Shown in pieces: positions 1 to 64,000 of a stretch of 64,000 bases of DNA. The position numbers and the translations under genes were made by a program. Origin of the DNA: Octopus sinensis (lineage: Eukaryota); NCBI RefSeq assembly GCF_006345805.1, contig NC_043001.1:132804001-132868000 (forward strand), written 5' to 3'. Under the pieces are notes generated by a model. It saw only the letters and a program-made list of their open reading frames with translations. It was not told where the DNA came from and made no database searches. Within the stretch, counting starts at the first letter, position 1. Each line of letters opens with the position of its first letter.

Positions 1-247
1 GCTGAACAACCAACACAGATGATTTGTTTATAGACTCAAACGTTTATGCTGTTCATTAGCTCACTCCCTCTATCAGATCGACACTGCTTGTACAGATGCA
101 CTTTGTGCCACATGTCAGATGTTGACGTGATTATGTGAGATGAAGTGTTTTGTTCAAGAATACAATGCACCACATGGTCTGGAAATCAAACTCATGATCT
201 TCCAATTGTGAATGCAACACCCTAGTCACAAGGCCACCCACCCTCAC
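1..247 (-). mobile_element. Decayed tRNA-derived SINE fragment
   Basis: Minus strand tggccttgtgactagg...gagtttgatttccagacc...cttgaacaaaacacttca has A/B-box-like motifs and resembles the head of the 35582 SINE. Confidence 0.5.
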
Positions 248-2732
248 TACCAATAATAACAATGATAGGATATGTAAAATTTTATTGTTGCTTCTGTCAG
301 TTTAACTTATGTTACAAAAAGAACATTTCAATGAAGATAACATTCTAAAATCTTAAGCTACTGATTTCTCTTATATCATTATTTTATATTCTTTTGAAAG
401 TAAATTTATCAGTAGAGATATATTTTTTAAAATGTACATGATATGACAAAAGAACATTAGTTTTAAAAGATGTATACAAAATTACTATCACATTTTGTCA
501 ATAAATATAAGTGGCATAAAACTTTTGCAGGTAAAAAATTTATTTTATATATCAAAAACTTTTACAAAACAAATTTCTTTTCATAAACAAAATCGATTTT
601 AAATACATATGGACATGAAGGTGGATATTGTAGATAGAAAAACAGCTTTAAATCTTCCTGAAGTCTAAAATTGGTGAAAGCGAGAGAGAGGCAGGTCAAC
701 ATGGAGAGTTTGGTGTTGGACAGGAAGAATTACAAAATAGTTGTAATCATAGTAACAAGAGTAAACAGAACAGTTTCTTTAGCAACAAAGTTCAACAACC
801 CAGAAATTTTAGACTAAAATCATAGAAGAATTCAAGCAGAATGAGAGATTATAACTAGCACAAATACCTTCACTAATCTCTGACCAGTAGTATTATTTTC
901 AGTCTTAGAAAACCAAAATGCCTGCTGAAGCACAGTTAAGATCAATAAAGTGACATGAGATTGTCTGCTGGCATCAAAATTTCTCATGCTTGTTGGTGAT
1001 AAAAATGGTATTTTATGGTGACATTGTAACTATTCATTTCACAGTAATGTTGTTTATTAGTGTGTTAGAAAAAAATAAAATAATGCATGCTGAAATCAAT
1101 TGTAAAAACAACAAACATTTTTTTAATGCTATTATTTTTTTTCTTTTTCTGCTTTTCTTTTCATAATAAAGGTGTGTGAAAATACACATCATGAATCAAA
1201 TTTATTTCATGCAATTTTTTTTTACCATTTCTCAGTTGAGCTAATGGGGGAGTTCCTTTACTACATAGCTACTTGACCTGCTCATTGTAGAAACCAAATC
1301 TTCCTTAAAATAAATTATACTCTCTGCAATATTTAAAAATGAAGAATACGTGTCATAAGTCTTAAATCTTAGGGGCAGCATGTCTCACAAGAAAAATGTG
1401 ATGAATGAACATGGCTAGAAATATTGAGAAAATGCTTAATTTGATTTGCTTCTTCTGCACTATAATTCTTACTCAAGGAGAACAACAGAACTTATTCTTT
1501 TCTCCCAGTGCAATATAAACAATGTAATTATTATGAGGTACAAATATTGATTTAACAAAAACATATATGATGATGAAAATGGTTCAAGAGTTGTAATTGA
1601 CTGCATCACTAGAGTGCTGGCCTGCAGGACAAATATTAGCAGCTTGTATCTTGACACTAACAATATACAAATACTGAATTGATAGAGTGGTGGATAACTG
1701 CCCAAAGGAATCTGATCTAGTATGAGAAGTAGTATAACAACTGAGAAGTAGAATCAACATAATGCCAAACTGACTGCTAATGAATTGGTAGCTCATATTA
1801 TGTCACCATATCGACTCAGGTTTGAAGTTGGGGTTGTCCCTTTCCTATGCAAATTCCCAACCAATACTGATGAATGCAGCCTCCCTATTTGGTGATACTG
1901 CTGGCTGTTCAACTGTGCTCTTATATAGTGAGTCCTGTGAAAATGCGAGGGAGGTGGAGGATCATGAACACAATTTTCTTGAGTAAATGGGATGTCAAGC
2001 CCAAGCCTCACCTTAACACATACTTTCAAACAAAGTGTTATATGATGCATAAGTATATAAATTTATATTTTTCTCATCTATGAACCAGAAGCTACAAATG
2101 TACGGTGCTTCCTTCAGTTGCCATAGTTCAGGATTTTGATAGGAAAAACATTTTTATGTCTTTTGGAACACTTTCACTGATATCAAGGTCTATATTTGGC
2201 ATATCTATGAACAAGTACTCGAACCGAGATTGAACTCATACAAAATTAGGCTTCAAAGTTTAGCAAATCTATTTTCTCATATGAATGACACTTTTACTTT
2301 GTTTTAAGGCATGGAGTAGCACACTAAAAAATGTGAAACTTTTCATACAGACAATCGTCAGGATGGGCAATCTCAGTAATTAGTTGAAAAATGCCATATT
2401 ATATGAGGCAACTCAGGTGGGGTAGGAATAGTGACAGTGCCAGAATTGTGTTGGTAGACATTTCTCCTCAATCTTAATTTCTGGGGAATAGCATAAGAAG
2501 AATATCCTCTACAATTGATATATTTTTCATTAAGACACAACAGGAAATGTATTACAGATATATTAGACACAGTAAATTTTTGCTTTTAATTATTTCTATA
2601 AGCTCATTTACAAAATTTTGTTCACAAACTGAAAAGGAAATTATCAGTAATAAAAATGTGTAAAAAAAATTACTTCATACTTTTATTATAAATATTACGA
2701 TCATATATGAAAGAAAAAAAAAGAAAAGAAAG

Positions 2733-2818
2733 ATGTGTGTATGTATGTGTGCCTATATATATGTATATATATATGTGTGTGTGTGTATACGTATATACAT
2801 ACATATATATATATATAA

Positions 2819-2878
<60 letters not shown>

Positions 2879-2942
2879 CATACATATATACATACATATA
2901 TATATATATACACACACATAATATATATATATATATACATAC

Positions 2943-2975
<33 letters not shown>

Positions 2976-3008
2976 CATACATATATATATACATATATAT
3001 ATACATAC

Positions 3009-3041
<33 letters not shown>

Positions 3042-3082
3042 CATACATATATACTTACATATATATATATATATATATATAA

Positions 3083-3122
<40 letters not shown>

Positions 3123-3239
3123 CATACATATATACATATATATATATATACATACATATATACATACATATATATATACATATATATATATACATACATG
3201 TATATATACATATATATATATATATACATATATACTTAC

Positions 3240-3305
<66 letters not shown>

Positions 3306-3318
3306 GGCATATGTGTAT
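2733..3318. repeat. Compound (TA)n/(TACA)n microsatellite
   Basis: Directly visible; source of the spurious YIYI ORFs. Confidence 0.95.
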
Positions 3319-4060
3319 GTTTAATTTACACTGTATTGATGAAGTTGATTAATTCGTTATTTCAACTTTGTTATTGGAATATAATACTATTAAATATACG
3401 TTATTAGAGGTATTGGCATTTTCTGCTTAAACTATAAATTAAATTGTATTGATAATGGTGATGGAAGGTTGGTGGTAATTTTTATTGCCTTCATAATCAT
3501 CACTGTGAGAACATAGATGGCCAACCAACCAAAAAGTTTGCAGTTCACATCCTGACACTGTCACTGCATTGTGTCTCCATGGCCATGACACTTAATTCTC
3601 AAATAGTCAAGCCAACCTAGCTGTAAATAGGTACTGCAGGGCAGGAACAATTCACCAATTCACTTGTGTAAGCAGCAGTAATATAACATTGCTAGGTGGT
3701 TTGTTAGTTTACAGTACTGAGTTGAAGTTCTCTAGTGGGTCTAGAGAAACCAGGTCAAAAATTAAGTCTTTGTCTACAGCACACCAGTCTTATCTGCCCT
3801 ACCGTTCCCTTGAAGCTCAACTGTGGATCTGATGATAAACTATATGTGTGTGGCTAGCAAGAAATAAGCAATCCAATGTTAAAGTTATTATGCACAGGTA
3901 CCTACTATTATAAGAGTATCCTCTTCAACCACTGAAAATTGTCACCAACCATTAGTGATACTAGTCAAAAAATTATGAGAACACTGACATTTCTTTATTA
4001 CATATTGCTTGTAGCCAGGTAAATTTTGCAGGTGGAAAAAGTGTGAAGTTGTGGCATACA

Positions 4061-4225
4061 GGCGCAGGAGTGGCTGTGTGGTAAGTAGCTTGCTAACCAA
4101 CCACATGGTTTCGGGTTCAGTCCCACTGCGTGGCATCTTGGGCAAGTGTCTTCTGCTATAGCCCCGGGCCGACCAATGCCTTGTGAGTGGATTTGGTAGA
4201 CGGAAACTGAAAGAAGCCTGTCGTA

Positions 4226-4272
<47 letters not shown>

Positions 4273-4475
4273 TTGTCCCCCTAGCATTGTTTGACAACCG
4301 ATGGTGGTGTGTTTACGTCGCTGTCACCTAGCGGTTCGGCAAAAGAGACCGATACAATATGTACTGGGCTTACAAAGAATAAGTCCCAGGGTCGATTTGC
4401 TCGACTAAAGGCGGTGCTCCAGCATGGCGGCAGTCAAATGACTGAAACACGTAAAAGAGTAAAAGAGTAAAGAGT
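4061..4475 (+). mobile_element. Full-length tRNA-derived SINE, family C (internal TA/TG microsatellite, CR1/L2-like tail)
   Basis: Head ggcgcaggagtggctgtgtggtaag...gggttcagtccc, cttgggcaagtg core, tail ggcggtgctccagcatggcggcagtcaaatgactgaaac, (GTAAAAGA)n end. Near-identical copy at 38558. Confidence 0.9.
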
Positions 4476-4804
4476 ATACATATTACTCCTAATATTTTTA
4501 GTAATGTAAGTAGAGTAAAACGACTTCAATCAAGAACCAAATATCAAGTTACATTTTCCTGTTTTCCAATGTAGACACAATGCATAAGAGATATCAGAGA
4601 AGAAATGAAATTGAGTAAAGTTTGTCATTAAAGGCATAAGAAATATAAGGAAAGTGGAGTAGTCACAACTGAGAAGCAAAATCAGGTTGTGGTCTCAGCT
4701 TGCTAAGAACATTCCTCTACTTTACCAAACTTGTCAGAATTAGTAATTATCAAAACATCTGCTGATTACTCCCTAAGTGTATTCAAGACATCACAGCTGA
4801 TCAA

Positions 4805-5077
4805 ACTCCGTGAGTGTAGTGGGTGCTTTTTACGTGCCACCTGCACAGGTGCCAGGGGGGTCCGGCATCGGCCACGATTAGTTGGAGCTTTTAACATGCC
4901 ACCGGCACGGAAGCCAGCCAAGGCGGCACTGGCAACGGCCACGTTCGGATGGTGCTTTTTATGTGCCACCAGCACAGAAGCCAGGCGGGGCGGCGCTGGC
5001 ATCGGCCACGTTCGGATGGTGCATTTTAAGTGCCACTGGCACAGAAGCCAGTCGGGGCGGCGCTGGAATCGGCCACG
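4805..5077 (-). repeat. Four ~62-bp GC-rich tandem units of an RTE-associated 3' region
   Basis: Repeating gtgctttt..gtgccacc.gcac.g.agccag...ggccacg; the same units occur at 41843-41975 directly ahead of the family D SINE/RTE tail. Confidence 0.75.
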
Positions 5078-5775
5078 TAAAAATGTAAATGGCTTCTAAG
5101 TTTTAAAAAGATTTTTTTCTAGTGTTTAACATGGGATTCCTGACATTAAACGACTAGTGTACTGTCAAGGAGAAATCAATCACTCCTTAAATATAATATC
5201 TGTCTCTCACACATAACATTTTTTTTGTTACTGTGACAACTATTCCCAACACCTAGGTCAACTGCAGTATATAGAATTAAGTATACTAATCTGAGACAAT
5301 TAAATTCTGCATTAATACACAATACATATGAATTTGAAACTGGAAGTTAACACCCTTGAGCTGGCCGTTCAATATCTTATAAACTTGATCATTTCACCTT
5401 TATAGATTGGGTAATGGCAAAAATAAAAGTGATTAGGACAATGACAGCATTTGCATTAATTTACAAGTAGACTGGCACAGTATGTCAACTTTAGCATATT
5501 GACAAAGAGTGTGGCATTACAATGATTCTCCACTACAAAAAAGAAATTATAGAAAATTTTACTATGTATTGTTAAGTATTAAACATCATTGAATATCTTC
5601 ATTGTGATGCAATAGCATCTTATGAAAAATGATGTTTTAAATATCACTAGGTATATTCATTAGTTATAATGTTAATTAAGCTAAGTGACATTTCAAGAAA
5701 AATCAGTAAACTGTAAACGTTTCTTTTAATTTTTCTAATTTTTTTTTTGTTTTTTTATTATCATTATTATTTGTA

Positions 5776-6010
5776 AAGTGGTAAGCTGGCAGAATCATAA
5801 TTGTGCCAGAGAAACTGCATGGCAGCATTTCTTCAGATGTTACATTCTAAGTTCAAATGCCATCATGGTCAACTTTGCCTTTTATCCTTTGGGATCAATA
5901 AAATAAGTACCGTTTGAGAACTGGGGTCAATGTAAGCAACTTCTCCACTCCTCAAATTTGCTAACTTTGTACCAAAATAAAACAGGATTGTTATTATTAT
6001 TATTATTTGA
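5776..6010 (+). mobile_element. SINE family B (Nin/Deu-like core, ATT tail), decayed
   Basis: aagctggcagaatc...gttcaaat...tttgccttttatcctt...taagtacc...ctggggtc...(ATT)n. Confidence 0.75.
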
Positions 6011-7489
6011 ATTAATGTAGAAAGCATATATTTTTCATTTAAATTACTTCCATATAAACATTAACATTATCTATCTTGGTAGTCAAGACTACTCCATACT
6101 GGTGAGAACATAACCACTGGTAAATGCTTTTGTGACAAGTTTAATTCCTTTAATCAGAACACCTGAGACCACCTTTGATTATCTTATAGAAAGCTGCCTG
6201 ATTTAATATTTTCATATTTAAATTAAAATCATCCATTACAATTTTAATCATTTTTTTTGTTACGTTCCAAATGCCAGTTTAACATAGAAGTAAAAGTTAG
6301 TTATTTTATTGAATGCAACAAAATTCATGATTTTTTAAAAAGATTTAATGGAAACATACAGACAGTATTTTATCAGAAATATGGTTACAAAAGGGTTAAA
6401 CTAATGAGGTATGGGAGAGATAGACTATTTACAATATCTAAACTGAAGGTGACACACAGTAAAATTGTTTCTTAACATACAGCATGCACTTAAATAGCAT
6501 ATAACAAGCACTTAAATAGTATACAGTATTCCATTAAAGAACAACCCTTCTTTTAGTCACCGAAAACATTCCATTGTTATTACCAAGCTTGTTCGGGAAA
6601 TGGTGTCCATGTCTGCCAGATGACATGAGCCAATAATTTTGTGGGAGCCTTTTCTCACTAATTCAAAGAAAAGGGAAGATGTTTCAGTAAGAAATTACCT
6701 TTTTGAAAAGTTGTTTTAGTACATCATGCACACTACATGCATATGTACATATCGATAACCTGGGCATAAACCATGACTATTTAGTACTGATTATAAAAGT
6801 ATTTGGAGAATAGTTTGAAATAAGGTCGATATTTCACTTCTGGTCTGATCCTATCATTGACTTCACATCGGCATTTTTATAATCACCTTCATTACTACAA
6901 ACAGGTACTACAATAATTATCATAATTCACTGTTGAAGGAAATGACAATAATGTATAACTGGTGAGTATTAAGAACCTCACATCATAGAAGTGGCATCCC
7001 ACCTCCTGAGAAATATCTGTGATAGCTTTTTAGCTCAACATTCAACATCATGAAGATGGATAAGTCCTAGTACAGAATGAAACTTTCCAATGAAGATAGT
7101 GAATAAAAAGTTAACCTTTAATGCATTTAGTTTCCTTTCAACTATTAAAAAGTGATTTAAGCCTGCTCTACATAGCCTAACAACTGCTCACTGGACTAGT
7201 AGTTGTCTCCAGCTCCTACAATGTTAATCGTTGATGGACAGGTCTCCCTCTAGATACAATTACAGCCTATCTAAATCAGCACTAAAGCAATACATCACAC
7301 ACCAATAGTACGATGTTGCTGCTACTTATAGTGAAGAATTACAACCATTTTACAGCACCTACAAGCAACCTGGTGGACTGAGCTGTCAAGTGACAAATGT
7401 TTAATCCAGGGACACAATAGTGCAATTGGCAGGATGTAAATACCAACTTCTTTGCATAGATGTCAGATTCATGCTCAGAAAAAGGACAA

Positions 7490-7830
7490 ATACTGTTGGC
7501 CATAATCATTTAAGATATGCCTCCTTTGACTGAAAAGAAGATCAATGCAAAATATCCAGATATAATAGCCATAGACTGTAACAAAAATATCTACACTATG
7601 ATAGACAACTCAATCCCTTCTAACCAAAATATTTTCCATAATTAAGTGGAGAAATTTCAAAAATACAAGGATCTCAAAACTGAAATAGGCAGAAAGTTGG
7701 ACAAAAAGTATAAATCGTACTAATAATAATTGGATCGCTATGCATGGTAAAAGAATATGAACAAAAGCAGACAAATTATACCATGCACAGTCAAAGTGAA
7801 TAACACTGCTAAGCACAGCCAACATTTAAA
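7490..7830 (+). mobile_element. Decayed restriction-like endonuclease region of an R4/Dong-type non-LTR retrotransposon
   Basis: Translates II*DMPPLTEKKINAKYPDIIAIDCNKNIYTMIDNSIPSNQNIFHN*VEKFQKYKDLKTEI, matching the WD...(R)PDI...ID.SIP...EK..KY.DL pattern of PD-(D/E)xK endonucleases in R2/R4-group elements. Confidence 0.7.
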
Positions 7831-8965
7831 TATTCTTATGGAAAACAGTTGGGTTCAGATATGTAAAATAGTTTGACATTTATCAATTCCACAATGCTAC
7901 CAATTAGACCTAGGTAAATTTAATTATTGGGGATTAAGTGCTATGTTTATACTGCAGATGTGATTACGGAATACAAATATTAGAATGTTCCTTCTCTAGC
8001 AGTATGCAAGTGAGAAGCGTTTAATTAGCTTTTATCATTGAATTCAGATTCCCTCATTTTCATGGAGACTGCAATGGGGGACACTACCAATCTATTTTAT
8101 CTTGAATCACTACACGAAGACAAAGCCTTCATTTCTTCCCCACGACCAAATGAATTAAAACACATTACTTTAAATAAAAGGAGCATGGAATGGTGCCTTA
8201 GGTACAATTTGAAATCATAGATTATCAGCCAAGATTCTAATACTTCATCCACTTCATCAGAGCGACACTAACTTGACAGATTTTTACCTGACAGTCTCAT
8301 GCAAACAATAACACCAAAGTGATCATCACCCATCAGAATAACCAAACTTCAATTTATACATTAAAATACTTAATTAATTGTTCATACTATTAGAAAATTA
8401 TTGTCGTTTCATTACACATTATTTTCTTGCTTTTACTATTTGCAAAATCTTTTGATTACTCTCACAACTTAAAACCTTAGATAGGTGATTAATAATTGAT
8501 TCAGTAAATCTATCCATATAAAGGCATCTCTACATCTTACAGTTTACATACTGATCATAGTAAGTAAATCTAGGTGTAAAATAAATTCCTCAAAAACATG
8601 TAACGCACATTCCCAGAGGGAAATGACTTTATGTTAGCATAAAGGAAAGGTATCACAATACTGAGGAAAATATTTCAGTACCCACAAACAAGCAAATCAA
8701 TAAATTATATTACAAAATTTTTAATGATGTGTTAGAATGATGCTTTTGATAATGAGTTCAGAACAAGGACCTAAAATTTTAGTAGCAGAACAAAAGTTCT
8801 TCTATTAATACAGAAAATCTGTTTTGAAAATTTGAAAAGACAAAACTAAAATTAGATTTATTTCTGCATCAAAAGTCAAATGTCTTATTAAATATGGGAC
8901 CACAATCTAACTAATTATAAACTAATTTTAATTATTTACATATAAATACATATACACATAAAACA

Positions 8966-9006
<41 letters not shown>

Positions 9007-10260
9007 TTATATATGTAAATGAAAGAACAAAGAAAATTATGAGACATATCTTATTTAAAAATCATGTTTATGAAACTGGAAAAAATGTAGCTAAAGCAGA
9101 AGAATTCATTTTTTTCATTTTTAATTACAGACAAGAAAATATTAAATTAAATGTTTTCCAATGTTAAATATAACTGTAAATTTTAGATCTTTATTTTAAA
9201 GATCACCATGATTATTTACCGATAATTAGACAATTATTTAGTGGAATTACACATATTTTCTTTTCTTATTTTGCCATTTATTAATCTTTTTCTTTTTTGA
9301 CATTTTATTGTATTTCAATAAGTTTATTTCACAAAACCCATTCATCAAAATTGTTTTCATCATTCACTCTCTTTTTTTTTTTTTTCCTCTCTCTAAAATT
9401 ACCAAAACGAACACTTTCATAACTGTTATTATGATCAATAGTAGATAAACAAAATGATTTTAGATATGGAAGAAATTTTAAAGTTTGCTAACTATGAAAA
9501 TATTGCAATTTAAAAAAAATTGATGCTTTAAATGTAAGTATAATTTTATTGTTACCTCAGTGTCTTGAGTTCAACTCAAAGAAACAAAACAAAAAAGAAA
9601 GAAAAAGAACACCTAAAAGTCTTATTTGAAGTGCAAAGCAAGATTGCAAACGAATAAATTAGTTGGTAAACGATAGATAAATCTTTATAAAGGCAACCCC
9701 ATTAGATAAGAAAAATCTGAATAACTGAAAGAGCAGGAAAGATTAAGAAATCTTTATAGTTGAGAAAATATGAGAAATTGATAACACTAAGTGGTGATGA
9801 TAAAAAAAAATAAGTATTAAATAGAAACAGCTAGATCTGTTTAAAAAGCCTTGCCTTTTGACACTTCAGAAGGAAACTATTGTAATGTATCTAGTAGATA
9901 TAAAGGTGTCTCCAGAATCTTTGATATAGAATATCTTATTCATAATGATCACTCTTTAGTGCTTTGTACAAAATAAAATATTCTTTATAACTCTTTTTTC
10001 GTCACTAAATCAAGATAATATAACAGAAATGTTTTTTATTTTTTTATTCTTTGTCCTTTTGCTTCTTTGTGACATAGCTTTAGACAAAAAAAGGATAATA
10101 GAGAAAGATCCAAAGAAGCAAAAGAATACAAAAAGAGAGACCAAATATTTGATATTCTTTGATTCCTTATAAATCCCTTAAGATAAACTTATTATACTAT
10201 TCCTTACTTTCTACAAAACATTATCATGAAAACTAAGAGTGTCTTGACAGCATATAAATA

Positions 10261-11522
10261 TATATAATATAATGTTCATCGATGCTACAAGTCAAGAAAT
10301 GATTAATATAGATATAAAAGAAAAAAAATGAATGTCAGCATTAAGAAAGCTTGGTAATACAAAGACTTGTGTAACTTAAGAAAACTCTGGAGACTGAATA
10401 ATGTTATCAACCTGAGACACTGTCACATGTAGTTAAAAAAAACAAAAACATGAAAGATATCTCTGAGAAGTTATTACTAAACAATACTCATCTGAATTGC
10501 AAAGCAATTATTAAAATAATATGATACTACTATATTGGCATTTATCTACAGTAATAGTCTGTGATATAATGAGTGTATATATATATATATATAAAATTAT
10601 GCATTCAAACTACATATTCACATTTATTGATATCTACACATAAGAGTGATTAAATTAGATTTTTTTCATCATTTCAAACTCTCATCAACAGCATAACAAA
10701 AAACATACAAAAGTAATAAGGCAGAACAAACACAAGTATCTAAGTTAAATATAGACAACAGAGGGATATATTCAACTATATGTAAGCCCTATTAAATCCT
10801 ATATGAGCATAATAGCAACTTTCTAGCAGACCCCAAATATAAGGTCAATAATTCCTGAAAAAATGTAGTGTGTGTGTATGTATATGTATATATATATATA
10901 TATATATAATATAATGTTCATCGATGCTACAAGTCAAGAAATGATTAATATAGATATAAAGAAAAAAAATGAATGTCAGCATTAAGAAAGCTTGGTAATA
11001 CAAAGACTTGTGTAACTTAAGAAAACTCTGGAGACTGAATAATGTTATCAACCTGAGACACTGTCACATGTAGTTAAAAAAAACAAAAACATGAAAGATA
11101 TCTCTGAGAAGTTATTACTAAACAATACTCATCTGAATTGCAAAGCAATTATTAAAATAATATGATACTACTATATTGGCATTTATCTACAGTAATAGTC
11201 TGTGATATAATGAGTGTATATATATATATATATAAAATTATGCATTCAAACTACATATTCACATTTATTGATATCTACACATAAGAGTGATTAAATTAGA
11301 TTTTTTTCATCATTTCAAACTCTCATCAACAGCATAACAAAAAACATACAAAAGTAATAAGGCAGAACAAACACAAGTATCTAAGTTAAATATAGACAAC
11401 AGAGGGATATATTCAACTATATGTAAGCCCTATTAAATCCTATATGAGCATAATAGCAACTTTCTAGCAGACCCCAAATATAAGGTCAATAATTCCTGAA
11501 AAAAATGTAGTGTGTGTGTATG

Positions 11523-11560
<38 letters not shown>
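10261..11560 (+). repeat. Tandem duplication of a ~641-bp unique segment
   Basis: aatgttcatcgatgctacaag... at 10271 and 10913; the copies appear identical except for A-run and TA-run lengths. Confidence 0.95.
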
Positions 11561-11562
<2 letters not shown>

Positions 11563-11563
<1 letters not shown>

Positions 11564-11965
11564 TTTTATTCTTATACCTGTTTCAGCCATTTGACTGTGG
11601 CCATGCTGGAGCACTGCCTTAAAGGGTTTCAGTCAAAATAATTGACCCCAGGATTTATTTTTTGTAAGCCTAGTACTTATTCTATTAGTCTCTTTTGCTG
11701 AACTGCTAAGTCACAAGGACGTGAACAAACCAACATCAGGGAGGGGGGGACAAACACAAATACAAAGACACACACACATAAATATATTCATATATATATA
11801 TTCGACAGACTTCTTTCAATTTCCATCTACCAAATCCAGTCACAAAGCTTTGGTCAACCCAAGGCTATAGTAAAAGACACTTGCCCAAGGTGCCATGCAG
11901 TGAGACTGAACCTGGAACCATGTGGCTGGGAAGCAGGTTTCTTACCACACAGCCACACCTGCGCC
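11563..11965 (-). mobile_element. SINE family C
   Basis: Reverse complement of the 4061 family with head and tail present. Confidence 0.85.
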
Positions 11966-12618
11966 TATATATATTATATTACATTATATTATATTATATT
12001 ATATTATATTATATTATATATATATATTATATTATATTATATTATATTATATTATATATTATATATTATATATATTATATTATTATATTATATTATATAT
12101 ATATATTATATTATATTATATTATATTATAATATATTATATTATTTATATTATATTATATTATATATTATATATACTATATTATATTATATTATATTATA
12201 TTATATTATATTATATTATAATATATTATATTATTTATAATATATTATATTATATTATATTATATATATTATATTATAATATATTATATTATATTATATT
12301 ATATTAATTATATTATATTATATATACTATATTATATTATATTATATTATATTATATTATATTATATTATATTATATTATAATATATTATATTATGTTAT
12401 ATTATATTATATTATATTATATTATATATTATATTATATTATTATATTATATTATATTATATTATATTATAATATATTATATTATATTATAATATATTAT
12501 ATTATATTATATTATATATTATATATATTATAATATATTATATTATGTTATATTATATTATATTATATTATATTATATTATACTATATTATATTATAATA
12601 TATTATATTATATTATAT

Positions 12619-12687
<69 letters not shown>

Positions 12688-12715
12688 TATATATATATTA
12701 TATATATATATATAT
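11966..12715. repeat. (ATATT)n pentanucleotide satellite followed by (TA)n
   Basis: Directly visible. Confidence 0.95.
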
Positions 12716-14726
12716 GGACTTTGCACATTTTTTCCTTGCTAATAACAATGACAATGATGTATAATAAGTATAATAATAAGACCAGTCCAGCATCTATAGG
12801 TTCAAATTTCTTCACCTTCATGATGACATTAGGGCAGACTCCATTGAGAACTGCTAAAATATGATGAGTGAGTGATTTGTATCAATTGGCTCCAGTTTAT
12901 ACAGCTTAGATCAATGTAAGAACCTACTCAATGAGCTTCCTTTCAATTTTTTCTTTTTTTTTAAACTCTATATGGTGATAATTCCATTTATAAAAATGAT
13001 AGGAGATATAGTGAGTTCATAGTAAACAAATGTAAGCTATGTACCCATCAGCAAATATATATTTTAAAAAATTCACAATGTTAGCCATTCAAAACTCAAA
13101 TGATGATTGCTGAAGAATTTAATGAAAGCATACTTTGATTGTTGTTCAAAAATAAACAGGAACAGAATATTCAAAGCCAATATCTAAGTTTTGAAGGATT
13201 TATCACGATGCTAGAACAATAACATAGATTAAGGGCAGAACTAATCACTATATCATTTTGTCCACACATGACTGTTAATAAAAAGGATCTTTGAAAACTC
13301 ATGATTAAAAGCCAATAAGAAAAAAAGAAATGATAGGGAGAGAAGATATTCAGCACAAATAAATCTAGGTATAAATACAATAGAGAAATATCCCTTTCTT
13401 TCATGAAAAGACTTACTTCTATTGTAAAGAGATAGAAATATATGAATTGAAATTTTGAATAGTTTACATACCATTGTTCGTTGCTTTCTTCAGCAGGTAC
13501 AGAAAAAACATATCAAAGATACATAAGTAGTAAAGATACAATAAAATTCCAAAACCCCCATTCTGACAACTTTAGAAATAGGTTTTTTACTATTTCTCTC
13601 TCTCTCTTTTTTTTTTTTTTTTTTACCTATCATTTTTCATTTACAAAGAAAACTTTCTGGAAAATATCATATGTAAGATAAGATATTGTTTTATCTGAAG
13701 TTAAGAATATTGCACGAACAATCTTGAATTCAGGATATCTTAGGAAGGAATGGAATACATTTGGTTGTTGAAAAGATTGTAAGATATTCTATGAGAAAAG
13801 ATGCTAAGTAAAAGTAATTTCTTTTAACAACAAAACAAAATGAAAAGAATCAGTCGAACATGCTTTCTATACATGCAATTCTTTCGTGAAGTACAATTTC
13901 TTTTACTTTTGCTTTCTTTTTTTTTTTTGATGATTCATTAACATATATAAAATAAATAGATTCTCTTTCCATAAAACTGACTTCATATCCACTCACCAAC
14001 AAAACACTTGGAAATAAATCACAAGATTTCAGAAGTTCCATATGTGTTTGACACTATATATTATTTCAATAACAAGCTTTCTATTTTGTTAAGTAATTAT
14101 GTTCTATAACTAACAATAATATGCAGATAGCATATGTTTAGTGATTAGAAAGCAAATACAAAGCTAATATTTTCTGAATCATAACTGTCCATAGGGTTGA
14201 TGCTCAGTATATTTTACCAATTTGCACTTGATAAATATGATGGTATAATTAATGGACTGTATAGATATCATATCTACATATCTTTTTGAGCTTGCTAAGA
14301 CAGGTAACTGAGTTAGTTTGCATGCAAGAGTATGAGCAAAGCTTTAACCAAAGTTTGAAAGGGATGTCGACAGACACTACTTAAAATGTGTAGATTCTAC
14401 TCATTTTGGATGAGTTATTTGTATTTTATTTTATGCATGAAAATATAGGGCTTTTTTTAGAAGGGTGCTAAACATAGGCAACTAGGGACATCGGCATAGT
14501 AATAACCTAAGATATAAATTATAGACAGAAGTATAAACTTACTTTGAGATAACTTGTAAATACATCATAAATAAATTATAAATGATGTCACCACTCCCCC
14601 ATTATGTCCAGAAGAATAAAATGTTATAAAAATGATAATAAACAACTCAGACAGCAATTAGGAAAATGAAAAGAAAGATCCATTAAACACAACAAATTTC
14701 AGTGATTGTTCACTTTCCAGACATTT

Positions 14727-14825
14727 CTACATTACTGCATGTAATTTATATGCACTTTCTGACAAGTTGTGGTGCACCTGAGCACTGTATACAATAATTT
14801 CATTATTATTATTATTATTCATTAT
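14727..14825 (+). mobile_element. Short 3' end of a CR1-type LINE
   Basis: gttgtggtgcacctgagcactgtatacaat + (ATT)n, the same terminus as the 22575 element. Confidence 0.65.
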
Positions 14826-15204
14826 TTTAAAGCAAACTAAAGTCTGGTACCCAAATAAATACCAAAAACATTCACACCTAATAACAATGAACACTGGAGT
14901 AAAGACTGACATAACCAAAGATGTCAGTACCTTGTCGACAAAACAGCTTTACAGATGATAACTGGCAAACAGCATCACAAATAATTACTTTATTTATCAA
15001 AATGATATGTAGAAGACATTAATCTCCCACTTAAAGAAGAATGTAATGAGAAATTTTTTAAAAACAAAAATGTAACTAAACAGAAAGAAATCTCCAATGG
15101 CTTATAAAAACTGACTTTGAATAGTTGCTTTGCAATTGTATTAGTAACCAGGCTGCAGATGTACGACAAAACTTTTTGACATTTTATAGTGTATGATAAT
15201 ATTT

Positions 15205-15650
15205 GTTTCAAATTTTGGCACAGGACTAGCAGTTTGAGGGATGGGATAAGTCAATTACATCAACCCCAGTCCTCACCCTACTTATTTTATCAGCCCCACA
15301 AAAAAAAATAAAAGGTAGTCAACCTCGATGGAATATCAACTCAGAACATAAAGAGAGAAAAAATGTCACTAAGCCTTTTGCCCAGCACAGTAATGATTCT
15401 TCCAGCTCACTACCTTATAGTGTATGATATTATCGGCTTCAAATTTTGGCACAAGGCCAGAAAGTTTGGAGGAGGGTTTAAGTCAGTTGCACCAACCTCA
15501 GTGCTTAACTGGTACTTATTTTATTGACCCTGAAAGGATGACAGGCAAATTTGACTTCAGCAACATTTGAACTCAGAATGTAAAGACAGAAAAAATGCTG
15601 TTAAGCAATTTGCCCAGTATGCTATAGTGATTCTACCAACTCAATACCTT
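15205..15650 (-). mobile_element. Two adjacent family B SINEs
   Basis: Two units of ttcaaattttggcaca...ggtacttattttat...gaactcagaa...ccagctca in the same orientation. Confidence 0.8.
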
Positions 15651-15659
15651 AGTGTATGA

Positions 15660-16005
15660 TGATGATGATCATCATCATCATCATCATTATCATCATCATC
15701 ACCATCATCATCATCATTTAATACCCATTGTCCATGCTGGCATGGGTTGAACGGTTTGACCAGGGCTGGCAAGCTGGAAGGCTGCACCAGACTTCAGTCT
15801 GATTTGGCATGGTTTTCTACAGCTGGATGCCCTTCCTAATGCCAACCACTCCAAGAGTGTAATGGGTGCTTTTACGTGCCACCAGCATGGGTACCATTTA
15901 TGTGATACCATTATCTGCCATGACTGTGATTTTGCTTGGCTTGATGGGTCTTCTTCTCAAGCACGACAATGCCAAAGGTCTCAATCATTGCCTCTGTGAG
16001 CCCCA
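15660..16005 (-). mobile_element. Family D SINE / RTE 3' end with (GAT)n tail
   Basis: tttctacagctggatgcccttcctaatgccaacc core, (ATC)n on plus. More decayed copies at ~16110-16340, 17040-17320, 39710-39870 and 58060-58190. Confidence 0.8.
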
Positions 16006-18140
16006 AGAAATGAAATAAACATGAACATAACTGCATATATGATTATAATGACTCTTCTAAGAGGACTCTCCTATGGTGTCGTTGTTTAGTATATATATAA
16101 AAATCATCATAATCATCCTCATTATTTTATGCCCACTTTCCATGCAGGCTTGGAGTGGACAAGCCACTACAGTCACAGTCAACATGTATTCAAGGAGGAA
16201 ACTGTTCATCTAGATGGGCTGTAAGGCCTGATCTCACTGTTATTGTATTTTTGGTTTGGTTTCTACAGCTAGATGCCATCCCTAACACCAACCACTTTTC
16301 AGAGTGTGCTGGGTGCATTTTTCATGGCACTAGTGTCATGCCTTCAAGGAGACGAAAAGGTCTTCACAACCTCACACTGTGCAGGTGTGTTATTTGCCTG
16401 CCATCATCATTAAAGAAATAGCCTTGGCACAACTTGCTAGTTTCATTACAGAGTGAGAAGCATGAATGATAGAGATGAGAGGAATATGTGATAGGGGAAG
16501 AAATGATAATAATACTTAGTAACCTAAGATAGCTACATATATACAAGGCAACATGGTTGAGATGGCAATATGGTGACAGAAGTCTAGGCGCAGAATGATG
16601 ACAGAAGCCCAGGATGTGTGAGAAAAAGAGAATAAGAGTATGCTGGCAGACTGAGCTACACAGGGTGACAACAAACAATATAAGAAGCGGGGTAAAAGTA
16701 GAGTAAACTAGGCACAAGTGGTTCCATGTAGTTACCAATGCATAGATGATAAGTAAGACAAGTCCAGGGATGAGTACAGTCACATTACGAATGGAAAGAG
16801 GGTGGGTTCTGTATTAGTGAGTGACACAAAAGGAGTGATGGAAAAGAGGATCAGAGCAGGTGCAGTGACAACAGATATTCACTGCCTTCCTCAGACACAC
16901 CAGGAACATAGGACAATGAGAAATAAGAAGAGGAGAGTAAGAGATCAATAACAGGTATAGGTGAAATAATGCAATGCATGGTGAACACAAAAGACCAACA
17001 ATAAAAGCGTGAGTAAATGAGTATGTCTGGGTATATACCATTATCATCATCGTTTGATGTCATTTTTCCATGCTGCCATGAGGTGGATGATTTGATAGGA
17101 GCTGGCAAACCAGAAGACTACACCAGGCTTCGCTGTCTGTTTTGGCATGGTTTTTACAGCTGGATGCCCTTCATAATGCCAACCACCGTACAGAATGGTC
17201 TAGGTGTTTTTTATGTGCACCAGTACTGGCAAGGTTTGCTTTGGTACAGATTTTACAGTTGGATGCTCTTCCAAATGTCAACCACTTAACAATATGGATT
17301 GGATGCTTTTTACATGGCACTAGCTATATATATATATATTGTTGGCATAATAAGAATTTTACAATAATTCTTTTTTGGGAGCAGTAGATCTCGAGGCTCA
17401 TAAAGACAGGTATTCTACCATTGGACCAAAGTAATCCTTTGAATTTCTCTCTCCATTTTAGAAACTTTATTCTTACCAGCAAGAATTGTAAGTCATTGAC
17501 ATCATAAGAATTTTATAAGCTTCCAAGAGAATGTGAAATAATTATTTTTTGAAACAGTGGATCTTGAAAAACACAAAGCTATAAATAATAGTATGTAAAT
17601 ACTTAGTTGAAAAATCCTTTTTGGATAGAAAAGTCAAAAGCTGCCCATAGGCCTCAAATCCAAGTCTCCTGTAGACATAGCAAGTGTTCTTCCAATGGAT
17701 CATACAATCAATATTTGATGAAAGCGGCATATGGTAAATCTGTGTCTTTATAATGCTTCACTACACTTTACTACTTCCTGAATGTAACTGATAGTTTTTA
17801 ATCTAAACAGTAAACTATATACTTTACACGTTACCAAAAAGGTTTGGACAAACATCAGAAAGATAATAGGGTGTCATACTTTGGATCAAAAACCCATGCT
17901 TGTAATTATCAAAAGCTGTATCAGTGTATAATTCCATAGAAATTACATATACAGAGAAAATAACTGTTTTTTATGACAAGCTTGTTGTTCTTGGATTTGA
18001 AAAAAAAAGTGTTTTTCATTTTGTTTATGAAGATTTTATAACTAATCACATGGACAAAAAATTTCAAAATCTCATATATGGATAAATTTTAGCAAGGAAA
18101 GGTCAATTGGAAAAAGTAGACATTTTTTTAAATTATCTAA

Positions 18141-18288
18141 CCCTTCGGCATTTAAACTGGCCATATCTGACCCAGGTATTCTACTTGTTTCATGTTCAAA
18201 CCAGCCAAACAATCACATCATCAAAATCTCAAAATTATGTGATAATTACATAATTATCTTTTGAGAGAGTAATCTGAATGCTAAAGGG
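18141..18288. mobile_element. piggyBac-type MITE (family 2)
   Basis: (c)TAA-CCCTTCGGCATT...AATGCTAAAGGG-TTAA. Related copies at ~37989-38204, 39307-39526 and 45784-45988. Confidence 0.75.
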
Positions 18289-18379
18289 TTAAGAATTGAT
18301 AATGAAACATTTATGAACACAAGTAGCAAAATACAAACTGGATACAGCTTTTGGTAATAAAACTAGTTCTTTCATTTAC

Positions 18380-18549
18380 CTTGAACATAAACTCCTTTCT
18401 CTGGGTGTTCTTTCAAACTCATTGACGATTTTGTATCCTTTCCGAGTAAATCATGGATTTCCTCATTGTAAATTTCAAGATATGAAGCTCGTATGAGAAA
18501 TTTTGTGTTTTCAGCAATAGACACCGTTTCAAATATGTGTTCAAATGAC
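18380..18549 (-). CDS. KIF17: Internal coding exon of a kinesin-2 (KIF17/OSM-3-like) motor domain
   Basis: Minus strand ttttctttttcctttcag|G...CAAG|gtaaat, 170 nt (1+56 codons+1). Translates to (R)[56 protein letters not shown], which contains the kinesin SYLEIYNE motif and closely matches KIF17 as I recall it ([18 protein letters not shown]...[11 protein letters not shown]). Not in the ORF track because it has no ATG in this frame. Confidence 0.93.
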
Positions 18550-20639
18550 CTGAAAGGAAAAAGAAAAAATAGATCATCACCATCATTATCATCTTCCTTC
18601 TTGAAACAACACCACTAGGAATATTTGAACTTAACACAGGAACTATAAAAAAAAACATACATTGGTAAGGTAGTAGAAACATTAGTGTCAGACTAATTGT
18701 TCTTACATTATTTAGTCCCACACATTTATATTTTGAGTTCAAAATGCTACTAAGATTAGTTTAGGGAATGTTATATGCAACCAACAGGTTGCATATAAAG
18801 TTCTCTATTACAATTCTATCCAAGTAGAATTGATCAAAGATTCATATAAATAACATACAGCAATAATATCAGCAAAGCCTTTTAATACTCCAGGCACAAA
18901 AACCATTTGGAAAAATTGCCTACATAAGAGCTCCATTCAACTCTTACCTCATATCTCTTGCAAACTTTGGATCATATGATTATTTTCAAACATTTTTATT
19001 GCAGTATGTGTTGATAAAGGCCTTTTGACACATATTCCATTAACTCTGGTGGGTCTCAATGCTCAGCAATGTCATGCATACTCTGTTTTGCCTATATGAA
19101 TGACCCACTAATTGTTTCTTCCAACCAGATACATTCATATGTAAATAACACCACACTTCAAAAGTAACACACTTATAACTCTACTAGTGTACAAATTCCA
19201 AAAATTTTACTGATCCCACACTATAATAGTGTCCCCATATATCAGAAGAAACAGAAGGTTCACACAACCAAAATGCTTCTAACAAAACCTCTTCAACCTC
19301 ACTAGTTCTGGGAAGGCCTATAAATGTTGTAGACACAGATTCTTCTCTCTCTGGACAAAAATGCAGCACACACGTGCACACACACAGAGTAAACTTATCA
19401 CAGTCTACTACTTAGTAGAACACTAGGTTTTGGCATTTAATGTGTTAACACTTCAGAAGTTCTCTGGACAATGTCCCACTAATATTCTACATAGTCCAAT
19501 GCTTCACATTTCTTTTTCTGCATGATTAAAATTTTGAAAAATTGTTTTCTCTGTATGAATGAAAATAGATGGAAACCGGAGATATGATCATTTTTATTGC
19601 AAATGTATCAAAAGTCATATTCATTTTCTTGTATATCACCATGATAATATCAGATGTCAATCATTTACTAGAATCATTTATTGGAATCTAAATGCTAAAT
19701 TAAATAATAATAGCAAAACATTTATAATTTTGAGTGGAAGGAGTGGAGCAGACAGTACAATTTCTTTTCATGTTTTTCTTAGTGGTGCTTTTAAGCTCAA
19801 TCTGTGGAACGTAGTATTACCAATCATCATTAAACCTGATAATAGAGTTAACAAGATCACTCTAAAATAATAACTTCTTCACTAGTGCAAGGCTACAAAT
19901 TTCAAGGGAAGAGGGCCTCTTTTGTTTTGTTTTTTTGTTTTTTTGTTTTTTTCTATCAACAAAATCATTGCCATCTTAACAGAGTCTGAAAGACCTCGTA
20001 AAATTTGTGGGCACTGCTCCTTCTATTTTGGATACACTTGTATTCTTTTATTTTTTTGCTCATTTCAATCATCAAACTGCAGTTATGTTAGGACACTGTC
20101 TTCAGGGATTTTGGACAATCCTACTGACTCCAGTACTTATTTCAGTCTGGTACTTATTTTTATCAAACTATTTTTATCACGTGACTAAGCTACCTTTGAC
20201 ACAACACCATTTTTTACACCTATAAAACTAAATGCACAAAGTATGGCTTAGCTGTGGTTTATTTTGCAAGAGATTTATTTTCCAACCACTCGGTTTCAGA
20301 TTCAGTCCTAAAGCACAGCATCATGAATAAGTGTCCTCTACTATGGCCTTAAGCTGACCAATACCATGCAAGCGAGTAGCAGATGGAAATTGTAGGAAGC
20401 CCATCTTCTGTATATGTGTGTATGTGGAAGCGGGGCTACACGGGGGTGCAGTGAGGAGTGCAGTGTGTGTGTGGTGTATGCAAATGTGTGAATGTTAATA
20501 CCCTGCTCAGCAAAATGCTCATGGAGTTGATCTTTTTTGATGCTATGACTGGTTGATCTGCATCTTCAAAGACCTCTGTGATATAATAAAAAACTTCCTT
20601 GACTAAGAAAAGCATGCAAAAGTTAGTGACAGAAAAGGT

Positions 20640-20887
20640 TGGCTGTGTGATTAAGACGTTTTCTTTGCAACCATGTGGTTCCAGGTGCATTCAACTGCAT
20701 GGCATCTTAAGCCATGTATCTTTCACTATAGCAACAAGCCAGCTGCAAGCTTGTGAGTGAATTTAGTAGATGGAAACTGGAAAGAAACCCATTGTACCTA
20801 TCTAACTAGTTTATATGTGTGTGTGTAAGCACATATATATGCATGTGTGTGTATGTATATATATATATATATATACACATAGGTATG

Positions 20888-20951
<64 letters not shown>

Positions 20952-20978
20952 GGTATATATATATACACATATACATAG

Positions 20979-21021
<43 letters not shown>

Positions 21022-21042
21022 TATATGCATAGGTATATATGT

Positions 21043-21088
<46 letters not shown>

Positions 21089-21225
21089 TATATATATACA
21101 TAGGTATATATGTATATATACATACATATATATACATAGGCATATATATACACACATATACATAGGTAAATATATATATATATATATATTTACCTATGTA
21201 TATACATATATACATACACATACAT

Positions 21226-21269
<44 letters not shown>

Positions 21270-21580
21270 CTATGTATTTATATATGTGTGTGAGTGTGTG
21301 TATAAATGTGTGTGCTTGTATATTTATGTGTATGTGTATAATATATATACATGCATGTATGTGTATGTGTGAGTCCTTGTCTTGTCAGCATGCACAAATT
21401 GTAAATAAACTCAATTGTCATACAAGTGGCCCTGTTTACTTACAATCTTCCTTGTAAAGATGGTGAAACTTGAGGAAAATATTACCTTGCTTGGAAATAG
21501 GTGGAGGTTGACAGCAGGAGACCATCCAGCATAGGAAATCTGCTGCAGCAAATCTTGCCTGACCCATGCAAATACGTGAC
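20640..21580 (+). mobile_element. Family C-type SINE split by an expanded internal microsatellite
   Basis: Head 20640-20795, ~570 bp of TA/TG repeats, then tail (ttaccttgcttggaaataggtg...catccagc) as in the compact copy at 56027-56545. Confidence 0.7.
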
Positions 21581-21613
21581 AGCATGCAAATATGTGATGA
21601 GATCATTGCTACC

Positions 21614-22215
21614 TATTTCTTTACTACTCACAAGGGGCTAAACACAGAGAGGACAAACAAGGACAGACAAACGGATTAAGTCGATTATATCGACCCCAGT
21701 GCGTAACTGGTACTTATTTACTCGACCCCGAAAGGATGAAAGGCAAAGTCGACCTCAGCGGAATTTGAACTCAGAACGTAGCGGCAGACGAAATACCTAT
21801 TTCTTTACTACTCACAAGGGGCTAAACACAGAGAGGACAAACAAGGACAGACAAACGGATTAAGTCGATTATATCGACCCCAGTGCGTAACTGGTACTTA
21901 TTTACTCGACCCCGAAAGGATGAAAGGCAAAGTCGACCTCAGCGGAATTTGAACTCAGAACGTAGCGGCAGACGAAATACCTATTTCTTTACTACCCACA
22001 AGGGGCTAAACACAGAGAGGACAAACAAGGACAGACAAACGGATTAAGTCGATTATATCGACCCCAGTGCATAACTGGTACTTATTTACTCGACCCCGAA
22101 AGGATGAAAGGCAAAGTCGACCTCGGCGAAATTTGAACTCAGATCGTAGCGGCAGACGAAATACCGCTAAGCATTTCGCCCGACGTGCTAACGGTTCTGC
22201 CAGCTCGCTGCCTTT
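21614..22215 (-). mobile_element. SINE family A: one head plus three tandem 184-bp bodies
   Basis: Units start at 21611, 21795 and 21979; a single TSD agatcattgctacc at 21600-21613 and 22216-22229. Confidence 0.92.
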
Positions 22216-22574
22216 AGATCATTGCTACCAATTTTTAGTCCCAAAATAGTAAATAGTTCCAGTTGGTACAAATATAACAATGATATCACCATCAGCAGAT
22301 GGCTATCAAGTGAATCTCTACATGGTTTACATGATTGCTTGACCTTCTACCAACACTTTTAGCTCTTATGCAACTATCTTATAAAAAAAAGAAAAGATAC
22401 GCTTGATTATGCAATCCTGAATACAGTATAGTAGAAGAAGTAAGAAATCTGGAGAGGATTTGGTTGCTGGTTGAACTTTAATTGATATCTACAGGCCATA
22501 GTTCTGCTTGATCAGAGCTGATCTGGAATTATGCAATATCAATAATACACCATGCAAGTGTACTAGAGTTGTAA

Positions 22575-22577
22575 TAA

Positions 22578-22610
<33 letters not shown>

Positions 22611-22885
22611 TGTGTACAGTGCTCAGGTGCACTACAACTCATCTAAAGTGTATATATAATCAGGTGTAGTTTCGGCGGATTTCGGAAAGCATGAGGGCCT
22701 TAAAGGATGCAGTGTCATGGCAGTCAACAACTCTGAGCGTGAAAAAATGTTTCCGAAAGTCATGGGAGCTGTGTTGTTTTCTGACTTTGTAGGCATGTCC
22801 ACGTGTGTTAGACACATGGAGATCAAAAAGGTGTTCAGTGTTGTTGTTGGTGAGGTGGTTGATAACTTTGTGGGTGTTTACAAAT
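22575..22885 (-). mobile_element. 3' fragment of a CR1-type LINE
   Basis: Translates HKVINHL...SNTRGHAYKVRKQHSSHDFRKHFFTLRVV (CR1 ORF2 C-terminal TRGH...FF..RVV), followed by an (ATT)n tail. Confidence 0.8.
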
Positions 22886-24572
22886 AATGTATGATGCAGA
22901 CGTCATCCCCATTCATTCATTTTACTTTATGTAGCTGTATTTACCATCGCAGTCAGTAACCTAAAGAGAAATGAATTCTCCCAAGGTTGCTTGTTCTTCA
23001 CACTTAACATAAAGTATTCAGTTAAGGATCATCAAAATACTAAAGAAGACAGGAGCTAACATGAGTACAAAACATGCGATTTTGAACTAATATGGAAAAG
23101 AAAAACAGATTCTACACAATTCTTTATATTATTATAAGCGAAAGAACTAATGAATAACAACTTGAAAGTATATCATATATTCACTCTAAAATCTGTAACT
23201 TTGCATTAAACAAATTTCATAATCAAATTTACACTTGGCAGGGTCCGTTCTTTATAAAATCATCAGTCTAAGAAATACTGACATAACACATTCTTTCAAC
23301 ATTACTAAAAGGGTTATCTTCAATTTTCTTTCTATCAATTAACACTTAAATGATATATTTCTCAGAAGCAATTATCTTATTTTACTTCATCAACAAACAT
23401 GGAATCCTTACAAAGTAGCCATTTACTTTTATATATTTATACACTTTGTCTTTAATTGGTGCCAAATAATTCCTTTTCAGATTATTTTGACAACTCATTA
23501 TCTAGTTAAGATTTTATGTTAATATTGTTCCTGCTAACTAAATTGGCTGGCTACTTTTCTAAGTCAATTCAAACAGAGAAAGTATTAAATTAAAAATTGA
23601 ATTGGTTTCAAAGATTAAATTTAATTGCAATTTCTGAGAGAAAATTTATATATCTTTACTTGACAAAGGTTTCATTAAGCAGTTGCTGCTTTAAATATTT
23701 ATAAACGAAGCATTATAAATGTGTTTTTGCATATTTTGTTTTTATATACTTTGTTGTTGTTTTTTTCTTTTTTAAATCAGTTGTTTTGTTGTTTTTTTGT
23801 CCTTAGTTCCAACAAAGATTTTAAATATTACTGATTATTTTCTTCATTAACTTAACATTGTTAATAACCCTTTCCAAAAATAATTAAAATGCATTTTATT
23901 TTACATGTAGATCTTTCATGCAATGATATAATTACAAACTAAAAGGTGTGAAAAATATTTAGTCATTTAGAGAAAAGTTTACTCACAAAATTACAGAAAT
24001 TTCAATAAATAACCAGATAAGAAATTTAGCTGCAGGAAATATCTTTAGAGTGACTAATGGTAAATATTACAACAGATAAATTCGAGATACACCATTTAAT
24101 ATGTTATCTAGTTATTTTTCTCCATATTTCATTTTTCCTGCTTCCCCTATTAGATCATTATTCCACACAAGTGTTTCTATTGTGTGATTATTCTATTGTA
24201 GCTTCAATGTCCACTGCTTTAGGGAGCTTTCCCCTCTTGGCCTCACATTCCTTTCACAATCATTGATCTTGTGTGTAATACATCAACATTTAACTTGTTA
24301 TTGGCATGATTATGGTTGGTTGAAGCAATTCATATCTCTTATTTGAAATGTCTTCTTTATATTCTGGCATTAAGAGAAGACCTGGCTACAAATTAACAGA
24401 CATTACACCTAGCAAAATAACTGCATCAAATCTAAACACCTAATCATTGGTGATATAACAGAGCTAATGATGAATATGTTGACAAAACGAGAAATAGAGC
24501 CCACAAATAGAGCAGGGTGACAAAACCAGTAGAGCACTTGAATAAGAGCTTAGCAATATATTTATATATATA

Positions 24573-24666
<94 letters not shown>

Positions 24667-24703
24667 GTATGTATATGTATGTGTAGGTGTATGTATATGT
24701 ATA

Positions 24704-24737
<34 letters not shown>

Positions 24738-24738
<1 letters not shown>

Positions 24739-24890
24739 TGGCGTTAGGAAGGGCATCCAGCTGTAGAAACATTGCCAGATTAGACTGGAGCCTGGTTCAG
24801 CCTTCTGGCTTCCCAGAACCCCGGTCGAACCGTCCAACCCATGCTAGCATGGAGAACGGACGTTAAACGATGATGATGATGATGATGATG
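24738..24890 (+). mobile_element. 5'-truncated family D SINE within (TA)n
   Basis: ttggcgttaggaagggcatccagctgtagaaac...ggacgttaaac(GAT)n. Confidence 0.85.
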
Positions 24891-24989
<99 letters not shown>

Positions 24990-25061
24990 CATATGTATGT
25001 ATGTATGTATGTATGGAAAAAAAGTCAAGGTAGAAAATGCTAAAATAATTTTATAAAAAAC

Positions 25062-25403
25062 ATTTCGGTACCAGTTTCGGTCATTGAGACCTTTTCGACT
25101 GTAAGTATGGAAAACAATTAAATTTTGGAAAAATTAAATTATAAGTTTTTTAAAAGAATATTCGCATAGTGTTTCTGCCTGTCTCTGTTTCTCTTGTTTG
25201 CTCTTGGGGGTTTGGGGTCATTGTGAATTCTTGGCAGAGAAGAAGAAGAAGAGGAAGAAGGAGGAGGAGGTTGTGGTGGTGGTGGTGGTGGTGGAGGAGA
25301 AGAAGAAGAAGAAGCAGGAGGAGGAGGAGGTAGTGGTGGAGGTGGTGGAGGAGGAGATGGATGTGGAGGAGGAGGAGGAGGAGGAGGAGGAGGAGAAGAA
25401 GAA

Positions 25404-25438
<35 letters not shown>

Positions 25439-25709
25439 AGAAGAGAAGAAGAAGAATGCGGGAGTACTACTATCATCGCACTCCCACATTCTTCTTCTTC
25501 TTCTTCTCTGCCAAGAATTCACAATGACCTCGAACCCACAAGAGTAAACAAGAGAGACAGAGACAGACAGAAACAAGGAAAATGCCCCTTGTATTTGAAT
25601 ACTACGCAAATATTCTTTTAAAAAACTTTTAATTTAAATTTTCCAAAATTTAATTGCTTTCTATACTTACAGTTGAAAAAGTCTCTATGACTGAAACTGG
25701 TACTGAAAT
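25062..25709. repeat. Foldback inverted repeat of a PLE pseudo-LTR-like sequence, with a GAA/GAG/GGT expansion in the left arm
   Basis: 25062-25250 is the reverse complement of ~25488-25709 (26-bp indel). Symmetry continues to gaagaatgcgggagt-(loop)-actcccacattcttc at ~25451-25494. Confidence 0.9.
25670..25705 (+). ncRNA. Minimal hammerhead-ribozyme-like motif (mirror copy at 25066-25101, minus)
   Basis: cag TTGAAAA AGTC tctat GACT GAAA CTGG TA ctg; mirror copy cag TCGAAAA GGTC tcaat GACC GAAA CTGG TA ccg. Confidence 0.6.
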
Positions 25710-25722
25710 ATATATGTATACA

Positions 25723-25775
<53 letters not shown>

Positions 25776-25925
25776 TATGTATGTATGTATGTATGTATGT
25801 ATGTATGTATGTATGTATGTTTATATATGTGTATATATTTAAATGTATATATGTATATATATGTGTATGTATATATGTATGTATGTATATATGTATATAT
25901 ATATATAGGTATGTGTGTGTGTATG

Positions 25926-25958
<33 letters not shown>

Positions 25959-26541
25959 TTATATGTGTGTGTATGTGTGTCTGAGTGTGTGTGTGTGTGT
26001 GTGTGAGTGTATTTGAAAAAATTAGTAGAGATGGCTTTCGGGGAGGATAATTTTTATTTTAATGGTAATATTTACAGTTACTCTAATGAGTTTCAAGATT
26101 TTTGATAGCCGTTTTCAAACTAAAATTCTGTGGTTTAGAAGGATATTTATATAGCAAAAGATTTTTTCTTACAAGCATAGAAAATAGGAAATAAAAGACG
26201 GAAAAAAAAAATAAAGAGTATAAAAACTAATATAAAAATTAATATAAAAAATAATAAAAGAATACAAAAGTAAATACACCAGCATGTGTAAAAAAAGAAG
26301 AAAGAAGAAAAGAAGAAGAAAAATGGAAAAAAGAAAAGGAAAAAGGTGGAAAGTAAGAAGAGAAAAAGTAGTTGAAAATGGTAGTGAGAAGAGATTAGTC
26401 TATCAGGAATAAAGACAGAATAATTTTAGGAGTAGTCAAAAACGTTGTTGAGTTCTTGTCAAAAGATGACCTTTGTGAATTTTTTGTTTTGGGGTCACTT
26501 TTTTCATTTTTCACAGTTGGTATTGTGTGCCCTTATTTAGT

Positions 26542-26572
<31 letters not shown>

Positions 26573-26655
26573 CAATCATCAAAGCAAAAATATCTCAACC
26601 ACAACCCTCAGAGGAAAACAAACACACAAAAACAAATATAAAAATGAACTCATAA

Positions 26656-27170
26656 GTGTTCCTTTTGCCCTCACCCACAAACCAAGAAATCACATCATCA
26701 ACACTGCAAAATGATAGATCACAATCCTTCAGCATTCAAGAACGAACCAATCCAATTAATAACAAACTCAAAAATAATTTATCACAGTTAAAAAAATGTG
26801 GTGGCCCTCATTGTGGAATGTGTGACTACATTGAAGAGGGAGTACAAATTAATTTGAAAAACAATGACACTTTCAAAATAAATGCGAATATGAACTGCAG
26901 ATCCAGGAATTCAATCTACTGTGCCACATGTCCTGAATGCAACGAATACTACATTGGTGAAGCAGGCATCAGACTATATGAGAGAGGAAGGGTACACAAA
27001 CAACAGATCTATGACCCATCCATTCGAAACATAACTTGTAGTGAACGTTTTGAAAAATGTGGAAAAAGAAAATGCAAAATAGTCACTTTTTTCAAACTGT
27101 GGACAGAAAATGAACATTTTCATAAGGCCAAGGAAGAATATTTTATTTAAAAATATCATCCTATTTTGAT
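26656..27170 (+). mobile_element. PLE GIY-YIG endonuclease fragment (Neptune-like)
   Basis: CGGPHCGMC...NCRSRNSIYCATCPECNEYYIGEAG..L.ER...H: cysteine motif followed by GIY-YIG; premature stop near the end. Confidence 0.88.
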
Positions 27171-28001
27171 GATTACACTATTTTCCTTTCTATGATGTTC
27201 TGTATTATGTATATTTTTTGTGACTTTATGTAAGCAAGTCTCCTTTTCACTAAATCATAAACCCATAAAAACTATAAAATAATACATACATATTGTAACA
27301 TTACAAATTATAAAATCTCTTCAGTCTAAATATCTTTAACTGCCCTCAATACTTCCATACCTATTACACCCACTTTTCGGATTACCTTTATCTCTTCCCT
27401 ACCTCTAATTTTAATCCCGTCTCTTTTATATGTAGGTTATATGTATTTCTTATTATTTTGTTTTCTTATTTTGATATCCTTACTTATTAACCACTTATTC
27501 CTTATAAATTGGTGTTTTTCTTGTTCTTAAATAGATATTTTTCAGTTACTTAAGTCTATGTGAGACATTTATACTATATCCATATAAATGTATAAATATT
27601 TGTGTATGTATATATATGTGTATATGCACATATATAAATATGTGTGTATCTGCATGCATCTTTACATTTTTCTGATGCATGACTTAAAATTAATAGACAG
27701 CATGTATATCTTTCCAGTTATCCCATAAGGAAATGCCCTGAGCAGTCTTTATAGAAACCACCTAATAAGTAATTAATTAAGTACATGAATGAACATTAAA
27801 GTAATTCTAAGTAATCTTCCTTTTTAATGTTTATAATTTATATATATACACACCTTTTACCTATTTAGGTTATGATATCATTTTTTAAATTATTAAAATT
27901 TTACTTTTATACAACATAACAATATTGTTTATAAACAATCACCTATAATGCCCCTAAATAAAATTTCCTCTGTCTTAACATCTTAGGTTTCTTGGCACCT
28001 T

Positions 28002-28275
28002 GCCCCTTTAACTGGTAATTAACATCATGATTTAAAGTCTACCCCTACCCTACTTCTTTTTATAGACAGTTACTTATATCCAACTGACTAATCTTAATGT
28101 CTTATTTCTTCCCTGGAAAAAAAGGGATACATAAGATAATATTTATGACTTTACCTAGCCATGAGCTGTCAACTCACTCCTGTCCTTTATTCGAAACAGA
28201 CAGTCTTCTACTCTTAAATTTAGTAGTTGATAAAGAGATAAGTGAATTAGAAATGAATTGCAATCACTTACAACC
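28002..28275. repeat. Dispersed repeat homologous to 37453-37690
   Basis: Shared cccctttaactggtaattaacatc...tatagacagttactt...ctgtcaactcactc...tttagtagttgataa; the second copy abuts the 5' side of the Naiad-like RT. Confidence 0.75.
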
Positions 28276-28434
28276 ATATGATCCCACTATGTTCCATGCA
28301 ATTCTTAGAAGTGTAGTCAGTCCTTGGCTACAATAGTGACAACATGAATTTCTTCCATTTTCCTACTCTGTTAAAATATTTGAGAAAAATTATATAAATG
28401 TGTCCTACTTGTTGAAATTATATTTATTCATGTG

Positions 28435-28520
28435 TGCAGCTGAAGTTGGCACTGCATTTAGATTGATGTAACGATTGCAATGTTCAATTAAATGGAACCC
28501 CTTGAAATGGTCGTACTGCA
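28435..28520 (+). ncRNA. Hammerhead-like motif, copy 1
   Basis: tgcag CTGAAGT [long hairpin] GAAA TGGTCG TA ctgca. Confidence 0.6.
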
Positions 28521-28734
28521 TCGCTACTTAATATCCAGTTGCTTATTTTAATTTTATTCACCTTACTTCAAGTGGTGCGGACTGACTTGGTGCTTCAAAT
28601 TAAGTACTGAATTCAACTGAATCTTAATTATGTGTTGGTGTGTGTGTGTGTGTGTGTGTGTGTGAGTGTGTGCGTGTGCATCTGTGCATGTGTGTTTGTG
28701 TGTATGTATATAAATAATATAACTATTCTGCCTA

Positions 28735-28990
28735 TATGTCTGTGCACACCTTTGAATGCAATGTATGCCAGAAAGGTTTTCAAATCTAAAGGAGGACCCA
28801 GAAAACATCTTAAGATCCACAAACATCACAAGTTATCTGCAGCTCTTAGTGGTCCAGATCAGATACACAATCTGCATGGGTGTTTTTTAAGAACGTTATC
28901 TGGTTTAAAAAGCTACATCAGATGCCATCATGGTTCTAGGGTGTAGGTTCAGGTGGTCAAAATCTGCATAAGGAGTAGACAACCACCATA
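28735..28990 (+). mobile_element. Probable RTE-like LINE 3' end with two decayed C2H2 fingers
   Basis: FECNVCQK/VFKSKGGPRKHLKIH (frameshift) and ..RTLSGLKSYIRCH, stop, short UTR, (TA)n. Confidence 0.5.
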
Positions 28991-29006
28991 TATATATATA
29001 TATGTC

Positions 29007-29039
<33 letters not shown>

Positions 29040-29245
29040 TTGTGTGTGTTTGTGTGTGTGTATATGTATAAATGCATATATATATATGTATATACATGTA
29101 TATATATATGTATATATATGCATCTTGGAAATTTTAGATATGATTAACTTGGAGATTTTAGATATAACTTAACTTCTTGGAAATTTTAGGTATAATTATA
29201 CTAATGTGTCCATCTGTTCTAATTTAATTAAATTCTATGTCTTCG

Positions 29246-29332
29246 TGCAGTTGAAGATTGCTCTGCATTTTAAATTGATGCAATAATTGCATTGTTCAAT
29301 TAAATGGAGTTGCATGAAACGATCGTACTGCA
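29246..29332 (+). ncRNA. Hammerhead-like motif, copy 2
   Basis: tgcag TTGAAGA [long hairpin] GAAA CGATCG TA ctgca: 5-bp helix I and palindromic helix III. Confidence 0.65.
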
Positions 29333-29407
29333 TTACTTCTGGATATCCTTATAATTATTTTGGTATGTATATAAATATGTATATATATGTATGTATGTAT
29401 ATGTATA

Positions 29408-29447
<40 letters not shown>

Positions 29448-30415
29448 GTATATATGTATATTTATATATATATATATATATAATATATATATATGTATAT
29501 ATGTATGTATATATATATATATGTATATATATAAATCTAGACATATATGTTCTTTTTGTATCACTTACTGTCCAAATGTTTTCTTGTCGTCTGTTACGTT
29601 CTTGCTCCATCTTATGTTTTGATTTTTCATATATACATATAGCAGTGTATGCACCCTTTTGGTCTCCTGTATGTATGTACATATATATATCCAAATTCTG
29701 TACAACTCTTTCCTTTAGTGCCTTTCTCACTTTCTTCATTCATACCACTTTTTCTCACTCCCACACTCTTTCATATTTTTGGGCAGTCGCTTCATTCTCA
29801 TTACTTTCCCTCTTCCCTTAGCTCAGTCTGTCCTCTTTCTTTTTCTCTCTTCTTCTCATCCCTCCCTAATTCTTCAATCCATCTACCCACTACCTCTCTT
29901 CTCTCCTTTCACTTGACCGGTGCTCAGCCAAGCCTGACCTTTCTTTCTTGGTTCGAATACCATCCATGTAGCATCTCTCATATTTCTTCCCATGACTTAT
30001 CTATTTTTCTGCTGTAAGGCTTCACTTCCACACACACCAGCTTAATTTAATTCATCCCTAGTCTAAAGACACCTGTTGCTAATGTCCTGTTGGTTGTATT
30101 TCTATTTGTGTAACATTTCTCCATATTTTTTCGTCCTTGTTTTCGTATACATTCACTTGCTTTTTTCCAAAGAATCTAGTGCTCTTAGCTTAGATTTCCT
30201 TGGGGCCAGCCAGATTAGAGCAGTCTCGAGATTAACAGGCTGAAAATTGCAAAGATTATCTGCTTCTCAACTGAAGATTCAAAGCTCTGAATGACCCGTC
30301 CTTGTTTTTCCTTCCTTTTTTTGTATCACCTACAGTCTAAATTTTTTCTTGTTGCAAGTTATGTTCTCATTCCATTTTTTGTTTTGATTTTTTTGTGTGT
30401 ACATACATATATATA

Positions 30416-30450
<35 letters not shown>

Positions 30451-30577
30451 CATGTATGTATGTATATGTATAAATGTATGTATATATATATATATGTATA
30501 TATATATATGTAAGTATGTATATATATATATATGTATATATATGTATATATATATTATATATATATGTATGTATATA

Positions 30578-30645
<68 letters not shown>

Positions 30646-32659
30646 CATATAATATGTATGGGGAAAGTAAGAAGAAAAAAACGAAAATGCACATTGACTA
30701 TAAAAAATAAAGGTTTTTTATGAAAAGTAATGATAAATATATACAATTAGATGAACTGAGGTAGAATTAAGAGGAATAAAAGTCATTATTTTGAATTGTT
30801 AAAGGGATTCAAGTCATACCGGTTTTATCAATTGCTGATCACTGGCTTTTAATGTGCACCAATTACCAAATGGTGTCGAGTCTACAACTCCCTGAGTAAA
30901 AAGGTTATATGCAAGGGAGGTAAGTAGTTCTGGGAGGGGTGCAATTAGGGTACATGTAATATTGTAATATAAATGATGTATGGAATGTATGGAAATTAGT
31001 GGTATTAACGGTAAGGTTAGTAGTGCTCTATATTATTTTATGTGTTCATGTTGAGTTGTTTATATTTATTGATGAAAGTCACTTCTTTACTCATTCTTTG
31101 CTGAACTGAGGTGTTCTGTGAACATTGATATGTGTTCACTGACCTGTAACTGTCTGTATTGTGGGTAGCAGATTTGTTCTTTGTGAAGAGTTCTTCTTCG
31201 ACGAAGTGACATTCCTGTTTGGCCAATATAATGATTACTGCACCCTAAGCAGGTAATGGCTTAGATTAGGCTTTCCAAGGCACAGGTGAAATATGATCTT
31301 ATCTTAAATATTTCACCTTGTTTAAAGTCGAACTCTGTACCCTCCAAAAGGTGGGGCATGTGCCACAATTAGGCTGACTGCATTTTTTCACTTTTGGTTC
31401 CATTGTTAATGGATATAGTCTTGCGTTGGTTAATATTTGTGCTCTTGATAATTTTGTGTGAGCCTAAAATTTTATTCATTGTATAATCTCCTGTGAGGAT
31501 GGGTAGATTTTGGATGATAATGTTAAAGGCCTCATTGTTTCTAGGGTTGTGTGTGGAGATGTATGGGAGTATTTTTAAGTGTGGTGTAATATTTCAGTTG
31601 ACTTCCCTTAATGTTCATGTGTCTATTTCCTTTGCTCATTTAATCCCATCATTTATCAATGATGCTGGGTAATGTCTCTTGATTAGTATTGATCTGAGTT
31701 CAAGGAGTATTGGTGTCCGAAACTATGGTACAGATTCTTTTCTCAAGATTATAAGGTATATTAATTTTTATGTGTTTGGGGTGGCATGGTATTGTTTTGA
31801 ATCTATGGGTTTATAGAAGATGTCCATTTCGATGTGATTATTGACTATTTTAATTAGGATGTCAAGAAAAGGGAGTTGTTTATTGCTATGTTCCATGGTG
31901 AATTGTATGTTGCTATTGATATTGTTGAGCATTATTTTGAAATCAAGGAGTTTGTCCAAGCTATCTTTCCAAAGTATAAATCAATCATCTAAATACCTCT
32001 TTCACTTCTCCTTTAAATAGCAATGAAATGAGGTGCCATATTTTTGTAGTGATGGCCAGTATATTTTAAGTTCTAGGTAACCCATTACAAGGTTTGCAAT
32101 CAATGAGGCAGCTCGAATTCCCATTGCAATTCCACATCTTTGTCTATAGTAAACTGTATCGAACAGGAAATAGTTGTTCAGTAGGATGAATTTCAGTGCT
32201 GAAATTATGAATCTGTGGTTGATGCATCCTGGGATTTCTTCTGGGTAATTTTCTAGCCAGAAAGTGATTGCTTCTATACTATAATCGTGTGCGATATTGG
32301 TGTACAAGTTCACCACATTGAATGATACTAGCAGGGACATCAGGAGGTGGTTTGAATAAGATGTCGAGGAAATTGCTCAAACGATGGGTTTCACAAGCAG
32401 GGCCAGCAATGATGAGTTTTAGTTTGAGGTGAGTAGGGGGGAGGAACATTAATGCATAGGCTTTTGAGAATCTTTGCAAGCTTTACAAATATGTGAATTT
32501 TTGTGTAGTTTAGGTAATCCGTAAAAAAAAATTTGGTCTGTATTTAAAATTGGATAAATAGTAAATTTCTTTTTTAGTGAGGCTCTTTCCATGTACTTGA
32601 AGTAAAGAAGATAACTTTTTAAGTGTCTGCTATGGATTGTATTGTACTATCTTCTCATA

Positions 32660-33216
32660 CGAAGGTGAGTCAAAAAGTAACGCCACTTTGCTTAGGACAG
32701 GTATAATTACCAACACAGGAACATGTATAATACATCAAAATGAAGTTGGTCCTCTGTGGATCACATACCTTCTTCTCAACATAGCCACCATTTCTCTCAA
32801 AAGCAATGTTCTACCTTCAAATGAGAGCATGTATCTCTGCCCCGTAAAATTCTGTTGACTGTTCTTTGAGCCACTTCTTCACTACACTTTTTACTTCCTC
32901 ATCACTGGAATAATATTTGCCTCTCAAACCCTCTTTCATGGGGCTGAAGAGATGATAGTCTGAATGCGCTAAATTATTCCAGTGAATTATTTCAGTGAAG
33001 AAGTGGCTCAAAGAACAGTCAATAGAATTTTATGGGACAGGGATACATGCTCTCATTCGAAAGTGGAACATTGCTATAGAGAGAAACAGTGACTATGTTG
33101 AGAAGTAGCGATGTGATCCACAGACCACCAGCTTCATTTTGATGTATTATACATGTTCCTGTGTTAGTAATTATACCTGTCCTAAACAAAAGGCCTTACT
33201 TTTTGACTCACCCTCG
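32660..33216. mobile_element. mariner-derived foldback element made of two inverted 3' ends
   Basis: TA|CGAAGGTGAGTCAAAAAGTAA...TTACTTTTTGACTCACCCTCG|TA; arms 32660-32883 and 32994-33216; encodes LAHSDYHLFSPMKEGLRGK...KKWL. Removing it restores the host frame NNIYYEKIVQY. Confidence 0.92.
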
Positions 33217-34007
33217 TAGTAAATATTGTTTTCCAACATGGAGAGTATTAAATTTTTATAGTACTCAGTGTCCATCACCACTCCCGCACTTCCTTTATCG
33301 GCTTCTTTAATGGTCAGGTTTATATCATTTTTAACTTGATTAGGTTTTTCCATTCATTTGAGTTAAGGTTGGATTTTAATTCGTTGTTTTTATAGGGTAT
33401 TGAAAGGAAAATTGGTAATGTGTTCACAAAAACCATCAAGTGCATTATTTCTCCCTTTTATAGAACAGTATTCGCTTTTGTTTTATTCTATTGAGTCATC
33501 TTCACTGGTGTAGTTATGAAGTGCTTCTGTGAGGTGCAATTTTCAGCAAAAATCCATAGTGTTATCCTTGATTTCATTTGGGTTCGATCTGCGAGGGGTT
33601 GATGTAAACTTTAAACCTCTTGCTAGAATTTTTGTTTGTGTAGTACTTAGGATTTTCTTTGATAAGTTGATTATTTTCGGTTGTTCTTGTACATTTTGTT
33701 CCATTTCACATCTCTGTTTCTCTGATTTAGGTCTAAAAAATGGTTGGAGTAGGTGGATTGTTGTGGCAAGTCTGTATTGTATTTGGTTTGGTGAGGAAAA
33801 AATGGGTTTAAAGTTTGTCTGTGGTAGTATGTTTGTGGTGGAATGACTGTGTAGTAGACTAAATTATGGTTGTACTGAGGGTTTGGGTTAAATTTATTTT
33901 CAATTTTGTAATGTGGGTGGAGGGAGAAGTTATATTGTCAAGTTAGGTTGTGTCTAGTTGAATGCTTGAAGTATTCATGTTGAGGGTTAAGTCTCAGTGG
34001 TAAGTTT

Positions 34008-34242
34008 ATAAGGCGGCGAGCTGACAGAATCGTTAGCACGTCGGGCGAAATGCTTAGCAGTATTTCATCTGCTGCTACGTTCTGAGTTCAAATTCCGCCG
34101 AGGTCGACTTTGCCTTTCATCCTTTCGGGGTCAATTAAATAAGTACCAGTTACGCACTGGGGTCGATATAATCGACTTAATCCGTTTGTCTGTCCTTGTT
34201 TGTCCCCTCTGTGTGTAGCCCCTTGTGGGCAGTAAAGAAATA
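34008..34242 (+). mobile_element. SINE family A, full length
   Basis: ggcggcgagctgacagaatcg...gagttcaaattcc...aagaaata; TSD ggtaagttt at 33999-34007 and 34243-34251. Confidence 0.92.
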
Positions 34243-34694
34243 GGTAAGTTTTTCCACTGTCTGTGAGATGATGGGGGTAGATTGGTAGGTTCCCGAAAGT
34301 TTAGGTTAGTCTGGAGGCTTGGATGGGTCTTTTGATTTGTATGCAGAGGGCCTTGAAAATTACATCTGGATTTTCTATTACAAACGGAATTCCTATTTGT
34401 TGCCTGGAAGTTATTTTGGTGCAGAAGTGAGATTAGTTCAGTGGATTTGTGTCCCCTAGATTGTCTGTGGTTTGAGTTAGATAAATGTGATGTCCTTTCT
34501 GCATGAGGTTTTGGTTTCTTTTTCTTCAAGAAGGGGTTATCCAATATGTTTTCTATGTTGAACTGTGTTTTGTAGTTTAGGAAGAAATTAGCTTGTCTTT
34601 CCCAGCGTTGTAGGGAATTGGTTTCTTCAGTTTCACATATTGTTTTCCATAGTTTAAAAACATTCTCCAAGAATTGACCATCTGAATGTTTCCT

Positions 34695-35112
34695 TGAGTA
34701 AATATATATCGAATTAACCCTTTCGTTACTGTATTTATTTTGAGATGCTCTGTGTTTCTTTCAATTATTTCAAATATAACAAAGAATTTAGTAAAATAAC
34801 TTAGTTATCATCAAGCTAATGTTAGGAACATAAATTGTGACTAAGGTTTGGCGGAAGATTTTAATTAACCCTTTCGTTACCAACCCGGCCAAAACCAGCT
34901 CTGGCTCTGTAGTACAAATGTCTTGTTTTCAATAGTTTTGAATTAAAATCTTCCACCAAACCTTAGTCACAATTTATGTTCCTAACACTAGCTTGATGAT
35001 AACTAAGTTATTTTACTAAATTCTTTGTTATATTTGAAATAATTGAAAGAAACACAGAGCATCTCAAAATAAATACAGTAACGAAAGGGTTAATTCGATA
35101 TATATTTACTCA
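34695..35112. repeat. Near-perfect inverted repeat, 172-bp arms, 74-bp spacer
   Basis: 34695-34866 is the reverse complement of 34941-35112; I see two mismatches. Confidence 0.95.
34869..35089. mobile_element. piggyBac-type MITE (family 1)
   Basis: TTAA|CCCTTTCGTTAC...GTAACGAAAGGG|TTAA. Confidence 0.88.
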
Positions 35113-35581
35113 TCAATGTTTTTTTAAATTTTTGTTCATTACTTAACGCTCTAAGTTTAAGGAGTTTGATTTCCGTCTTCATTTTTTTTCCAATGCTAGT
35201 TTCTCCCTTAATTGTCTTTGTTGGTCCTTCTTGTTTGGTATTAGTTTAATTTAAAATTTATGAGGTAAGATTATTGAGGTTGAATTTAACCAGTGTTCAT
35301 AAATTTCTGCCTTGTAGTTGATTTTAATCATATTCCAGAAAGAAAATTCTCTGGCTTTGAGTTTCTCATTCCAGATATGGATAATACAGTTTTTAATTGA
35401 TTGCATTAACGTGGAGGAGGTTCTATCGTGTGTATCATCTGTAAGAGGATTTTCATTTATACAACTGTCATGAGGTAACGATTGTAGAGTGGGGCATAAT
35501 TTGGTCAAATATTGATTGAGTTGTTCCACAGATTGTCCCTTCTTTTCTTTTTCCTTTGTCTCTTGTGTACATTGATTAAGT

Positions 35582-35966
35582 GGAGGCGCAATGGCCCAGT
35601 GGTTAGGGCAGCGGACTCGCGGTCGTAGGATCGTGGTTTTGATTCCCAGACCAGGCGTTGTGATTGTTTATTGAGCGAAAACACCTAAAGCTCCACAAGG
35701 CTCCGGCAGGGGATAGTGGTGATCCCTGCTGTACTCTTTCACCACAACTTTCTCTCACTCTTACTTCCTGTTTCTGTTGTACCTGTATTTCAAAGGGCCG
35801 GCCTTGTCACCCTCTGTGTCACACTGAATATCCTCGAGAACTACGTTAAGGGTACATGTGTCTGTGGAGTGCTCAGCCACTTACACGTTAATTTCACGAG
35901 CAGGCTGTTCCGTTGGTCGGATCAACTGGAACCCTCATCGTCGTAACCGACGGAGTGCTTCCATCC
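35582..35966 (+). mobile_element. tRNA-derived SINE (Arg-TCG-like head)
   Basis: tggcccagtggttagggc..gacTCGcggtc..ggttttgattccc; 13-bp TSD acattgattaagt at 35569-35581 and 35967-35979. Confidence 0.88.
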
Positions 35967-36019
35967 ACATTGATTAAGTTCATCAATCTTGTTAATTAGG
36001 AGTCTCAAATGCAGAAACT

Positions 36020-37440
36020 GCCCTCATTATTATTATAGATTGTAAAGTTATGGTTATAATTATTATTATTCTTTCTATCGTTATTTTTATTACTATTACT
36101 ATCAGCTTTGGTGGGGTTGTTCCTGTACGATTTATTTATTTTATTTACCTTGATATTATCATTTCCAACAGGGACTTCATTGTTTCTTTGAGGTGTGTTA
36201 TTTAAATTTTTATTGTTATTATTATTTTTCTTGCTATTGTTATCATTCCCATTATTAGTATTTCTATTGTTATCATATTTAATGTTATTATGAATCTTAT
36301 CGTTCTTCCAACTATTTTTGTTATTACTACTACTATTACTATTATTGTTATTCTTATGGATTTTGTGATGATCATAATAGACATTTTGGCTATTATTCCT
36401 ATTATTATAATTTTGAATATTTATGTAATTCGGGTTATTTCTATAGGGTTCTATGTAAAGGTACTTAACTTTTTGCTTATAACCTGCTTTTTCTAATGCC
36501 CTGTTGTAGAATTCTGTATACTTATTAAAGATATCTTCGTTGGATCAGAGATATGAGATTCTTTTGCTGATGCCTTGTATAAGTCCTCTTTTTATAAAGT
36601 TTGGGTGGTTGCTAGGTGCATTTATATATTTAAGGTTTGTATTCGATTTAATGTACAGTTCATGTAGTCCCATGGTTAGATTACTGTTGGCATCTAAGTA
36701 GTTAATAGAATTATGCTCTTTTTCTATTGTGATAGTTTAGCCAAAACATTTAAAGAACTTATATAGTTTTTCTTTAGTAGTTCTAGTTTCCTATTTGAGG
36801 TGTTTTTAAGGATAAATAATGTGTCATCTCTGTAAAGGCCTCTCCTGATCTCTCAGAATTCTTCATCAAAATGTGATAATAAGTAAATGCCTACTAAGTC
36901 AGATACCTGTGCTGAATCAGTGGCTCCCACAGTGATGTTGAAGTAATTAGGGGTATCTTTTCTTACCCATAATTAGTTAACGAATTTCATTAGCTTCCTA
37001 TATTTCCTAGCTTCTATGCCTACCTTAATTTCATTCATGGTCAATTCAGTATGTTTTTTGGTGAAGATAATCATAGGGTTAATTGATGAGTAGTAGTTCT
37101 CTATGTCTATTTGTAGGAACTTAAAGCTATTTTTATTCTGTATCTTGGATAACCAGTTAAGGGTGTCATAGGTATTTGACCATAAATCAAGGGTGATTTT
37201 ATTTTTTATAGTAGGGATATATTTATCTAATATTAAGTTACTTAGTTTACATAAATCAGATTTATTGGGGCAGATTAGTCTAACTTTCATGTCTGTTAAG
37301 AAATTTACTTTATGGTCCTTAATTGTTATGCAGGGTTTGGAAGGTGCAAAAAAGTTCAGTTTTCTCTTCTATGTTATAGTTGGTCGTAATTTTCTTGGCA
37401 AATCCCCCATGATAATTCCCTCTGTATTAACATCATAGGT
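36020..37440 (-). mobile_element. Decayed PLE reverse transcriptase, Naiad-like, with an Asn-rich linker
   Basis: VRLICPNKSDL...FLQIDIENYYSSI...FNITVGATDSAQVSDLVGIYLL...GLYRDD...INYLD...SNHP, followed by AAT-rich codons. Confidence 0.85.
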
Positions 37441-38500
37441 ATTATTAGCATCTTTCCCCTTTAACTGGTAATTAACATCTTGATTTAGGGTCTTCCCCAA
37501 CCCAGCCTCCTATATAGACAGTTACTTGAACATTTCCCAAAATCCTGACAATATTTATGACCATACCCAACTATAAACTGTCAACTCACTCTGTCTATCC
37601 ATTCTAGACAGACACTGTCCTCTGGCCTTAGATTTAGTAGTTGATAACAAAGACTAATAAATCAAAAAATGAACCACAATCCATTACAATAAACTGCAGC
37701 CATGCTAGGAGACCACCATGACTAGTGTACTTGAACAAATCAACCCCAGTACTTATTTTTAAGCCTTGTACTGATTCTGTCAGTTTCTTTTTATTGAACT
37801 GTTAAGTTACAGGGACATAAACAAACTAACACTGGTAGTCAAGTGATGGATGGGTGAGAAACATGACGATATGGCCAGATATATTTTCATAGAAGATTGG
37901 AAACAAAGGACACTGCTTCTATAATGGTAATAATCATTTACAGTAATTGCATAATTTCAAAACAAGGTGACATGAACCCACACCTTAACCCTTTAGCATT
38001 CAGATTATTCTGTCAATTGTAATGCTTATTTATTCACAGTTTTAAAGTAATCATGTATTGTCTTATAGTTTTCAGATTTTTATAAGGTAATTTAATTTTT
38101 AGAATGATATTGTAAGGTAGGTGTGAAGGGCCAAATCAGTGCACTTTAAACATAAAGCAGATTATATATTTTAGCTGGATATGGCTGATTTAAATGCTCA
38201 AGAGTTAAATGACAGCTGCTCTTTTATTAAACTTTGTGATAATTAAGATATTTTGTTCTGTATGTATGAATATTCTATTTTTCCTATTGGAGATATTGTT
38301 GAAAATTGTACATTATTAAAGTTGCTAATGAGAAGATGAGAATGTAAAGATTACAAAATAACAGGAAAATAAGAAAATTATGTTTATCACTTTTCAAATG
38401 TTATGCTTATTCAACTATTGTAGTCAATGATTTACTCATTGTTTTACAATAAGTTATTTCCTACAATAAATGCTCTCTCTTATTTTTACAAATGTTGTAC

Positions 38501-38732
38501 ATAAGGCGCAGGAGTGGCTATAAGGCACAGGAGTGGCTATAAGGCGCAGGAGTGGCTATAAGGCACTGGAGTGGCTGTGTGGTAAGTAGCTTGCTAACCA
38601 TCCACATGGTTCCGGGTTCAGTCCCACTGCGTGGCATCTTGGGCAAGTGTCTTCTGCTATAGCCCCGGGCCGACCAATGCCTTGTGAGTGGATTTGGTAG
38701 ACGGAAACTGAAAGAAGCCCGTCGTATATATG

Positions 38733-38763
<31 letters not shown>

Positions 38764-38990
38764 ATGTGTGTGTAATTGTGTGTCTGTGTTTGTCCCCCTA
38801 GCATTGCTTGACAACCGATGCTGGTGTGTTTATGTCCCCGTTACTTAGCGGTTCGGCAAAAGAGACCGATAGAATAAGTACTGGGCTTACAAAAGAATAA
38901 GTCCCGGGGTCGAGTTGCTCGATTAAAGGTGGTGCTCCAGCATGGCCGCAGTCAAATGACTGAAACAAGTAAAATAGTAAAATAGTAAAA
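38501..38990 (+). mobile_element. SINE family C with four 19-bp head repeats
   Basis: (ataaggcgcaggagtggct) x4 at 38501-38576, then a full SINE. Confidence 0.9.
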
Positions 38991-39933
38991 TATGTATGTG
39001 TTTAAAACTTCCAAAATATATGCATATTTACACATGGGTACATGATCTTACAAACAGGTTGCATGCATTTTCAAAAGAATTTCTAAAGAAAACAAGGATA
39101 GTTTATGCAAAAGCAGCACATTTACAACATATCTGATGCATTGGAAAAGCTACAAATGTACATAACAAGCATCATTATTCACATTCAATACAAAAGTTCC
39201 TGAAGAACAATTTTCCTTGTATAGACATGAGGAAACACCAATACACCTTGGCCTTCTGAATTTTCTATACTTTCAAATCATTTCTGTTTTTTTTTTCCTC
39301 TGTTTAACCCAATTGCACTTAATCCAGCCAAATCAGGTGAAAATATTCTACTTGTCTTATGTTCAAACAGGCCAGATCTGGCCTGTAACTCCTACCCTAC
39401 ACTGTCATTGTAAAAACAAACAATCACATCATTGAAATTTTGAAGCTAGAAAATAGTGCATATCCAATTCAAAACAATGTAAATAAATAATCATTACATT
39501 TGAGAGCATAATCTGAAAGCTAAAGCAAGAAATACATGCATGTAATGTAATAATAGGCTAAAGATGAATACATGACACCTCTCAGTAAGATGAATTTAAA
39601 AGGTAATAGGTGAATATAGAGGGATATATGAAGTAGAATGATAAATAGTGGAATAAGTGTAAATACAAATAGCATATTAAATATATGTTGATAATGCATC
39701 CTCATTATTCAAAGTCTGTTTTCCATGCTGGTATGAGTTGGATGGTTTGACCAGAGCTGGCAGGCTACACCAGGTTCCAGACAGATTTGGCTTGGGTTCT
39801 ATAGCTGGATGCCCTTTCTAATGCCAACCACTTTACACACTGTGTTGGGTGCGTTTAACAAGAAGTGGCACTGGCATGAGTGTTTTCACTCTTCACCAGG
39901 GGATGTGGCCTTAACACTTCTGCTGTTGTGGTG

Positions 39934-39965
<32 letters not shown>

Positions 39966-40024
39966 TGATTAGTTTTACCAATGAGAAAAAAGAAAAAATT
40001 AATTTAAACATCAGAATTTCATCA

Positions 40025-40660
40025 ACATCATCATCATCATCATCATCATCATTTAACATCTGTTGTCGTGTTGGTATGGGTCGGATGGTTTGACCAGGGC
40101 TGGCAAGCTGGAAGGCTGCACTAGACACCAGTCTGATTTCACATGGTTTCTACAGCTGGATGCCCTTCCTAAAGCCAACCACTCTGGGTGCTCTTACATG
40201 CCACAGGCAATGGTGCCATTTGCGTGACACCAGTATCTGCTACGACTTTGATTTTACTTGGCTTGATGGGTCTTCTACTCAAGCACAGCATAATGCCAAA
40301 GGTCACGGTCATTCATTATTGCCTACCCAAGGCCCAACACTTGAAAGGTGCTTTTTACATGCCACCAGCATGGGTGCTGTATATGTGGCACCAGCATTGG
40401 CCACAACTACAATCTCACTTGGCTTGATGGATCTTCTCAAGCACAGCATAATGTTTTGGCCTCTAGTTATTACCTCAATGAGGCCCAAAGTTCGAAGATC
40501 ATGCTTCACCACCTTGTCCCATGTCTTCCTGGGTCTACCTCTACCACAGGTTCCCTCCACAGTTAGAGATCAGCACTTCTTTGCACAGCTGTCTTCATCC
40601 ACACACATCACATAACCATACCAGTGCAGTCATCTCTCTTGTACACCACATCTGATGCCT
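40025..40660 (-). mobile_element. RTE LINE 3' fragment
   Basis: LHWYGYVM...VEGTCGRGRPRKTWDKVVKHDL, then a UTR with the GGAAGGGCATCCAGC core and (GAT)n. Confidence 0.88.
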
Positions 40661-40772
40661 TTATGAATAAAAAGGCATTAGTTGAGCATTATGGACAAAG
40701 AAAACAACAGAATGAACTTCCAAATACAAAAACAAACTAAGCTGAATGACTCCAGTCAGTAATGAGAGCTCA

Positions 40773-41168
40773 TCTTTATATATAAAAGTAAGGTTGTGTG
40801 CTGTCTGTCTCCTACGATTTAGATTCTTAACTACTCCCACATTTTGCGGTGCAGTTTAACCAAAACCGGGTATCTTATAGTCGTGATTCATATCGAGCCC
40901 TTCTGGGTATTAGCGCGCGTCTGCGATGAGTCTACGATTTTTAAAATATTTACCATCAATTTTTCCCATTTTTAATGCAGTTTTGGCATATATAAGGGAA
41001 GTAACTCTTTAAAAATTTATTATTAAATCTCAGAACGTAAAAAGCTACAGTAACACCCCCACCTTTGTGGTTAGCCATATTGAGATGGCTATTATACTTT
41101 ACATCTCTAAAAATGCTTATATAGTTATTTCCCTTACAAATCCGAGCAACGCCGGGCGATACTGCTAG
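40773..41168 (+). mobile_element. Non-autonomous Helitron
   Basis: A|TCtttatatataaa...ccgagcaacgccggg hairpin...CTAG|T: 5' TC, 3' CTAG, inserted between A and T, no TSD. Confidence 0.88.
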
Positions 41169-41247
41169 TACTGTATAATTTAGAAAGTAAATCATATAAA
41201 AGGAACAACTTCAACAGCTTAAAATGGTTAAATGTTATTTATAAAAC

Positions 41248-41286
<39 letters not shown>

Positions 41287-41330
41287 AATACACATAGTGT
41301 ATTATATATATATGAACAGAACGTGTGTGT

Positions 41331-41405
<75 letters not shown>

Positions 41406-41842
41406 TCACTTAACCTCCAGAGATAATATCTTGTTAAAATTACTTTCTTAAAACTAGATAAATATATGGGACAACTGAGTCCTAAATATAAGAGGTGGTC
41501 ATGGCTAGAATACTGGTCAACTGATGAGAACTCAAATACACAATTGACATCATTTCGATAGCTATTGTTGTTATTATCATTACAATGATTGTCAGTATCC
41601 TCATCATTGTCTTTCCTCATTTGTGACAAAATTGTTGGAATGATAAATATGGCAGAGTGCCAGATTAGATGCCTTACAAAACAAAATTACAAACCTTTGG
41701 GTTCTCAATACAAATCCCACAGTGGCTGACATTACCTTTTATTCTTCTGGGTTGGATGAGAAGCAGTGAAATAAGAACCAATTAACTATTGAGGTTGGTT
41801 AAATAACATACTCCTTAAAAAAAATTTAAATTGTGGTCATGC

Positions 41843-42140
41843 AAAAAGCACCATCCGTTCGTGTCCATTGCCAGCCTCGCCTGACCCCTATGCCAGTGGC
41901 ACATAAAAAGCACCATCCATTTGTGGCCGTTTGCCAGCTCTGTCTGGCACCTGTGCGGGTGGCACGTAAAAAGCACCCACTACACTCACGGAGTGGTTGG
42001 CGTTAGGAAGGGCATCCAGCCATAGAAACACTGCCAGATCTGACTAGGCCTGATGAAGCCTTCTGGCTTCACAGACCCCAGTTGAACCGTCCAACCCATG
42101 CTAGCATGGAAAATGGACGCTAAACGACGATGACGATGAT
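41843..42140 (+). mobile_element. Family D SINE / RTE 3' end with sub-repeats
   Basis: aaaaagcacc repeats, gcgttaggaagggcatccagc, (GAT/GAC)n tail. Confidence 0.85.
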
Positions 42141-42856
42141 GCATCAAAGTTAGAAATCATCATAATGACCATCAAAATCAAATAACAAGCCTGCAAGAGA
42201 GGCCCCTATTCTTTTTTTCAACCTTCTATATGTAGAACATAGCAGCCAAATCTCCCTCAGACCATACGTTACAATCTTTAAAAAAAGGGTAATGGACACT
42301 TATGTACACTGTCTGAAATGACATTTAGACCTTACCAGGAGCTAAGCAGGAACAACGTCAATAATATTCTTTTCAAATTTTCTTACAAAGAATCAATACT
42401 TTTTCCAGCACAGTATCAAGAATATTTAGTCACTTCATCACTTCTTTCCCCCCCCCCGCCCCAAGTCAGCTACCTTACAGATTAGATTGTTCATTCAGTA
42501 ACAAGTGATTCGATGATATTCTAAAAACGTGTTTATTTACTGCAAACAGATGTTTCCTCCTCTTAATTGTTTCCTACCTTTTCTACTCACCACTCCAACT
42601 GCTAACTTATCCTCAAGCGTCGTAAAACTTATATTAAATACATAGCAGCATATTAGATACATAATTATTATTTGAATCTTTCAATTTAATAGAGTGTGTT
42701 AGGAAACTGATGTCTCACATGCTTTACGAGGAATTGTTTGTAAGCTCTATATTGCAATTCTTACTAAACATCAATATTTATGAAGCTGACATCTATAACC
42801 TAGGTGTCTTACCTTATCACTTTGATATAATTGTTATTGCTAAGATTATTATTAGA

Positions 42857-44382
42857 GGGTGTAAAATGACAGGATTGGTTGAACAGAAATGCTTAGTGGT
42901 ATTTAGTGATAATACTTTTCTTCATATTCTGAGTTCAAATCCCAAACTCTTCATCAGTTCCAGAGGCAATGCAATAAGAATTAGTCAAATAAGTACTGGG
43001 AGAGAATATAATTTACTGAAGTCACCCTACAAAATCCAGGTTTTTTATTATTAGTGGCTTGGCAAAATTGTTAGAGCACCAGAGAAAATGTATTGCAACA
43101 TTTCTTCCAACTATTTATATTCTGGTTTCAAGCCCCAGTGAGATCAACTTTGCTTTTCAGAAATTCTTCTGGCTCTTTCCTTCTGAATTCACATCCTGTT
43201 GAGGTTAGCTTTGCCTTTAATCTTTCTGGAGTCGATAAAATAAAGTATCAGTCAAGCACTGATGTTGACAAAATCAACTTTCACCTTCCAATGAAAATTG
43301 GTGGCTTTGAGCCAAGATCAGAAAAAAATTATTATTTTGTTGTTGTTGTTGTTGTTGTTGTTGTTATTAGTAGTAGTAGTGGTGGGGGTACTAGTAGTAG
43401 GGCAACAAGCTGGCAGAAACATTAGTATGCTGGGAGAAATGCTTAGCGGTATTTCATCTGCCGCTACATTCTGAGTTCAAATTCCGCTGAGGTCAACTTT
43501 GCCTTTCATCCTTTCAGGGTCGATTAAATAAATACCAGTTATGCACTGGGGTCGATATAATCGACTTAATCCGTTTGCCTGTCTTTGTCCTCTCTGTGTT
43601 TAGCCCCTTGTGGGTAGTAAAGAAATTGGTATTTCGCATGTCACTACATTCTCAGTTCAAATTTCACTGAGGTCGATTTTGCCTTTCATCCTTTCAGGGT
43701 GGATAAAATAAGTACCAGCTGAATACTGGGATTGATGTAATCGACACACCCCCTCTCCCAAAACTGCTGCCCTTGTAGCAAAATTTGAAACCATTATTAA
43801 TATTAGTAGTAGTGGTAGTGGTGGTGGTAGTGGTGGTAGTTGTATTAGTAGTAATAGGGCGACAAACTGGTAGAAACACTAGCATGCTGAGCAAAATGCT
43901 TAGCAGCATTTTGTCCATCTTTATGTTCTGAGTTCAAATTCTGCCAAGGTCAATTTTCCCTTTCCTCCTTTCAGAGTCAATAAAATAAGTACCAGTTGAG
44001 CACTGCTGGTCTTGTGCCAAAATGTGAAATTATTATTATTATTGAGTGAGAGAGCAGTTCATGCCATCAAAGTGACACTGGGGTAAAATATACAACGCCC
44101 AATATACCCATCATGACTACACGTCTGATAAGGGTACACCAGGCACATGCATCACAACCATATGTGCGTGACATGGTGATCTCATATCAAGATAAACAGC
44201 ACATGACCTTGCAGGTGGAGCCCAGTTAGAATTTTCTTCAGGTTGAGTAGCCCATCCCGCTCAAAAGGTCCCTGAATAAGGGTTGTTTAAGGATGTTGAA
44301 AGAACCACCCATGTTTCCAGAGGTGAATTATTCAAACCCCAAAGAATCCCTCTCAACACATGGCTATGATGCTCCCCCACTA

Positions 44383-44444
<62 letters not shown>

Positions 44445-44560
44445 GAAAGCAATGAGCTAGTAGAATCATTAGCATGCCAAGCAAAATACTTAGCGGTATT
44501 TCATCTGCCACTACATTCTGAGTTCAAATTCCACCAAGGTCAACTTTGCCTTTCATCCCG
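42857..44560 (+). mobile_element. Cluster of about seven co-oriented family A/B SINEs separated by trinucleotide tails
   Basis: Repeated ctggcagaa..ttagc...ctgagttcaaatt...tttgcctttcatcc units at ~42857, 43055, 43180, 43400, 43628, 43856 and 44447. Confidence 0.8.
44044..44383 (-). mobile_element. Retroposed element embedded in (AAT)n
   Basis: 340 bp of complex sequence flanked on both sides by ATT repeats; no TIRs. Confidence 0.6.
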
Positions 44561-45101
44561 ATTCAATCACATTGTGTAATACTTTGGACAATTGTCTTTT
44601 GCTATAGCTCTGGTCTGACTAATGCATTGTCAGTAGATTTGGTAGTCAGAAACTGAAAGAGGCCTGTCAAAGATATGTGTACATGTGTGTTACTATCTCT
44701 TTGCCTTGACATCACATGATAGTTGTAAATGAGTGTCAGTATCATGAAAACAGTGACTTTTGTTTTCAAGCTTCTGTGTAATAGCCTGGTCATGAAGAAA
44801 CATTATTTTTAGATAAGCGAAAACTGGCAACAAGAAGGGCATCCAGCTATAGAAAATCTGCCTCAACAAATTCCACCCAATCCATGCAACATGGCAAAGT
44901 GGATGTTAAAACAATGATGATGAGGATGATGAAAATCAGATTAAAATAATAAATATATCAGCTGACTTGAAAGCACAAACATTCATATTTATAATATGAA
45001 CAATATAAAAATAAGAACTGGACTGAAAATATTATTTTGATGACAAAAATGGTGTAAAGAGAAATGAAAGCATCCACAGCAACTCATCTTTTATTAATGT
45101 T

Positions 45102-45270
45102 TATTTCTTTACTACCCACAAGAGGCTAAACACAGGAGGGACAAGCAACGACAGACAAAGGGATTAAGTCGATTATATCAACCCCAGTGCATAACTGCTA
45201 CTTAATTTATCGACCCCAAAAGGATGAAAGGCAAAGTCGACCACGGTGGAATTTTAACCCAGAACGTAAC
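45102..45270 (-). mobile_element. 5'-truncated family A SINE
   Basis: tatttctttactacccacaag...aaaggatgaaaggcaaagtcgacc. Confidence 0.85.
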
Positions 45271-45313
45271 GGCATGGCAAGCAAAAGGCAGTTCCTTGAT
45301 ATGAGCAGCTTTT

Positions 45314-45575
45314 CAGGGTCACTCCGAAAAGCTCTATCTGCGACGATTTCGTCTCAATCAAAGGAGAGGGGCTTTCTCCGTCCGAGTTGCAGATCCGTGG
45401 AATAAGCTGCCGGACGAGATAGTGAAGATGCCGACGACCGCTCGGTTCAAAGTCTCTCTTGACCAGAAATGGCCGGAACACTTTGCATGAACACCCTCCC
45501 TGTACATAACTCCATGTCCCCCTACATGGCCTTGCTTTTTGCTTTTTGAGCCAAAAAATTAACTTAACTTAACTT
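45314..45575 (+). mobile_element. CR1-type LINE 3' end
   Basis: GHSEKLYLRRFRLNQRRGAFSVRVADPWNKLPDEIV..FKVSLD*, (TTAAC)n tail. Confidence 0.82.
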
Positions 45576-47050
45576 TAAGAAAAAGGGAAAATATGGCTAA
45601 GTTGAACAAAATAGCGCTTCCTGTCCCTGAGAACTTCATCAATGAGATAAGTGTCTTAAACAACTGTTTTGTGAATAACAATAAGAGTTCCTATATGTCC
45701 ACAAAAAAGAAATAAGTTTAAAACTAGCATGTTATCCTTAGTGTCTTTAGGGATGCCCACTCTATTGCAACTATTTGGGTTAATCCTTTAGTATTTAAAC
45801 TGACTATATCCAGCCCAAATATTTTACCAGTTTTATGTTCAAACTGGTCAGATTCAGCCTCTCACACCTACCTACCTTACAATGTCCTTCTAAAATTAAG
45901 CAATCACATCACTGAAATTTTGAAACTACAAGATAATGCATGATTAATTCAAAACAATACAAATATATGAATATGAATGCTAAATTGTTAAATATCTAGC
46001 TTGAGAATAATTTCTTCCCTTCTTTCCACTAGGTACAGAAACCCTGAGAAAGTTCATAAACACTGCCCTTATTCCTGACTAAATGACACATGAAAATTTT
46101 TTTTATTCTGAATTAATATTTAGTAGTCATGGTCCTCAAGAAACTTTTAGTCCCGCACAACTAATAGACCGACCAGCATTCTAAAACTGAATTTCTTTTG
46201 ACTTTTTTCAAATAGAAGCTTACAGCAAACATTTCTACACATGATATGATATAAAAATATGAATAAAAATGCTTGTCACCACATGTAATAACTTTCTAAC
46301 ATATTATATCTCAAAACTGAATTCTATGATGATATCATAAAAATCTCTATCTGTTATATTATGCCAATATTTGTTCTATTCTTTAATGTAAAGAATAACT
46401 AACAACATATAATATAGTAACCACACAGACACACACATACACACAAACCAAAATAATAACTATTCATTTTATTTCTATGTTGATAAAAAAAAACTGGATT
46501 TACAATTTGTCAATAGCAATAAATTCCAACAGTGATATGGATTTTAATATAGTAACAATAAATTTTAATATATGTAATACAGTCTTGGGAAATAAACTTA
46601 ACATTCTACAGTTATTTCTATATCATTTTTTTGTATCTACTTGCAGTTTTTGTTTTTGTTATTTTGTTTCTATAGGTATTTTTTAATTGTTTCTTTTCCA
46701 TTTTGCTTTGCTTTGTTTATGGTTATTTAATATTTTTTAAAGTTACAAAAGAGAGAAAATATAGCTTGCCTTTAGACTTAAACAGAAAATAAAAGTTAAC
46801 AGATAAAAATCAATTGGGAGTTGATAGAAACAAGGGGAACTACACACCTATTCACAGAAATTTAAGCATAATTATGAGAGAAAATATTCAAGGAAAATAG
46901 GCCAACAATCGACCAATCATGAATATCCGTAAGTGTGTGTGCATGTGTGCCTATATAAATACATAAATATATATATATATATACACAAACACTTAAGTAT
47001 ATATATTTATATTTAGGTATACATAAATATAAGTATGTGCATATATATAT

Positions 47051-48281
47051 GATTGATTGATTGATTGATTCTAGTTTCAGCTTATGAGCTGTGGCCATGC
47101 TGGGGCACCGCCATTTGTGTGCTACTTGGTTTCACTTCATGGAGGCTTTCTAGCGACTGCTATTTGGTGCAGAGAGAGTTCGATGCAGTGCCCTCATCTG
47201 TCCCTCCTGCCGTGAAGTTGGTTCATCTGGGACACCTGACAGGAAGAGAGATCCAGCTTCATTTTAAAGACATCTGTATCCACCCCATGCAGGTCTCTCA
47301 GGTTCTGGGAGGATATTGAAGAGCTGTGGGCCTCGGAAGCCCAGGCTATCACAGAATCTGGTCCTACATCTTGATGGCAGGTTTGGAGTCCTAGGCACTA
47401 CGCAGTGGCGCCCAGTTCTGGCATTTGCGTAACTCTCGATGCCAAAGTTCAGGACAATTCCTCCAGGATCTTCCAGATGTATATTATGGCATATCTTTCC
47501 CGCCTACGCTCCAGGGAATATAATTTTAATCTCTTGAGTCTTTCCCAGTAGCTTACATTTGCATAGAGGCTATCTTCTTTGTGTAGCTTCGTTGGATCGC
47601 CTCAAGTTCTGTGATCAAATTGACACTGGATGGTGACCATAGCTGAGAGCAATAGTCAAAGTGGCTTAGGACAAGTGTCTTCCAGAGGACCATCATGGTT
47701 TCTTGTTTCTTGTTCTAAAGGTCTAAGAATCCATCCAGCCAGCCGTCTACATTTCATTGTCAGTTTAGCAACATGTACATGAAAGGTCGCGTCATCACTC
47801 ATGTGAATACCCAGGTCACGCACTGATTGTGCCTCTGGGATTGCAATCCCTCCGGGTCCAGTGTATTCATTGGGTATTGCATTCAGTTTGCATGCTGATA
47901 GTATAAAGCTTGAAACTTTCCAGCATTGAACTGCATGCTATTCTTTTCAGCCCACTTGTATATTTCGTCCAGCTCAACATTGCAGGTGTTTAGTGTCCTC
48001 AGGGTTCTGTATTTCCTGTGAAACTTTTGTATCATCTGCATAACTTGTGATCGTGGCTCTCTGCATGGCTGAGGGCATGTCTGAGAGGGCCATTATGAAC
48101 AGTAGTGGTCCCAGAACAGTGCCCTGCGAACACCGCTCACTATTTGTGTGTTAATGGAGGTGGCCCCATTGGCTACTACCACCTGACTTCTATCCTTCAG
48201 AAAGTCATGAAGCCATTCTCCCAATTTTCCAACTATGTTGAGATCACGCAGTTTGTGACATATCATTCCATGATCGACTTT
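47051..48281 (-). mobile_element. 5'-truncated CR1/L2-group LINE (RT to 3' end)
   Basis: KVDHGMICHKL...SGV/QGTVLGPLLFI...SYADDTKV...SLERRRERY...; tail ggcggtgccccagcatggccacagc..ctgaaac + (ATCA)n. Confidence 0.9.
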
Positions 48282-48501
48282 ATATATATATATAGTTAGG
48301 TATATATATAAATGTATATATATATCCATATATATATACAAATATATATTTCGTTTTGGGATTTGGTTTGCAAGCTTCTTTATGTGAGTTCGTATGTTGA
48401 AGCATATTCTGTTGTGTCTGGGGAGAGTCATTTTCTTTTTGTGCCTTATAATTTATGACACTCACCGGTAAAATTTCCACTTATTTCTTATTTTTATTTT
48501 C

Positions 48502-48538
48502 CTAAAATTTTCATTGTGTCTTGCAACCTTTTCAATAG
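48502..48538 (-). ncRNA. Minimal hammerhead-like motif
   Basis: cta TTGAAAA g GTTG caagaca CAAT GAAA AT TT tag. Confidence 0.55.
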
Positions 48539-49178
48539 ACTTAACAACTCTGTCCGTTATTTACACTGCATTCCTTTTTTTTGTTTGTGCGCATGTGTGT
48601 GGGTCTCTGTGTGTGTGCTTATGCACACATGCATGTACATATGTATGTGTGTATGTATGCATGTGTATGTATGTATATATGTGTGTATGTGTGCATGTGT
48701 ATGTATGTATATATGTGTGTATGTGTGCATGTGTATGTATGTATATATGTGTGTATGTGTGCATGTGTATGTATGTATATATGTGTGTGTGTGCATCTGT
48801 ATGTATGTATCCTGTATATTCATGTGCTTGCATGTCTGTGTTTGTGTATTTTCTATGTATGTGTGTGTGTGAGCGTGTGTTTGTATTTGTATGCACCTCT
48901 GTCTCCATGTGTGTGCATGTATGTGTGTGTGTGTGTTATGCAACTATGTACCATGTTTGTATGTATGGATGGATGTGCATCTCTATATATATATGGATCC
49001 GTATCTCCATATGTGTCCTTGTGTGGAGTAAAGTGTGTGTGTATATATGATCATGTGTGTCAGTCACCATTTGCATATGTGTGCTTGTCTGTTCTTATAA
49101 CCTATGTACCTATCCGTCTGTATGTTGATCTGTTTATTTTCATAGTCATATGCTTACATACAAAAAATGTAAGCATAA

Positions 49179-49234
<56 letters not shown>

Positions 49235-49901
49235 TACATATACCATGTTCTCCGTTTTTTTTTTTGGGGTTTTTCTTTGCATCTTTGCTGCCATACACAT
49301 TTGCTAGCTTTCTTACAAAGGGGTCTAATGCTTAGACTTTTTTGGAGGCAACTGGATCGAACCATCTCAAGTGTACCTGTCCAAAATGGTCATGACTTCT
49401 GGTACTTGACTGATGAAAGAAAGCTAAGAATAACCTTTCTTTTTTCGCTTGTCCTTCTAATTGTTGTTTTTCTGGTCCGCCTCTGAGTCGTCTATCCATC
49501 CAAATGTTTTAATGCCCTCTATTGCACGTTTGTTCCATTTTTATATATATATAAATTTGAGAGGGGAACCATTAAGTAGTGATAAATAAAATTGTAATGT
49601 TATTATCAGTTTGAATATATATATATTTTATTTTTAGTGAAGCAGGTGCTTGTGTAGTTCCCTAATATATATGAATATATTTGTATATCTTATATATGAT
49701 TAATAATTTTGCCTATATGGCTTTTACGCTCACAGCCAATAATGTTATTATTTTTAGGAATAATAATGTTCTTTATATTTATATTTACATACACACACAC
49801 ATATATATATAGGGAGAGTTTACAAAAAAAACAAGAGACAAAAACAGGTGGTGTACGAAACAAACAGATGTATTAGTATAATGCTCAGGAATAGAAAAAG
49901 T

Positions 49902-49937
49902 CTTTTACGTTTCGAGCCTACGCTCTTCTACAGAAAG
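49902..49937 (-). ncRNA. Minimal hammerhead-like motif
   Basis: cttt CTGTAGA a GAGC gtag GCTC GAAA CG TA aaag: helices I and II perfect, core has U at position 6. Confidence 0.62.
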
Positions 49938-50539
49938 GGACACAGAAAAAACAAAGAGAGAAAAAATGTATGTGTGTAGTGGCTAACGATCTATCATGAC
50001 ATCTCATATATAATATATATATAAGCTTTTGGTGTGAATGGTTTTATTATACGGTGCCATATTTTACAATCCTGTAAATAATAATAATGGTAATTTTATA
50101 TAAGCTTAAAGCTTATATAAAAATACCATATATATATATATATATATATATAAATACTTTAGTTTACTTTACTTTTCCAGTAAGATAAGATCAAGAAAAA
50201 AAGTTATTCCATCCAGTGTGAGATGAATATTTTTATGTACACAGTATATAGTTTTGAGCTGCAAATATTTTCATACACTGAAGATTTTATCTAGATAGGT
50301 TTTTAAAACATGTCTAGTGTCCCCAAGTAATCTTCAGACTCAGAACACATGACCTGTACAAGTTACAAATCAGGATGACAGAACAAGAGAAACCATGTGA
50401 AAATAAGCAAAATGAAAATTGATGCAAAAAGTAGAAGGATGAAAGACATGAAACACAAAAGGAAAAAAAAAAAGAAAAGAATTAGAGTTATGTTCCATTT
50501 TACCATAAAGTCATTAGACTAGATGGTGTAAGATCAACA

Positions 50540-51670
50540 GATGGGGTCTAAAGTCTATGATACAACTGCTCGATTCAGAGAGGGTGGTGTTCTCCAATTC
50601 ACCATAAGAAACTTGTCCATATGCTTCTGATTTCTATTTGCTGAAAATTTCTGAGATGGAATTTAGCAGTGCAGATCTGAAAAGGATATGCAATCTTTCA
50701 GCTAAGCATAAATTTCGTTTTTTGATCCATTAACTATGATTTTTCATTTGATTGCATGTGTCATGGAGTTGGTCTTCAAACCCCATATGTGACTAGCCAA
50801 GTTGGTGACTTTACTTTTGTCCATGTGTCAGATAGAAGATAGGTGGTTAGCATAGCATCTGCGGCGAGCTGGCAGAAACGTGAGCACGCCGGGCAAAATG
50901 CTTAGCAGTATTTCGTCTGCGTTACGTTGTGAGTTCAAATTCCGCCGAGGTCGACTTTGCCTTTCATCCTTTCGGGGTCGATAAATTAAGTACCAGTTAC
51001 GCACTGGGGTCGATGTAATCGACTTAATACCTATGTCTGTACTTGTTTGTCCCCTCTGTGTTTAGCCCCTTGTGGGTAATAAAGAAATAGGTTAGCATAG
51101 CATCGTTTAAAGTCACCTTCCCATAGCCCAGTGTTAATTCTTCTTTTTGGTTAGATTACCATGTAGTGTTGCTGTAACTTCTGCCTCATATATGATGGAG
51201 TTTATCATGTACCTCTGGTTGAGTGGACAAGCTCCATGATCTCAACAGTTACAACTGGGAGTGGCTCTTGGTGATGTTTACAGGAAATGGTGTTCTTCAT
51301 ATATGATAATTTGAGTGTCTGTTAAAGATATTTCTGCATTTGTTATTTTCTGGGAAATATTTCTCTTACAGACAGAAATCTTTTACCTATGCTAGTTTTA
51401 ACAATCAGGAATGAAAGGTGAGACCAACCAAATTATTTTCGCAAATGTATTCTTAATTCTATTTTTATTATTCATACCATTGCTAAAAGTGTTGTAGCAT
51501 TACTTATCTATTAGATAGGGCACTGTTATAGTAGGGATGGGGCTGCCTTCTCAAAAATTTCTTTGAGAAGTTGGACATCATATTACAAATGGTGGCTATC
51601 CGGGTTTTGGGGAAAATGGAGAACACCACCCTCTCCAGATTGAGCATTTGTATCACAAACTTTAGATCCT
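50540..51670 (-). mobile_element. Decayed Naiad-like PLE 3' part with an inverted terminal segment
   Basis: RKIIW..PF..KTSIGKRFL...SCNC*DHGACPLN...IIYEAEV...GLWEGDFKRCYANHLSS...LASHIWGLK; 50545-50596 is repeated inverted at 51617-51668. Confidence 0.82.
50860..51089 (+). mobile_element. SINE family A
   Basis: 15-bp TSD ggttagcatagcatc at 50845-50859 and 51090-51104. Confidence 0.92.
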
Positions 51671-51789
51671 TTCCAGTATTAGGGCACTACAATGCATCCG
51701 AAGACCTCAAAATAGCACTGACAATGATACCAGGAAATCAATGAAGGCCATAGCCAAAGAACTTCATATGAGTATAAATACAAATGTCT

Positions 51790-52061
51790 GTGTATATATA
51801 TATGTATGTGTATATGTATATATATATATATAAATTGCATATATTTGTATTTATACATAAGTGTAGGCATATTTATATACATGCATATACGTGTGTGTGT
51901 GTATGTGAGTGAGTATGGATGTAAGATTATATATATGTATATAACTATGTGTGTGTATATATATGTATGTATGTATATGTAAATTATACATATATGTATA
52001 TATATATATATATGTGTGTGTGGTGTGTGTGTGTGTGTGTGTGTGCATATGTGTGTAAGGG

Positions 52062-52099
<38 letters not shown>

Positions 52100-52148
52100 A
52101 ACGAACAAATATAGACATACATATGTGTACATATTTATATCTATATAG

Positions 52149-52180
<32 letters not shown>

Positions 52181-52913
52181 GTTGTATACTGTCACGTTCA
52201 CGTTAGATTGACAGTATACAACCATTCTATCGCCCCACCACCGTACATATCTCTATGAGAGATTTAGAAATTTAATATTTCTGATATATATATATATACA
52301 TATGTTCATATCCATGTATGCTTGTATACATATCATATATATATGTGTATATATACTCACATACACACCCACACACACACATATATATATAGATATACAT
52401 ATCTGTGTGTGTATGTATGTATGTATGTATGTATGTATGTATGTATGTATGTATGTATGTATACTTATGTATTATGTATCTACAGACACACACATATGCA
52501 TGCATATATAATATAGCTAGCAATCAAGATAAGTAGAAGGCTATATATGTGTGCATATGAGAGAAAGAGATAAAGAGTTTGTTTATGAGTGCATACAACT
52601 ATAGATATGGTTTTTATCAATATATATTCATACATATATGTTTGTATGTTTGAGAGCATGCTTGTATTTGTGTATAAATATATATAATGCAAACATATAA
52701 AGACTGCATGTATGATTATATACTATTATGTATGCATCTATGTGTGTGTGTGTGTGTATGCATGGTTGTGTGTGTGTGTGTATTGTACACACATGTGTCT
52801 GTATATGTATATATATATATATATATATTCATATACCCATAGATATATAAACACATATATACACACAAATATGTATATGTACATATATATATATATATAC
52901 ATATATATACATG

Positions 52914-52979
<66 letters not shown>

Positions 52980-53858
52980 GGCAATAGATATATGCACACA
53001 TTATACATACCTTGCTATATATGTATGTATGTATGTATATATATATATAATATGTATGTATGTATGTATATATATATATATAGATATATATATATATATA
53101 ATATATAATATTTATGCATGTATGTATATATATATATATATATTTATGTAAATATATATATATATATAATATGTATGTATGTATATACATATATACATAT
53201 ATATGCATGTATGTACATGAACATACATTTGTTCGAGGTAATACAAAACACAAAAATACTTAATAAATATATAGATACTTGCAGACACATAATTTCACAA
53301 ATAAAATATACATGCATATGGAGAAGCAGATGCCTGTTATATTGCATAAAGGTGGGAAGGTGAGAGACACATTTATGTATACATATTGGCATGCACTTTA
53401 TTGGTAAACTGTATTCAGCAAGAAATGATATTGTAACGAGAAAGAATATATGGCATCGATTATTGATAGTAGACACTTGTGCTAATGATAGATCTAACGA
53501 TGATACAGGGGTTGGTATTGATAAAATGGAAATATTTATCGCAGCCCATTTATGGGTTTTCCTTTCAAATCTATTTCATCAATCCAATTCACAAGATAAT
53601 TAGTGTACAGCGCTGTCATCCCTTCTCATTCTGTTGATAGCACATAAAAATCAGCGAGGAGAAATGCGTATATGATTTATATAAAGAAACCACAAAAGTC
53701 ATGCCAACGCTGCTCTCTAATTGAAGTTACACTCTATCAAAAACTATACATATGTATGTATATGCGTGTATAATTACGTATAAGTATATTATATGTGTAT
53801 GTGCATGTGTGTGTATGCATGTGTGTGTGCATATATACATACATACATACAATATATA

Positions 53859-53899
<41 letters not shown>

Positions 53900-53981
53900 T
53901 ATATGTACATATATATATATGCACATATATATATATATATATATGTACATATATAGATATCTGGAGATATATGGGTTTCTT

Positions 53982-54019
<38 letters not shown>

Positions 54020-55002
54020 CACTCATATGTACATACATATATATATATACACATACATACATGTACACACACATATATACATATATATATTATATATGGG
54101 TATCTCTCTCTGTCTTTCTATAGAGATGGATAGATATAGATATGTATGTATACACACACATATATGTATACACATAATCACACATGAATATAAAATATCA
54201 CTACGTTTTCATATATTACATTTTATATGTGTTTGTACATCCACATACACCACACACAAACACACATATATATAAAAATATACACATATGTATACAAAAC
54301 CTACAAATATATGCATGTATATATATGTACATTTATATATAACTATATACATAAATATATATGCATAAAAATATATATTTATATACGTATGTATATACAC
54401 CAATATATATCAATTTATACATGTATATAGAGAAATATGTGTGTGGGTATAGGGAAATATATATATCTTTATATATAGAGAAATATATATTATACATATA
54501 TATATATACATAAATACATATGTACATGTATATATGTATATAAAATATATAAATGCGTATAAGTGTCAATACATACAGATGTGTGTGTATGTATATATAT
54601 GTATAAATGTAACACACACTGTCATATATATAGACACACACATGCTCATACATATATACACACACATTCATACATGTATATATATACTCACACACACACA
54701 TATACTCATACATATACATACACATATACATACATATATAAAGACTCACATATTCATACATATGTTCCTGCATATATATCTATATACATATGTGTGTGTG
54801 TGTGTGTGTGTGTAGATATTTATATATACATATATGTGTGTGTGTGTGTGTGAGTGTGTGTGTGAGTGTGTGTGTGTTTGTATATATATATATACACCAA
54901 TGGTAGGACAAAAAGAACACACACACACATATATATACATATATATGCACATGAATTATATATATATGTACATGCATATATATTTTACATATATGTATGC
55001 CA

Positions 55003-55033
<31 letters not shown>

Positions 55034-55164
55034 CATACATACATACATACATACATACTACATACATAAATACATACATACATACAAACATGCATATGTA
55101 TATACATGCATACACAGAAGTATTAATATTGACAATGAAACATACACACCAATATCCATTATAG

Positions 55165-55209
<45 letters not shown>

Positions 55210-55245
55210 ATATACATACATATACGCATGATACGTATGTATGTA
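51790..55245. repeat. Extended compound TA/TG/TACA/GA microsatellite field with small unique islands
   Basis: Directly visible. Confidence 0.9.
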
Positions 55246-56026
55246 TTACATCAAACTACGCTAAACTTCATACAAAAGTTTAAAAAAGAAACAAAATATT
55301 TTGTGTATTTTTGTTGGAGTTTTATTTTTATTTTTCGCATTGAGATGAATGAATGAAAAAGAATGCTTTCTTTGACTTTCACTCAGCAAGCACATCAAAT
55401 ACATTTATAGATTTACATGATGACTAAACAACAGAGCATAGGAACATTTAAAACATCTGAATATAAATGGTTAATTGAGATAAATATATCACATGTGGGA
55501 TCGCACATTTTACACTGGAAAATTTTTCAAAATTAAAAGTGAAGTTACAATTTGAGCCATCAAATCATCCAATTACAATTTAATTTTGAAATGTGTCTCA
55601 ATAAAGTGAAAGAAAGCTAAATTGATCATTATCAAGAGAAAAATGGAGCTTGATCAATGTACAATTATCAATAGCAGTGAAATTATAATCTTTATGCTAC
55701 TTCTTACATCAATTGATATTTTCGATTTGTCCGTTGTGCAGGAAAATCCAGTTGATCTATATTCTTGATTCACAACTACTGATATCATAAGAGTAATTAA
55801 ATCAAATGAAATACAATATACTTACTTCTGGATGGCATTTTGAAGTCTTTTATTGCCTGTCAGGAATGATAACATTAAGAAACAAAGTGGAACAAATGCT
55901 TATATTATACAATTATACTTTTGTCTTTGAAGAATAAAAAGAATTATGAAGAGGGCAAAATACTTGGGCATGCAATAATAAAGTAAAATCAGCTATTAGC
56001 AAAAAACAAAATATTATATAAAATTG

Positions 56027-56545
56027 GGTGCAAGCGTAGCTAATTTGGCATACATGACTGTATGGTTGAAAAGTTTGCTTCCTAAACATAGGACTTTAGG
56101 TTCAATCCCACTGCATGTCACCTTGAGAAAGTGTCTTCTATAGCCCCAGGCCAACCAAGCTTTGTAAGTGGATTTGGTGAATGGAAACTAAAAGCGACCC
56201 ATCATATAAATATATGCATGTATGTGTGTGCGTGTGCATGTGTATGAACGTGTATGTGTGCAAATGTGTGTGTGTATGCATATGTGTTTGTGAGCATGAA
56301 TATGTTATCATTGCCTTGACATGACATCACATGGGAGTTGTAAATGAGTGTCACTGTCATACAAGCAGTGTCACTCATTTCCGATATTCTGAGAAAATGT
56401 GTCTGGCTTTGGGGAAATATTACCTTTGGAAACAAGTAAGGATTGACAACAGAAGGGCATCTGACTGTAGAAAATCTGCTTCAGTAAACTCCCTCTGATG
56501 CATGCAAGCATGAAAACATGAACATTAAAACAACGATGATGATGA
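56027..56545 (+). mobile_element. Family C-type head with GAAGGGCATC/(GAT)n tail
   Basis: Same layout at ~44575-44925; head-only copies at ~20243, 59877 and 61945. Confidence 0.75.
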
Positions 56546-56625
56546 CTATATATAAATAATAGCATTAGTGCCAAACAGTGATGAAGAATAAATGAATTTT
56601 AGCTTAGTTAATGTTTGTAACATTT

Positions 56626-57523
56626 GGTAGCAAAATGTTCCCAGACTAGTTCTGTAGCATGTCAACAGAGGGCAGCACATAATTGCTTGTTCAATGAGAA
56701 CTTGCAGTGACCTTCATGAGGCAGTGTGCTGAGTGACATCATTGTGTTTACTTCACAAGTTGTCAAATTTGTGTTGTGATCATGTGTATGCAGTAGTCTG
56801 CAATTTTGTCAGGGACAGGAACAAAAAGCCAACATGAAATTTTGCGTTAAACTTGGGAAATCTACTATGGAGACATTGAGCATGCTTCAGCAAGCTTACG
56901 ACAATGGAGCAATGGGCCGTGTGCAATATTTCAAGTGGCATAGACACTTCAAAAATGAAAGAACATCCTTGGAAGATTATGAGCGATCTGGAAGACTTGT
57001 CACAAGAATCACCCCCAGAAATGTGGTATTGTGCATTGAGAATTCATCTCCCAGGATCAGACCATTGGTCGTGAGTTCTACTGCGACATTTTGAAGTGTT
57101 TGAAGGAGGACATTTGGCAAAAGCAGCTGGATCTGTGGAGCGCAAAGAATTGGATTCTTCACAACAAAAATGCACCCTGTCACTGAGCTCTCCTCATTTG
57201 TTAGTTTCTTGCCAAAAACAACATGGTACCACTTCCACACCCACCCGATTCCCCAGATTTAGCACCTGCAGACTTCCATCCCTTCTTCAGGATGAAAATG
57301 CAGCTCAAAGATCTCTGTTTTAACACTGTTGTTGAGATCCAGAGTGAATCGCAGAAGGTCCTCAACTCCCTTACATAAAAATACTTCCAGGCTGGATTCC
57401 AAAAGTGGCAGGAATGCAGGGACCAGTGCATTGCTGTGCAAGGTGACTATTTCGAAGTTTGGGTAAATAAGTTTTTTTTTTATTAAATATAATTAGTCCA
57501 GGAACCTTTTGATACTACCTCAT
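56626..57523 (+). mobile_element. Internally deleted, decayed mariner transposon
   Basis: MKFCVKLGKS..ETLSML..AY...FKW..FK.....ED.ERSGR, then WILH.NAPCH...PHPPDSPDLAPADF...GDYFE; imperfect TIRs ggtagcaaaatgttcccagacta / tagtccaggaaccttttgatactacc. Confidence 0.9.
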
Positions 57524-58319
57524 ATTTTAACTTCTAAAGGCAAATTCACTACAGTTACCATGGAGAAAAATATTCTCTTTTGGTACTAGGTGTAAAAGCA
57601 CCATATATGCCTAGTGCTTCCCCTTAGCAGATTCCCAGATGCATTTCTGGATCTTTAGCCTCCCACAATGGGAAATACCAAAGAGAGAAAACAGCTTTAT
57701 CCGAAAACTTTATTCCTCATATAGCACTGATGCTATTTTTATTTGAATGAACACAACTCAGTCACTGATGTTGACTGTTTTTAGAAAAAGCTACAGTTTT
57801 AAATCTGCCCAGAGTTATCTCTTTTCAATAAAATTCTTCTGAAGCAGCTGTCATAAATTTCAAATGCCATTTATCTTCTCTTTTTATACCTGTTCCACAC
57901 CTGAAACCAACCCGAGACTTGGATCTACAGTCTTAATTGGATTTATCACTTACATATCTACAGTACCCTGCCAACACTTGATACCTTAGATATCATTTAC
58001 CATATCCTACGTGTTGATATGGCTAGAGTCTATTAAATCCTTATAACTAATATATATCATCATCATTTAACGTCCATTTTCCATGCCGGCATGGTTTGGA
58101 CAGTAAGACCAGTGCTAGGTGCTTTTATGTGGCACCATATGAGTACTCTCATGTGGCATCAGACAAATGCTTTTTATGTGGCACCAGCACAGGATTCTTG
58201 CAGGCCAATCCTCTTCCCCAGGGAAAGCAGTCTTAACAATTCTGTTGTGGAGTATGAGTCTTCTTGCATACAGCAAGGCACCAGGTATCTCAGCCCTTTG
58301 TCATCTCATCTGAACAGTT

Positions 58320-58493
58320 CAGCATATAGTAGTTCTCAGGGTTTGCTAGTCTTGAATTCCTCTATTATGGCTTGGAGGACAATGATGAAAAGGAAGAGAC
58401 TGAGGACTAAGCCTTGATGAATGCTTACCTGTACACCAAATTCTTCGATGTACTCATTAGCTCTTACCTTACTGACTGCATATCTGTACACAG

Positions 58494-58532
<39 letters not shown>

Positions 58533-59480
58533 TAATCCAAACATGAAAGCACAAAAAAAACACAACAACGCGAGGACATGGAACAAATATAGTATTATTG
58601 GACGCTCAGGAAAGAAGGAAAGAAGGAGGGTTTAACGTCTCAACCGGAGCTCTTCGTCAGAAACATAGGAGAAGGAAAGATCCAGAGAAGGGAAGACAGA
58701 GGAAAAAATGTCCCTGCTCAATCTGTAGAAAAGGTATAGGTAGAAACTTTGTAAGATGTACTGGGAGTAAGCTATGGCTACATAAGAGGTGCAGCAATAT
58801 CAAAGGAAGGTTAACTGGGAATATAGTTTTTGTATGTGGCAGATGCACAGGGGCAATAAACACCAAAGATGTACAGAAAACAGATTCCATCACATGCCAG
58901 GGGGAAAAACTAGAAGTAGTTGATAGTTTCCATTACCTAAGTAACCAAGTCAGTAGCACAGATGGATGCTCTGAGAGCATAACTGCTAGAATAAGAACAG
59001 ACTGGGCAAGTTCAGAGACCACCTGCCTCTGTGATTAACAAAGGGCCTGTTGCTCAAAGTGAAAGGTATGCTGAGGACATGTGTAGGCTTGAAAGAAATG
59101 AAGCTAGTATGCTCAACTGGATGTGTAATGTCAGTGTGTATACACAACAAAGTAAGTGCCCTAAGAGAAAATGGCACTTTTTCACACAGCTCTCCTCATC
59201 CATACCAATGCAAATTTCTCTCTTGCACGCCACATCCGATGCTTCTTATATCCAACATTTCTCTGAGGGTGCTTACACTCTGTCATGTGTGCACACTGAC
59301 ATTACATATCCAGCTGATCATGCTAAATTCATTTCTTTGAAGTCTTCAACAGTCATGGCCCATGTTTCACTGCCGTGTAGCATGGAAGTTCACACACATG
59401 CATCATACAATCTACCTTTCACTCTGAGCGAAAGGCCCCTTGTCACCAGTAGGGGTAGAAGCATTCTGAACTTTGCCTCT
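58320..59480. mobile_element. Rearranged RTE LINE fragments in both orientations
   Basis: Minus VSIHQGLVLSLFLFIIVLQAI (58336-58495); plus CSICRKG..CTG..WLHKRC..VCGRC..VVDSFHYL (58710-59170); minus LSLRVKGRLYDACV..HGSETW (59175-59480). Confidence 0.85.
58630..58664 (-). ncRNA. Decayed minimal hammerhead-like motif
   Basis: gttt CTGACGA a gagc tcc ggtt GAGA CG TT aaac; the surrounding module resembles 49810-49990. Confidence 0.5.
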
Positions 59481-60038
59481 TAAAATATATAAGATAGAAC
59501 ACATTATATATTTTAATAATAACTGGTATTTTTATATATGTAAAGTATAATGTTATACATGTATGTATATTGTTATAATTGTTTTTTAAAAGAATAAATA
59601 AAGACATAATATAATGTCTAAAAGTTGATGAATACCACCTCTTGATCCCCTCCATTTTCTTATTGCTATGTATATTAAGGGTAAAACAACTTTTTACCAT
59701 CACCCATTTATTACATTCAGTAGTATAATTGCCATGCAATGAAAAAACACTTGTATATTAATAAGAAATTATGTAATTTCTTCATTATCTGTATTTTTTA
59801 TGTTCTATGAAAATATATTCGTGTGTGTGGGAGTGGTGTATACATGTGTTTATCTGTCTTAATACATGTAGATATAGGTGTGACTGTGTGGTAAGAAGTT
59901 TCCTCTTCACCAACATGAATCATGGTTCAATCCCACTGCATGACACCTTGAACAAGCATCTTCTACTATAGCCACAGGCTTACCAAGGTCTTCTGAGTGT
60001 ATTTAGCAAATGGAAACTGAAAGACACCCATCGTATAT

Positions 60039-60122
<84 letters not shown>

Positions 60123-60809
60123 GTGTGCGTGTATTTATATGTGTGTGTTTGTGTGTGTGTGTATGTATGTACACTTACTCATATATGTCCCAAGATATTG
60201 ATATACATGTAGCTGCATTCAAATGTGTCTGCATAAATTTGGTCAAATATGTCAATATATATTTTGCATGTGTCTATATGTGTGTACTTTCATGTAAATA
60301 GTTATACACATATGTTATCTACATGTCTTTAGGCACACACACACACATATGCATTTATACAGATGTAAACAGAAACACACATATCCATATGTACATACAT
60401 ATAAACATGAATATACACATATGCATATACACACATATACATAAGCCTATGTAAAAGTAATGTAGTCATAGATCTATAAATATATATCAAGACATACAAC
60501 ACACATATGAACACGATTATATATTACACACCAACACATAATGGCACCAGTTATTGACTATTGTATTTTCCTATACATAACCCCTCCTGTTCTCTCTCTC
60601 TTTTCTCTCTCTCTCTCTCTTTCTTTCTTATCACACACACACATACACATTCACATATGCTCACAGTTACTTTCTCTCAGTCATCAAAGTTTGAGTCTTT
60701 ATTATTTATTGTAGATAGGTATTTCTGATAAGCTTGTTTCGATAAAACAAAATAATAAATGGTATTTTTCTACATCAACTTATTCACATTTGATGGTATG
60801 TACAGATAT

Positions 60810-60833
60810 ATTTACACACACACACACACACAT

Positions 60834-60868
<35 letters not shown>

Positions 60869-60952
60869 CACATACATACATATACATATATATGTATACA
60901 TATACATATATATATATACATATACATATATATATATATATATACATATACT

Positions 60953-60984
<32 letters not shown>

Positions 60985-60991
60985 CATACAC

Positions 60992-61024
<33 letters not shown>

Positions 61025-61535
61025 CATATATATATACATACATAATACATACATACATAAATACATATGCGTGCATGTATATATATATATATATGCATAT
61101 ATATACATATGCATATATATATATGCATATATATATACATATACATATATATATATATATATATACATATACTTATATATATATATATATATAATATATA
61201 TATATATACATATATATATACATATATATATATATATACATATATATATACATACATACATACATAATACATACATACATAAATACATATGCGTGCATGT
61301 ATATATATATATATATGCATATATATACATATGCATATATATATATGCATATATATATACATATACATATACACATCTATATGTATGTGTGCATGTGTGT
61401 GTGTGTAAGTATAGATACATACATACATACATACATACATGCAAACATGCATACATACATACATACATACATACATACAAGCACACGTATGTATGTATGT
61501 ATGTATGTATGTATGTATGTATGTATGTATGTATA
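60810..61535. repeat. Compound microsatellite with a ~222-bp higher-order repeat
   Basis: cataatacatacatacataaatacatatgcgtgcatg at 61041 and 61263. Confidence 0.85.
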
Positions 61536-62149
61536 CCTTGCCTTCTTCTCTTTCCATATATAGTCACTACATTCAAAGGTTAGCAACTTACATGAAACCA
61601 AAGTGTAAATTCATTAGCAATGATTATATCAAACCAATATATCTGATTATGACACATCATTAAATAATGTATACTTTGAAAAATAATGGTGGTTAAGCTC
61701 ATACAGTTTATGCAAGTGAAATATAATTTCCAAATCATAGAAGTCAGTTATTATTATATTGCAGAAATGATTTTTAGTTTTGAGAGTTTTTTGGGGGTCT
61801 TTTTTTTTATATATTTTATCAGTTAATTCTATATGGAAGCTTTGTTTTGGCATTTTTGTATTTGTTTGTTTTAGATTTAAAAGTCTGTAGTTTTCATTGA
61901 AAATGATATTCCTGCGATACTATTTTTCTGACTTTTGTACACAGCATGGCTGTGTGGTTAAGAAATTTTCTTCTCAACCACATGTTCTTGGGTTCAGTCC
62001 TACTGTGTGGCATGTTGGGAAAATGTCTCTTATTATAGCCCAAGACTGACAAAATAATTTGTAACCGTATTTGGTAAATGGAAACCAAAAGAAGCATATA
62101 TATGTATGTGTGTGTGTGAATGTGTATATATATAACCTGAGCAAAAATC

Positions 62150-62359
62150 ATTAAAAGTGCGAAAAAATGATGGTAAATTTTTTTTTAAATCGTAGACTCA
62201 TCGTAGACGCATGCTAATACCCAGAAGGGCTCGATATGAATGACAACTATAAGATACCCACTTTTGGTTAAACTGCACCGCAAAATGTGGGAGTAGTTAG
62301 GAATCTAAATCGGAGGAGACAGAGTCTCACACACACAAGTTCAATTTTATATATAAAGA
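62150..62359 (-). mobile_element. 5' half of the same non-autonomous Helitron family
   Basis: Reverse complement of 40773-40980, keeping the A|TC start. Confidence 0.85.
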
Positions 62360-62764
62360 TATCAGTTTGTTTTTTTTAGAAAAACATAAATCCAGAGAAG
62401 AAGCACACTCTAAGTAGTAGAGCAGTCTATAATTATTACTGGTGAAGGTCTGTTTATTGGGTTACTCTGGTGTTCTTGTCTTAAAGGGTACCTTTATGGT
62501 GTATCTTCAGACCCTATGACCTGTTGGCCTATGGTCTCTTTAAAATATGGAGGGCGAAATGATACAGATATAAACAATGGGGATTATCTCCTTTTGATGT
62601 TGGTCATCGGCTTCCAGTTGTGTCATCCTCCTTCAGCTATGCCCCCTGTCAGCCATGAGGGTAAATGATAGGAGGTTATCTCCCATTCCCATCAGCAATC
62701 AATTTCCAGCTGTGGTATAATTATCGCTAATACTGCTATTATCACTATTATGGCTATTATGCAG

Positions 62765-63375
62765 TTACCAAAACGCTAACAGGAAACTCCTGAAATGCAA
62801 GCATGGCCTGAAAATCTCCATTCTGGAGCTCAGTATGGTCCCTGGTATAAGCAAGTTTTTCAGAATTTCCATGTGTTCAGCTACGCATAGCTTGATGTGT
62901 TTTGTTCTATTAATGTATGGACCCAGACAGTGGAGAATTTCTATGATACTGAGTATGCAATTCCATCTTCCTTCAGTTTCCAGATATGGCTGACTAGTGA
63001 TGTTACATATCTCCTTTCTGGGACCCTGAAGGAGGATCTATGGTTGGAAAGGCATTTCTTAAAGGAAGTTCCCATGCATCCAATTTTTTTCCTTGATGTC
63101 GCGCCTACCATTGCTGTTGCTGTTGCTGTTACTACTGCTGTTGTTGGTGCTGTTGCGGTTGTAGTTGTTGATGTTGCTGCTTCTGTCAATGCTGCTGTTG
63201 TTGCTGCTGCTGCTGATGGTGTTGATTCTGGTGGTGCTGGAACTGGAGCTGTTGGTGGTGGTGGTGCCACTGAAGGTGGTGGTTGCATTGGTAGTGTTAC
63301 TGTCTCTGTGTGTATTGCCGGTGGTACATGTATTGGTGTTATTAAGCCTGCCGATGTTGATGTTGCTGCTGTTGT

Positions 63376-63407
<32 letters not shown>

Positions 63408-63840
63408 TTGATGATGTTGCTGTTGGTGCTGGTGCTGCTGTTGGCATGGGACCATTAGTATTGGAGTTGGTGAAGGTAGGAGTGATGGTGGCCTTGGTAA
63501 TGTTATAGCCAGATGTGAAGGGGGCGTTGTAGCCGAAGGTGTTACAATATTTGTTTTTATTGCTATTATTGCTATCTTCCTCAGTGAGAGGGGGTGCTGT
63601 TCTCATTGACAGGGCTACCATTATTCACATCTATGATAGTGCCTCTGCTAGGGGCGCTGCTGGTGGTGCTGTGGCCAGGTATAGTTTGGTCTGTTACTGC
63701 TGCTATGAGAGCTGCCAGAGGGTATGCTGTCCTGTCTGCTATCTGTAAGGCTGGTGTTTAATGTGACATTACTGTGGTCGATGTTAGTGATGGTGGAGGT
63801 GCCGTCTGGGATGTAGAACTTGGATAAGACTATTTGCAGT
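62765..63840 (-). mobile_element. Naiad-like PLE 3' region: low-complexity linker plus GIY-YIG C-terminal part
   Basis: KIGCMGTSFKKCLSNHRSSFR...TSLVSHIWKLKEDGIAYSVS*KIL...LCVAE...SRMEIFRPCLHFRSFLL. Confidence 0.8.
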
Positions 63841-63862
63841 AGTGGTGGTGGTGGTGGTTGTG

Positions 63863-64000
63863 AAGGCGGCGAGCTGGCAGAAATGTTAGCACATCGGGCG
63901 AAATGCTTAGCAGTATTTCGTCTGTCGCTATGTTCTGAGTTCAAATTCTGCTGAGGTCGACTTTGCCTTTCATCCATTCGGGGTCGATAAATAAAGTACC
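63863..64000 (+). mobile_element. Family A/B SINE cut by the window edge
   Basis: aaggcggcgagctggcagaa...gagttcaaattc...gggtcgataaataaagtacc. Confidence 0.9.

What the first reader, a model, noticed from the sequence alone, without database searches (positions are those of the whole stretch)
25066..58664. Several distinct short repeat families each carry a minimal hammerhead-like fold and end in TA-rich microsatellite
Seen: the layout helix I - core - helix II - GAAA - short helix III - UH - helix I recurs at 25066/25670, 28435/29246, 30815, 48502, 49902 and 58630. The stem sequences differ between families. Helix III is palindromic (CCGG, CGATCG, AAAATTTT, ACGT) or one or two changes away from it (CTGG, TGGTCG). 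Most sit in 150-300-bp ORF-less modules whose 3' end runs into (TA)n/(TACA)n. Established: PLE pseudo-LTRs and metazoan retrozymes carry minimal type-I hammerheads whose palindromic helix III allows dimeric cleavage. Inference: a diverse set of microsatellite-targeting solo pLTR/retrozyme-like RNAs mobilised by the PLEs here. Those on the minus strand would be in sense orientation in the kinesin pre-mRNA. I cannot check whether these families are already described.
Basis: partly seen in the sequence, partly recalled or inferred. Interest (0 to 1): 0.72.

Follow-up and report, generated by a model that had tools for sequence, protein, structure and literature searches.

The report
Hammerhead-bearing ends of Penelope-like retrotransposons
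The eight hammerhead-like folds are worn copies of the tail ends of six abundant Penelope-like jumping genes that sit in TA repeats, a known arrangement; two families also make uniform ~200-base copies, likely because copying runs to the element's own transcription start.

Summary
All eight motifs belong to high-copy repeat families whose majority forms are minimal type-I hammerheads of the kind described in Penelope-like elements (PLEs; PMC4209133). A strict descriptor gives 8 hits in 600 kb of evenly sampled genome, against 0.5±0.7 in shuffles. The 'ORF-less solo/retrozyme' reading is mostly wrong. Each family joins upstream to a PLE GIY-YIG endonuclease gene: five Neptune-type, one Hydra-type. 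The 30815 motif ends a decayed ~4-kb PLE inside the window. Copies end in (TA)n at fixed sites, are 5'-truncated and are rarely tandem (12 neighbouring pairs among 371 copies). Six of eight window copies lack a canonical core. Three things were not found in the papers I could read: a natural G3-C8 core in two families, a fixed A6U core in one very abundant family, and a sharp 5' wall in two families that yields unit-length ~200-bp solo ends. The wall likely marks the pLTR transcription start. No cleavage or RNA was shown. Verdict: new member of a known kind, interest 0.35.

The parts
25015..25465 (-). F1 PLE 3' end (Neptune-type), 5'-truncated, left arm of a head-to-head inverted pair; includes internal trinucleotide microsatellite; 3' end runs into (TACA)n
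   Evidence: GIY-YIG with CX4CxxC linker and CCHH upstream in L032, L035, L038, L056
25066..25101 (-). F1 hammerhead, U3-A8 core with U4C, G10.1-C11.1, helix I mismatch; degenerate
25466..25708 (+). F1 PLE 3' end, right arm of the inverted pair, ends 3 nt after the hammerhead in (TA)n
25670..25705 (+). F1 hammerhead, U3-A8 core intact, A10.1-U11.1, helix III CUGG (family CCGG)
27156..28634 (+). F2b: 1.5-kb non-coding 3' part of a sister subfamily of F2, ending in (TG)n
28435..28520 (+). F2b hammerhead with long branched helix II; A9U breaks the core in this copy
29168..29362 (+). F2 PLE 3' end (Hydra-type), 5'-truncated, short 3' end into (TA)n
   Evidence: CxCX5C GIY-YIG about 2.7 kb upstream in L367, L370, L373, L384
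29246..29331 (+). F2 hammerhead, U10.1.U11.1, helix III CGAUCG; C3U in this copy leaves a U3.G8 wobble
30656..34760 (-). F3: decayed near-full-length Neptune-type PLE (RT, linker, GIY-YIG, 3' end) with later insertions; 3' end in (TA)n
30811..30849 (-). F3 hammerhead, family core G3-C8, 2-bp helix II, helix III CCGG; G12A breaks this copy
48349..49190 (-). F4 PLE 3' UTR and end (Neptune-type linker), with internal TACA-rich tract; 3' end in (TA)n
   Evidence: GIY-YIG stop about 700 nt upstream of the hammerhead in L133, L139, L142
48501..48539 (-). F4 hammerhead, U3-A8 core intact, extra base after A9, helix II weakened in this copy
49812..49998 (-). F5 unit-length solo pLTR (5' end at -84, inside the family's 5' wall), between TA tracts
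   Evidence: RT and GIY-YIG upstream in L341, L342, L348
49902..49937 (-). F5 hammerhead, identical to the family majority, which carries A6U
58530..58708 (-). F6 solo pLTR, cut at -67 (short of the wall), 3' end in (TA)16
   Evidence: full pLTR-ORF-pLTR elements L331, L332, L334
58630..58664 (-). F6 hammerhead; A14G and two helix II changes break this copy
18372..18551 (-). Kinesin motor-domain exon; all eight motifs lie in the ~89-kb intron upstream of it (inferred from colinear exons)

Best explanation
The motifs are the minimal hammerheads in the 3' pseudo-LTRs of six Penelope-like retrotransposon families (five Neptune-type, one Hydra-type), left as 5'-truncated copies that end in TA-rich microsatellites, likely by target-primed reverse transcription. 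Shown: each motif is on the coding strand, 45-250 nt before one or two fixed 3' ends, and downstream of a GIY-YIG gene in longer copies. Inferred from PMC11167929 and PMC8557442: the endonuclease nicks (TA)n and the RT starts at fixed internal sites of an uncleaved RNA, which gives the short end and the 'tail' end. The ribozyme would cut only as a dimer through its self-complementary helix III, or with help from the PLE protein. In F5 and F6 most copies stop at a 5' wall 80-103 nt before G12. This is likely run-off at the start of a transcript made from the pLTR's internal promoter, so the 5' pLTR of an element would shed ~200-bp solo copies. The window copies are mostly dead.
For: ORF links: F1, F3, F4; F4; F5, F6; F2. 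Truncation ladders up to 1.3-1.5 kb. Two 3' end sites: F1 16 and 16, F3 11 and 16, F2 46 short and 46 longer. 22 head-to-head pairs among 371 copies. Descriptor excess. Between families the stems differ but stay paired and the 3-8 pair is C-G, U-A or G-C; 15 of 22 descriptor clusters have helix I of 5 bp or more where only 3 were asked for. Compensatory changes between sister families: helix I C-G/G-C (F5/F6), helix II U-A/G-U (F2/F2b). Wall: among copies met incidentally, F5 9 of the 14 that reach -80 stop by -92 and F6 8 of 9 stop between -86 and -103; stop rate 12-fold above elsewhere. The F5 wall falls on an initiator-like TCAGTC; an internal pLTR promoter is known (PMC2377424, PMC3846280 passages).
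Against: No cleavage or transcript was observed. F5 carries A6U in 53+ of 74 parsed copies and none has A6; A6 changes lower activity (PMC3088659 section 8), so F5 may not cleave. F6 is a mix of U4 and C4 (24 and 28 of 62 parsed). F3 has only a 2-bp helix II and a helix I mismatch. Monomer folding does not favour the hammerhead fold in most window copies (z -2.2 to +1.1), and the AAUU duplex of F4 is not stable on its own (+2.2 kcal/mol). Each sister-family alignment has only one well-supported compensatory event, and descriptor-picked families are paired by construction. The wall intervals were chosen after seeing the data and n is 32. The F6 wall has no clear initiator. No RT was recovered for F1, F2 or F4, and no tree was built for clade assignment.
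Confidence: 0.8

Rival explanations
1. The F5 and F6 ~200-bp units are self-propagating SINE-like elements: solo copies are transcribed from their own internal promoter (perhaps helped by the flanking TATA-rich array) and re-inserted by PLE protein in trans.
For: 5' wall and fixed 3' end; short copies dominate (F5 18 of 23 and F6 8 of 9 incidental copies end at or before the wall); initiator-like motif in F5; internally deleted F6 derivatives with many different junctions exist; U4 is seen in 25 of 50 solo but 4 of 20 longer F6 copies.
Against: Main F6 haplotypes are shared between solo and ORF-linked copies, and both 3' junction types occur with both U4 and C4, which fits fresh priming on element RNA. 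The solo and linked sets were picked by different queries, so the U4 difference is confounded. In PMC11167929 the protein needs RNA downstream of the pLTR, which solo copies lack.
Confidence: 0.2
2. They are non-LTR retrozymes: tandem monomers cut by the hammerheads into circles that are copied back into the genome.
For: A few same-strand arrays: L331 three units at 273-280 bp, L250 and L262 pairs at 560 and 527 bp. Retrozymes are argued to derive from pLTRs (bioRxiv 10.64898/2026.07.22.740005).
Against: Only 12 same-strand neighbouring pairs within 1.5 kb among 371 copies, one being a 36-bp internal duplication; the L164 trimer includes unrelated repeat DNA and looks like a local duplication. 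Ends are not at the cleavage site. PMC7229834 passages tie retrozymes to canonical hammerheads and set the minimal PLE type apart.
Confidence: 0.07
3. The folds are chance matches or catalytically dead relics with no selected RNA structure.
For: Window-only descriptor test is not significant; six of eight window copies lack a canonical core; F5 has A6U.
Against: 16-fold descriptor excess genome-wide; about 14 multi-copy clusters with different paired stems and three kinds of 3-8 pair; constant strand and position in the PLE.
Confidence: 0.05

Closest known systems
Minimal hammerheads (min-HHR) of metazoan PLEs, Cervera & de la Pena 2014 (PMC4209133)
   Same: Type I fold, palindromic helix III, extra base after A9 (F4, F5, F6), U3-A8 variant (F1, F4), many consensus families per genome, mostly single motifs from truncated PLEs, some inverted pairs; molluscs Lottia and Crassostrea are in its supplement.
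   Different: G3-C8 core (F3 and a second family outside the window), fixed A6U (F5), C4/U4 mix (F6) and a 55-nt branched helix II with U10.1.U11.1 (F2) are not in the text I read; no octopus row in the one supplement file searched.
Neptune and Hydra clade PLEs (PMC8557442)
   Same: C-terminal GIY-YIG; CX2-5CxxC linker plus CCHH (F1, F3-F6) or CxCX5C without CCHH (F2); (TA)n targets; tail; inverted truncated copies. Hydra-1_Obim, (TA)n-targeting, is listed for an octopus.
   Different: F2 has a ~2.7-kb non-coding 3' region with an internal ~850-bp repeat, where Hydra elements are described as under 3 kb in all; F6 has a ~2-kb CA/TACA-rich 3' UTR.
PAc, Poseidon of Anolis (PMC11167929)
   Same: Two fixed RT start sites giving a tail; copies made from uncleaved RNA; C3G/G8C double change partly active, so F3's core is workable.
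   Different: In PAc the hammerhead overlaps the ORF start; in F6 it lies ~400 nt before the ATG, and the F6 junction itself holds a short TA run that could pair with the target.
Non-LTR retrozymes (PMC7229834; bioRxiv 10.64898/2026.07.22.740005)
   Same: Short non-coding units with type I hammerheads related to pLTRs; monomers dispersed.
   Different: Here copies are continuous with PLE coding sequence, seldom tandem, minimal rather than canonical, and no circle is shown.

Membership tests
PLE minimal hammerhead | Type I layout with core N3-U-G-A-N-N8-A ... GAAA ... UH and a paired 3-8 | tested here: met
   Family majorities F1, F4 (U3-A8), F2, F2b (C3-G8), F3 (G3-C8), and the U4 half of F6
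PLE minimal hammerhead | A at position 6 (family F5) | tested here: not met
   0 of 74 parsed F5 copies have A6; U6 in most, C6 in 3
PLE minimal hammerhead | Self-complementary helix III for dimer formation | tested here: met
   All six families; duplex energies -10.0 to +2.2 kcal/mol, weak for F4, F5, F6
PLE minimal hammerhead | Extra base after A9 and G10.1-C11.1 | tested here: inconclusive
   Both in F4, F5, F6; G-C without extra base in F3; A-U in F1; U.U in F2
PLE minimal hammerhead | Located in the pLTR of a PLE, coding strand | tested here: met
   both flanks of the ORF shown for F6 only
PLE minimal hammerhead | Self-cleavage as dimer or with protein | not testable with these tools
   needs in vitro assay
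Neptune PLE (F1, F3, F4, F5, F6) | CX2-5CxxC linker and CCHH GIY-YIG at the C terminus | tested here: met
   Read from translations; Pfam GIY-YIG E 0.004, below cut-off, for F5
Neptune PLE (F1, F3, F4, F5, F6) | RT domain upstream of the endonuclease | tested here: inconclusive
   Seen for F3, F5, F6 (RVT_1 E 2.5e-4 and 1.7e-5, below cut-off; motifs); not fetched for F1, F4
Neptune PLE (F1, F3, F4, F5, F6) | RT phylogeny places it in Neptune, not Nematis | not tested
Hydra PLE (F2) | CxCX5C linker, no CCHH, CxxC and CxH motifs, (TA)n target | tested here: met
   against PMC8557442 section 11
Hydra PLE (F2) | Short element, under 3 kb | tested here: not met
   3' non-coding part alone is about 2.7 kb
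Non-LTR retrozyme | Tandem monomers, each with a hammerhead | tested here: not met
   12 same-strand neighbouring pairs among 371 copies
Non-LTR retrozyme | No link to own coding sequence | tested here: not met
   all six families join a PLE ORF
Non-LTR retrozyme | Accumulates as circular RNA | not testable with these tools
   no raw RNA reads available
SINE-like non-autonomous PLE derivative (F5, F6) | Unit length with a defined 5' end | tested here: met
   (n = 32 incidental copies, intervals chosen after viewing)
SINE-like non-autonomous PLE derivative (F5, F6) | Own lineages without an ORF-linked master | tested here: inconclusive
   F6 haplotypes shared, sampling biased; F5 not tested

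The most novel reading that the evidence does not exclude
Two Neptune PLE families have turned their pseudo-LTR into a ~200-bp, promoter-to-priming-site unit that spreads through (TA)n arrays as a SINE in its own right, in the order of 10^4 copies, one of them with a hammerhead whose catalytic A6 is lost while stems and palindrome are kept. The fold would then serve as a protein-binding or dimer signal rather than a ribozyme, which bears on the open question of what PLE hammerheads are for.
Probability: 0.2. Interest if true: 0.65.

Novelty: new member of a known kind. Interest (0 to 1): 0.35.

Why it matters
The role of PLE hammerheads in vivo is still called a mystery (PMC7761336 passage). 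This genome offers a natural series for testing it: C3-G8, U3-A8 and G3-C8 cores, a U4/C4 pair of subfamilies, and an abundant A6U family, all recently mobile enough to reconstruct. If A6U spreads as well as intact cores, cleavage is dispensable. The 5' wall would be genomic evidence for a side effect of internal RT priming, and could explain some of the many unclassified short repeats in octopus annotations (893 unclassified SINE families among recent insertions in PMC13282606; not compared here). About 14 net descriptor hits per 600 kb imply some 6x10^4 motifs genome-wide (extrapolated). For the host gene the effect is likely nil: of the five copies in sense to the kinesin intron, two are broken, two have non-canonical cores, and the one intact core (48502) has no family partner in the window.

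Tried and rejected
Rfam scan at E up to 10: the 150 rows shown were microsatellite matches to miRNA models; 288 rows were not shown. The repeat finder on the window was swamped by (TA)n. Window-only shuffle test: not significant. First 3'-flank test was flawed because alignments ran through the reference's own TA tract; redone. CpG decay as the source of F6 U4: rejected, since the opposite-strand product was seen 1 time against 26 U4 cores. Link of the 28435 copy to the GIY-YIG at 26656-27150: no other locus spans the junction, so they are treated as separate insertions. Sequencing runs: no RNA holder listed. Contigs of runs guessed to be RNA cover the F6 pLTR, and summed depth was a few hundred times higher on the pLTR than on the ORF in three runs and more in one, but contig depth is no copy number or expression measure and showed no start, end or circle; not used as evidence. 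A depth dip near the cleavage site coincides with this copy's own mutations; not used. Monomer folding was uninformative, as expected for dimer-type motifs. Lunse, Weinberg & Breaker 2017 is not held; I saw only its title in reference lists, and it may already report G3-C8 or A6 variants. Literature searches: hammerhead+Penelope+octopus (5 papers, 4 listed), hammerhead+cephalopod+ribozyme+retrotransposon (3 papers, 2 listed), hammerhead+G3-C8+natural (1 paper, an engineered variant), Penelope+solo pLTR+internal promoter+truncated (13 papers, 12 listed): none of those opened describes these families or a 5' wall. Repbase, Dfam and the octopus library on Zenodo could not be checked.
Full report
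Setting. The window is G000:C5:132,804,001-132,868,000 of a 2.72-Gb genome. A kinesin motor exon lies at 18372-18551 on the minus strand (Pfam E 2e-12). Colinear minus-strand matches at 132,911,426 (model 61-116), in the window (105-167), 132,659,029 and 132,645,369 place everything from 18552 to 64000 in one intron of about 89 kb.

Observation. All eight motifs are present. In the window alone a descriptor is not above chance (3 vs 1.25±0.9), because most copies are damaged. In 60 evenly spaced 10-kb stretches a strict descriptor found 8 vs 0.5±0.7 in 20 shuffles and a relaxed one 16 vs 1.9±1.3 in 15 shuffles. Each motif belongs to a family with at least 40 scored copies and 991-2,733 first-look candidates. 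In the 600-kb sample F1 had 3 copies, F2/F2b 2, F5 5, and F3, F4, F6 none, so copy numbers are roughly 10^3-10^4.

Family majorities. F1 (25066, 25670): U3-A8, A10.1-U11.1, helix III CCGG. F2 (29246) and F2b (28435): C3-G8, U10.1.U11.1, long branched helix II, CGAUCG or CGGUCG. F3 (30815): G3-C8, 2-bp helix II, CCGG. F4 (48502): U3-A8, extra base after A9, AU. F5 (49902): C3-G8, A6U, extra base, CG. F6 (58630): C3-G8, U4 or C4 (24 and 28 of 62 parsed cores), extra base, CG. Across all 420 loci held (1.94 Mb, mostly selected by my queries) the relaxed descriptor gave 250 hits in 14 clusters of two or more plus 19 singletons, with different paired stems and 3-8 pairs C-G, U-A and G-C. A second G3-C8 family outside the window has a 7-bp helix I and a 5-bp helix II, forms head-to-head pairs and ends in (TA)n; no ORF was linked to it. 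Stem pairing in descriptor hits is built in, but helix I reached 5 bp or more in 15 of 22 clusters listed where 3 were required. Alignments of sister families gave 96-98% paired cells and one clear compensatory site each; these are single events, so the support is modest. U3-A8 and U10.1.U11.1 are known natural variants and A6 changes lower activity (PMC3088659, section 8 and passages). A C3G/G8C double change partly restores a PLE hammerhead (PMC11167929, main text parts 1-2).

What carries them. Longer copies of every family lead upstream to a PLE endonuclease. F1: CX4CxxC linker and CCHH GIY-YIG within 1.5 kb. F3: the window copy itself holds decayed RT, linker and endonuclease from about 34760 to 30656. 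F4: endonuclease stop about 700 nt before the motif. F5: RT plus endonuclease in L341, endonuclease in L342 and L348. F6: pLTR-ORF-pLTR units of 4.4-5.4 kb in L331, L332, L334. F2: three walking searches reached a CxCX5C endonuclease without CCHH about 2.7 kb upstream, the Hydra signature (PMC8557442, section 11). F2b was assigned by its similarity to F2, not by its own ORF. Copies end at one or two fixed sites (F1 16 and 16; F3 11 and 16; F2 46 short, 46 longer) followed by microsatellite in 228 of 320 copies with an end motif, background 7.9% (57 of 377 copies had no end motif and were left out; overlapping loci may count a few copies twice). F1-F4 show 5' ladders from tens of bases to over 1 kb. 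Among 371 copies there were 22 head-to-head pairs, 4 tail-to-tail pairs and 12 same-strand pairs within 1.5 kb. The 25015-25708 structure is such a head-to-head pair. All of this is the known PLE pattern (PMC4209133, whole main text; PMC8557442, passages), and (TA)n-targeting Hydra and Naiad families are listed for octopuses in the supplement table of PMC8557442.

The one unexpected pattern. F5 and F6 copies do not show a ladder. Among copies met by chance in flanks or in the even sample, 9 of the 14 F5 copies that reach -80 from G12 stop by -92, none of the remaining 5 stops before -137, and 8 of 9 F6 copies stop between -86 and -103 (1 F5 and 2 F6 incidental copies could not be mapped). The query-selected copies show the same pile-up. 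The stop rate is 12 times that elsewhere; the intervals were chosen after viewing, so the p value overstates it. The F5 wall falls on TCAGTC, initiator-like (consensus recalled; a similar motif is noted in rotifer pLTRs, PMC3846280 passage). Penelope has an internal pLTR promoter (PMC2377424 passages), and PLE RT starts inside the RNA just downstream of the pLTR (PMC11167929). Put together, a transcript starting in the 5' pLTR and primed at the first internal site would give exactly a ~200-bp solo copy. This step is inferred. Whether solo copies then spread on their own was inconclusive. F6 also has many internally deleted derivatives with different junctions, two with hammerheads 527-560 bp apart.

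Mechanism. Shown: strand, position, fixed 3' ends in (TA)n, truncation, ORF links. Inferred: endonuclease nick in (TA)n, internal priming, copying of uncleaved RNA (copies span the cleavage site on both sides), cleavage only as dimers or with protein. Not shown: any cleavage, transcript or circle. State of the window copies: 25670 and 48502 keep a U3-A8 core; 49902 equals its A6U family; 25066 has U4C and a helix I mismatch; 28435 A9U; 29246 C3U; 30815 G12A; 58630 A14G. An effect on the kinesin pre-mRNA is unlikely.

Novelty. The class, the dimer logic, U3-A8, genome-wide single motifs and TA targeting are in print. The retrozyme-PLE link is argued in bioRxiv 10.64898/2026.07.22.740005 (text parts 1-3 of 5 read; supplements closed; 35 species, described as vertebrates, insects and one anthozoan). 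Searches found no account of these families' hammerheads, of a natural G3-C8 core or of a 5' wall. PMC13282606 (parts 1-2 of 3) lists Penelope-like and unclassified SINE families for an octopus and I saw no mention of ribozymes; PMC6962438 (passage) counts 235 Rfam hammerheads in giant squid. Lunse et al. 2017, repeat databases and file 1 of the PMC4209133 supplement were not seen and may cover the variants. Also opened as passages only: PMC7229834, PMC6765202, PMC3884650, PMC11014351, PMC7761336. Verdict: real, largely explained, new member of a known kind; interest 0.35.

Noticed in passing
window 26656-27150 (+): Fragment of another Neptune-type GIY-YIG (Pfam E 0.0026), cut at its end by the F2b copy; no hammerhead of its own found.
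   Followed up: partly
window 35250-37450 (-) and 37455-37650 (+): Decayed Hydra-like RT fragments with an Asn-rich stretch, next to an inverted piece that resembles the F2/F2b 3' region; may be an inverted PLE insertion of a third subfamily.
   Followed up: no
window 62940-63620 (-): Hydra-like endonuclease fragment preceded by an Ala/Thr-rich low-complexity frame.
   Followed up: no
window 32640-33220 and 56780-57190: Mariner-type transposase remnants (HTH_48 E 7.5e-5 for the second); the first interrupts the F3 element.
   Followed up: no
window 58709-59100 (+): LINE fragment with a PHD-like finger (E 1.8e-4) joined to the truncated 5' end of the F6 copy.
   Followed up: no
window 21610-22165: Three tandem 184-bp copies (98% identical) of a common short repeat; an inverted copy at 34010-34246 sits inside the F3 element.
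   Followed up: no
window 10394-10460 and 11035-11100: A ~640-bp local duplication carrying a weak one-mismatch descriptor hit; not matched to any family.
   Followed up: no
L039, L085, L092, L113, L198, L227, L302, L355: Second G3-C8 hammerhead family, well paired, in head-to-head pairs ending in (TA)n; better test case than F3. No ORF linked yet.
   Followed up: partly
L331:6100-6900: Three F6 pLTR units at 273-280-bp spacing separated by (TA)n after a full-length element; a natural multimer substrate for a cleavage test.
   Followed up: partly
L241-L270: F6 internal-deletion derivatives joining the ORF start to the 3' end at many different points.
   Followed up: partly
L351-L360 (F2 upstream): The 2.7-kb AT-rich 3' region of F2 holds a degenerate ~850-bp internal repeat (about 70% identity) with no open frame.
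   Followed up: partly
L331:4200-6000: The F6 3' UTR is about 2 kb of CA/TACA repeats, and F4's holds a TACA tract, so these PLEs may also seed the microsatellites that fill this genome.
   Followed up: no
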